Position numbers and translations under genes: made by a program. From Trichosphaerium sp. ATCC 40318 (taxonomy: Eukaryota; Protista; Tubulinea): a DNA stretch of 64,000 nt. The stretch spans positions 62,001-126,000 of the forward strand of contig JALMLS010000552.1 of NCBI GenBank assembly GCA_038496445.1, given 5' to 3'. Each line of letters opens with the position of its first letter. Within the stretch, counting starts at the first letter, position 1. The notes beneath the pieces were generated by a model. The model was not told the DNA's origin, did no database searches, and worked only from the letters and a program-made list of their open reading frames with translations. Shown here piece after piece: positions 1 through 64,000 of the stretch.

Positions 1-370
1 TAGCCTTGCTCTCAGCAGAGAAGGAAAGGTATTCGGATGGGGAAGTAATAATTTCTTTGAAGTAAATCCTTCAGAACAGACTAAGAAAATTGACTCTCCT
101 GTTCTTATTGAACTAGACGATATAATAGTATCTATAGCAGCTGGTGTAAGTTATTCAATGGCATTGACTGATGAAGGTCATGTAGTTTCGTGGGGAAGAA
201 ATAATTGCGGACAATTGGGTCACTCTTTAGAAAAAAGCAAATCAGCGCCTAAGCGTGTTCCAGACTTAAAAGATATTACACAAGTTAATGGTGGAAGTCA
301 TGATTCCATTGTTTTAACTTTAGATGGAACAGTGTGGGCGATGGGAAGAGTTCCAAACGAGAAGGTATGA
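1..370 (+). CDS. RCC1-repeat protein, 3' part (begins upstream of the window)
   Basis: Reads LALSREGKVFGWGSN...IVSIAAGVSYSMALTDEGHVVSWGRNNCGQLG...ITQVNGGSHDSIVLTLDGTVWAMG, which are typical RCC1 blades. Confidence 0.85.
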   Translation, partial: SLALSREGKVFGWGSNNFFEVNPSEQTKKIDSPVLIELDDIIVSIAAGVSYSMALTDEGHVVSWGRNNCGQLGHSLEKSKSAPKRVPDLKDITQVNGGSHDSIVLTLDGTVWAMGRVPNEKV

Positions 371-505
371 CACACCTTACCGAATATGTTTTTCTGATTT
401 TTTACTTAAAAATCTCTTTTTTTTTCTATCGTAGCACCTTTCACAAACAACTAAATTTTTTTTCCTTCGCCAAAAGTTACGTCTTGCTATATTACCTTGA
501 TACAA

Positions 506-1122
506 TGGCGTTTTTTGTGAGTGTAAAAGTGTTTTTGTGTTCCATAATTAATCGACTAACTTTTTTTTTCTTCTTGTAAAAGTATGGCAAAGGACGGACT
601 AAATACTCTTTTGGTGATGATACTGTAGTACTCTTAAAATACCATTACGCTCTTACATCATCTGGAAAGGTATATGAAGTAATGACATCAAAGAGAAACC
701 TTATCAGTGGTGATTTAAAGGTAGTAGACATTTGTGGAAGCCACTTTCCTTATTTCTTGGATAACAAAGGTAATATCCATCATAAGTTTACAAGTCTTGG
801 TTTATTGGCAGATAAGCGTTCTCATGAACGTTATCCACATAAAAAACCATGTTCAACTGTCTTTGTTGTTGGTTCAAAGACGTTGGCTTTGAATATAGTT
901 ACTGGCAAAGCAAAGTGGATTTCTGGTACTGTTAAATATAATCTAATGTGATATTTTGTATACTACTTGTATATCGTTTGTTTTATAATACCTCATAACA
1001 ACACCTGTTTTGGATAGTCAGATGGTATTATTGCCCTCTTTTTTGATACTCAATGTATCTTATATTATGGCTATTGATACGGCTACAGAGCGAGAAAAAA
1101 TCAATCTCATGCTCAAAAAATA
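506..1122 (+). CDS. Degenerate RCC1-like protein, multi-exon; 3' end approximate
   Basis: ATG at 506 (MAFF), then a gtgagt..aag intron to 581, then YGKG..HYALTSSGKVYE..VVDICGSHFPYFLDNKGNI, which resemble weak RCC1 blades. Confidence 0.35.
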
Positions 1123-1910
1123 ACATTTGATTTTATTAGTCTATACATAAACGTCAATGAACTCCAATTACCTCAAAAAGAGAACCCAGCTAGTGCTGGG
1201 CGTCCAAACACAGGGATCGAACCTGCTTGACAGCATGAACATTTGACAGGACGGCAGCGCTTATGCCAAAGGCATTACGTTCCTCTGCTACCAACAATAT
1301 GAGGTACTGACCCTCACGCCCTTCCATTAATTCAGCTATAGCTGTAATCAGCAACATACATACTGACCCGCTACACCCCTTCACATAGGTTAAATTTACA
1401 ATTGTACAAGTGTTAATAGTAAGGAAGGGCCGACCGCCTAACCTCACTTTGGTAAAAACCAATTTTGATGAAAGTCTCTTTGATATCTATCTTAACCAAT
1501 AAAGCCATTTGAGAAAGACTGTAAAATCCTTCACCATGACGAGCTCGGTTGTAGAGTTTCCAACACCATTTAATGAGAATGCCCAGAACCACAAGGTTCC
1601 TTTCAGTAAGCACAATGGCATTGTGTAGAGTGTGTGAGCTATAAGAAAAAGTATAGCCAAGGGAACAAAAAATAACATGACAGTAAGGAGTAGCTTCATT
1701 CATTAAACGTCATAAATACCCATATTGTGCTGAACAACAACATGTAGAAAACATAAGAACGCTTAGCAAAATTGTTACTTTTTGTGACGTGATAGCAGAC
1801 ATATTAGGCTTTATTAGGTCAATCTACATGAACAATTTTTACTTCTCTCCCAAGAATACAGTCATTTAGTTTTTATTGGAAAAGGACCTCGTATCTAGCT
1901 TTTGATGTAG

Positions 1911-3148
1911 CTATACAGCCACACCTTGTTTGGTAACTGAACTGCCCTTGACACAAAGTTTTTTAGCACCTACTAGCACTTTAATACCTTCATCTGTAAT
2001 ACCTTTACAATAGGTCAGGTTAATAGAATAAACGCCAACCAAAGCTTTAATGCCTTCATCTGTAATACCTTCACATCCACTAAGATTGATTGTATGAACA
2101 CCTGCAAGTCCTTTGACCCCTTCATCAGTTACATTACTACGACTAATATCAATTGTATGAACTCCTTTCAATGCTTTAATACCTTCATCAGTCACACCAT
2201 CACAACGTAAAATACTTATTGTATGTACTCCTGCCAATGCCTTTATGCCTTCATCTGTTAACTCTTTACAATCTTCAAGAGATACAGTATGAACGCCTTT
2301 AAGTGATTTAATGCCTTTATCTGTAACTGAGCAATTTTTAAGCGCTAAAGTATGAACACCAGCAAGTCCATTGATATCTGTTACTTTGAAGCACTGAGTA
2401 ATATTAATAGTGTGGACGCCTTTCAGAGCATTGATGCCTTCATTGGTGATACCTATGACACGACAAAAGCGAACAGTGTGAACACCTGCTAGTGCTTTAA
2501 TACCTTCATCTGTAATAGCATATAAATTGCCAAAGTCAATAGTATGAACACCTTTCAGTGCTTTAATACTTTCATCTGTAATCTCTAACTCAGAAAGTCT
2601 AACAGAATGTACTCCTTTGAGTATCTTAATACTTCTATCTGTAACACATCTACACCAAGTATACTAATAGTGTGAACATCCTTAAGAAACTCAATGCCTC
2701 TATCAGTGATATTCTGGCATCTATTTATAGAAATAGTATGAACATCCCGAACTGCTTTAATGCCTTTATCTGTAATATACTTAGAATCTGAAAGATGTAA
2801 GGTCTTGACTCCAGCAATGGCCTCCAAATCTCGATCTTTTACAATAACTTCATTATCCAATACTCTTATATGTTTACAACCAGATAGCAATGAAACTACT
2901 GTAGTACCCAAATACCGAGGTAAAGAAATCACAGAATTGTCCATGACACCTTTGTACTTTAATATCTTTAAGATATCTGGTAAGTACTTAATCTTAACTT
3001 GTGTGTATCCAACAATATCGTGAATAATATCAGACAGTAAATGACATGTCTGAGCAATAGAAAATCGTATCTTTGATCCAGTTGTATGCTCTATTATCGT
3101 TGCAAGTATCTCTATTGGAAAATCGAAGATATTTTTTTGCTCTTGCAT
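1911..3148 (-). CDS. Intronless F-box-like + LRR protein with a 1-nt frameshift at ~2655 (pseudogene or assembly error)
   Basis: N-terminus IFDFPIEILATII is F-box-like, followed by more than 10 tandem ITDEGIKALxGVHTI repeats. Adding one G at the GG at 2655-2656 joins ORF 2585..3172 to the downstream repeats. Confidence 0.8.
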
Positions 3149-3210
3149 CACCAGATGGCTGTTTTGGTTCAAAGTGAGCGAAAGGTGATAGAATTTGAAG
3201 TCAAAGAACG

Positions 3211-3451
3211 GGGGCCATAGTTATTTCCGAATTTTCCGAAAACAAAAATTCGAAAAAATAGAATTCGTAGAAAGATGCATAGCTAGGGCAGTCCACTAAA
3301 CTAGAAAGCGCCTGGTTCACTTACGGTCGGGTCCTCGCTGTGCTCGGAACTAGAACCCGACCTTCGCTCACATATAGGCATCCGGTTTTTATATCGAATT
3401 CTATTTTTTTGAATTTTTTCTTTCGAAAAATTCGGAAAAAACGAGGGTCCG
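3211..3451. mobile_element. Mutator-type MITE (241 bp)
   Basis: 9-bp direct repeat CAAAGAACG at 3202-3210 and 3452-3460, with ~57-bp imperfect terminal inverted repeats starting GGGGCC. The left half recurs at 28772-28902. Confidence 0.85.
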
Positions 3452-3729
3452 CAAAGAACGTACGTTGTATTTTGACTGCGTATTGGCTTAGTTATACTCT
3501 CAAACTCGTTCAAGTCCTGATTATTTGTGTTTGTTGTTGTTTTAGCGTGTTTTAACAGAGGTTGGTTGAGTTGATGTGCAAGACTTGCGTTTGAGGCTTC
3601 TACAATGTCTTCAATACGTTTTAAGAAGGTTTTATAGTTCCTCCGCTGTTTAATGTCTGTTAACGTTTCATTATGCTTCTCACAATAGTATTCAAGTGCT
3701 TGGTCGACAGTTACGCCTAAGAAATTCAT
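3301..3729 (-). CDS. Hypothetical protein; last ~50 codons come from the MITE
   Basis: 142-aa ATG ORF. Removing the MITE and one TSD copy gives ...TTYVL-TGA, so the insertion destroyed the original stop codon. Confidence 0.3.
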   Translation of the reverse strand: MNFLGVTVDQALEYYCEKHNETLTDIKQRRNYKTFLKRIEDIVEASNASLAHQLNQPLLKHAKTTTNTNNQDLNEFESITKPIRSQNTTYVLCGPSFFPNFSKEKIQKNRIRYKNRMPICERRSGSSSEHSEDPTVSEPGAF

Positions 3730-4868
3730 TTTCTGTTGCCTCTCTAGATTTTACAGTCTTTCATTAGATACGCGCAGATAGTCAAAATCGTTCACGGTAT
3801 TTTCCAAACACAAAGTTTCCTTGTACTCCACTGCTCTCTAAGTGCCTATATCGCTATGTGCAGAAGTTTTGTAGCTCCTGAGGGTAAAATTATCTCTGTA
3901 CGTGCGTCTTATTGGCCCCACTGGGAAAAAAGTGCATGTGTATGGTCGTAATGGCTCCAAACAATTGCCAGTACGCTGTAAACATCCAAAAAAACTATCT
4001 CTGGAAATTTTGAAGGAGTCTGTACGTAGGGAAACAAAATAGTTCTATTTATTCTGTTTGTGCAAACTGAATTAGTTGTTTGTACGTCAAGATCACTTTG
4101 TGCATACTAAAAATGTTGTATGAGCTCACGTACACGGCAAACGCCATAGTAACTTTTATATTGGTAAAAGCGTTTTTTTGAGCTATTATTTTCGGTCATT
4201 TCGCGTAATCAAAACTATTTGGTGACGTTTCTTATGCGTAAGTAATGTGGTTGGGAGGAACTTTGCTTGTTTAATAGTGTAAACTCTACCTTTTGTACTG
4301 ACACACTCCAATTACATGTACATTAGCTAATAGAATGGTTTTAAGGAATTACAGGGCATTTGTTGTACGAGAGTACGAGACTTTTGGTTTTCACGTAACT
4401 GGTAACAAATACCTAAATCAGGCACAAGTCACTTTTACTCCCCAAAATTGTACAATCACAAGGTACATGTTATAAATAACATTAGTAACGATTCTTTGTG
4501 CCATGTACAATTAAAAACCCAAACTAGAAACAAAAGGACGTGTATTAAGCATTTTTAGATGCGTTTAGGGCAGTAGGGATGCGCAAATAGTGTTTCTTTT
4601 ATCGTTGAACTGATCTTTGTTTATCGCTGTGTGCTGGGCGGAAAACGTACAGTGACAACGTAACTTGGGATGTAAAACATATGTAGTGTATGCAGGGTTC
4701 ACAAAACAAGGAGCTTTGTGTGTACGAGCGTTGGACTTTGGGTGGATATTGCAAAAAGAATTTGCCTATCCGCCAGAATCTAGTCTTTCATAAAAAGGTG
4801 TTCAAGTCAGCGTCACTTAAGAAGGTATTCGGTTTGGTCTTTATTCTGCGAAGTAGTGTTGATGATTT

Positions 4869-6999
4869 TTATTTTTTACGCTTGTACTTCACAGCTACAT
4901 TTGTTCTTTTAAGCCGTAATTTATCTAGAGCCTATTTTTGAAAAGACAAAAAGTTTAGAAGAAAGGAACATTCAATAACTAAAAACAAAGAAAAAAAAAA
5001 GAAAGTATCATTGACGCTCACCTCAATGTCAATAGAAATACATTGAGATAAATTAACTGTTCTTAATAGAGGTAAAGCATCCATGATCTTCTCCGGAACG
5101 GCTTTTGTAAGCTTACCCATGCAGCTTAGGTTTAAGAACAAAAGACCTTTGCAATTATGAATAATCTAGGCGAAACAAACCAATCAGTTTCATAATACAG
5201 TCAAAGTGAGGCTAACATACCTTGCATATAGCAATATCCTCGCACTGAGTAACAGCTGAAAGCTCTATATCTTGTAGAGTAGTACATTTTGAGATATGTA
5301 TCAAGCCAACAGCTGTAAATAAAGTTATAAAAAAGTCCAAGTTAGAATCACTGCCTTAAATACACGCACAGGTCATTTTCATACATCCATTAAGTGCCAA
5401 CCTCTTTAACTGTCTACAATGATTTCCAATTGCCTACATTGGGAGCAAACTCGGTTAATACAAGAGTTTTGGATACAATTAAATACAGCAGCAAGGTTGT
5501 ACCTCAACAAGTTGATTTTCAAGTAAGCTACAATGACTTAAATTCAATATTGTCAAACCACTTCCTATTGCTTCAATAACAGGTGTAAAATGACTAGTAC
5601 GTATACAGAAACCTATAAATATTGTGAACAATGAAGTCCATAGTCTATGAGTTACAGAGGAGTGAACGTACTGTTGGAAAAGTCAAGGATTTGCAACTTT
5701 GTCATGACGTGCATATGGCGGAAAAGTAGTCTTTGAGCGTTTTTGGTCGCTTTAAAGCTAAGATCGAGAGTGTCCAAAGCTATGCAAGTAATGTTAGCTT
5801 TGAAACAATTGTGCAAAAGCAGTGTTACATCAAAAAATACTTCGTAAAATCAACACCAATATTGAGAAAATACACAAAAGCTAAACAAAACATAACGAAC
5901 CTGTGCAGTTCTCGAACAAAAAATCTAATATAAAATCTAATGATATTGGAACAAGTTAGTATAAAACCATCCTTATTTAATACTCAGGCATCTTAACACT
6001 AACCTGAGGTGATTTGTGTGCCAAGTGACAACTTTCTCATTTTCGGTCTAAAAATACTAGTCATACTACTGCACGTGTTTTTTGAATCTTGCTGTACCCA
6101 ATGGCCTTAAGAGTGTCTGATGATGCCATAATGATATCCATATCGTCTTCTGTCTCTCCAATACGTGTCATATCTATCCCTGTCACTTCTGTACCTTCAA
6201 GCAAAGGTTGAAAACTCTATCACAACAAAATGAAATAAGCGTTTTAGTCAGAGAACTCAACTCTTTTTCTTCTGCTTTTTGTACCCTCAGTGTCGTTTTA
6301 ATACATCCTCTTACATTTATATAAGAAAGCTTACGACAGTACTTGCTTATTACAGCAAGTGATTTATCTGTGAGGAGTGAACAGCCGCCCAAAATAAACG
6401 ACTTCACATTTGGACTTGATTTTGCAAGAGAAATCATGCCAATGTCAGATACTTTCCTAGGCTGATAGTCACGTGACTTTAATTTCAAAAAGTAGCTCGA
6501 GAAATGTACCTGCACTTGTGTAAACAAACAAACCGTAGTGTAGGTCCATGTGTCTCTCCAAGAAAAGCTAAACTTTCGTCCGTAAAATCGCAACCAGCCA
6601 AATTGATCTTGATGTAAATCTAAGTCAGTATCTTTCGTAAACCATTTTTAATTAATTATTCCATACGCTAGTGAGTCTATTGACGCGTGGTAGAAGCATT
6701 TGAAGGGTTTTTGGCGTTATCTGAATACCCAACAGTTAGAACTTATAAGATTACGCTAAAATCAACGCCTTTGAATGTTTTTGTACCTTACGTCGATGAG
6801 GAAAGAGGTCTAGCGTTGTTTTTGATTTAAATACTGTATACATCGCAGTACGCCACCGAGAGCACGTAATGGCGCATGAACCGTAGTCGTAGTTAGATAA
6901 ATACTGAAATATCTCTGAGAAAACGTCCGTAGGCAGCTACAATACGTTAAAATAGTGCTTCAGGAATAGTCATTGATTCTACAGTACATTCGTTGCCAT
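4869..6999 (-). CDS. Multi-exon RNI-like (FBXL/AMN1-type) leucine-rich repeat protein; 5' boundary approximate
   Basis: Exons read SDIGMISLAKSSPNVKSFILGGCSLLTDKSLAVISKYCRKLSYINVRGC and LFLNLSCMGKLT...LRTVNLSQC, separated by GT-AG introns. Confidence 0.7.
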
Positions 7000-7471
7000 A
7001 GCTGCTCCTCGCCGTACAAACTTAAGCAAGTTTCAAAGGAAATGCGAAATTTCGTATTTTTCAAACACATCTAATGACAGTGTACAGTACGGGTTCCTCG
7101 AGGAATTTTTTTTTAACCGTGCATTAAACAAAACATGGTACCTCTTTTTTTACATGAGAATTATAATTTTAGCGAAACTTAATGCACTTGGAGTGTGGAT
7201 AATTGGTACTCCAACAAGTTTCATAATTGGTTGTGACAAAGTTGTCAGCCACTCCTATTTAATAGGACTTGCCTGATGACAACACACTCTGTTCACACTT
7301 CCTTCGATGATGACTGACATGTAGAACGCAGTTCTGTAATCATTGAATACTGAATAAAGCAGAATCATTCAAATTTCAACGTTAACGCAACAGCTGTATC
7401 TTGAGACCTGTGTTGACTCTTTGTTTGTCTTGTAAATCATTGCTGGCTAATACACTCCCAACTTCATACAT

Positions 7472-8363
7472 ATGTCTATACGTGGTATAAAAGTAATCAA
7501 GAGCGTCCTTAAAACACTGTCGTTAAGGATAAATTCAACCCAAACAAAGAAGTGTACATCAAGCTACGCTAAAAACAACAAATCAAGAGCTCCGTGTGCC
7601 GTCAACAAAAAGTCTAAAAAAAGAACGAAAAACCAGAAATGTAAATGTCATTACTCAAGCTTCGCTAACAGTGGTCCAACAAATACTCCTACTATAAATA
7701 ATGAAAACTCCGTAAAAGAAAATTACGAATGTAAATGTTACGCTCAGCATTCGCTTCATAGTTCACATGACAAGTCAAGAAAAAGTCATATGACTGATAA
7801 GTCACTTAAAAACAATCATAACTTAATAATCAAAAGCAGTAGTAACCAAATACCAAGTGCACGTGATTTCAAAACAATTGAAGAATATATAAAGGCTTTA
7901 GATGAACGTCTAAACTTACCTCAAGGAGAAAAGAACTGTAATGTATGGGCAACAGGAATGATAAACCTGATTGCTTCCGGAAACGGAGAAAAACTTACCT
8001 CACCTACAACACGTGCGTTTACTTTACACCAACACTTTGTGATATTTTGCTAATAATCGTGTAGCTGTTACTGTGACCATTGATTCTACTATGTACGATA
8101 TTCAAGTTGTTATTGTTAGCAACAGTCTTGTGGCGAACACTAAAACGCTTTCAGAGTATGCAATCAATCATTGGTTCCTACATATACGCTTTAATGGAAA
8201 GACAATTGTTGCATGCGGTTCTTACAAACAATTTTGTTTAAATTATACACTTGAATGGCCTGAATGGCCACGTGTTGTAGTGTTTATGCTTAAAGACAAG
8301 CCAAGTGAAATCAAGTTCGATCATAATCTTCTGTTTAAGACATACGAAATTACTCCAAACTAA
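7472..8363 (+). CDS. Two-exon hypothetical protein, possible transglutaminase/papain-like Cys-His domain
   Basis: Intron ~8013-8065 (gtgcgt...ctaat..gtag) joins the two ORFs in frame. Motifs are NCNVWA and NHWFLHI..IVACGSYKQF. Confidence 0.55.
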
Positions 8364-8655
8364 GTCGAAAGAAAAAGAAAAGATGGAACACTAGTCAACA
8401 AACCGATAGCGACAGCCCTATCGAATAACAATATACACAAAGGAGGATACGCTACACACAAAGGGAGCCAAGGAGTAATTTAAGGCAATCATTGCTAGCT
8501 GCTCAAATATTCGGAGAACAATGACACTTTCAAAATATGATAGTGTATGTTTATTTTTCGTTTGCAGCTGTAGTAATAAAATGACGTTGAATAGAAACTG
8601 GCATTACTAAATGGGTATTTAATAATAGCCCCGTGTACATAGGTACAGCTTGTCG

Positions 8656-10385
8656 CTAATGATCCATCTGACATGCAAAGAAATCTCTATATGGTTTACC
8701 ATTGACATAGTTGCAATGCTCATTTCGTGGTATTTATCTAGTTAATCATTCATTAGCCTGTTGGCGTAGGTTACATTGACCATTTCGTTTTGAAGTCATA
8801 CTTCGAGCGAAAGAGTTTGTAGCGATTACTTTCGCATTTAGTCAAACACATTCAATTCCTGAGTAACTTAACCAATTGCTTCTAAAAGTAGCCACAAAAT
8901 CCATCGATTGCGTAAATACACATCAAAGTAGTGGATTGGGTACTGGGTACAGCTTACAAAAACTCTTTAGCTAAAAAGAAGCGGTCACGTTTGTACAAAG
9001 AGTGTATGGGTTTTTTTATTGTTTCTTTTTTTTCCGCTTTCGTTTATTCTTCGGAAGACACGGTGTCAATCCAGTTTTCTCTTTTATATGAAGAATTGGT
9101 GTGCTTTCCCATCTATCTTCGTAATACACAATATCACATACATCATCATCTTCCTCACAAGCACAAACAGCTTTAGTATTACACTTTACCGCTAAACAAA
9201 GACATGAGCAAAAAAAGTACCAAAGACTTGTCATAACACTTCAAGAGTAGATTGTGACAATAAACTTGACTTCCAATCTTGAAGAATGTTTCAACAGTCA
9301 AAAAAAAATGCAACCACGTGATTTTCACGTGCAAAATTATCAAGTTTTTTTTAAGATTGCTGGGTATTGTACATTGTACTCCATGTTGTAAGCTGTTGTC
9401 AAAAGAAGTTTTTCCTTTAGGATGATGGAAAAGCCTAAACACCCATTGACAAGTTTTGAACTTCCGTCCCAATAGTTGGTCACATTGTAATTTCTTTTCT
9501 TTCTTGAGAAGTGCAATATAAGGTTCAAGCCTTGATCTAACTAATAGTACTCCTGAAAATCCAGGTCCAAATACGAGAGAATAACAATGTATTAGTCCTT
9601 CATCTATATGATAATCTGGAAGAACTTGAGATCCCTCACAAACGGCATTGTCATCTTCTGTTATTAAAATCTTCGCGTTTTGAGCCTCATGTAGGAATAA
9701 ATACTCAAGTGCAAATGCCACTACTATGTTCTGAGAACGGTGTGATCCATATAGAGGCGTTTCCTACTAAAGAATCAGATAGTGAAACAAACATTGACTA
9801 AATAAAACAAACAAAAAAAAGACTTGACAATTTCTCTGAACACGTGTAGTAGGAGATAACAAAGCGAACCTTATCAAGTTGTTCGTGTATACTTTTTTCT
9901 AAATAGGGTAGCAGCTGTCAAAATCACGTGTTTGTTACAATCTCCGTACCGTTTCATGTAAGGTTTCGTTATCTTTTTCTATTGTTGCTGAGGTATTAAC
10001 TGCTTTAACGATATAACAAACAGGAAACAAGCACTTTAATTTTGGCTCTCGTTTATAGTTTGTAAGAATAAGCTGAACGACATCTTTTCTGTTTCTTAGC
10101 GCGTCTAGTAACGTCACAGGCTCTTTTACTTCTTGTTCTTTCGCAACTTCTTCAATAACATCTACACGTTTGTCTGTTGCGACAACAGGCTTTTCTGTAC
10201 CTACTTTAATCAATATCACGTGATAAATTTGCAGCTGTACTTTTTTCATCACTGTTCGTAGGTTTAACGTCTTGGCTTGGCGCCACTACTGTTTTTCTGC
10301 TCATTCTAGCCACATATCCCAAGTTTAAGATAGTTATCAGCGCTACAATAACAATAAAGAACACTAGCTGCTTACGCCGGAACAT
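8656..10385 (-). CDS. Type II membrane GT-A glycosyltransferase (GT13/GnT-I-like), multi-exon
   Basis: Short basic N-terminus, a TM segment (MFRRKQLVFFIVIVALITIL) and a stem, then LILTNYKR and FALEYLF...ILITEDD (DxD-type motif). Confidence 0.6.
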
Positions 10386-10991
10386 TGTAATGCAAAAATT
10401 CAAAGCCTATCAATCACTTAATAATGGCGGATACTAAGATCATCAAATTATATATTCTGATGTCACGCTCCAATGTGGAAGCCTAGATCTTTTATACATT
10501 GCAATTACATCAATGGTAAACTAGATGGAGAGTAGAAAGGGTGAAACAGAAATGGGCAGTTGTATGTGTACACATGTTGCAACTTCATCAACGGAGGAAG
10601 GACACTTGTAGTTTTATTTGAAATGCAATGCCTAACACATATTTACCTTTGTACTTTGGCTAGAAAATAATTACGAAAAAAAAATTCTACTTCAACAAGA
10701 AAACGGTTATTCTCCTTTTTGCTTAAAATTCCACTACTATTGCTCTAATAGCCAGAATAGCACTTTACGCGCGTATTACTAGTGTATAAACAGGCTAGTG
10801 AAAGTTAAACGTGTCCAATGACCCAGCTGTAATTAACCCAACATACATCCGCCCTACAAACATCAATATCAATATTAAAGTACGTACTGACACTAGCTTG
10901 CAAAAGGTTAGACAATCAGGAAGTGGGACAATTAAAAGTTGCGATTTCGCATAAACTATGGTACAGCTAAAAGAAGCTTTCATGCATTGCA

Positions 10992-11788
10992 ATGGCAACA
11001 ACTACGCTTTCAGGCGTAAAAAGAACGATAAACGACGTCATATACGCAACAAATACTCAAAATACCGATTTATGTACTAACACACGCCATATCATACACA
11101 ACCATGTACTTATAGCGTATTCTAGATGCAATATCACAACCACGGGCGAAAAGGCGGCATCTACAAACAACAAGACCAATAAATGCGTCAGTGACGAATA
11201 GTAGGCACCAGGTAATTAACTGACGAATTCTACTTCATTTGTACTGACATTTCACCAACAAAGAGTGAACTAATTGCAGCGTATTGCAAAACAGAAACAG
11301 AGCTACAACTAAAACATCGACAGCGTAAACGGAAGGAATACCAGAAGGCGAAAATGGATCTAAGCAATGTATTGGCTAAGTACAATGCTATGTATTCAAC
11401 TTGCTTACATAGTAGAACGACAAAGCAAGAAACTAGGATTGTTTGTACTTTTACAAAAAAAGAACTTACATCTTTTGAAGCTTTGCTTGAAAATGGCTTA
11501 AAACAACATGTGCAAAGGAAAAAGAATGATGATTCAGATGAAGAATTTATGCTTTCTGCTGGTGCAACACAAAAACTAAAACCAATCGATTCTAATAAGA
11601 GTTCATTGACTACAAATATCAATGTTGATAAAAACAAAGAACAAAATGATTTCATATCTCTTCGTAGAGACCTTGATATTGGTACTGTGCAGCTTCATAA
11701 ATCCATTCACCATAAGCACTGGGAACCATCAACAACTTGGCCAGTACCACCACTTGAATTAGACACTACCAAATCGTATTTTTTCTGA
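10992..11788 (+). CDS. Hypothetical protein; 5' structure uncertain
   Basis: Open frame from ~11240 to 11788 with charged, helical composition. No motif recognised. Confidence 0.4.
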
Positions 11789-12295
11789 AAACTAACACCA
11801 ATAAAAATGTAAAAAACACAAACCAGACTTGGAAGAACGCTTTGTTATAAACACGTGCACGAAACATGCTATTTTCGTCGACGGTTCGTTTCAATAATCT
11901 CATGTTATGGCGAACCTCTCACACAAAAATATTACTAAACTCAAGCTATAGTAGTAACTCACAATAGCGTGGTTCACCTCGATTAAAAATCACATTCAAA
12001 AAACCTCATGTTTTTTTAGGAAGGTAGCAGTTACTCGCGGCACAACTACAAGACCGCATTGCAAGCGTTTACAAATGCGATACTGCAAAGTACGAAATAC
12101 AGATCCGAAAAGGCTCCAAGTTGTTTTTATCTGTTTACTCACTCCGGAACAGTACGCTACAATGCATTGGATGGCATTTCCTTCGTGTCGCGTCAACACA
12201 AAAACCCGGTAAACAACAATAAACAGTCTCTTTATTCAGACGTGATCTGTCTACATCTATGCTTATGGGACAACTAGTACCGGGTGTTTTTTCGA

Positions 12296-12772
12296 TCAAG
12301 CAGCACTAGCACCACGTATAATCATAATAATACCCCAAATGATAGCCCATAACCACCCAATAACTAGCCAGCATGTTACCTGTAGAAAAGCGTCAATTAA
12401 CGGGTTTTGAAACAAAATTGGCACAAGTGAGTAATTAGGCGCTACGCACCAATTGAATGAGTCCAATGATAATGTGAGAGATATTTAATCCATCAATAAC
12501 ACCCCCAACAATAACACCGATGCCAGGCAAGAAAATGTTGATGATTCTACGTTACGGTAAGCAACAGGAGGCGATACAAACAGAAAGCCAAAAAAAAACG
12601 CAGCAAAAAAGATTTGGCATACCCAAGAATCAATGAGAGCATGCCCTCACAAGGCGTCTAAAGGTGATAAGAAACGGCAGAACAGTAAAAGTTTTTTTTT
12701 AGTTTTCGCTGTTGTTTTCTGTACCTTCAAGCCAGTAATGGTTTTAACAAGATCTCCAACGATGTTTGACAT
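12296..12772 (-). CDS. Spec3/Stum-family small membrane protein, multi-exon
   Basis: Exons read IINIFLPGIGVIVGG...IIIGLIQL / VTCWLVIGWLWAIIWGIIMI, matching the Spec3 signature NIxxPGxG..GxxQ..GWxWxxxWG. Confidence 0.75.
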
Positions 12773-12864
12773 TGCACGTAGTAGAATTTATGGCAAAAAG
12801 CTAAGGAACGGTAAAACAGACTTAAGCCAACACCAAGCAACGTAGACAACAGGCTAATCGCAAA

Positions 12865-14762
12865 ATGCGCTCTCGCGGCTCCAATGGCCAAAGTAAAGGC
12901 AGACGCTACTTCACATATTTCGCTGGAGTTTGCGTAATACTCTTTTTCGTGTTTGTTTTCACACTACACCCTGGTGGTGATGATGGCCCAACAGCTGCGC
13001 CTGTAGTAATTGATCCAGCCACTTCACGCCCTGCAACAAGTGAAGCAAAGGTAGACCCTGTCGTTTCAACCGATGACCAACGATGGTCCCTTGACGTCAC
13101 CAAACAATCGAAGAGTTACGAGGTCCAGAAGAACCCAAAATGTTTCAATCCCAACTGTGCTGACCGAAATGGCGGTAATAAGTGGGCTGTAACTGCTTGC
13201 TCAAACAAGATCGCTTCAGAGTGGAACCAACAAGGCGTAAGCTCGGTAAACAGGTTTTTTGAGAATTACGGCGATGATCTCGGCAATTATAAGCAAGGAG
13301 CGCTTTGGGACGCGTATTGGCAGTTCCACAATGCGACAAAACTAGACAAAACTTGCGTAAATGCATTTACAAACCTCGCACTGGTTGCTACAAAGCTAGA
13401 GCGATATGATGACGCCCTCGCTACACTCGCGAAAGTACGTTACGCTTTGTTAACATGTTCGTTAAGATCCGCTGACATACGGTTAGGTTGAGTCTAAAGT
13501 GGATAGTTATCCAATCATTTTGGTGTACAAAGGTTAGCCGAGATTGTAAATTATAAATTAACTCACTGTTGGCTCTAGGTATCACCCAAGAGGCAAAGGG
13601 CGACAAAGCCGGTTCGTTGGTCACTTGGGAAGAAGCAATGAAGAAAAAACCATCGTTGTGGGAAGAATTTTTCGCATTAATTATGAAACGTCGTGGTTCA
13701 CCTCGTATGGTACGTGTAAAATCATATATTGATATTAGAACTGTTTTAAAACAAACTTTCCTCAATTCACAAAAAAAGAACGTGTAATTTTACGTTTTTA
13801 CGGGATCGTTGTACTAACAGTTACTCAAGCGTGAATACGACCATGAAGTAGAAAAAGACGCAACATTTAACTTATTTTTCTTTAAACAATTTTATCCTGT
13901 AGCGTACCATAACTACGCTCAACTACCTCCTCGTGTACGTGCTTATTATTTATTTTTTTTGGATTTAAAACCGATTCGCTAACTACACGCGTAGACACCA
14001 GATTTTTTTGCTGATAATAAGTTCATTATCTTACGTAAGATCGTGCACCCGTACCCATTGCGTACTCTACAGAAGTGTTATCACTCTTTGGTAAACTCAA
14101 ATCGTCTTAAACTTGGTGATCCTCAAGCTAAGCGTTATGTCGCATATAACTCACGTTGTATTGCTCATTTCCACTGGACTTTTACAGATCTAGTTAGAAG
14201 AGTACGTGGTCCTTCTTGTTGGCTTGTTTTTCCGAAGACAAAGTTCATTTTGCTTAAAGTTGTCTTAGGTCGTTGCACATGAAGCTAAAGCTACTTACAC
14301 CTACTTTGGCGGATATGTTGAGGGATCTTTCTTGCAACCTCATACTGATCGCTTCCAATGCGAGTTCACTTTCTCTATGAGTATTGAGGTAAGAAATTTG
14401 TTGTATTCAGTTAACAGCTTACTGAACTTACCTTAGAACAAACCTTGGGATGATCCTTGGCTCTTGTCTCTCGGTCATAAACCAAAGTTCCATAGAAAGG
14501 ATGACTGGCCAGGCCGTAACCCAGAGACAAAACCACCAGAGGAAGAAATTGTTGATGCCGACTTATTTGCTGGTAGACCTTTTTTTTTTTTTTTTGAAGT
14601 TTTTGGAGTCTTTGTTCTAAAACTTCGTTTGTAGGTGATGCTTTGCTTTTCATGGGCCGTCACTTGATTCACTTTAGAAGAGGCAAACTTAAAAAGAACC
14701 AGTGGACTAACCAGGCGTTTATGCACTTTGTTCAAAAAGATTTTACAAAAGCGCTTGGATAG
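12865..14762 (+). CDS. Type II membrane protein with a TPR-like region and a C-terminal 2OG-Fe(II) oxygenase domain, multi-exon
   Basis: N-terminal TM segment; TPR-like AFTNLALVATKLERYDDAL; oxygenase motifs GYVEGSFLQPHTDRFQCEFT (HxD), GDALLFMGRHLIHFR and QAFMHFV. Confidence 0.75.
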
Positions 14763-15009
14763 ATTTAGTTTATTTTCTCGGTGCTTGTTATAACTGCATA
14801 TTTGCGCCTGTATCAATACAATAAAATGGCAAATAAGTTTCTTTTTGCTTTAGTTTTTCTTTCTGTCTAAAGACACGTGAGACGGCAGAACGAGTAAAGT
14901 CTTTGACTTGTTAAATAATTTTGAAATTAACTTGTTTGACTTTTTTTTTTTTGCTGTTATTTTTTAATTACGTAATTTCTCGCCGATAGCGCATCTAAAC
15001 ACTACCACA

Positions 15010-16391
15010 ATGGCCGGATTGAGTTCTCTCGCTTCAAAACGATTACGAGAGATTGTTAAAAAGATAGATGATTACGAAGGGACAACAGTAAAGGATGTCC
15101 GCGCTCAATTGGAGGAAGCTGTAGACGAAGACCTGTCTGGTTTGGTCCACATCATCAAACAGCAAATATTTGATATTGTAAAAGATAAATTTAGTGGAGA
15201 TGGCGAAGAATCTTCAGAAGAAGGTGCGTTTTATTATATTTTTGTAAATATAACGTATCTCTACCACAATATGTTAATAACAGAGTTTATACGCTAAATA
15301 CCATTCCTGCACGCGCGGAGTGCCTGAAAAGCTTTAAATTAGAGCTTTTATGTTTTATACCGCCATAACCTTTATCTCTTTCTAACTCCCTTGTTGTTTT
15401 AGAAGAAGTAAAGCCTAAGACTACTGCTAAAAAGAGGAAACGAAAGAGCAGCGTGTCAAGCGTAACAACCACTAAACAAAAAACAATGACGTTATATCAA
15501 CTTGACGAACCTTTGGCTGCAGTTTGCGGTAAAGATAAGTCACCACGTCCTTGGGTGCTTAAACTTATTTGGGCCTATATCAGGTGAGACTTTAAAACGA
15601 ACTTGTTAGTACTCTGTGTTGTTGTTTGCTTACACGCTTGGTGAAGGGATGAAGAGAATGAAATTAAACGTGAAGGAACAGCAATTCATTGCGATGAAAA
15701 GTTGAAAGCACTCTTTGAAAAGGATGTTATATCTAACGCAGATATCATGGGAGGTTAGTAGTAGTAAACAGAGAGCATTCTTTTTGTCTTCTTCAAAACA
15801 ATCTTCCTCTACGCGCTCATTATTTCCGTTTAATTATACTCCTTTTGTGCCTCTCTTCTCTTGTTGGTAGTTCCTTTCTTCAACTGACGTTCATAATTCC
15901 AGGTATCTCACCACATATGGTTAAACTTGAGGAAACCATTACTGTAGAAGTAGAAGTAAAGCAACCAAAGGCTAAAGCTCCTAGAAAAACAAAAGCAGCC
16001 GCTCCACCAAAAAGAAGAGAAAACTTCGTAAGGCCGTAGAACCTGATCCAGTAAAGTACTACGATGATGATGATGAGGATGCAATGGACTTAGACCAATC
16101 TCACCTAAACCGAGAATTAAAGTAAAACGCGATCCAGAAGACGAGAACGGAGAGCCTTTGTACTTGCTTTCAAAGCGCTTAAAGAAATTTATCAACAAAG
16201 ATCGCGCTACGCGTGAAGAAGTTCACAGCAAAATTCAAGACCATCTCAAAGAAGAAGGATTGTGGGACGAAGATAAGAAGGTAGCTACTATTTCTGAAAA
16301 GTTAAACAAAGATCTTTTCCATATGAGCGGAGAAGTAACTTTTGAGAGACTTGATAAGCTTGTTAGTAAGCATATGAAGTTGAAGAAGTGA
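15010..16391 (+). CDS. DEK-C + double SWIB/MDM2-domain protein (UAF30/Tri1-like), multi-exon
   Basis: DEK-C-like segment TTVKDVRAQLEE..DLS; SWIB1 YQLDEPLAAVCG..PRPWVLKLIWAYI..IHCDEKLKALF; SWIB2 YLLSKRLKKFI..TREEVHSKIQDHLKEEGL. Confidence 0.8.
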
Positions 16392-16712
16392 AAGAGAAGA
16401 ACAGGGAAGTAAATTATATGAACCAAAAAAAACCTTTACAAAAATAAAAAAAAATTGTATAAGACCTTTTGTTACGTGTACCATTAAGACCTTTGGTTAC
16501 CAAACATTTTTCATGACTTATGTTGAATACTTTGTGTTTTCATTACTGCTATTGGAGTCCAAAGAATACACCACAGATACAATTTGAGAGAATGAAGCAG
16601 TTGAAAAAGTTGATGTCCAAACAAGCTGTAAAAGCACGTGTTGTACGTAAACCAATTGGTAACTAGTAAATTACTATCGCATTACTTTTATTGTCTGTAA
16701 ACCCAACGGCCT

Positions 16713-18823
16713 ATGGAGAGGAAACAAGTATTCAATGCCTACTAACGCTGGGTAGTCTAAATCATCAGAAAACAAACCACATGAAGTGAAAGTGGTATTT
16801 GTTGGTTCGCTCTTATTTATTATTACTTAAATTGTTGTTTCATTGTATAGAAATTCGACAAGATAAACAGTGAAATACCTAATGCAAATGTAGGGGCTAC
16901 AGGTGCGGGTAAATCTTCAATAGTAAATCGCTTCACACGTGACCATTTTGACGACAAGATTCATTTCACTGTGCGTATCATTCATATTTTCCACTTTGAT
17001 TTTAACGGCAATGTAATGAGAACCAGTTCCTTGGCTAGTTCCTTACTTGACATTAAATGTTACTTTCCTTTGTCTTAGTTCTGTGTAGTATAATAAAGAG
17101 GTGGCTTCAACAGAGGTAAAAATTGATGCCGCCACCGTGAGGCTCAAAATATGGGTAAAGATCTAATACTACAAGCCTTTTTTAACTTTCATTTGTAGGA
17201 TATTGCAGGTATGTCTTTGAAACAGTTAAGTAGTTATTGTATGTAGGTTATAAGGGAGAATTACATGATGTACATTTTACTCACGTTTTCTGTAGTACAG
17301 TTGTTGCTCTACTGTTTTATCTCATTAAGATGTCAACTAATGCTAAATAGTGGTCATACTTTAGGAATGCTTCGGGTGTCATGGTTGTATGTGATATTAC
17401 AAACGACTCAACTTTAAAAGCATGCCTACAATGGCATCAATATTTAAAAGATATTCATGTCACTTTCTTACAACACACTAAAGATCCTGGTCCTACTATA
17501 CTTCTACTAAACAAAGTATGTTAATTATTTTAAGGAGATCGTATAAAATTCTAGAAATGGAGCTGGCTGACAAGCTTAGATTGACAAGAGAGCGTCAAGC
17601 GATTTTACCAAAAGTGATGATGAGATGAAACAGTTCTGCGAAAAACATGGATTCCTAACGTGGTTTGAAGTGTCAGCAAAAGAAAATATCAATATCAATG
17701 AATCTGTCTTGTATTTGGTTGAAGAAATAGTCAAAAAAAGAGAAAAAGATGAATTAGTAGAAAACAAAGTTCTGAAACCGCCAGAAGTTCTAGCAAAAAA
17801 CATAGGTGACAAATCAGTTCCATATGTGAAAGACACTTCTAAGGTTGATCAAACTCATCCTTGTGGTATTCTTGAACAGTCAATTCTAATGAAACAAAAT
17901 ACCAGCAGGGTACCAGTAATCAATACAGAGAATGACGAAAAGAACAACAACTTGAAACCATTTAAAGAGATTTGTGAAAATTTGAAAACAGAACACAAGC
18001 GTCTGTCAAAGGCTTTGATTGACCCCAATCACAAGTACACCAAGATTGGAGACTCACCAGACCATATGTACATGATCAAAGATGCATTGAAATCCTCCGA
18101 TATACAAAAAAACAAAGAGGAATATGTTGATGAGGTAGAGTACTTTTAAACAACATGTTGGTTCAACGTCAAGCTGACTTACTGTGTCACTAATTTTTTT
18201 TAATTTGCATAGTTTGATCCAAATAATGGTAATTACCTTCCTAATAATACACAAAACTTATCAAGTGATATGCCACTACAAGATCAACAATATTTGGACA
18301 AGGTACATCTTTACTCAAATGATTTGACTTGTGCAAGTAAAGAACAGTATTTCACAAAGGATTAATTAATTTCTAACACGACACCCCATAGTTTGACAAT
18401 CCTAGCAAGCAATGTACTCCTGTCATGTTTGAAGAATACAAAGATGTTGCTTCTTTGTCTTCCATGATGGGCGTTGTAGTATCCAATGTTGTAGGGTCTG
18501 CAGATTCATGGATGGAAAAGGATAGTTTCATTGGCGATCCTGAGGTGTAGCTACACCACCTCATTATCAATAAAGTTAACTTCTGTTAGCCAATATTCAC
18601 TTCTTCAATGAATTCACACCAACAGCCCAACAAAGAACTTGATTGGAAAGAAAGACTTGTCAAGGTAGGCATTGAAAATAGAAGAGCGCAAGAACTTGGA
18701 TCATTGATGAACGATGTGGTAGTTAGAGTGACTGATGTTACTGGACATACTTTATTAGAACTTGGATTCACTACCAGTGAGCGTATCAAAGTCATCAAAG
18801 CAAAGAGGAACAACATGCTTTGA
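16713..18823 (+). CDS. Rab32/38-like GTPase fused to a C-terminal KFG/SWxDK/SAM-like cassette, copy 1 (apparently intact)
   Basis: Spliced motifs VKVVFVGATGAGKS, W|DIA|G, NK|ID and FCEKHGFLTWFEVSAKENINI (Rab32/38 signature). Last exon WKERLVKVGI..ELGFTTSERIKVIKAK. Confidence 0.8.
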
Positions 18824-19054
18824 CAAAGGGGCCTAATATCACAAACGCTGTAGTATGAACTACCAATATTAAACGGAAATATGATGTTGTTCATTAATTA
18901 AGATACACTAACTCAGACACGCCCTTTATTTTGAAGTTGAGGTGCTTTTCGCACACTCAAGCCTTTACATAAAGTACAGCTACAATGTGCACGAACTATG
19001 TAGCACATGCCTAGCGAATGCATAATTAGTTCATTTTTTGTTTTGTAAAGTGCT

Positions 19055-19585
19055 CATATTGTCTGTGTTGTCAAGTTTTACTAATATTTTCTGAGTTTCT
19101 AGCACTTTAGCAGATCTAGCAAGAATTGACACTTGTGTCAAATGGTGTAGATCTATCACAATGTGAACTATTGGCGTGCCATTAATCACAATGCTGTCTA
19201 TCATAATACGACTTACGTCCCTTAAGTGTAAACACATTTTTAATGTCTGTTTCAAAGACATTGGCAAGACGATTGCAGTATTTTACGTAGACACTGCACA
19301 TGCAGGTTAAGACCACATCAGTCTTTATTGCGATAAAAGCGAAATAAAAGGTTATAGGACTGTATCTTTCCCAGCTCTTACATAAGAGACAGTTTTATTG
19401 GAACTAGAGATACGGTTGGATTCGCAATAAAATTTCCGCTTGACTATGTAAGCGCATTACATTTTAAAAAAGTGAGATTTGCAAGTTCTGTCAGAAGCCA
19501 AATCCGTCAGATCTGACAGATAAGGCAGAAACTGGTTTTGTATGCTAAAAGTCAGTCTGGCTGAAAACTTGAACGAAACGTATTG
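19055..19585. mobile_element. MITE-like dispersed repeat, copy A (family shared with 49422-50195 and 39020-39190)
   Basis: Both ends align with 49440-49730 and 50070-50190. Degenerate terminal inverted repeat catattgtctg...caagtttt / aaaacttgaacgaaac. Confidence 0.6.
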
Positions 19586-19672
19586 ACCTCCTGCATGGAG
19601 CATGGTGATGTAGTGGGAGAAAAGTTCCCGCTTGTCAAAATAACTAAACATTTACACCATAAAAGCACATTT

Positions 19673-22659
19673 ATGGCTGAGCCGCAATCAAACGAGGTTA
19701 ATTTACAATATGTTAACCGGTTGGCCACTGGTTGGAATTATTCAATGGCAATCGCAGACGATGGCTTTGTTTACACGTGGGGACTAAACAATGACCGCCA
19801 ATTGGGTAATACAGCCGACAAAAAGAGTTCTATCGCAAGACCAATACAGTCACTCATAAATATTGTCTGTATTGCTGCTGGATCCTACCATAGCCTTGCA
19901 GCTGATTCAAGCGGTATTGTGTATGCATGGGGCTGTAATTCAGATGGTCAAGCGGGTTTGGGTCACTTTGAGTCACCTGTTTCGTCACCAACACGTGTTC
20001 CAAATCTCACAAATATCACTCATGTCGCTGCCTTTAATGCAAGTATGGCGTTATCACAATCAGGTAATGTCTACTCTTGGGGAAGCAACTACCACGGTGA
20101 ATTGGGTCATTCGTTTCGTGAAGTAGTTTCATTTCCAATAGTAATTCCTCATCTTGAAAAAGTCACAAAAATTGAAACTAGTGAGTGTGTAAGTGGAGCA
20201 ATTACATCAAAAGGTAATGTATTTCTTTGGGGAACAAACTCTATCGGGGACATAGACAAATCATTATTCTTGAAACGAAATAGAATTTCATGTGTTCCAA
20301 TTATTGAAAATGCCACTGATATTGCCATTGGTCGTTATCACGTGCTTGTTCTCCTCAAGTCAGGACAAGTATTTTCTTTTGGATGTAACAAAGATGGGTG
20401 TCTTGGGTTAGGGCGGCTTGGAATCTTGGTAAAAAAAGAGTATGCTCGAGGTATAATTAAAGGATTCAACAATATCAAATCTATCCATGCTGGTCACAAT
20501 TCATCATTTGCAATTGATGATGAAGGTTGTTTGTTTGCTTGGGGTAAAGGGAAATGGATGGATCGGTTCAAATCAAAGACACCATTAAAATTACCTGGAA
20601 AATATCGTGAGTTTGCCCACAAACGAGCCCATTCGTTGGCAATATCTCAAGATTTTAGACTAGTCACAGGTACGGGCAGTCTCAACAGTGATGGCGAATC
20701 AGAACCACAGAACTTGATGTTCAATCACAACAAAGTAATGTCACGTTTTTCAGTATGTTACACTCAATGATATTTAGATACATCGTCAAGAATTGGATAA
20801 ACAACCCATCAACAAATCATCAATCAAAGTACATCTATCTGATGATGAGATGTTCATGTCAAAAAAAGTCATTCGAGATGTACCTCAGAAATTTGGAGAA
20901 TCAAAACAAGATCTTGACATTCTTGAAAATGCACGTCATCTCATTCAGTTCAAACAAAGACAAGACCTCAAACAAATCATTGACAACAATGTAAGTCTTC
21001 ACTATGTAACTTCCATTGATCAGTAACTCTTTTGACTTTTTAGGACGGCTCAGTTGATTCAATCAAGCATGAATCAAATCAACAACCACCTTTAATCAAT
21101 GTAAGTCTTCTTTATGTAACTTCCATTGATCATTAACTCTTCTATCTTTTAAGGATGATTCAGTTAAGCTCATTAGGACTAGTAACTGAAAAAATTAGGA
21201 CTAGTACAATTTTCGTTCACACCGCGTGAAGTTGCGTTAATTTCAATAGAGCCCTTATTGTCAGGTTACAATCTAGTGCGTTTATAATATGCTATATATA
21301 GTGCAGGCGACCAACACATCATTCTCACGGATGCAATCACAAATTGTAAGTGTACTGGTCAAACTCAAGTTTAGTAAATGCAACATAGCAGGGTGCTCGT
21401 CAGTTTGAATCCCATAGAAGGAGTTGGTTCGCCAACAAAATCAAGTAACATTGTTAAGAGACATAACCTTATCATGGTAAAGTCTGTGGAGAATAGGTTT
21501 GTCACTCATTGGAGTGCCAAAAAAAATACTAGGTTGAGACACATATTAACTGAATTGAAACACGTTCATACATCTGTAAGTCTCTGGGCGAGTACATTTA
21601 ATTTAATATTGCTTTTTAGAAGTATGCTAATACAATGACTTGCATCAAAGGGTTTTCAGTGCTTTTCGATTTTCTTGGGCCAGGTGAGTGGCCTTTCACA
21701 ACTTTTTGGATGGCTCAAATTGCACAGCCGCTACTTACCTTCAGAATTGTTCTCTTCGGTTTTATTATGTCAATTGAGGTGTTCAGTAAGGACTAATGGA
21801 TAACAGTAATTGCTGTTAATTATTGATTTGCCAATACTTTTTTTTTACTGTAGACTATCTTCGATGCAATGAAATTCTGTGATTTATTGAACCAATTATT
21901 TTTGATTTTGAACTACACATGTATGCTTCCTGTGCTTCAATGATGAAGCCAATACATGCGCTGGTACAAAATCACCTAGGCTCCAGGGTATATGTTACAT
22001 TGTTACCAACGCCTTTACTACGACAGTTCAGCTTGACAAATGATGTAAAAGTTTTCACGTGACAAACTTCTTTAAAGAAGGTGAATTTGAAAAATCTTAC
22101 TGATAGTTCTGGATTGGCACGGTTACAGCCATATCTAAGAACCCCCACCCAATAACTCTGTACTTGAGTACTTTTTGCCTTGCAAGATACCACCACACCT
22201 TTAGTTTGTGTTGAATGTTATGTACATCGCTTATTTTTTGTGTGTTAATCGATGCACGTGTTGAACTGGCGTTTTTCGTCTTTTGTGGGCTTTTTCTTAT
22301 GGTTTGTCAAACGAGCCTCTTAGCATGTCTATCATATGTGCGAGATGCGTTTCCGAGTATTTTTGAGCTGTTTTGACCAAGTTTTACAAGGGTTACTAGT
22401 CCTAATTTTTTTTTTTACTAGCCCGAACGAATTAACATCAACGAATCAAATCAACAACCACCTTTAATCAATGCTGATGAGCTTGTATCAACACAATCAT
22501 GGATGGATAAGTTTGAAACGATCAACCTTGACAATGTAACAACTACAACTAGATCGTATGTGTGCTGACTTGAAAGATATCACAGGTGAGATTATGAAAG
22601 AGCTTGGATTCACACTACTTGAACGTCTCCAGTTTATTAGATACCAAGACAACCACTAA
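19673..22659 (+). pseudogene. RCC1 beta-propeller + KFG/SWxDK/SAM cassette, copy A; propeller ORF intact, cassette broken by a TE and a deletion
   Basis: RCC1 blades to 20752; a 25-nt intron at 20753-20777 leads into the cassette; TE at 21168-22432; a ~140-bp deletion at ~22550 relative to copy B removes a splice acceptor and half of the SAM-like domain. Confidence 0.8.
21168..22432. mobile_element. Non-autonomous TIR DNA transposon (PIF/Harbinger-like TAA TSD; can also be read as TTAA)
   Basis: The empty site is visible in paralogue B (gattcagTTAAcatc). Here TTAA occurs at both 21164-21167 and 22432-22435. Imperfect ~37-bp TIRs with repeated ttaggactagta; no transposase ORF. Confidence 0.85.
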
Positions 22660-22871
22660 AATGTTACAAGTTGCCACATATCTTATTACCAACACATGTC
22701 AACATAGAATTTAATAAACAATAACGTAGTCAGATCACAAATGTGTTTTATATCATAAGGCTCCTCCTTGTTAGCACTATGAAACTTTTGGTAAGTGACT
22801 CTTTAATTGAGCTATTCAAAGGTACTTGCTACCAGGAACCTCTTTCCTTAGGAGCAAAACATTTCGAATGA

Positions 22872-23498
22872 CTATGTCTTTTTGTTGTACAGTCTAATGA
22901 AATGATGTGTCCTTAGTTTCCCATTTGTTTCCCATTCTCTGTACTCTCCTTCCATCGATCCATTGGTGTAATTACAATGCATGTACATCTGTCCATTGAA
23001 ATACCATTCCTTGTATTCTCCTTCTCGATTTCCGTTTACACAATAACCATGCCTGCAAACTTTACCATTTCTATGCCACTGTCTGAACTCTCCTTCCTTC
23101 AAGTCATTGACATAGTTACATCGTATCTCTAGCTCTCCAGTGTTGTACCATTTCTTGTACTCTCCTTCTCGGTTACCATCAATATATGTACTCTTCTCCT
23201 TTAACTGGCTATTGTTGTACCAACTCTTGCACTCACCATCAAGTCTTCCATGAGTCCAAGTTTCCATAGCAATGACTTGATGTTTTACGAAGATTGACGA
23301 AGATTTCTGCTCAACCGGTTTTCCATGGTTTGTGGTTGAAGAGATACGCTTGTACTTCAGCCATTTTCCATGTTTTTTCATCTCACCATCAAACCTTGTT
23401 GTTGTAGCTGTTTGTTTTGATAACAATGGCCATAATACATACACTTCGACGCCCATATCAATAATATCGAGCTGTAGCTCACATGGAAGATTCAACAA
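22872..23498 (-). CDS. Intronless F-box-like + MORN-variant repeat protein; start codon uncertain
   Basis: LLNLPCELQLDII followed by repeats such as GxREGEYKxWYxNG. Confidence 0.8.
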   Translation of the reverse strand: MLNLPCELQLDIIDMGVEVYVLWPLLSKQTATTTRFDGEMKKHGKWLKYKRISSTTNHGKPVEQKSSSIFVKHQVIAMETWTHGRLDGECKSWYNNSQLKEKSTYIDGNREGEYKKWYNTGELEIRCNYVNDLKEGEFRQWHRNGKVCRHGYCVNGNREGEYKEWYFNGQMYMHCNYTNGSMEGEYREWETNGKLRTHHFIRLYNKKT

Positions 23499-23737
23499 AG
23501 TGGAAATACGCGATTGTAACGTTTTGGTCTATTATGACGTTCATTAGCAAATTGGCTATAACGTGGGTACGCAATATACCGTAATATTTGACGCCATTTC
23601 AATGCAGTGTGTTGAGTTAGGAGCGTAGGTTTTCATGTTAAGTCAATTGTCTGGTTCAAGATTCTTTAAGCCTCTTACTTTTTGTTTACGAGCATCTTGA
23701 AGACATACGTGGCTGGAATTAAATTCACCATTCAAAA

Positions 23738-25834
23738 ATGGTACGTAGATATCACGTGTCATTTGTTAAATTACTAGCTAACGCTAATAATTACGTTACT
23801 AATTACTCAGGGCACTTTAGCGTTCACGTTCGAAATCACGTGACTAAAATTTATTGCTTTTTCGAATTTCGTTGTACGCTCACTAACATTGATGTTGTAG
23901 TCAGAATCAATAGAATGCAACAGATATTTTAAGGTGGTAATTGTTGGTTCGAGACCCTTTTTTAAATACTTAAAGGTGTTAATAATGGTGTTTCAAAACA
24001 CAGGACATCCAGGTTCAGGAAAAACGTCAATTGTGAAGCGCTTTACAGATAACACTTTCTCGTCTCCTAACGCAACTGTACGTATAATGCTTGTCTCTTT
24101 TCTTGTATTGAAACGTGTACAGAAAACTCAATTTTTTGAAAAAGGCAGAACTGTTTGCTCATTTTCACAAATGATTATTCCTTTTGTATCTCAAAAAGTT
24201 TGTTGTGTTGCTTATCTTAATAGTATGGAGTTGATTTTTCTAGCAAATTCATTAATGTTGATAACACTAAAGTGAAGCTACAATTATGGGTAATTGAACA
24301 TAAAAATCACATGTTTGTTTTTGACTTGAATTTGTAGGAACTTGCAGGTTTGTATTGAAACAAAAGTATGCTGTTTAAACTGTGTTTGTAGGACAAGAGC
24401 GATTTGAAGCAATTGGCAGAGTACAACTTTACTTTAAGTATGCAATTATTGATATATTTTACTAGAAAAATTGCAAGAAAGGATTAGGAGCCATGGTTGT
24501 GGTAGACATTAAAACCCATGCTCTTGAAGTTGCTTTACGATGGCAGAATTTTTTTAAACACAAAATTTTCTTTCCTGGCACTAAGGATCCTATTCCTACC
24601 ATTATACTCCTAACCCACGTACAACAAAAACTCGATATTTATCAATCACATCCTTGTTTTGCACTGACATTAATGATACATTTAGAGTGACACGAAACGC
24701 TACCAGGATTTCAAAAAGAGTGATGTTGAAATGGATAACTTTTGTGAAGAACATGGATTCCTCACATGGTTTGAAACATCAGCAAAGGACAACATTAATA
24801 TTAAAGAGTCGTTTTTGTACATTGCTAAAGAAATACTCAAAAAATCAAAACAAGTTGAACTGAAGAGACAAGAAAGCAATACCGAAGGCAGCAAGAAGAA
24901 AAAGATAGAACCTGCAGAGTTGAAAGGAGATCCAAAAGACAAGTACTTATCAAAAGCGCGTGTTGATCCCAATCGTGTATACACCAAGTTTGGAGATGAT
25001 CTTGAGCATATTGATATCATTCAAGAAGCTTTTGAAGCCTTTAAAGTACAGCCAAACCAACAAGAAAATGAGGTATGTTACAAGAAAAAATATACACTAC
25101 AGCTGCATCCTGACTGGCTGATCTAGTCTGATGCTGCATACAACAATGCTTACACCAATATTGATTCTTTATCTCCATCTATTATCAATGCTGCAAATTC
25201 ATGGATAGACAAAGATACTTATGAGAGTGAAACCATGAATGTACCCAAGGTACACCTATCAAATAACTGCTAATGTTACTTAGCTACTCACATTAATTGC
25301 CAATTAAATATTAAAATTACTTTAGCCGACATTCAGTTCTCCTTCAGCGACTTCAACGCACCAACAGCCGCAAAAGCATCAAGACAACAAGGTATATGTT
25401 AGTAAAAAATCTACAACAATCTGAGACCATCTAGTCTGATGCGCCATACAGCAATGATTGTAAGAATATTGATTCTTTCTCATCTGTGATTGGTGTTGCA
25501 GTATCTACAAATTCATGGATAGACAAAGACAGTTACATCAAAGAAACTAAGGTAGCTGTACCATATAAATTATCAATTAACTATTACTATCTAGATGACA
25601 TTCAGTCCTCCTTCGCCACCTTCAACGTACCAACAGCCCAACAAAGAACTTGATTGGAAAGAAAGACTTGTCAAGGCAGGCATCGAACATAGAAGAGCAC
25701 AGGAACTTGGATCATTGATGAACGATGTGGTAGTTAGAGTGACTGATGTTACTGGACATACTTTAGAAGAACTTGGATTCACTATCAGTGAACGTATCAA
25801 AGTCATCAAAGCAAAGAGGAACAACATTCTTTAA
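23738..25834 (+). CDS. Rab32/38-like GTPase-SAM cassette fusion, copy 2 (apparently intact)
   Basis: ATG-only first exon; FKVVIVGHPGSGKT; W|ELA|GQERF; TH|SD; FCEEHGFLTWFETSAKDNINI; duplicated SWIDKD exon; SAM-like last exon. Confidence 0.8.
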
Positions 25835-26345
25835 TAAAAAAAGCTTAATACCCTCACAGTTTGTTATCATAAGTTGACATGAAATAATTGTTACAACTGG
25901 TCCTATCCACATCTTAATCTAGCATTGTCCTAAACGAATAGAAATACTTTGTTTATAAAAAGTCTACATTTTCAAATTGTGAAGGGTACAAACTACCTAA
26001 CGCTGAAATCACTTATCGTCAAATAGGCATGGAGCTTGCCTCGCTCATATGAGCAGTACCTATCACTATCTAACACCTTAGCTGCCGCCAAGTCCTGACT
26101 GGAATGGTGATATTACAATACTATAGCTTTGTTTACAGGAGCATTAGGATCATCTCCAACTCACAACTAGAATGAGGAGAATCACAAAATGAGTTATTTA
26201 CCACATGAGGCAATATTTGATGCTACATACTAGACAATTGGAAATTGTTATCTCATCGTTGAAGCTTACCCACTACCAATGCAATATACTTTATTTAACT
26301 TCTATGTTGAATTCACATGCCAACAGCATAATAACTTTTAACATT

Positions 26346-28100
26346 TTAGTGGTTGTCTTGGTATCTAATAAACTGGAGACGTTCAAGTAGTGTGAATCCA
26401 AGCTCTTTCATAATCTCACCTGTGATATCTTTCAAGTCAGCACACATACGATCTAACAATAATCCAAACTTCTGTGATCTCGATTCAGTAAACCCAGCTG
26501 ACATTAATACTGTGATCCAAGATGATGGTTTGTTTGTCACAGATTCTGATGAAAGTGCAATCGAAGGCTACAACAAGTTAGTGAATAATAGGATTCCAAA
26601 AAGTTGTAGTTGTTACATTGTCAAGGTTGATCGTTTCAAACTTATCCATCCATGATTGCGTTGATACAAGCTCATTAGCATTGATTAAAGGTGGTTGTTG
26701 ATTTGATTCATTGATGTTAACTGAATCATCCTTAAAAGATAAAAGAGTTAATGATCAATGGAAGTTACATAAAGAAAACTTACATTGTTGTCAATGATTT
26801 GTTTGAGGTCTTGTCTTTGTTTGAACTGAATGAGATGACATGCATTTTCAAGAATGTCAAGATCTTGTTTTGATTCTCCAAATTTCTGGGGTACATCTTG
26901 AATGACTTTTTTTGACATGAACATCTCATCATCAGATAGATGTACTTTGATTGATGATTTGTTGATGGGTTGTTTATCCAATTCTTGATGATGTATCTAA
27001 ATATCATTGAGTGTAACATACTGAAAAACGTGACATTACCTTTTTGTGATTGAACATCAAGTTCTGTGGTTCTGATTCGCCGTTATAATTAATGCCACCT
27101 GTAACCAAACCAAAACCTTGAGATATTGCCAACGAATGAAATGATTTGTGGGCAAACTCACGATATTTTCCAGGTAATTTTAATGGTGTCTTTGATTTGA
27201 ACCGATCCATCCATTTCCCTCTACCCCAAGCAAACAAACAACCTTCATCATCAATTGCAAATGATGAATTGTAACCAGCATGGATAGATTTGATATTGTT
27301 GAGTCCTTTAATTATACCTTGAGCATACTCTTTTCCAAAAAGCCCAAGCCACCTAACCCAAGGCACCCATCTTTGTTACATCCAAAAGAAAATACTTGTC
27401 CTGACTTGAGGAGAACAAGCATGTGATAACGACCAATGGCAATATCAGTGGCATTTTCAATACTTGGAACACGTGAAATTCTATTTGGTTTCAAGAATAA
27501 TGATTTGTCTATGTCTTTGATATTTGTTGTTCCCCAAAGAAATACATGACTTGTCAATGTAATTGCTCCACTTACACGCTCATTAGTTTCAATTTTTGTG
27601 ACTTCTTCAAGATGAGGAATTACTATTGGGAGTGAAACTACATCCTTGTGAAATGAATGACCCAATTCATTGTGTGTGTTGTGTCCCCAAGAGTAGACAT
27701 TACCCGATTGTGATAACGCCATACTCACATGAGAGGCAGTGACTTGAGTGATTTTGTTGAGATTTGGAACACGTGTTGGTGACGAAACAGGTGACTCAAA
27801 GTGACCCAGACCTAAACCCACTTGACCATGTTTGTTATAGCCCCATGCATACACAATACCGCTAGAATCAACTGCAAGGCTATGATAGAACCCAGCAGCA
27901 ACACAGATGATATTTATAAGTGACTTTATTGGCCTTGCGATAGAACTCTTCTCTTCACCTTTATTACCCAATTGGTGGTATTCGTTCGACCCCCACGTGT
28001 AAACAAAGCCATCGTCTGCGATTGTCATCGAATGTGCTAAACCAGTGGCCAACCGGTTAACATATTGTAAATTAACCTCGTTTGATTGCGGCTCAGCCAT
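26346..28100 (-). CDS. RCC1 beta-propeller + KFG/SWxDK/SAM cassette, copy B (1-nt frameshift at ~27352, possibly an assembly error)
   Basis: Near-identical paralogue of 19673 (MAEPQSNEVNLQYVNRLATG); same 25-nt intron at 26997-27021; ends SWITVLMSAGF..DITGEIMKELGFTLLERLQFIRYQDNH. Confidence 0.8.
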
Positions 28101-28771
28101 AAACGTGCTTTGTGAAAATGTATGTTGTAAGTGTTTACTTATTTTGACAAGCGGCAATTTTTCTCCAATCAACCATTTTGAACGCTGAAAAATCGTTTGG
28201 AGTGCGCACAACAAGTAAATCACCTTTGTCTACCCGTACCGTTAACCAAGTTGCTCTACTTTCGCGAAAGGGAAATGTCAACTGTGGCATTTTTTCTAAC
28301 TGCCAAAACACTCTCACCATACTTTCTCACATGTAGAGATACGGTTTGTTCCATTTTTAGTTCTGAAATATGCGACATTGGAATTGTAAATCTCAAGTGA
28401 GCAGTTAACGCTTGTTGCGTTATTTTTACGCGTGGAAAGCACATTCAGGTACTTTTGGTATGTCTAAAATCCAAAATATGCTAAAACCAAGCAGCCAAAA
28501 AAAGTTACAAACGGATTGCTTGTGCACTTACAAGCATAGTACAGATATGAATTTACACTCAAGATACTGTTAGCACCCATTTTAATGGTGTGTGTTGAGT
28601 TAGGCGTTTAGGCGTCAGGTTAAGTCAATCCTGGTTCAAGATACTTTGAGCCCTCCTTACTTTTTGTTTACGAAATTTGGCTTTCTCATAAATGGTACAT
28701 AGTGTATCACGTGCCTCTGTTAAATTACTAAATACATTCAAATATTTCGGTCTATAGGTACTTTGGAATCA

Positions 28772-28902
28772 GGGGCCATAGTTTTTTCCGAATTTTCCGA
28801 AATCAAAAATTCAGAAAGTAGAAAGTGTAGAAAGATGCATAGCTAGGGCAGTCCACTAAACTAGAAAGCGCCTGGTTCTCTTACGGTCGGGTCCTCTCTG
28901 TG
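28772..28902. mobile_element. Left half of the Mutator-type MITE
   Basis: ~130 bp nearly identical to 3211-3342. Confidence 0.8.
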
Positions 28903-29973
28903 GCTTATCTTATTAGATTGGTGCTGACTTTCCTGCAAATTTGTACATGTTGATAACAAGACTACAGTTAAGCTACAATTATGGGTAATTAAAAAGCAAA
29001 TCACGTGTTGGGTTTTGACTTGAATTTGTAGGAACTTGCAGGTTTGTATTGAAACAAAAGTATGCTGTTTAAACTGTGTTTGTAGGACAAGAGCGGTTTG
29101 TGGCTAACAGCAAAGTACGACATTACTCCAAATATGTCATTAGTAGTAAAGTTTTTGTGTTGAAGCTGGGTTACAATGGCTAAAATTTCTTAAACACAAC
29201 ATTTTCTTTCCTGGCACTAAGGGTCCTATTCCTACCCTTATACTCCTAAACACAGTACAATAAACTATACTTCAGACAGTCACTGACAAGGTTAGCTAGA
29301 CAAGATAGATGATTTTCAGCACTTTAGGGCAGAACATGGAATGAAGCACTTTTGTGAAGAACATGGATTCCTCACGTGGTTTGAAACATCAGCAAAGGAA
29401 ATAATAGATATTGAAAAATCGTTTTTGTACATTGCTAAAGAAATACTCAACAAATTTGAACAAGTTGAACTGAAAAGAACTGAAGAAGGGCAGATACGCA
29501 AACAAAATACCAAAAACTCAAGTATTATGTTGTCTTTTTTTTAAAGGCTTTTTTCATACAGACGAAAAAAACTCCAAAGAAGTATGTCACTCTTTTCATT
29601 GCTTTACAATACCATTAACTTGTATATTTGAGAATGAACATGACGATATTGACAGTACATCATCAACAGAAGCCGAAGGTGATCCTAACAATACATCTGT
29701 GGTAACAGTAAACAGTGACAAACCATTAATTGGCGATACAAATACCAAGGAGAGTGTCGAGTTGGATCAAACTCAACAACATGCTCACATTAATTCCAAC
29801 AAGGAAATCAAACCACATACAACCAATGCACCTGTACTCAACAAAGGTACGGTAGGTAAGAACGACTGTGATTACATGAAAAAGATAGAGCGTGCAGAGG
29901 TGAAAGAAGATCCAAAAGAGAAGTACTTGTCAAAAGCGCTTGTTGATCCCAATCGTGAATACACCAAGTTTGG

Positions 29974-30127
29974 TGTAAGAGGGTAAGGTAGTCAAGAGTA
30001 GTGGTTGAGCTGTTGTATACTATTTATTATGGTCTTAAGGACCGTGTACATTAAGTGTGTGTTCTGTGAAGATTGGTTGAACATCAGTATGATTCTTGTT
30101 GACTAATTGATTGATTTCCACCTTACA
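29974..30127 (-). repeat. 3' LTR
   Basis: Identical to 36414-36567. Confidence 0.97.
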
Positions 30128-30252
30128 AGAACTCCCTTATCCTTTAGTATGACGCCCTCGTCATTGTCCTGGTATATATCGACCGACTTGCTATATGGAA
30201 ACCTTAGTAACCAAATTAACCAGAATTTAACTGGAGGCAAATTCTATAACAA

Positions 30253-33200
30253 TCAGTGATCTCCACTCAGAGACAACGCAATATCTAGCGCAAATATATC
30301 TTCAAAGTTCTCTATAATCTTGTCCATCCAATCTCTGATATCTCCTTTCGAGTTACATCTCTTCAATTCTCCTATGAGTTTCTTCTGTGTTGTTCCATCT
30401 CGTACGTATGGTGATCCCATTCCCATAACGTCTTTTATACTCTGCTTTAGCTTATCTTTCGATAACGTCGGTGCTGTTGCCGCTATATCTTTCAATATAC
30501 TTTTGAGTAATTCTGTTCTATGTGCTTTTGTAGATCTTGTTATTCTTTTGTTAGTCGATGTTACTCCCCCTTTTTCTAACTTTTCTGCTATTTCTTTTAC
30601 CTTTCCAATATCCTTCTCAGGTAATTCATCTTTCTTCTTTTCTTCCTCTTTGTTATAATCTGGTACGTAATCATCATCGCCGACCATTCTTACTTCACCA
30701 TTTTCATCCTCAAATTTCGTATAATCTTCTTCAATATCGTCTTCTGGTCGTAAGAATGAGTCAATGAATGGCTTGATTCTCTCTACGTTCATGACTCTGC
30801 TCATCTGACTATCTTCTGGCAATTGTAGTAGTACCGTGTTTTGTCCTACTAACTTTAATATTTTATATGGGCCTCTCCATTTGCATGTGAATTTTCCATG
30901 TTTTTCCTTCTTATATGGTACTCGTAACCATATCAATTGATCTTCTACAAACTTAACCCATCTACGTCTCTTGTTATAATATCTGGCCTGATCCTTCTTT
31001 GCTCTTAATATTGCCTTCTTCGTTGTTTGATATGCGTGTTTGTAATCGATGAGCCAATATTTCTGCCCAGTGTGACATGTTATATTTATCAGGTATTTCT
31101 ACTTTATCTTCTGATAACATATCTACTGGTAATCGTGGTTCTCTTCCATACATCAAAGCGAATGGTGAGTACTTTGTTGAATGGTGTACCGCTGTTCTGT
31201 ACGCGTATAATGCGTAAGGTATCCAATAATCCCAGTCATTCTGATTCTCATTTACGAAAGATTTGAGAATCTCTACTATTGTATGATTAAACCTCTCTGT
31301 CTGTCCGTCTGTTTGTGGATGAAATGCCGTCGTCTTCAATGGTGATATATATAGAGTTTGATATACTCTATTCATAAATTTCCCTGTAAAGTCTCTTCCT
31401 TGATCTGTTAAGACTTGTTTCGGCATTCCATATCTGAAACAAAATTCTTTAATAAAAACTATTGCTACGTCGGTTGCATGATGACTCGTTAGTGGATACG
31501 CATCTGTCCATTTTGTGAAGTGATCTGTGATCACTAACATATATTTATATCCTCTAGCTGTCATTGGTAGAGGACCCACTATGTCCATGGCTACCAGTTC
31601 CATCGGTTGTAGTATCGGGAACGATACTGTGAAACCTCCTTTGGGTTGTCGTGGTGTCTTCGCTCTTTGACATTTCTTGCACGAGTCACACCATTCCTTG
31701 ATATCTGAGTACATCTGAGGCCAATAAAATCTTCTTGTAGCTCTATCGTATGTTTTAATAAAGCCAAAGTGTCCTGCGAATGGCATGTCGTGACACGTTC
31801 TCATCACGAAGTTCTGTAGTACTTCGGGTACATATATTTGTACGTGTTGTTGCTTCATGTCAATTCGTGATCCTCCTGTACCCACGTGATATAATATGTG
31901 CGTGTTTTCGTCATATCGCAACATTTTTGCTTTTGTTATGAATATGGATTTCTTAAATCCGTATTGTTTTTGTACCCAACTTGGTATTCTTCCTTTCGTC
32001 AAAAACTCTATGTAAGCTGACGCTTCTCCATCTTCTCTCTGTGCCGCACTCCAATTTATAGGTGCTAATTTATCTATAACATTTACTATGTGTGGATACC
32101 AAGGCGTAAATTCATCTCTTTTAGATACTGCCTGTTCTTCGTCAATGGTTCCATCATATGTACCCTCGGTAAGTAATAATAGTTGATTTCTTCTATGATC
32201 AACTGCACTGGTTGTATGTATAAAATTTACTCTGGCCAGAGGTGGACGTGTGAGTGCATCCGCGTCCAAGTGCTTCTTACCGGGTTTGTATACGAGTTTA
32301 AAATCGTAATTTTGCAACTCAAGCAGCCAATATGCAACTAACGCTCTAGGATTTGATAGGTTCTGAATATATTCAAGTGGTTTATGATCAGTGTATACGA
32401 TCAACTTGAATTGGGAGAAGGATATATATCCTGCGAACTCTTTTATCGCCAATATGATACCTAGGGTTTCTCTCTCTATAGTAGAGTAATTTTGTTGCGC
32501 TGCGTTAAAGGTCTTACTGTAGTATGCCACTACATGCTCTTTTCCACCCACCTTCTGTACCAATGTAGCTCCCGCTGCAACTTTGGATGCATCTACATGT
32601 ATTTCGAAGGGTAATGTAAAATCTGGGTGCCTTAGTATTGGCGGAGATATCAATAAATTCTTCAGTTTCTCATACGCCTTTTGTTGTACTGGTGTCCAAT
32701 CCCATTCCTTATCTTTGTGTTTGAGTAGATTTAGTGGATGTGCCCACTTCGCGTAATCGGGTACGAATCTTCTGTAGTAGCCAGTGATACCCAGGAAACG
32801 TTCCAGCTCGGTGACATTAGTTGGAGGCAAAGCCTCATCAATGGACTTGATAATTCTAGGATTTGTCGCTATCCCTTCTGCAGATACAACATGTCCTAAG
32901 AATTCAACTTCGTCTTTAAAAAGCACAGTCTTCGAGGCTTTAAGCATAACATTATGCTCTTCCAGGCGGTCAAACATGAGCTTAAGATGTACGAGATGCT
33001 CTTCAAAGCTCTGACTGAATACTATGATATCATCTACGTAGCAGAGGAGTGTAAATTGAAAAATAGCAAAAAATCGGTAATCGATACAGAACCTCCAAGT
33101 TCCATCCTTTTTCTTTACCAGTACCACAGGAGCCGACCATTGCGACTTAGAGGGTTGTATCACCCCTTGATCCAACATCTTCTCTAATTCTTCTTTCACA

Positions 33201-36200
33201 ATTGCTCTCTTGTGTGGATTTAGCGGTCTGTATGGTATATGTACCGGCTTTGCTCCTTCTTTTGTATCTATAAAGTGCTTTGTTCCTTTGGCATTTGCAG
33301 GTTTCTTCAGTTTAGTGGTGAATCTATCCACGTAACCTGCCATGAATTTGTATGCTCTTTCTTTTTGTTCTTTTGTTAATTTCGATCCTTCCATTTTGAA
33401 CATTTCTTTGGCTTTCTTGATCTCTTCCTCCGTGATATCTTTTTCTTCTTCTTTCATCTTTCTAATCTCCTTAGTGTAATCAATATCCAACGATGTAACT
33501 TCATCATGCTCCGTTAAAGGCGTGAACCGAGCAATGTTGCATTTTGCTGGTATAAATTTTCCTTTGTTAGACATATTCATCACTTGCACCGGTACTGCCT
33601 TCGTCTTAACCACTCTACCGCATGTTCTCGCCATCTGTATACCGAATCTATTCAATAAATAATTGTTTCCGTCAAATTCTTCTCCCTTATGTGCCTCTAC
33701 TACCCCTTCTTTAAAAGTAACAGGTGCAGATAGGTTCGCCCAAAACGTCACTTGCGAATATTTTGGAATCTTGATCCTGTTTCCAGTTATAACATTTGCG
33801 GCGTCTGCTCTAGTGGATTTTTGACGTTGACAAGTCATTCGAATGTTCTCTCCGAGTCGATTCCGTACGACATTTTGATCAAATAACATGGACACTCCAA
33901 ATTTTGACATCATATTTGTACCGACCAAGAGAGGGTATCGAAAATTCTTCACTACGAAGCACATCACATTCTTCTTGTATGTTCCCAGCTTGATTGGTAC
34001 TACTGTAGTTCCTATTACGTTGATAGGAGAATTATTAGCCGCGTAGACCGGTTTGTTGTGATCCTTGAATATCCTCTGTTTCTTTCCCAATTTCTTAACC
34101 AAACTGTAGTCAATTATACTACACGATGCGCCTGAGTCTAGCACCGTCTCTATCATCTTTACTTTACCCACTGCAGTAGTTGTAGTTGCAACATTGAAAT
34201 TATATTTCGCTGTGTTGATGCCCCTCATCTCGTCTTCTTCTATATTGTTGATCACTTGTGTGTACTCAACATCTCTTCCTGGTTTCTTGATATTGTCCCG
34301 TACTTCGTAGTCTCTGTCGCACTTTACTGTAGGTATCTTCTCATTAACTAAGCAATTTATACTCTCACGTTGTAATCTTGTGAGTTTTGCTTCGTCTCTT
34401 ATTTCAAATCTGTTTGTAATATTTGAAGGACCGGTGAATAAACTTGCAACGTTATACTGAGAACCGCTCCAGATACCTTTATTTGGATATTTTTGTTCAT
34501 CCACAGTGTACACATCTCTACGTGGTACAGGACACTCTTCTTCCGTGTGGTAGTATCCCTTACACCTGTTGCAAACTACTTCTCTACTGCGTGGTCTTCC
34601 CTCGTTTCTTCTTCTGTCATTCCTCTGGTATCCTCTATCTTGATCACTCCTCGATCCATTTTTCCAATTGCCACGGTTGCGATCGTAGTTAGGCTGATAA
34701 TTCCTTCCTTTGTAGCGCCTCTGTGGGTTATAGTTGTTGCGCCCACGACCCTTTCCGTATCTGCGTCCTTGATTGCCATTATCGCGTCTGTTGTTCCTGC
34801 GATCATAAGACAATCTCTTTCCTCCATTTTGACGCTTCGCATTGTAACCATCTCGTCTGCGATCTCCATCCTCATCATATCTTTTCCTTTTCCTCTCTGA
34901 TCCCTTGTCGTAGATCACATTGACCTCCTCTGTTCCTTGGTTTGATCTCTGGGCGTCCCTGGTCTTTGCAAAGTCTTTTACTTTGCGATTTTCTTCTATT
35001 TCAGTGACGTACTTAAGTACTTTTTGAAAATCGTACTTTTCGTAACTGTCACCGAACTTAGACTCCACCTTGAGCTTGAGAGTGTACAGCAATCCTCTGT
35101 AGAACTCTTCTTCCATCCTTTTTCGTGATAATTGCGCAAGGGTAGCGTATTTTTGTACCAAGGCTCTATACTCCTCAATACTTTGTGAACTCTTCTGTTT
35201 GAGCTCCTCAAGCTTCATCCGCGCTTGTTTCCGTTGTAATTCAGGACTGTAAGCACGAATCAGAGCCAATACCGCCGCCACCGGGTCAAATGTGTACTCC
35301 TCCTTGCTCAACATCTCATTCACCTTTCCTTTTGCCAAAATACGCAATGCAAAGATATATTCTCTCTTCCCCAAGTTGAAGCCGTTAGCCATCTGTTGCA
35401 CGCCTTTGAGATAGTTGTTGAGTGCAATAGACGTCATCTCGCCATCACCAAACGTCGGAAATGAATTGGTAATGCCACCAATCCTCGATAAACTTCCGTG
35501 GCAGTTATACCAATCATTTCCAATGCACTTTCCATCAGATCCTTTCACTCCATGCGGTAAGAAATCATAAATCGCTTGTCGTTCCTTCTTTGTGCAATAA
35601 CCATCCTTAATAGTGGTCATATGGCGTCGTTGAGGCAGTTGCTTATCTTCATACTCCAATCCTTCGCCCTCAGAGTCAGATTCCGCTGGTTGTTGTTTAG
35701 AATCATTTGATTGATTCTTCTTCGGAATTTGGGAACCGTTCTCATCGCCTCTATCACCGTCAGAGTCATCATCTGAGTCGCCATCGTCTGAAGGGGGTCC
35801 ACCAGCTGCTATGTTGGGGATTGGTATTGATGGAGTTTTCGATTTGTTGATCGAAACTCTTCTTTTCTTCGCTGGTGTTGAAGTTGCTATCGGTGCTTTC
35901 CTCTTCTTCTTTTCCGCCGCTAATCTTCTGCTGATGCGTTTCATCTTCTTTTCCACCACCTTGCATTGAATTTCCAAACGCAAAATCAATCTCTCCGTTT
36001 CTTCAGCGTTTTCAATTTCTGCAGAGGTGAGGCCCCTGTATTCGTCTCGTTCCTTCGGTTCTTTCGGTTCAGACGTATCTCCATGGTGTGAGCGCTCTTC
36101 CTCCTCATATCCATCTTGCAAAGAGCCATCGTCGCTGTCTTCCTCGCTCTCATCCATGTTGCCAGGTGTTTGGGTAAGTTTAACGCTGTCACTACCAGAT

Positions 36201-36325
36201 TTAATTAGTTGCTCAAGACTTCTATCAAGATGTGGAGGTAATCTGGCGTTATCTAAACCGTGTGCCGTGTAATCCTCGCTGTTATCTCGTAAAGTCTTCT
36301 CCCCGTCGTCGTTGTTTGTTGTCAT
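30253..36325 (-). CDS. Gypsy Gag-Pol polyprotein in a single frame; RT internally deleted; integrase tail frameshifted at ~31040
   Basis: Zn knuckle CNRCKGYYHTEEEC; protease LDSGA; RT WRFCIDYR..YVDD; RNase H VDAS..YTDH; integrase HDMPFAGH..CKKC, MDIVGP, TDQG, TERFN; GPY motif in ORF 30253..30936. Confidence 0.95.
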
Positions 36326-36413
36326 CGTTGATTGATATAGAATTCCTGTTTATTGTACTTGAAAGATTTTCTTCGTGTGTTTCAAAATTCAAAGACTGCT
36401 GCGTGTCGCCAAA

Positions 36414-36567
36414 TGTAAGAGGGTAAGGTAGTCAAGAGTAGTGGTTGAGCTGTTGTATACTATTTATTATGGTCTTAAGGACCGTGTACATTAAGTGTGT
36501 GTTCTGTGAAGATTGGTTGAACATCAGTATGATTCTTGTTGACTAATTGATTGATTTCCACCTTACA
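36414..36567 (-). repeat. 5' LTR
   Basis: Identical to 29974-30127 and followed on the minus strand by the PBS. Confidence 0.97.
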
Positions 36568-37463
36568 TTGGAGATGATCTTGAGCATATTGACATCATTC
36601 AAAATGCTCTCGATTTACTGCAAAATCATCAAGAAAACAAGGTATTGTTAGTGAGAATCTACAGCAATTTGACTTGGCCATTTAGTCTGATCCGCCATAC
36701 AACAATGATTACCAAAATATTGATTCTTTCTCACCTGTGATTGATGCTGCAGCATCTACAAATTCATGGATAGACAAAAATAGTTACATCAAAGAAACTA
36801 AGGTATACACCACATCAATTATCAATTAACTATTACTACCTAGATAACGTTCAGTCCTCCTTCAACGAGATCAACATACCAACAACCCAACAAAGACCTT
36901 GATTGGAAAGAAAGACTTGTCAAGGTGGGAATTGCATATGAAAGAGCACAGGAACTTGGATCATTGATGAATGACGCAACTGTAAAAGTAAGTGATATTG
37001 TTGGGCACGTTTTAGAAGAGCTTGGATTTAATGTGGTTGAACGTATTAAAGTCATGAAAGCAAAGAAAATCAACATCCTTTGATAATCCAAACACTAAAA
37101 GATTGGAGTAGAGAACATGGATCACTAGGATGAGGCTCAACTATCCTGAGACCACAAACTGATACATTAAAGCTTCTGTCAAATAAAGTCACTGTTTTTT
37201 TATTTAACATCTTAGCATTCACTGCTTATTCTGCACAAACAAGATACTTTAGGGCTCGAAATTCGTTGCAAACAGTAATCTCCTGGGAGTAGAGGCGGTT
37301 GTGGTTTTGTCCCAGCTTACCAGCCTACAATAAATTGTAACTGGCTAAACATTGGTCACGGCAATTCAAGAAAGAAAATTACCTGGAAACTACAAATTAA
37401 CCCCCACAGTTATATTCAAAAAGCAAAAAAGCAACGCATAGCGAACTCTGTAACAAAACTAAA

Positions 37464-38369
37464 ATGGAAATACAACCAATCAATTATGATGTCACCAATT
37501 CATTCTTGGACGAGTTAAACTACGATATGTTCTACGATATTGTAAACTTGCTTTTATTTTATGACGCTCCAGCCGTAGCTCATTTAAAAGCCACAAACAA
37601 ACATATCTATCAACGTGTAGAATCCATACCGACTTGCGCACGTGATAAACTGCAAGAAATCGCATTTCTTCAGATACTCAATCCTGAGCCTGAAGCATAC
37701 CTAAAGCTACTCCAAGTGATAAGGAAAGGCAACTACAAAGTCTTTTGCACCAATAAGAGCCTCAACAATTTTAAGTCGTTTCAATCTCTGTACGAAGGTC
37801 TTTCATCGCCTGATGCGTCAACTATGGGTATGAATCCAATTACCGAGTTCCTTAAACCAGCTTTCGCGTCAGAAGCGTGGACTTGGCCAAAATCTATTTA
37901 TTGTAGTACGTGTTTCGATGCTGTTGACACACGCTTTGGCCCTGGTATTCATCTCACGATAGCTGCTGCACGTGCACATGATAAAAATGTTTGTAGTAGA
38001 CATATTAACCATAAGGAAGCGTTTACTCCTCTTGTATGCGCGATATGTAGCCTGGGGAACGCTGTATTCGCATGGGAAGGAAAATAATACTGTGCTAGAT
38101 GTATGGCAAAAAGTACAGTTCGTTCATTGAAGTATATCATACATCATCAGGTTGTCTATGATACAATACGTAGAGATATTGTCCCATGTATCAGTGACAT
38201 GAAAAAAGATGATGCACGGCTTGCTGTGGACCATTTAGATGACGAAACACAAGAGAAACTGGCTGATCCTAATAGTTTTGTATTCTGTATTCAACAGGTG
38301 AACGCAGATGTATTTTTCCATGATGGCTTTGATTGTGGTTGCCTTTGGATTCTCGGATGGGATGTGTAA
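37464..38369 (+). pseudogene. F-box-like + Cys-rich family, copy 1 (in-frame TAA at 38085)
   Basis: Colinear with 48018..48953. WEGK*YCARC where the paralogues read WEGKNYCSKC; the frame continues to CGCLWILGWDV. Confidence 0.75.
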
Positions 38370-38861
38370 ACGGTTCTGGAAAAATCAATCTTTAATAAAG
38401 CTTTTTTCTCTAACAGTTTAAGGTCACTACTCTAATTTTAACTGCATCAAGCAAGAGTTCAGATGTAATATGCATTGATTGTCTTCTTTGTTATTAGGTT
38501 ATTATTGCGCTTTCCACCTTGACATATTGTCAACGCTTACAGCCTAATAATCAATTGCTTAAAATGTTTATAGCGTTATTTATTATACAGTATATAGTAT
38601 TATCCCAAGCAATTTGGAAGAGTATTTAATCCCATCCAAGGATCCATAGGCAACAACATCTAAAGGTTAACAGTTATAGAAGTTTTGTGTACCTTCTGAA
38701 TGTAAAACACAAAGCTGCTAGGATCTGCGACTTTTGCTTCATTTCATTATCCAAATGTTCTACAATGAGCTTTGGGTTATCCTTATCAATAGCATGTACC
38801 CCGGGTACATTTCGTTTGACATCTTCCTTGCCCTCATCCTTGTCAAAAACCTTGTGTACAA
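38215..38861. repeat. Inverted duplication partner of 48712-49376, including a 3' fragment of Cys-rich copy 2 on the minus strand (38626-38861)
   Basis: The reverse complement aligns across both gene 3' ends and the intergenic spacer. Confidence 0.85.
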
Positions 38862-39019
38862 GCAGCTAATCCTTTATTTTTCTTTTTGTTGTGCAATATC
38901 TTGTTTAGTGTTCTGGTAGGATGTGTTGATCTCTTAAAATAAGTTGCACAGTCCAAAAACACTTACCTATTGCTTAGAGCAGGTTTTTCCATATGTAGTT
39001 GAGAAATACCTTCCTTTAT

Positions 39020-39190
39020 GTCATTCAAGTTTTAAGCCATAGTGACTTTTAACACAATCCACTTTCTGCCTCTGACGGATTTGACAGCTCTTTCAGAAGT
39101 TGCAAATCTCATATTTTTAAGTGTAATCTACCCTCACGACTGCCTAGCGAACCCAACCGTTTCAAACCCACGTGATTTAACAAACCAAGA
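39020..39190 (-). repeat. Partial inverted copy of the MITE-like family
   Basis: The reverse complement matches 50005-50185. Confidence 0.7.
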
Positions 39191-39664
39191 CTGACTTTTT
39201 TTTGTTTGAAAATAAATTGACAAAGAAAATAGTAGTAAAAACCTGAGAGATACAATAGAGCGAATTTTGCTAAGCAGTGCCACTTGTTGTACACACGTAA
39301 ATACGCATGGGAAACATGTTGTCACTAGTTTTAGTGCGTTTGTGTTATTTTGAAAGTCAAAAAAAAATCAATACTGTTTACGCGCAAAAAAAGTCAAATT
39401 TTTGCCGCGAAGAATTTAAATCACTATTTCCTCCACCCGTTAGGCTTTGGCAGTACTGATACTGCTGTTGCATGGCGCAGGTGGAACGTTGTGTGTGCTG
39501 TGAATACGTCAGGGCTGCTAAAGGCTCTAGAGTTACAGTACATTACAAAAATGACCAATGGCACATGGGAAGCTTTCTTTGTTTGTTAGATGTGCATAGC
39601 GAAGCGGATAAAGGATTTGCGTGTGCTCAGTGTCGGAATGAAAACGCAATTGTTGTAAAGGTAT

Positions 39665-39765
39665 GTCTAAAACCAAAAAACGGCAGCCAAAAGCCGACAA
39701 ACTCTACAGCACCTATTTTACTACTACTTCTGAGAGTTTGGCTGCCGTTTTTTGATTTTGGCTTG
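39665..39765. repeat. Foldback inverted repeat
   Basis: aaaaccaaaaaacggcagccaaa ... tttggctgccgttttttgatttt. A related end occurs at ~28457-28510. Confidence 0.6.
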
Positions 39766-40561
39766 AGATTTCAGGCCAACACAAAATCACGTGCTTATTT
39801 TTTTTTTTACCAACTTCCGCAAAGTGTTGTTAACGCATCTATAAGGCGTGTAAGAGGAGAGGAAGGCCTATTGGACCGTTTTCAAAACTCAAATCAAAAA
39901 AATACCAAAAACAGTGCGTCAAACTACTCCAATAATCACACTTACACAAGGATAGGCAGTTGAATTTTGGGAATTGGATGTGGATTTTGTTGCTAGTCAA
40001 GTTCCTGCTAATGATAAAAGAGTACGCAAGGCATTTGACTGGAGCACACTAGATGTTTTGGATGAAAATAATGGCATTGGAGATGAGACTTTTTGTCTTT
40101 AATACGGAAAAATGACAAAAAAACTTAATCGACTGATGGAGAATGGTCAATAGTTTTTAGAGCTCTCTTAAGCTACACGCATATACCTAACATATAGTAG
40201 CTTGTATACAAAAAATAAATTCGCTGTTTTACGGGTTTCTAAGTTGTTGACGATTTTTTTTCCAAATGGGTACTGCTTAGTAAAATTCGCTCTAATGCAA
40301 CTGAATATAAGCCACCCGCTACAGCCAACAAAAGTACGTTCGTACATACAAAACATGAAAATCTAGCCGATTTTCTTCGCCAACTACGTTTGACTACAAT
40401 TAAAAAATTTCGAAGGTACATGCCATATCACGTGGCTCACAGAAACAACGTTTTTAACTACGCTAGGCGTTTGCTCTAAAACGTAGCGATTGAGAAGTTT
40501 TTTTACCTTTTTCGCGCTTTTTTGCCAGCTGATGTAGGTTTAGTATTCAGCAGAAAGTACA

Positions 40562-42150
40562 ATGCTGTTTGGAGAAAAGAAAGCTATCAAAAGTAGAGTG
40601 GCGCTCATTGGTTCGCTTTTTACCCTTTTTCTTACTTACTTACAGTGTTTAGGGAGCGCTAACGCTGGTAAAACTAAAGTTTTTAGACGATTTTCTCAAA
40701 AAACGTACTCAGGTGACCCAGAAGTACTATGACCCGTTTAACTTTTTTCTGTCGCTCATTAATATTAGCGAGGCATTCACTTTGTTTCACGACGAGTTGA
40801 ATTGTATGAAGCTAGTGTTACACTACAAATATGGGCAAGTTTGTATCATTCATGTCAAAATATTGCGCAGGTTTTTGTTTCTGGATCAAAAGTCAACGCT
40901 ATGATTAACTTGATTGATAAGTGCATATAAAAATATGCTAACGTATTATAGGATATTCCGCAGAAATCATATAACCAGCCCTATTCTCGAAGAGCTTCAG
41001 GGATCATGATTTTTGTTGATATCTGCGCTGATCCAACTTTTACACATGTGTTACAATTCTGTGAAGAAATCAAAAACTGTCACTTCCCAGGGACTCAAGA
41101 CCCTGTCCTTACTATTCTCATCCTAACAAAGGTACCAGTTAATTTTGGTTAACTCTTAGAAATTGACAAGTGTAGATGGACAAAGAAGATTACACTCGTT
41201 GCAGGAAAAGTAATGATGAACTAGATAGCTTTTGTGAAGAACATGGATTCCTCACATGGTTTGACACATCAGCAAAGGACAATATTAACATTGAAGAACC
41301 GTTTTTGTTTATGGCCAAAGAAATAGCCAGAAAAGAAAAGGATATTGAAGAAAAAAGAAAATTGGAGCATGTTGAAAAACCACGTAGATCATTTTTTAGT
41401 CGTATTTTTCGAAAGAAAATAACTAAGAAAGCACCCAACCAAACACCAGCAATCAATACAGATGACGTAAATAAGAAAGAAAATACTGCAATGACACCAG
41501 CAAGCATTAAATACGATGAAAATAAGATTGACAATGCGAAAAAGATAGATGCAGAGTTGAAAGAAGATCCAGAAGAGAAGTACTTATCAAAATTTGTTGA
41601 TCCCAATTGTGAATACACCAAGTTTGGAGATGATCCTGAGCATATTGATATCATTCAAGACGCTCTTGAAGCCCTTGAAATACAGAAACATCGAACAGGC
41701 CACATTAACAAGGTAACATTTTTAAAAGAATTATGTCTTATGTAATTGATGATCATTTAGTCTGAACCAAATAATATTGAATTGTTTATTGAACATCTAC
41801 GTTTGAATGAGGTACATTTTATTTAAACTAATTGTGTTAAGAATAATTCTAACAACAGAACAACTCTTTTAATATTGGCACTCTATCTATGGTGGATAAT
41901 GCCGTTTCTACAAATTCATGGATAGACAAAGACAGTTCCATGAATGAAACAAAGGTAGCTACTCCACAGTAGTTGCCAACTAAATATTAATATTACTTTA
42001 GCCGACATTCAGTTCTCCTTCAACGGCTTCAACATACCAACAGCCCAACAATGCACTTAATTGGAAAGAAAGACTGGCCAGTTGGGTATTGAATGTGAAG
42101 GAGCACAGGAACTTGGATCATTGAACGATGCTGTTATTAAAGTGACTAGT
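40562..42150 (+). pseudogene. Rab32/38-like GTPase-cassette fusion, copy 4; SAM exon frameshifted and truncated
   Basis: VALIGSANAGKT; W|DIPQ; TK|MD; FCEEHGFLTWFDTSAKDNINI; KFGDD; SWIDKD. The SAM exon has an indel at ~42080 and homology ends after VIKVT. Confidence 0.7.
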
Positions 42151-42737
42151 TCACTAGTAGCATTTAGATGCCCTGTTTTAAAAGTGTTACATAGTGTAGA
42201 GCAAAACAAGAGTTTACAAATTATAGATAGTGTTAGAGAAGCGAACAAGAGCTTTGCTATTTGGTTACATGGTGTAGAAACTCTGTGTTTTGCAAGGATT
42301 TGACTGAAATACCACTATTTTATTTTAACATTATGCTACTTTATAATAGATACACTCCTAATTCGTTGTACACATGTGGCTATATGAGTTTACCCTATTA
42401 TCAAGTAGCATTATTTCTAGTCAAATCCTAAAGTCTCATTGAATACCTTGAAACTTGTTCATCTAGTGAAGCACTACTTGATTCTATGTGAAGTCACATA
42501 CTCGTACTAATCAGCGTCTAAAGCTTGAATAAGAGTACTTATAAGAATAATGGCGATCTTCTGTTTTGTGTTGTTAAATATATCTTTATTTTTGGTACAT
42601 AAAACGTGCTACACTCATCTTTAAACGTGCCATCAATGGGTAAAGTACTGTGAAACTTGGAAGTTGGTCGTAAGTTATAACGTTGTAACTTAATAATGCT
42701 GGCCGTCCATATATACCTGTCTCTTAAAATTAGGTGT

Positions 42738-43577
42738 TTACTTAGTCACCAAAGGCAAGTTATAGTATTGGTCTTGGATGCAATGTATCCCAAGTGCTTC
42801 AACAGCCTTTGCCGTAATTGAAGTCTTATAATGAAGTTCAATGCACTTTAGAGACTTTAAGTGCTTCAAGCAAGAGTTTGTGATGCTGGTGCAATTCCAT
42901 AAATTGAGTTGTTCAAGATTAACCAAATGCTTTATACCTTCGTCTGTTATCTCATAACAAAAGCTCATATCTAAGTGCTTGGCATTTATTAAAGATTTGA
43001 TCCCAACGTCTGTTATTCTCCCTCCAGCTGATATGTGTACACTATGAACATTGCCAAGATGTTTGAGCCATGAATCTTCCGGATCTCGTATTGTAATGCT
43101 GTGAACATCTTTAAGTGCCTCTATTCCTTCCGCAGTAATATCAATACAACCATATAGGGAAATTGTATGTACACCTTTCAGTGCTTTTAACGAAACATCC
43201 GTCACTGATGTGTTGTCCAAGTTAATTTCACGAATATACTGACTTCCTTGTACTAGTGCAAGGATACCTTCATCAGTTATTTTTGATTCACGTAGATTTA
43301 TAGCTTGAACTCCAGAAAGACAAGCCATGTCATCCTTTGATAGTTGCGAGAATTTACAATTAATTTTAGTATTTTTAAGAAGAGGACTGCCCTTGAGAAC
43401 AAGGCAATCCGCTGACGATCTCACACGGATAACAATAAAGCCGATATTTTGTCTAACAATGTCGTTAAACACGTGCGATACAGCAGATGCTGTAATACGC
43501 TGTTTTTTGTTTAAATAGGTTAGAATATGCGTTAATGTCTCAGCTGGTAGCTTTTGTAGTGATAACACTTGATTCAT
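42738..43577 (-). CDS. Intronless F-box + LRR protein
   Basis: LQKLPAETLTHILTYL..ASAVSHVF (F-box) followed by ITDEGI/VHTISL repeats. Paralogous to 1911-3148. Confidence 0.88.
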   Translation of the reverse strand: MNQVLSLQKLPAETLTHILTYLNKKQRITASAVSHVFNDIVRQNIGFIVIRVRSSADCLVLKGSPLLKNTKINCKFSQLSKDDMACLSGVQAINLRESKITDEGILALVQGSQYIREINLDNTSVTDVSLKALKGVHTISLYGCIDITAEGIEALKDVHSITIRDPEDSWLKHLGNVHSVHISAGGRITDVGIKSLINAKHLDMSFCYEITDEGIKHLVNLEQLNLWNCTSITNSCLKHLKSLKCIELHYKTSITAKAVEALGIHCIQDQYYNLPLVTK

Positions 43578-44011
43578 CGTAGAGGTTTAGACAATAAAAA
43601 AATACCATGCGACTTAGCGCCATTAAGTCATTGTAAAGCTGCTATGATTATCGCCTGGTGCAATATAATGTTTTCAAGGTTTTATGACACATGTCTTACA
43701 CATGATTGTTGACTACTTTTAATTAAATTTGCCAACGTATTCACTTGTTTTAAAGTGTTTGTTTTGCTACATAGTATTTTACAAAAACAGGCAACCTAAA
43801 TCGAAATAACTCTATTCTAACAACACTATTAGTGCTGGATGCTTTTTGAAGATTTGCATCCCTACCCCTTTGGTTCTTTTTCTTGTGCGCTTTTTGTTGG
43901 ATCAATCCATGCGCTAAGACGACTAATCCAAAAGTTAAAACAATTCAAGAAAAAGAAAAAGTAACAGCTATAACAATTTTTCTTTTATTTGTACGCTAAA
44001 CAACAGTTGCA

Positions 44012-45963
44012 TTAAAGTAGCATATTTTTCTTGGCTTTGATGATTGTGATACGTTCCATTGCATTGAATCCCAACGCTTCTAAAATACTACCAGTAATAT
44101 CAGTCAGCTTGATGACAGCTTCATTCATCAATGATCCAAGTTCCTGTGCTCTTTCATATGCAACGCCTACCTTGACAAGTCTTTCTTTCCAATCAAGTTC
44201 TTTGTTAGGCTGTTGGTACGTTGAAGTTGTTGAAGGAGGACTGAATGTTGCCTAAATAAATGACATTGATACGTAATAAGTAATTGAAGTTGGGCTACCT
44301 TTGTTTCATTCACGGAACTATCTTTGTCTATCCATGAATTTGTAGATACTGCATCTATGATGGACGAATAACTTTTATCTTTTATCAAATTTTGATGATT
44401 TTCTTGCACTAGAAAGTCATTGGTATTTGGTTCAGTTGACTAAACAGGACATAAGATACATACATCTTTCTAACACATACCTCATTGCTTTGGTCTTTTT
44501 GGTGTTGCTGTATTTCAAACGCTTCAAGAGCGTCTTGAATAATATCAAGATGGTCAGGATCATCTCCAAACTTGGTGTAATCGCGATTGGGATCTTCAAG
44601 CGCTTTTGACAAGTACTTCTCTTTTGGATCTTCTTTCAACTCTGCACGCTCTATCTTTTTTGCGTTGTCTTTCTTATCTCTGTTGTAGTCTGTACTGATT
44701 GCTGGCGTCACTGAGTAATTGTGCTTCACTGATCTTCGACTTTTAACAGCGGCAAGAGGTTGGCTTTGATACGACCCCTTTGTAGGTTTGATGCGCCTTG
44801 GTGGTATTTTGTATGATTGAGGGCTTTTTGGGAAGAGCATGTGGCCTATATTTATCCAAACTGAGTGTTTGTTTTGTAGTATCATCATATACAAGCCTTT
44901 TTGTCTGATTTCCTTCTTTCTTTCGAAAAATACGGCTCCAAAATGGTACCTGTGTTGGTCTTTCAGCAATTGTTATCGGAAGCTTCATGGCAGGTGTATG
45001 TGAACTCATGACATTCTCTTCTCTTTCTAGTATTTCTTTGGCCATATATGTGAAGGGTTCTAAAACATTATAATCGTCCTTTGCTGATGTTTCAAACCAC
45101 GTGAGGAATCCATGTTCTTCACAAAAGTTATCCATTTCAACATCACTCCTTTTGAAATCCTGGAAGGGTTTCAAGTCACGCTATTCTGCTTGTCAGCATT
45201 CTGTTGAAAGAGTATTGATTGAAGTGCCTTGGTTAAAATAAGAAGAGTAGGAACAGGATCTTGAGTGTCAGGGAATAGAACATTGCTTATTTCTTTGCGC
45301 CACAGGATTGGGTCTATAAGACTTGGATCAGAAATAATGTCAACAAAAATCATGATCCCCAAGGCTCCTCTGGCATACATCTAATTTGAACGTGTTTAAC
45401 AAGATGTCAAATAGTAAACAGTTCAGCTCAATTTCATACTTGGACTAGTTCTCTAAATCGCTCTTGACCTACAATTATAATGAGCAAAATTCCGCTTGAA
45501 ACAACAGACCTGCAGTATCCTACAAATACAAGTTAAAAAAAATGCTGATGATATTTTGTTTGATTCTATTCTAAATTACTTGCATATATCGCAAGAGTCA
45601 CAGTAGTGTTATCAAAATGTATTTTTTTGACGGCCGCTAAGTAGGAGCCTATCTAATGTTGAAATAAGCCAAAGGAGTGATGTTAGAACGATTGCTTTAA
45701 TAGACGCTGAAAAGGACACGTTTATATGTACAGTGGGGTAACAAGACGAGAATACGTGTTGTGTTAAGCGTTGTAAAAGTACAGTTTTACCCGCATTACA
45801 ACTTCCTAAATTACTGTTAGTATTACAAAGAGTAGAAAGGCTAACCAATGAGGACCACTTTCTTTTGTTCAGGTATTTTATTTTCTACTGTTTTGTACTA
45901 CATTACACTGATGAGCACGCGTTTTAAAACAATTTATGTAAGCCACGTGCTGGGACGTACCAT
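44012..45963 (-). CDS. Rab32/38-like GTPase-SAM fusion, copy 5 (unresolved frame change in the linker at ~44750-44950)
   Basis: M|YKTVE..VVLIG|SCNAGKT; Y|DTA|GQERF; TK|RD; FCEEHGFLTWFETSAKDD; KFGDD; SWIDKD; SAM-like end ..LGFNAMERITIIKAKKNMLL. Confidence 0.75.
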
Positions 45964-46390
45964 ATTGGAGTGTATTATTGCGTGAGTCAAAATTAGTCGC
46001 GTGGAGTAATAAAAAGAACGTTTTGGTTTTTGTAAATGATACGATTTTTAGCAATGGATGGCATACATACACTTTAGTTTTTTCAGTTACAACTACATTC
46101 TACTCCGTGGGGTGAATAATTTATAGGCAATCAACCACTAGTTTTAAAAAGCGTAAAAAGCAAAAAAAAAACTCAACAAAAAAAATCAATCATCTCTCGT
46201 CATGTGATTGAAACTGTTTCTCAATTACATTTGGAAAAACTTGCTCAAGCAATAGATAATTGCTCTTGGATTGCATAAAACATATTTTAAGTGATCGAGA
46301 TATCCTACCAGTGCATTAAAAAACAGATTGCACAACAAAAAAATATAAAAACCGATTAAAGCATTACATTGTATTCTAATTTCGAAAATA

Positions 46391-47641
46391 ATGCGTAGAG
46401 CAACAATAATACCAAGCGAATGCTTTTCATCATTATTTACAGCGATGGGAATTTGGTTGACTCCCTGTAAATCTCGTCAAAGGCCATCAACAGCTACTGC
46501 TTTGAAACGTCTTCCGGTGCCAAAGAAGAAGATGACTAGCTACAAAAGCAAGAACCAGCCAGATAACAGTACGTTATATCCACGTGATTGTTCACAGTTT
46601 AGTTCTGTTTACGGTTGTTTTAGAATCTCAAAGGTCAACTGGGCCAAATGTAACCTGTACGTCTTTACTCTCATTTTACAAACATTTGTAAACGGTTTCA
46701 TTAACGACTTTAGTTTCGCCACCCCAAACCCTACCAAACAGACGCACACAAAGGAATAGAAGCCATTTCCAGGCTTTTAAGTACGTACATTTTTTATTTA
46801 GTTTTCAACCTGTCACTTTTTTTTTGAACTTTTCGTTAACGTTGGTTAGCTTTACACGCTCAATTGTTGACAAGAGCGGAAATCGCCGCTTCGGGCCTCA
46901 TAAAATGCGTGTTGGGAGTTTAAACTCTTCGTGTTTCACGAAAGTAACGAGAGTTCTATGCGATCTCTTTGATAAGTTACTTTACACAGCTAACTGTGAT
47001 CATGAGTGGGAAGGCGATTACAGCCTTATTAGAGATATTTCCGGTTGGAACAACTTTCTGGCGAAAAGTTCCAATTGGGAGCTGTTCAAACGGAAGTTTG
47101 GTATTTATAGAGACCAATTCCGATTCTCAGAGAACATCCGGTGTCTGGTTGGATATAGAAACATGGTTGCGCATGATGATCAAAAACCACTTTCTCAAGA
47201 TCTACCAACTGTTCTACTTGCAAAAATCGTTATTGACTCTGTCGAGTATGTCCGCAAGTGCTTCAGAATTCTAAGATGTAATCCTCCGAAGGAATTACAA
47301 GGAAACATCATTGAAGGTACGTACTGAGGTCTTCTTTCGTTTCTTTCTGATTTTATTCTGTAGCTTGTATGAATGAAATTATAGAAGAGTATAACATGCT
47401 AACTGGTAACAACACCGCGTTGAAAACAGAAGGAAACGATTTGAACAAACACAGAATGCAAAATCTTGTGAAAAATAATAGAGAAAAAACTGCGATTATT
47501 AGCCAACAAAAGCAGAAGCTCAAGGCTAAAGAGTGCGAAATTGCAGGCTTGAAGCTTTCTATCACCAGAAAGCTTGAAACAAAGAAAAGAAAAAGAGAGG
47601 AGGAAGAAGAAACGAAGAAGAAAAAAAAAGAAAAATTCTAA
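46391..47641 (+). CDS. HEPN (Swt1-like) ribonuclease-domain protein with a C-terminal coiled coil and basic tail, multi-exon; start codon uncertain
   Basis: In-frame splicing across four introns. NWELFKRKF..FSENIRCLVGYRNMVAH carries the Rx4H motif at 47157-47174, followed by a heptad-like segment and KKRKRE..KKKKK. Confidence 0.7.
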
Positions 47642-48017
47642 GAAGACATTCTTTTAGAGTGTAGAGCCTTGTTGCTCTTTCATCTTTTCTTGTTACTCAA
47701 GTAACGATCTTGTACATATATCAGTGTAGTAATAGATGTATATTTTTCCAACTTGGTTGTGTTAGCTTTGCTAAATCAGGGCATTGCAATTTCTGGTTTT
47801 TTCGCAAAGTTGCTTCTGTTTCACAGATTGTACCAAGTCTTTTCTATTGTGTTTCTCTGTATTCAATTTCCTCACGCACGAGTACTACAGAAACGCTAAA
47901 ACTCTGAATTCTAGTCAAAATCAGACTTTACGAAAATAAACTGGAACTCTACAAATTAGCTGTAACTCATCGCGAAGCATCTCATTACGTGTAAAACACT
48001 CTTGAACACAAACTACA

Positions 48018-48953
48018 ATGGAAGTGCTACAAAACGATACCAAAGCCAAACGATGTTTCTCAGACAACTGCGTAGTCATGTATCCTTTCCTGGACCACAT
48101 AAACAATGATATGTTCAATGTAATCGTCAGTATGGTGCTATTAGATGAAGCACCAGCTGTAGCGCTTTTAAAAGCTACAAACAAACGTATCTATCAACGT
48201 ATAGCGTCCAATCAAACTTTTACGCCCGATAAGCTTAAAGAAATCGCATTTCTTCAAATACTCAACCCTGACCGTGAAACATACCTAAAAGTACTTGAAT
48301 CAGTACAACGAGGCAAGTACAGAGTGTTTTGCTCCAATCAAGAAAAAACAAGCCTTATCTCGTTTTCTTCGATTTATGAATCTCTCTCAACTCCTAGACT
48401 ATTCGGTATGGGCATTAACGCAATTGCTGCTATCACATCAGAAGATACAAAAAAGGACTTACCTTGGCCAAACTCGATTTTTTGTGAAGACTGTTTGGAA
48501 CTAAGGGGCGATGGAATAGATGGTTTTCGTACCTTTGCCGCTGCACGTGTACTTGATAAGAATGTTTGTAGTAGACATATTAACCACAAGGAAGCGTTTA
48601 CTCCTCTTGTATGTGCGACCTGTAGCTTGGGAGATGCTATATTTGAATGGGAAGGAAAGAACTATTGTTCGAAATGTATGATAAAAGGACCAGTTCGTTC
48701 ATTGAAATATATTGTACATCATAAGGTTTTTGACAAGGATGAGAGCCCAGAAGATGTTGAATCAAACATACCTGGAGTGTATACTATTGATAAAGATAAT
48801 CCAGAGCTTGGTGTGGAACATTTAGATGATGAAATGAAAGCAAAAGTCGCAGATCCTAACAGCTTTGTGTTTTACATTCAGAAGGTACATGAAACCTTCT
48901 ATAATTGTCAGCCTTTTAGATGTTGTTGCCTATGGATCCTTGGATGGGATTAA
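48018..48953 (+). CDS. F-box-like + Cys-rich family, copy 2 (intact, intronless)
   Basis: FLDHINNDMFNVIV..LLKATNKRIY (F-box-like); CxxC, CxxH, CxxC, CxxC and CCCLWILGWD motifs. Confidence 0.75.
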   Translation: MEVLQNDTKAKRCFSDNCVVMYPFLDHINNDMFNVIVSMVLLDEAPAVALLKATNKRIYQRIASNQTFTPDKLKEIAFLQILNPDRETYLKVLESVQRGKYRVFCSNQEKTSLISFSSIYESLSTPRLFGMGINAIAAITSEDTKKDLPWPNSIFCEDCLELRGDGIDGFRTFAAARVLDKNVCSRHINHKEAFTPLVCATCSLGDAIFEWEGKNYCSKCMIKGPVRSLKYIVHHKVFDKDESPEDVESNIPGVYTIDKDNPELGVEHLDDEMKAKVADPNSFVFYIQKVHETFYNCQPFRCCCLWILGWD

Positions 48954-49421
48954 ATACTCTTCCTAGTTGCTTGGGGATAATACTAACTATATAATAAATA
49001 CGTTACAAACACATTTCTGTTTTTTTTCGTGTTTGTTATTTTAAGCAATTGATTAGGCTGTAAGCGTTGACAATATGTCAACGTGGAAAGAGCAATAATC
49101 ACCTAATAAAAAAGAAGACATTCAATGCATAGTACATTCTTGCTTGATGCAGTTAAAATTAGAGTAGTGACCTTAAACTGTTAGAGAAAAAAGCTTTATT
49201 AAAGATTGTTTTACCAAACCGTTTACACATCCCATCCGAGAATCCAAAGGCAAACACAATCAAAGCCATCATGGAAATATACATCTGTTTCTATGTGTTG
49301 AATACAGAATCAAAACTATTAGGATCAGCCAGTTTCTCTTGTGTTTCGTAATCTAAATTGTCCACAGCAAGCCGTGTGTCATTTCGTCGTTGCCTAACCC
49401 ATTTTGTAGTTTTATCTAATG

Positions 49422-50195
49422 TATTGTATGTTTCATTCAAGTTTTACTAATATTTTCTAGAAAGTGAGTTTTTAGCACTTTTAGCAGATCTAGCAAGATC
49501 TGACACTTCTGTCAAATGGTGTAGATCTATCACAATGTGAACTATTTGTGTTACAATGTTGTCCTTCATTGTATGACTTAGGTACCTTACGGTAAGTGAT
49601 AGCAAAATTTTCAATGTAAGTTTCAACAGACCATGGAAGATGATCGCAGTATTTTTACCTACGCCAACTGTACACGGTACGATCAAACCACAGAGGTGTT
49701 CAATGCGCTAAAAGCGAATTAAAAAGGTATGATGTCCTACAAAGCTATCGCATTACCGCCAAACACGGTATGAATGCCTCAAACACTGTTTGCTGTATGT
49801 TTTGCTTCAAAAAATCAACGTACGTGTATAACTTACTAGCGCTACGCTAGCGCCTACCCCACGCTAACAGAAGCGCTATGGTAGCATCCAAGCAGCAATG
49901 AAGGTGTAACAACGTCAAAACCGCCCCAAAACACCGCCAGCGTTGCTGTAGGCTTTGTAAACGCCGCTAGGCGTCAAATATGTAAATAAAAAAGTTTGCT
50001 CTGGGGTTTGTTAAATCACGTGGTTTGAAACGGTTGGATTCACTGGACAGGCGTGAGGGTAGATCACATTTAAAAAAATGACAATTTGCAAGATCTGTCA
50101 GAAGTCAAATCCGTCAGATCTGACAGATCGGGCAGAAACTGGATTTTTTTTGCTAAAAGTCAGTCTGTCTCAAAACTTGAATGAAACAGACAATA
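49422..50195. mobile_element. MITE-like element, copy B
   Basis: 24-bp TIR with one mismatch: tattgtatgtttcattcaagtttt (49422-49445) versus 50172-50195. No coding capacity. Confidence 0.7.
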
Positions 50196-50385
50196 TGTGA
50201 TGTACCTGATTGCACGCCATCGCAAGATTTCCATATTGTCCGTATGTATGCTATACGCAATAAGGTTAGTTAGTTAGTGTCATATTCCTAAACGCACTTT
50301 AATATTCAAGAATTCAACGAAAACCTTATTGTATTTTTAGGAAGCTTGCTTATTATTCCTTTGTTCAACAAAATACTGACGCGCC

Positions 50386-50904
50386 ATGCTAACAATACTT
50401 GTATTTGTAATATTAACTACAGCACAGTTATGCTATTCATTGGAGGTTCCACGTAATGAAACTACCTATTGTCACCAACTATCAAAAAACACGTGCTACA
50501 AAACTGGAGGCTGTTTTTACTGCAGGTTTGTCAACCACGTGTCATTAAATATTCCTAAAGGCTATTAGTCAACGGCAAAAGTGTTTATATACTTATGAAA
50601 ATTGTAACACATTAAGTAAGCAATATAACTAAGTACGAAGAACTCTAACTTGCTTTAGATCTTGATATTTTCTTTGAACTTGGTTTCGGACTGATATGTA
50701 TTGTGTTTCTTACTGGTTTATGTATTTGGGCTTGTTGTTGTAAAAGATGTCGCGACAAATACTTTGGAGCCAAGCCTGCAGTGGAGGTTCCCATTATTTC
50801 GCCAAGTACTATTTTTTCCTTAATTTAATCTGACTTGGTATAAATGTTCTCTTACACTATGTTCAGGCAGCGGTAGTATTAATTCTAAAACGTTGTACCA
50901 TTAA
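50386..50904 (+). CDS. Small type I membrane protein with a PSI-like Cys domain (PTTG1IP-like), multi-exon
   Basis: Signal peptide; C..C....GCFYC....C; TM segment; juxtamembrane WACCCKRCR. Confidence 0.6.
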
Positions 50905-51476
50905 CGATGTTAAATAAAGTGTTGCCTTGATGGATGTTTGTTATTACTGATTGCATGGTATACTTCACCTGGTCCGGCCGTTCAAGTACTTGAAGTTACG
51001 ACACTACTAGAGAAGATATTTCACATCAACTGCAAAGATCCACTAATTGAGCCCCAGCTTCTCAACAGGTTCAATAAGAAGCGAAGTACCAGAACCATCA
51101 TTGTCGAGGGATAATGTCGCCTAAAACTGGGATCCTGAGAGGATGGGGTGACACCGTAAGTGATAGACTGTAGGCAGATAACGCGAAGTAAAAAGCAACA
51201 CAACCAATTAAATGTTCATTTTATCAAGGTGCAAGCACCAATATCGTACCGGGGTACTGCCAAAGTTAAACTATATTTGTGCTTGATGATTCATACAACG
51301 CGTTCAGCTAGTGCTTGTGGTTGTGTAGACGAGAGTACGAATAATAAGTTCTGCTTGTAAGAACTTTAGATAATAAGCTTTCAGTTCAAAAAAAGGTAAA
51401 AGAAAGCTGTTTATTTCGCACACAACTTGTTTCAATTTATGTGTTACTCCTCGATCAGTAGTTAAGATCTGTTATT

Positions 51477-52589
51477 TCACATGACAACACAACTTGTTTT
51501 TTCTGGAGGGTTAAAGTATGGACTATTCGACATCGCTACGAGTATTGCTTCATCGAACGCTACAAAAAGGGAACAGAAAGTTAGTATCACTCATGGCTTT
51601 TTGAAGAAATAAGCCGAATGTAAGACCACTCATGACACATACCTGCTTTTAAACCATCTTGAGTAAGAGCGCTACATTCCACATAAGACATAGCCTTAAT
51701 ACAGATAATCAGTGTGTTGCAGAGTAAAAGACATTAAAAAACTTACACCAATTTCTTTTGCGACCTTTTCACCTTCTTCTCTTGGTATACAATCGTATGG
51801 AGTTCCATCACTCTTTAGTGTTGTTCGTAAATCCATTTTAAGACCTGCAAGAACAATAGGTGTATCTGGGCAATGATGTCGCACTTCTGGTTGCCACTAC
51901 ATGTCATTAATTAATAACACCGAAATAATATAATGTAGAAAAAACAACCTAACAAAGAAAGATCATTGAAGGTTTAGATATACCTTGGAAACAACATTAC
52001 TAAGACTAGTCTTTGATACGACGCTGAAGCATATAAGAAAGACATCAGTTTGCTAAAAAAAATCACGTGAGAAGAAAATCTATTAATAAAAACAAGCTGC
52101 CAAAAAAAAGCGAAACATTCAAAGTAAAATAGTAAGTCTTACAGGATAGCTCAAAGGTCTCAATCTGTCGTAATCCTCAGGACCTGCTGTATCCCATAAA
52201 CCTTGGAAAAAATGTCAGTCACAAGTATGCAGAAAGTTATAAAGTACAAAAAGATACAACGAACCTAATTGGAAAGGCTTGCCCGAAACCATTACATTTG
52301 CGCTAAAAAATAATGTCAATTTTTCTTTTGCACTTTTTTTTCGGTTTTTCTCCAAGCGAGTCGCCTCATTACCTGTAATTATCGAATACTGTCGGTACTA
52401 AGCTAGTATGAGCATCAAAAATGATAAATAAGCCGTACCGTATTCGCTAGGGAAAGCATTGGTTGTATAGCTTATAAGCATGCATGTTTTACCTGAATAA
52501 ACACATATTAGCGTTAACGAGTACCTCTTCGCTGTTTACGACATACCAACTGCTCCATCTCCGTTAACAACGAGTTTGATATTCTGCAT
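51477..52589 (-). CDS. rac: Rac-family Rho GTPase (Q61-equivalent is Pro), multi-exon
   Basis: [66 protein letters not shown] and the CAAX box CVVM. Confidence 0.93.
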
Positions 52590-54478
52590 TACCTGTTTGA
52601 TGTGTTATTGAGTGAATAAGGGCTTTTGAGCGCGTTAGCCTAAAAAGCGAAAATAGTTAAGTTTTCATAATTATCAATTTTAAGTGCCTATGGCATCTTT
52701 TTTATTTTCAAACAAGTAATCTTAAGCACAAATTGCACCTTGTCTCAAAACCGTCTTTAGGTTTCACATGACACTCTCATTTCGCCTAAAAAGCAATTTT
52801 GTTTTTTGCGGTTTTGAAAATTTTCGAGTTTTCTGAGATCCTCAGGTGTAGGATGACGTGTATGTACGAAGTGTACAGTTGACTAGTTAACAGAAGAATA
52901 TTGATATTGTGGTGTACAAATAGCTCAATCTACTGGTTTGTAACACGTGATTTTAAACACCAAAAATACATCGTGTTGTTTTCGCTTTTAATTTATGTTT
53001 ACAAGCCGACACTAGCTTGATGCTTATTTGGCTTTTCCGTGGACGTTTTCGCGTTACTATAGTTTGGTGTTGTGAGTTTGCTCGTGGTAGCGCTTACTTG
53101 TAAATTGTTTACGCACAAGTTTTCTTCTCCGATTAACATCCTGCTAAACAGTAGCGTTTATGGGCACCCATGCAAAATACATAGTATTTTGCTTATCTAG
53201 TGCAGGCAAAATGGCCAAAATCTCAGTCAATCTCTGTCAACAAACTCTTTCGAAACATTGTCACAAAATGACAGCTATCTGACCCTGAACTAGCTCAATA
53301 TTATGTGCTGCGGACGAGCGCATATTCAGTACCTGTGCCTACGTATAACACTGTGCCTTTTCCACCATTCAAACAAACATCTCGCTCATTCTGGAGCGAG
53401 TGTAATTCTCGCATTATCCTACACCCTTGCATTGTAAGAGATGTTGTAACGCTTGTGTAAGTAGTTAAATCTGTTTATTACATGAACGTGTTACAAGGTC
53501 TTTTATGAGCGTTTCTAGTAAGTGAGTGTATCTCGTGGCGTGTGAAACATCCTGAATAGACTTCGAGTGGCTTCGTGAACAAGTTTCGTGATAATAACAT
53601 CCCAATAGACTATAGGCATCGATAATGGTTTACATAGTCTACACGAAGCATCACGGAGCCAATATGTGAACGATTAGTAAAATACAAGAACCTAGAATTA
53701 GCGAATAAGGAAAGAGTTGGAGCGTGAAGCATTCACAGAACAATAACCAATAAGCCATGAATATATAGGTGTAAGCTATCTAAGTGATCACGTGACGCAT
53801 GTATATGACATGCATATACGGTTTTTTAGCTGGAGTGTTCTATCCTGTTGTAGTTCCTTTTTTGCACGCTATTATATATTTGTGCCAAGAGATGAGCGAA
53901 CTGGCGTTAATCAAAGAGAGTACGATCAACCAACCCTAGTTCCTACGAAGGAACTACCTTATTTTTACTACACAAATTATGTTTTAACGTTGAACCGTGC
54001 ACGACCGCTTTTACTGTCAAGTGTTTTGCAAAACTTGGTATATACTTTCGGTCAGATTTTGCCTTGAGTGGAGCACAGCCCGACCAAAAGCCAACCCTAT
54101 TTGCTTGTGTGCTAATTTTAAAAAAACGAAAAGGGTTGCTAACACTCATGTATTGTGAACGTAAAGCTAACTATATCTTAGTATCGGAGGCTGCATTGGA
54201 GGTTGCATAGTTATCACTATTATATTGTTTTCCGGTTTATTTTGGTTGTTTTAGAATTGGAGATCAGACTAATAAACCAGTATTTATCCTTATGCAGCTG
54301 CAGTTGTTTGTTACCAAGGTGGCATATGTTTGTGGTTGTTATTTACACCAACTAAGTTGGCTTGCACCATTACTACGTATTGGTGTTGTTTAAATATTTG
54401 TTCTATAACTTCTTTCTACCATGTGTCTAAATTAAGAAAAAACAAGGAATGTATCAATGGAATGTTTATTTTCTAGTT

Positions 54479-55429
54479 TTAATCCCATCCAAGAATCCAC
54501 AGGCAACAACTATCAAAAGGATCATGGTAAAAGAGGTCTTCACGTAGCTTTTGAATACAAAACACAAAGCTATTAGGATCCACAAGTTTTGTTTCCATTT
54601 CATCATCCAAATGTTCTGCAGCAAGAAATTGATCATCCTTATCAATATTATAGAACCCAGGAAGGCTTAATGCACTAGGACTGCTTTCTACAACATTATG
54701 ATGTATCATATACTTCAAAGAACGAACTGGACTTTTTATCATACATTTCGAACAATAGTTCTTTCCTTCCCATTCATATACAGCATCTCCCAAGCTACAT
54801 GTCACACATACAAGGGGAGTAAACGCTTCCTTGTGGTTAATATGTCTACTGCAAACATGTTTATCATGTACAAGTGCGGCAGCAATGGTACGATAACCAT
54901 CTCCAAACACAGGCCTAGGGACAGAAATACAGTCTTTACAAAAAACACTGTTGGGCCAACACATGTAAATCGCTGAGTCAACTGATAGTTTTTTTATAGC
55001 AGTAATTGGATTGATACCCATACCATATGTTCTAGGTGCTGATAGAGACTCATAAATCGAAGAAAACGAGATAAGGCTTGTTCTTCCATGATTGGAGCAA
55101 AACACTCTGTACTTGCCTCTCTGGACTGATTCAAGTACTTTTAGGTATGTTTCACGGTCAGGGTTGAGTATTTGAAGAAATGCGATTTCTTTAAGCTTAT
55201 CGGGCGTAAAAGTCTGATTGGACGCTATACGGTGATAGATACGTTTGTTTGTAGCTTTTAAAAGCGCTACAGCTGGTGCTTCATCTAATAGCACCGTACT
55301 GACGATTACGTTGAACATATCATTGTTTATGTGGTCTAGGAAAGGATACATCGCTAAGTAGTTGTCTGAGAAACATCGTTTGGCTTTGGTTTTTTTCAGT
55401 TGCATTTCCATGATAGAGTTTGTTCTCAA
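54479..55429 (-). CDS. F-box-like + Cys-rich family, copy 3 (intact, intronless)
   Basis: Close paralogue of 48018..48953. Confidence 0.75.
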   Translation of the reverse strand: MRTNSIMEMQLKKTKAKRCFSDNYLAMYPFLDHINNDMFNVIVSTVLLDEAPAVALLKATNKRIYHRIASNQTFTPDKLKEIAFLQILNPDRETYLKVLESVQRGKYRVFCSNHGRTSLISFSSIYESLSAPRTYGMGINPITAIKKLSVDSAIYMCWPNSVFCKDCISVPRPVFGDGYRTIAAALVHDKHVCSRHINHKEAFTPLVCVTCSLGDAVYEWEGKNYCSKCMIKSPVRSLKYMIHHNVVESSPSALSLPGFYNIDKDDQFLAAEHLDDEMETKLVDPNSFVFCIQKLREDLFYHDPFDSCCLWILGWD

Positions 55430-56052
55430 GGTGTTAAATGCTCGCGGTGAGATGTTTCGAAGTGTTTACCATTGACTTTGCTTGAATTGACGTTAACACG
55501 AGTTTCCCGTCGTAGGTTTACTATTAAATTGAACTTGTTTGTTTTGCGAAATTTTTTCTTATTTTTTTCCCCAGGTGGCCCTGTTGCAGCTTTGGTTTAT
55601 TGCCTGTTTCGAGTTAGTGTATACTCTCTTTCCTATTATACAAGCTATTATAAAGTGACAATGTAAATTGTGGTTTAGTATCTGTCTTATTCAACGTTTT
55701 TTTAAGTGGCATACAAAGTACATCAAGTAACGTTATGCTGCGTCTCAAAACCCTTCCGAATAGACAGATTACATCTGTCTTGTTTCAATTAGTGACTTAA
55801 GCTCCGTAGGTGCATATTACAGATCACCATGAAATACTCGTTGCAGTTTGTCAATGTCACAAGAGCAAGCCCAGTCAAAAGAACAACAGTGTCGCTTAGT
55901 TGCTTGTTTCCGTTTTCTTATCTCTAGTGACTAGCAACACCCAATATATATTTGGCAGTCATAGCATTGAGACCCACACAAGACGTTAACGCACAATTCA
56001 ATGAACAGTTTCCACAACTTTGTGACCAAACAAGTAGTACTATATTTAAATA

Positions 56053-57313
56053 ATGATGGAACCTAGAGATAATTGTTCTATGTGTGGTGTTGGTCTAGCT
56101 CACGCATCTATAAGCGATTGTATTCCATTTGCTCAATGCACAAAGTGCCATGCTTGTATTTGCGGTAAGCATATGCCTGTTTCGCCTACGCCGGCCATAG
56201 AGGTCGATTACGCAGTCGAATCAAAACCACAAACCCATTTCGGACCAAAAACTGCGTACGCGTGTACTCTTACGCATGACATAACGTAAGAAAGGAGTTT
56301 TGCATTACAACGTCGACAGGATGATATAGAACCAACAGAAACGCTTAAAAATACTTGTCTCATTTGCGGAGCAAGCGATACACTATTCGTGCTACGTTTT
56401 AACCGAAAAGAAAATTTAAAACGATGTAAACGTTGCGGAAGGGTATATGATAAACACCATACGTTCGGGTACACTATTTAAACCTCTTTGGCATCCCACG
56501 TTGTACAGATCTTTTCTTTTGTTTAAAAGCCTTCAATCTCCTTTTCACATGGTTTTGTATGGTATTTGCCAAGCGCTATCGCCTATTTTAGCATTTCGCG
56601 TGCAGTTAGACAATAACGTCAAACCGTTTCAAAGAACTTTTTTCTTGAAGGTCACAGCCGCAGAACTTGCTTCATACTACTTTGTTTTTACCTACTCTTA
56701 GATGTTCTCATCACACAGGGATTCTTGAAATACCTTTGGATGAGAATGGTGCTGAAGTATTTGCATCGGGTCTTACAGGTGATTGTTATGATGACACTAT
56801 TTATCCTTGTGCTTATTCTGGTCGTTGGACTTGTTGTGGTGCTTTATCTTCACACAAAACTCTACAAAGTCCTTGGAGAGCTAAGGATAAGTATTTGGCG
56901 GTTACATTTTATGATCCAGATAATGAAATTGGAGTACTACTCTTTTCTTAGGCATATTGCTAACATGCTTTGCCGGTTTTTCATTTCTTAGATTTTTCTC
57001 AAAGTCATTTTATTTTATTGTGACACAGTTCTAGGAATCAGGTTGCGTATTAACTGACCATACAGATGAAGGAGAATTTGGTGTTGAGAGTAAATTACCT
57101 GGTAAGTACTAGTACTCGAAAGTCAGGTTGGGCTGTTTTTTCTAAACTTTTGTAGATGAGTTCAGCGAGCTACCAAAAGACTTTTGGAGAGATCATTCAA
57201 CACATCGTAACTTTGTACCTACATGTAACTGGAATATTGGGACACCGGTAAGGTATCCATCAGGGCCTTGTCCTGAGTCTGTCATTCAAGAAAGAATATT
57301 CAGACATACTTAG
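56053..57313 (+). CDS. Cys-rich multi-exon protein with putative Zn fingers (Btk/CHORD-like H..WxCC..GC..H)
   Basis: Several CxxC pairs; CSHHTG...WTCCG...SGCVLTDH. Confidence 0.45.
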
Positions 57314-57917
57314 TAAAAAATGTAAATTAACGATCGTCTTTACTGTAAAATTATACTATGCAAAGGATTTATATATGTATGTAATTTTCCATGGTACTCT
57401 ATAGAGTTAATATTCTAGAGAAAAGGAATCATGAACCACTTTCATTCTGCTTGTGCTTCTATCAAACCACCTGATCACTATTTACAATATTACAAGTTGG
57501 TTCATTCATTTGCTTGCTCAACCAATCAAAACCCTATGCGCTTTTTTGAGTACTCTGGTATTTTTATAGTACGAAAACCTACGACAGTTTAGTGACTAAC
57601 TCTACTGAGACGGTGACGCGAGGGACTAGACAGAACAAGTAAACGATGGACACGTGTTTGGCAGAATTTTGTACAAGCAAAAGTTCCAGCCAGGCGTAAG
57701 ACCCCCCAAAAGCAACAAGAGAAGGTGATGGGGAGCAACGCGGCGGTGGAGGGCTTTCGTTGACGTTTATTTGTGGTTTTTGGGTTGTTGCACAGAAGGT
57801 GTGCACAAGAAGCGAGAATTACCGACACCTTTAGTCAATAAAGTTCTCGTTTTTCACCGGGTGAGTCGTTTAAGTGAAAGCGAATAAAGACCAAAGGAAA
57901 CAAACAACATTTATTAT

Positions 57918-58113
57918 TGTAGTCTCCTGTTGAAAACGTAAGGGAAAAATATTATTTATTAGGAAAACTCAAGTCTAGAGTAGTCTCCCAGGGTAAAATG
58001 TAGTCTCCTATTGAAAACGTAAGAAAAAACATTTTTATTTAGGAAAATCCAAGTCTAGAGTAGTCTCCCAGGGTAAAATGTAGTCTTCTGTTGAAAGCGT
58101 AAGGGAAAAACAT
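57918..58113. repeat. Tandem repeat, ~80-bp unit x2.4
   Basis: Units begin tgtagtctcct[ga]ttgaaa at 57918, 57999 and 58079. Confidence 0.85.
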
Positions 58114-59519
58114 TACTAAAACCTGATTTTGGTACATGGCTGTGTGGTGATAGAAGGTTGGTTTGACGTTTTTGAAAAACGTTTCACAGAATTTCCTCAG
58201 CTGAGTTACCTTATGTGAAATGATTTACAGAATTGAAAAGACCGGAATAAAATCCTGCTCATTTTCTTCCCCGTGATACCTCATAAAGTCCTTCATTTTT
58301 AGTTGCACAACACTCTTGAACAAACCATTTACCAGAAGTATTATTTTCAACATCTAAAAATTTTGCAATCTAAAAGAAGCAATTAGATGACACGTAAGGC
58401 TGAGTGGTTTAAAGCGTCTCATTGTGATATAACCTAAGGATATTCTGAAGTAGCACTATGATATATGCTGTCAAAGCAAGTCATTCAATAGCGTAGTGTA
58501 ATACATTGTAAAACAACTTCAAGAGAAAAGATTAAAACTGTTTTATACCTCATCACCACTCATTGCTTTTGGCATGTCTAGACAATTTGTATTAATGAAT
58601 AAACAACTATATATGGAGAAAAAATTATACGCAATACTCACCTTGTTTGTTTGCTAATATAAGTACTGGTATATCTTTAAACTCAGGTTGAAAATAGTTG
58701 TTTTCTCTTTCCATTTCTTCTTTTAAATCAGACAACAACTCCTATCAGTTGAGTCACATACATAAATTAAACCAGAAATGCCTGTAACCAGTACTCATTA
58801 ATGAATTGTTACACAATCTGTACTAATTATTGTACCTATCTGAAAGTAATGCTTCCATAAAGGTCGTAACTAAAAATCATTATTAACTTTTTTTTTTTGA
58901 TTTTGTTTTTGTTAGCAATGAGCTGTAAGCTCAACTTCCCAAGTATAACTTTTAGTGTCATACGAGACAATCTTAGAAAATATAAACTCTTTCAAATAAC
59001 TCTAAAACAAAACTATACCGTCAATGTAATTCGTCGTTTTTCCGAACTCTCTGTTCTATTTCTAGATCCAGAAAATGAAAAAAAAATCACGTGCGTTTGT
59101 TCTACTACCTACATAAAGCATAGTTAAAAACATCTTGGTACAAGAAATGCAACAAATAATAAGCCACATACCCGGAAACGTCCAAGACTGAATCACAACA
59201 TTATTATATTCAACGGATTCGATATCAAACGCAACAGTAGGTGTTGAGGTCTTAATTTCTCCAATCTAAATAAAAAATCTTTTATAAATTAACGCGGACG
59301 TTGTCGGTATGTCCCAAGCTCCATCAAAACAATAGAAATACGCGTACTTTAAGCTGTTCCAATATTGTCGTCTTAAAAACAACGTAAGAAGGATAAAAAG
59401 ACTACTAAACGCCTTAATGCACGTTAAAACAGCAATACCTTGCCTGAATCGTACACTCCTTGTATAAATATTCTTTTGGGCGCAGAGTTTCCAAATAGCC
59501 TTGCGTATATGTTTCCCAT
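58113..59519 (-). CDS. Divergent Arf/Arl-family GTPase, multi-exon; 3' end approximate
   Basis: MGN N-terminus; GVYDSGKTTIL; TPTVAFDIESVEY; LRPLWKHYF; ILANKQD; WFVQECCAT.NEGLYE. Confidence 0.8.
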
Positions 59520-60120
59520 TGTATAGTCGATTTTGAGCTTAATAATAAACCGCTATTGATTGTAGGACCGTAGCGTTTTAGAAGAGGCTGTTATGAACTT
59601 AAAATATAGCTACAATAGCCTTGATGCTTCCAGAAGCAGTCGCGGTTGGAATACGAGTCCGTGAAACAACTACGTTGGTATTTCACTGAACTCCCGAAGA
59701 CAATAACTTCTTTTTGTTCAAGTGAACGTGCATTCCTATTTTATTCTTTTAAAATTACAGTTAGTTAAGGTGACACAATTAACAAGCTCAGTATTCTCAT
59801 CTTGCGCACCCTATAGTCCAACACTTGCAAGTCCCATGCAACTAGCCATTAACATAATAAGAATGCTCCAGTACTTTACCACTGTCATACCATTCTTGTT
59901 TCTCTCTACCCATCAATCCATTGATATCACTTTAGTATTGCCAGAAAAGGCTGCATTCCATTTTCCATGTTCATAAGCGATTAAGTGACAGGCATTTTAA
60001 CATAAAATTGATTGCAACTTTTCAGCTAATAACCCGAGACTCAACGGGCTCTTGAGAGTCCAAGACATGTTACACAGAAAAGTAAAATAGCGGCTGACTT
60101 CTTGAATTAACCAAGTGTTT

Positions 60121-60750
60121 TTATTCATTGTTGATAACACCATCATTATATACTGCATCTTTGTCTACATCACCAGAAGCAGTGAAAGACTTGAATCTTC
60201 CATGTTTTTTATCATTTTTATAAAACCCGTCAACCTTTACCTTACCGTCTTCATACCACGCTTTGTATGGCCCATTTTTCTTTCCCTTTTTGAATACTGC
60301 ATCTACTTTAAGTTGTCCAGATGGATACCAAAATTTTAATGATCCATCAATATCATCCTTCAAGTACGAACAACTTCTTTTCTTTTGACCATTTTCATAC
60401 CAAGAAACATACTCTCCGTTTCTTAGATCGTTTTTAAAAACGCTCTTCTCCTCTAAACTGCCATTACTTCTATACCATTGTCTATGTACGCCCGTTTTTC
60501 TTCCTTTCTCGAACGTTGTGGCGCAACGGACCTCAATGAAGGTTTTTCTGAAAATCCCTGATTTTTCGAATTTGTCGTTAAATCTGGATGTAAGTGCGTT
60601 ATTTTTACATAAAACTGGCCAAACGATGTGTGCTTGGTCGTCAGTGTTCGTAATAAGGTAGTGTATCTCTGGTGGGAGGCTCAATAGTAAAGAAGTGCTA
60701 TAAACAGTTAAAACATAACCACCGCGCGTAAGAAAAGGTGTTGAAACCAA
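60121..60750 (-). CDS. F-box-like + MORN-variant repeat protein; start uncertain
   Basis: LLSLPPEIHYLI followed by GEYVSWYENGQ-type repeats. Paralogous to 22872-23498 (shared VWPxLxK..TxRF). Confidence 0.78.
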   Translation of the reverse strand: MVSTPFLTRGGYVLTVYSTSLLLSLPPEIHYLITNTDDQAHIVWPVLCKNNALTSRFNDKFEKSGIFRKTFIEVRCATTFEKGRKTGVHRQWYRSNGSLEEKSVFKNDLRNGEYVSWYENGQKKRSCSYLKDDIDGSLKFWYPSGQLKVDAVFKKGKKNGPYKAWYEDGKVKVDGFYKNDKKHGRFKSFTASGDVDKDAVYNDGVINNE

Positions 60751-62731
60751 TTTAAAGCAATATACTTTATTTTAAAATAAAACTGTGCACGATTAATAAG
60801 TATCGTTGACAGCAATTGATAAACGCTATTTTAACGTTTTAAAGTGTTTTTACATATTCAATGATCAACAACGCTGGACATGGTTTTCAGTACGTACCTT
60901 GGTTCTGCCATTGGAATACAGTAGGTATTAATGTGATGCGATTAGTTTGGCGCTTAAACAAAAAAAAATTGTGCTTAACGCGTAAACGGTTTGGCACGTG
61001 TTTCGACTACAAAAGTATTGAAAAAACACTGGTAGCTTCCGAACTATAGAACATTGGCGAACGCTGTTGTTCCAAACCGATGTCATTTTAGTATTGCTGA
61101 AGGCTTTTTGTGTGAAGAAATATGACAAGTTGAACTGTATTTGAGTTTCACTTTCTAGCCTCTATTCGAGTGCGTTGATATAAGTCCACCCATTGGGCAA
61201 CTAAGAAGGGAAATAATAGCAACCTTGATCGGCTCATTTAAACCACTAGCAATGATCGTTTATTGAAGAACCGAAAATAATACCAACTCAATTGACAAAA
61301 AATCTATTTGATGCAACACCTCTTGAACTCCGTAGTATACAAAAGAAACTGCTAGAGTTCGCATGAAGTAATCATATAGAATCTAAGTCTAAACTCAGAC
61401 CGTCCAAAAGGACACAACACTAGCGGTAACTTGTCACGTGATTCACCAAAAAAAATCAAATAGTTCTGTAGCTTCTTGTTTTTTCGGGGAGCTATTGATT
61501 TGTTTATATATGATGTTTTCTTTGCGCTAGCTACCGATTGTAAACGTCACGCGCTTTTTTTGACGTCATGTAGTTTCGGAAAGCGGACTTTTTAAAAAAC
61601 AGCTACCACCAACGTCAGCTTTGCGTTCGTCTACATTCTACTATTTTTATCGAGATTTCTCCGACAGATGTACTTAAAATGTGTGATCTCGTATCATTTT
61701 TTTCAGAACTCATTCATCCCTCTAAGAACAACAACACATCTCTGTTTATTACATACAAAAGAAATGGAAGCCATAGAGCCTGTAGGCGCATGTTATCAGT
61801 CTCCGAATTACTTTGAAACAAAATCTCAACTAAATCTAAAGCTACGAACAAATACGTACAAGAGTAGGCGTAAGTACCCTTAAACAACCTTTAATCTACG
61901 ATTATAATCAAGAATAAGAATTTATCGAAACTTATTTTTTCTTAGGTCACGTGGATATGCAAGGAAGTAATTGGTTTGAGATGAATACACTAAAACGATC
62001 ATTTTCAATACAAAAAAAAAACAAAACAAAAAAAAGACGTCGGAAGAGGAGTGACAAAATTTTACCTCCAGGTAAGATCGGTTTTACCATTGACTATGAT
62101 TAGTATAAACAACATAAAGTATTTTGAACAAAATTTATTTTCGTGAAGAAGCTTCGTGAAACGTTTTTTTATTTTCATGTTTTTCGTAAAACTCACCAAC
62201 TCATGAATTTGTTAGAGGTTGAGGAATACACAAAGTTCATCAGTAAATACTTATAAAAGTCAAAACATGGCGCAATTTTTCAATCTAAAGTCATATCACG
62301 CGATATGCTAGAGGCCCAACAGTAACCTCTATTTGTACATACAAAAAACCGAGTAAATAAACTTTATCGGAAAATCTACAAGATGTGTAATCTATATTCT
62401 TAGCGAATTCTTAAGAAATGACTCTGTTTAATAGTAAAATGTATATGCCCAGCCATGTATCAGACGCCTATGCGTTGTAGTTTCTTGAATATCTTTTGGA
62501 AGGTACAATAGTACAAGGGCAACTACAGTCAATCTTGATTGTCTTTTTTGCATTTGGCAAATATTCCTACAATGACAGAAAAATGTTATTCTTTTGTGTT
62601 GTATTTCTTTGCACTACCAACCGTTTCTAGTTTAGATCAGCTACACACGGCTGCTATTGACTTAAGTCTACTTAAGTAGCTCATAATTGGCTGTTTATTG
62701 TTAACTATCGCTCTGTTATAATGTCAACAAA

Positions 62732-64000
62732 TTATCGGTATTCATCAGTGAGTAAACTTGATATTATAGGTATATTATACTCGCTTATGTACTTATATCC
62801 ATCTGAGTCATAATGGTAGGAGCAAGGATCCTTCCTGCATATAGTACATGTTTTGTATGGTGGAGTACCACAGTAGCTTGTTACTCTTCCTGTTGAAACA
62901 ACGTCAAATTAAGAAAAAAATAAGATCAAAATAACAACACTGCCCTCGCTTTCACATACCATATAGATCTACTATAGGTACGCCATTACTACCCATAATC
63001 TTCGTAGCTCGTGTATTAAGCTCATTGATGATATTAGCGCCCTTAGAATCTTGTCAGTTTACATTGACAATTACAATACTTCGGCTAGAAAAAAGTACGC
63101 TTGAACCCATTGAGTATGGCGCAGGTGTTGTTGTAGCGTATAGAAGCTTAGCTTTTGTAGCTTTCAGCTTTTTTGTAATATTCGATAGTTGCTGAACAGG
63201 AATGAGAAACATGTAAGGAATACTCGTGTACCTCTGCATACTCATCTATTGTGTTTTGATCAATGTCATGCAGTCCGAAGTTGAACTGAATAAAATCCCA
63301 TTTAGCACTATCACCGCTTGCAGTGCGCAAGAAAGTATCGAGACACTTCAAACCATACTCAGTATTTAAAGCGCCGCCATCACTAACGTCCCAAGGCGTA
63401 TGCTGAACGAAACAAGTTGTGTTCAATCCCTAACAAACAAGTACTTTAAACTCACTTTGTTTAAGTTTAGACTAAATCGGTTGGTTCCTCATATGCGCAC
63501 GTGGTATATAGATCACCTCTACTACCCATGCGACTACAAAAAAGTGGTCAAGAAAGCTGTACCTGTTTAATGAAAGGAGTGTAACCAATTGACACTGAAT
63601 CGCCCAGAATAAGGCAGTTTGGTAAAGAGCTAGATGGTGGGAACTCTGGGCCTGGTTTACAATTTGCAGTGGCCGGAACAGAAGGTTTATTGGCTTCTAT
63701 GCACGTCGTACCGCTATTGGATGTCGAACACGTTGTTCCTTAGCAAAAGTAAGATCAAGAAAAGGTTCAAGAAATACAAAACGAAATACCTGCTGGACAA
63801 CAGTAAGACGCAGCTAGTAGCAGATGTTAGCGATTTGGAACATTATAACTGAATTTCTCTATTGTTCCTAACCTTCTGTTCCGTTGGCGCAACATACTGC
63901 ACCTGTTCCAAGTGGGCAGCAACCGTAGCCACTAGCAGAATAGAAGACTTTTGAAGCTTATTACGAATGAAACTTTTCTGAACTCAAAACGAACCTTCGC
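62732..64000 (-). CDS. Granulin-like Cys domain + SGNH/GDSL hydrolase, multi-exon; 5' end outside the window
   Basis: GCCPLGTGAVCC..YCCPAGTTC; LILGDSVSIGY; FNFGLHD; LLYATTTP; PCSYHY. Confidence 0.8.

Follow-up and report, generated by a model that had tools for sequence, protein, structure and literature searches.

A cluster of seven genes from Trichosphaerium sp. ATCC 40318 carries a new domain combination, in which a Rab32-derived GTPase or an RCC1 propeller is joined to a C-terminal KFG-SW-SAM tail. The cluster lies at 16.7-46 kb of the window, i.e., the whole stretch of 64,000 nucleotides of contig JALMLS010000552.1 that was analyzed, and it comprises five Rab32-like and two RCC1-propeller genes with C-terminal cassettes that are homologous across all of them. 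On balance, the locus is probably a tandem array shaped by birth-and-death evolution, its genes belonging to a lineage-specific family of modular scaffold proteins with SAM tails that arose through exon shuffling. A search of 1.84 billion representative proteins with a profile of the tail returned only two real relatives, both of them protist mRNAs, and a literature search found no fusion of the Rab32-SAM/RCC1-SAM type. This is in agreement with an earlier sequence-only reading of the window, according to which the architecture was undescribed. One relative (L001/P0101) is an RCC1-tail protein whose polyadenylated transcript contains RCC1, linker and SAM contiguously and whose propeller is 37% identical to that of RCC1-A (E = 5e-60). 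The other, the Trichosphaerium transcript P0100, is known here from its KFG-SW-SAM part alone, which is likewise contiguous. Both are clearly distinct genes from the copies in the window.

Organization and integrity of the cluster

The presence of five Rab32/38-like and two RCC1 genes with homologous tails within ~30 kb had been proposed from the sequence, and all the peptides quoted in support were found in it. When the whole window was searched by tblastn, copies of the cassette tail appeared in this span only. The genes and the inserted element are as follows, the last exon or remnant of each gene being the tail copy detected by tblastn:

16713-18823, plus strand: Rab1, Rab32-like GTPase, linker and KFG/SWMEK/SAM tail; 11 exons, 483 aa, ORF intact; KFG segment ~17967-18134, SW exon 18392-18544, SAM exon 18590-18823
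19673-22659, plus strand: RCC1-A; propeller exon 19673-20734, KFG exon 20778-20990, SWMDK exon ~22434-22535, half-deleted SAM remnant 22543-22659
23738-25834, plus strand: Rab2, Rab32-like with tail; 12 exons, 437 aa, intact; KFG segment 24905-25072, SAM exon 25595-25834
26346-28100, minus strand: RCC1-B; propeller exon 28100-27040, KFG exon 26996-26784, SWMDK exon 26730-26617, SAM exon 26567-26346
28692-37083, plus strand: Rab3, pseudogene with tail exons still open (SW exon 36686-36802, SAM exon 36844-37083)
29974-36567, minus strand: Ty3/gypsy LTR retrotransposon within the KFG exon of Rab3
40562-42124, plus strand: Rab4, Rab32-like with degenerate switch II; KFG segment 41524-41712, SW exon 41859-41954, frameshifted last-exon remnant 42002-42124 and hence no SAM domain
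44012-45963, minus strand: Rab5, Rab32-like with tail; GTPase exons and tail exons intact; KFG 44666-44481, SW exon 44439-44299, SAM exon 44251-44012

RCC1-B and Rab3 are arranged head-to-head, with 592 bp between the ATG at 28100 (minus strand) and that at 28692, and RCC1-B and Rab2 tail-to-tail, with stops at 26346 and 25834, as had been read previously. The GC content of the window (36-37%), its short introns and the presence of F-box and MORN genes agree with the published Trichosphaerium genome (PMC10521059).

Only Rab1 and Rab2 were found to be clearly intact. The spliced models of both contained no stops, with GT..TAG at every intron of Rab1 and canonical introns in Rab2; the first intron of Rab1 is just 28 nt long, which makes its start codon uncertain. 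Within Rab2, the SWIDK exon has been duplicated together with the 5' portion of the final exon (25127-25249, 25326-25391, 25435-25551). In Rab5, two introns have GC donors, and the frame shifts somewhere in the linker (44893-44712) without being restored by any convincing single intron, which points to a frameshift or to an intron missing from the model.

Disabling lesions were present in the other four genes. Rab3 lacks the P-loop exons and has lost 1 bp from the GVDF exon (~28925) and part of the β4 exon; a TAA stops the frame within the linker (~29540), and the KFG exon is interrupted at 29973/36572 by the retrotransposon. The insertion is recent, the two LTRs of 154 nt being 100% identical, with TG..CA ends and a TTGG target-site duplication. 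The gag-pol ORF of 1783 aa contains protease, RNase H and integrase, with a match to no more than the C-terminal third of the RT profile. The string EKYLSKALVDPNREYTKFG/DDLEHIDIIQ proved to be Rab3 read through this 6.6-kb LTR retrotransposon, which had been missed earlier. In Rab4, a 10-nt micro-exon and the next two exons are merged into one, and the loss of 1 bp from the last exon leads to a stop at ~42122, with more deletions downstream. RCC1-A contains a rearranged intron holding a partial exon duplicate and ~1.35 kb of additional DNA; through a deletion, the start of the intron now directly abuts the central part of the last exon (junction ~22535-22552), leaving a 17-nt "intron," and read-through of the junction leads to a stop, SAM helices 1-2 being missing. 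The propeller of RCC1-B is frameshifted near 27366, where, beside an A-run, 4 nt present in RCC1-A are missing, resulting in a premature stop; its three tail exons splice in phase 0 with an open frame.

With four of the seven copies damaged and a fifth doubtful, most of the array at this locus may have no function. The cluster could accordingly be a decaying remnant, i.e., mostly dead DNA left by local shuffling and duplication, with functional members, if any, elsewhere in the genome. No transcript of the window's copies was present in the protein or contig collections searched, and P0100 and P0101, which are expressed, are other genes. This explanation is nevertheless considered unlikely, though a serious alternative, as the multi-exon models of Rab1 and Rab2 are fully open and errors in the assembly could account for some lesions, e.g., the 4 nt missing from RCC1-B. 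Moreover, pairwise dN/dS values of the tail exons were well below 1 (0.25-0.46 among the Rab tails; 0.06-0.47 for RCC1-A versus RCC1-B), and the tail is thus under purifying selection.

The shared tail and its predicted SAM fold

The last exons of Rab1 and RCC1-B matched with 34% identity over 62 residues and no gaps (BLASTP E = 5e-14), in line with the gap-free match first noticed in the sequence. The SW motif, also held to be common to the Rab and RCC1 tails, occurred seven times as SW[IM]DK, each time in the expected exon. For the third claim, homology of the Rab and RCC1 versions of KFG, direct comparison gave only E = 0.04; both versions matched the KFG region of P0100 (E = 2e-7 and 5e-6), so that homology follows by transitivity. 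In all the Rab copies, the KFG segment shares its exon and ORF with β6-α5, and the junction between Rab and KFG is therefore independent of splicing. The boundaries of the cassette exons are in phase 0 throughout. The linker motifs can be written as KFG-x(3-6)-D-h-D-x-h-[QE]-[DN]-A, a helix, and S-W-x-[DEN]-K; the linker holding them was predicted by AlphaFold2 to be disordered, save for one short low-confidence helix at D-x-D-x-I-x-D-A. Pairwise identity among the Rab copies was 38-47% in the GTPase domains and 64-91% in the SAM exon.

The suggestion that the last exon is SAM-like was borne out by structure prediction. The AlphaFold2 model of the tail, built from a seven-sequence alignment, had a pLDDT of 82.7, and a second model, within the P0100 cassette, was above 90; both consist of four helices and a short 3-10-like turn, and the tail is accordingly predicted to have SAM topology. 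The top Foldseek match was SHD2 of yeast Sla1 (3IDW; TM 0.75/0.79, rmsd 1.3 Å over 61 columns, probability 1.00), followed by the SAM domains of tankyrase, BICC1, ANKS3/6, SARM1 and EphB2 (TM 0.54-0.66), the E-values being weak (best 0.11) because the domain is short. At the sequence level, Pfam SAM_4 gave a weak match in two of the seven tails (best E = 0.004, below Pfam thresholds), single tail exons matched no SAM family in Pfam at E ≤ 1, and a profile search of PDB sequences with the tail matched no SAM domain.

The cluster proteins resemble Sla1 further in having a short conserved acidic-hydrophobic motif upstream of the SAM fold in the same chain. In Sla1, the SAM domain binds an LLDLQ motif of its own chain and, in addition, polymerizes head to tail (PMC9499636). 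However, the cluster tail is only 18% identical to Sla1 SHD2, its upstream motif (e.g., H-I-D-I-I-Q-D-A) is not a clathrin box, and the cluster proteins contain neither SH3 nor SHD1 domains, so that the context is wholly different.

Divergent GTPase domains and the proposed pairing with RCC1 propellers

The β6-α5 exon matched Rab32 (6e-12) and Rab38 (7e-11) in the PDB with a lead of six orders of magnitude over the next-best match, Rab10 (1e-5), and the database matches to the Rab exon were Rab32 proteins only. The spliced GTPase domains could be aligned with Rab32 from one end to the other (34-45% identity); the central β4-α3 exon is too diverged and matched no Rab in the PDB. Judged by these alignments, the domains are small GTPases with Rab32/38 as the closest relatives, and they share with these the Rab32-type loop before β5 and the G5 motif WFETSAK. 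They differ from Rab32/38 in two respects. First, G1 (apart from Rab3) and G5 are kept, whereas no copy retains both G3 and G4 unchanged (Q→Y, D→E, loss of the DxxG glycine, NK→TH/TK/NT). Rab1 has G1 GATGAGKS, G3 DIAGY with Tyr for the catalytic Gln, and G4 NKID; Rab2 has WELAGQ (Glu for Asp) and THSD; Rab4 has DIPQ and TKMD; and Rab5 has DTAGQERF and TKRD. Second, a C-terminal prenylation cysteine (CC, CXC or CCXX) is absent from all the copies; instead, an extension of 250-300 residues ends in the SAM fold, and all the open tails terminate in the cysteine-free K-A-K-[RK]-x-x-x-L. Neither the loss of prenylation, nor the degenerate nucleotide motifs, nor the gene lesions had been seen in the sequence-only reading.

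The RCC1 genes encode propellers, as the RCC1-like domain PF25390 was detected in RCC1-A (E = 4e-74) and RCC1-B (E = 3e-51) together with four to five RCC1 repeats (Pfam). They resemble Claret and GLO-4 in encoding an RCC1-like domain and in adjoining Rab32-family-like genes, whereas the nearest PDB relatives of the cluster propellers are HERC2, UVR8 and RCC1 (1e-29 to 1e-41).

It had been claimed that the two families form a GTPase/GEF pair. RCC1-SAM would then be the exchange factor for the Rab32-like-SAM proteins, with SAM-SAM hetero-association uniting enzyme and substrate. The interleaving of both families in 30 kb, their common tail of an oligomerization-type fold, and the retention of DTAGQERF in Rab5 and of NKID in Rab1 speak for such a pairing, and RCC1-like Claret and GLO-4 have been put forward as Rab32-family exchange factors (references in PMC6268011). 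The same source describes these two as merely putative, BLOC-3 being the Rab32/38 exchange factor with biochemical proof, and names BLOC-3, or CCZ-1/GLO-3 in worms, as the demonstrated activators of the family (PMC6268011). Within the cluster, both RCC1 copies are broken (the propeller in B, the SAM exon in A), two Rab copies are pseudogenes, and the deviation of DxxGQ or NKxD in every Rab-like copy makes classical GEF-driven cycling doubtful. The tail tree is also unlinked from the N-terminal domains: RCC1-B pairs with P0100 (99/96), and P0101 falls with the Rab tails. Constraining the RCC1-linked tails to one clade gave a p-AU of 0.042, in a test that was devised after the identities had been seen and that involves long branches. 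The Rab and RCC1 tails of the window represent different subtypes, each also found on another N-terminal partner, a pattern more readily explained by the shuffling of a module than by the co-evolution of a pair. The pairing was not supported by the analysis; it is speculation and quite unlikely.

A putative family of SAM-tailed scaffold proteins

Amoebae host Rab-targeting bacteria, and SAM polymers drive signaling in SARM1-type proteins. A defense role of the cluster, in which effectors made by intracellular bacteria or giant viruses would be lured by fast-evolving Rab32-like and RCC1 domains while the conserved SAM tail would polymerize to give the signaling output, is speculation and very unlikely: this background, the birth-and-death array with its recent transposon insertion, the interchangeable N-terminal domains and their far faster divergence than the tail are consistent with it, but relaxed constraint and pseudogenization account for the divergence equally well, pairwise dN/dS is below 1, neither the proteins themselves nor the adjacent DNA supply an executioner or enzymatic output domain, and Pfam scans of the cluster exons and neighboring genes revealed only Ras, RCC1, MORN_2, F-box/LRR and retrotransposon domains and no integrated-decoy receptor (e.g., NB-ARC/LRR or TIR output).

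In the favored scaffold family, each protein would start with an interchangeable globular domain, which is a GTPase of Rab32 origin or an RCC1 propeller in the cluster and includes at least one further type outside it. A long predicted-disordered linker with two short conserved motifs would follow, and a SAM fold nearest to Sla1 SHD2 would form the C-terminus. The cassette, with all its exons in phase 0, was probably dispersed through exon shuffling and local duplication. The SAM tail would work by head-to-tail self- or hetero-association, possibly gated by the upstream helix motif, which might bind the SAM domain of its own chain in the manner of Sla1; we infer such oligomerization and autoinhibition by analogy.

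RhoBTB proteins are atypical multidomain small GTPases with altered catalytic residues, no lipid anchor and a C-terminal BTB domain. The cluster Rabs are comparable in combining a divergent GTPase with altered catalytic residues, the absence of a lipid-anchor motif and a C-terminal interaction or oligomerization domain. They differ in lineage (Rab32 as against Rho) and C-terminus (SAM as against BTB), homology being limited to the G domain. As for the cellular role that may be envisaged for the family, the GTPase domains, diverged at catalytic and guanine-specificity positions, are more likely constitutive or nucleotide-insensitive binding modules than GEF-cycled switches, and since the prenylation cysteines have been lost, the SAM tail would replace the lipid anchor for targeting and assembly.

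Cluster composition and exon structure

The interval from 16.7 to 46 kb harbors a cluster of five genes of the Rab32-like type and two of the RCC1 type, and the orientations and spacings described for them in the sequence-only reading were found to be correct:

16713–18823, + strand: Rab1, Rab32-like gene
19673–22659, + strand: RCC1-A, RCC1-propeller gene
23738–25834, + strand: Rab2, Rab32-like gene
26346–28100, − strand: RCC1-B, RCC1-propeller gene
28692–37083, + strand: Rab3, Rab32-like gene
40562–42124, + strand: Rab4, Rab32-like gene
44012–45963, − strand: Rab5, Rab32-like gene

A scan of the entire window found no tail copies outside this interval. A third RCC1-repeat gene (2–960, + strand) is cut by the window start, and the sequence that follows it yielded no KFG/SW/SAM cassette.

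The proposal that both gene types end in one cassette was borne out for the last exons, which are homologous between Rab and RCC1 genes (E = 5e-14, gap-free). The KFG segments gave only a weak match in direct comparison (E = 0.04), but each matches the KFG region of the Trichosphaerium transcript P0100 (E = 2e-7 and 5e-6). The SW[IM]DK motif lies on a separate exon in all copies. In the RCC1 genes, the propeller occupies one exon, and the KFG, SW, and SAM parts form three more phase-0 exons. Every cassette exon boundary is in phase 0, an arrangement expected from exon shuffling. As the KFG segment and β6–α5 share one exon in all Rab copies, the junction between Rab and cassette is independent of splicing.

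The Rab1 model (11 exons, 483 aa) and the Rab2 model (12 exons, 437 aa) have frames open throughout and canonical splice sites; in Rab2, the SW exon and the start of the last exon are duplicated internally. Introns in the window are short (28–160 nt, GT..TAG). In the Rab1, Rab2, and Rab5 models (16728–18589, 23741–25594, and 44252–45960), the acceptor is TAG in 27 of the 28 introns and CAG in one; GC donors (GCAAGT, GCACTT) occur in two Rab5 introns and one Rab4 intron. In Rab2, Rab3, and Rab5, exon 1 contributes just the start codon to the reading frame, and GTAC[GA]T comes immediately after it. A conserved 10-nt micro-exon, GAxAxTGCAG, encodes D-x-A-G of switch II and is flanked on both sides by canonical splice sites in four Rab copies:

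17199–17208: micro-exon
24338–24347: micro-exon
29033–29042 (approximate): micro-exon
45510–45519, − strand: micro-exon

In Rab4, the micro-exon and the next two exons are merged into a single exon (40952–41131).

Fold, distribution, and constraint of the tail

The last exon had been proposed to encode a SAM domain, and this holds for the predicted fold, but at the sequence level only a weak Pfam SAM_4 signal was obtained. The AlphaFold2 model of the tail is a confident helical bundle (pLDDT 82.7; second model >90), for which the best Foldseek match in the PDB was Sla1 SHD2, a SAM fold (TM 0.75/0.79, rmsd 1.3 Å), followed by classical SAM domains. Single tail exons matched no SAM family in Pfam, the FeoA and GerD matches being spurious, and the tail profile gave no meaningful match to PDB sequences. 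In a 20-row MAFFT alignment of exon fragments to P0100, the KFG exons were misplaced, and this alignment was therefore kept out of folding. KFG and SWxDK are best read as short linear motifs because disorder is predicted for the stretch preceding the SAM domain, except for a short helix at an acidic-hydrophobic motif. The SAM domain of Sla1 forms head-to-tail polymers and binds an upstream linear motif of the same chain (PMC9499636); by analogy only, Sla1 is the nearest mechanistic counterpart of the tail and its upstream motif.

When 1.84 billion representative proteins were searched with the tail profile, four matches were returned, two of which are true tail relatives, one of them from Trichosphaerium sp. 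ATCC 40318. P0099 and P0102 were rejected as low-complexity repeat proteins. P0100 carries the complete KFG-SW-SAM cassette C-terminal to an N-terminus without a Pfam match. The other relative, P0101, comes from a protist mRNA with a poly(A) tail and has the order RCC1-linker-SAM, its propeller being 37% identical to that of RCC1-A. Neither the N-terminal 60 residues of P0100 nor the P0101 linker matched any Pfam family, even at E ≤ 10, and JGI contigs scanned with tail and KFG patterns contained no relatives. IMG/VR scans and a viral structure library gave no close relatives and hence no support for an origin of the tail in giant viruses.

The tail tree showed two subtypes that cut across head type: P0100 joins RCC1-B in one, and P0101 joins the Rab tails in the other. 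Placing all RCC1-linked tails in one clade was marginally rejected (p-AU 0.042) in a test framed post hoc and involving long branches. The dN/dS ratio was 0.25–0.46 (dS 0.14–0.67) among the tail exons of the Rab copies; between RCC1-A and RCC1-B, it was 0.06–0.47 for the tail exons and 0.38–0.66 for the propellers (dS ∼0.2). It is thus the tail that is constrained.

Atypical heads, damaged copies, and genomic surroundings

Lipid-anchored membrane cycling is a defining trait of Rab-family GTPases. The GTPase domains derive from Rab32 but are atypical: prenylation cysteines are absent from all copies, DxxGQ or NKxD is altered in each, and identity among copies is only 38–47% in the GTPase domains, as against 64–91% in the SAM exon. 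A homologue search with a Rab4 exon retrieved two Rab32 proteins and nothing else, and the β4–α3 exon of Rab5 gave no Rab match in the PDB. The propellers strongly matched the RCC1-like-domain profile; the RCC1-A ORF retrieved only generic RCC1 proteins (identity ≤34%).

Several copies are damaged. Rab3 lacks the P-loop exons, has suffered a 1-bp deletion and the loss of part of an exon, and contains a stop codon; a Ty3/gypsy element with the target duplication TTGG interrupts its KFG exon. In Rab4, switch II is degenerate and the last exon is frameshifted. The SAM exon of RCC1-A is missing its first half and one intron of this gene is rearranged, and the RCC1-B propeller carries a 4-nt frameshift at about 27366. 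The Rab5 linker either needs an unseen intron or contains a frameshift; the search for a single repairing intron gave many formal solutions, none convincing. The element within Rab3 and a separate ORF are as follows:

29974–36567, − strand: Ty3/gypsy element, 154-nt LTRs 100% identical, uninterrupted 1783-aa gag-pol ORF
30253–30936: separate 227-aa ORF with a Tf2-1-like SH3 domain

The reverse-transcriptase domain of the element seems to be internally deleted because the corresponding profile was matched over its last third only.

The window is eukaryotic DNA. Besides the LTR retrotransposon, it contains intron-poor F-box/LRR and MORN_2 genes, and its GC content is 36–37%. These traits and the introns agree with the published Trichosphaerium sp. 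genome, which has 37.7% GC, a mean intron of 75 bp, and enriched F-box and MORN families ascribed to giant-virus gene transfer (PMC10521059). The neighboring features are the following:

1911–3172, 42738–43577, 22872–23498, and 60121–60750, all − strand: F-box/LRR and MORN_2-repeat genes, interspersed with the cluster
37464–38369 (+), 48018–48953 (+), and 54479–55429 (−): three paralogues of a ∼311-aa Cys/His-rich intronless protein
∼52146–52577 (−) and ∼58461–58794 (−): Rho/Rac-like and Arf/Arl-like small-GTPase gene fragments, weak tblastn matches only

No Pfam domain is present in the ∼311-aa family, and a comparison with 5.8 billion proteins gave no homologue; the first copy falls into two separate ORFs.

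Interpretation of the cassette

The evidence supports a mobile SAM-ended cassette common to interchangeable heads, in a cluster under birth and death. The alternative of a cognate GTPase/GEF pair is unsupported, since neither RCC1 gene of the cluster is intact, the switch motifs have degenerated, and the demonstrated Rab32/38 activator is BLOC-3, Claret and GLO-4 being only putative RCC1-type activators. A further, rather improbable reading is that the cassette is a portable polymerization and targeting module co-assembling non-prenylated Rab32-derived pseudo-switches, RCC1 propellers, and other heads into a single amoebal supramolecular signaling or anti-pathogen platform, with SAM polymerization gated by the upstream helix motif. 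If the portable-module reading were true, a Rab-family GTPase would be localized without a lipid anchor.

The architecture was rated as belonging among atypical multidomain small GTPases and SAM scaffolds. Its significance is moderate because most local copies are damaged and both the Rab–RCC1 functional link and expression of the copies are putative. The locus is a clean natural case of a phase-0 exon cassette shuffled among unrelated heads. With two relatives among 1.84 billion proteins, the tail family is nearly missing from public protein collections; it marks an innovation specific to its lineage, within an amoebozoan group that has been little studied. A Rab32 derivative with a SAM-fold tail in place of a prenyl anchor, the tail being common to RCC1 propellers, would, if true, represent a new mode of building and placing a small GTPase.
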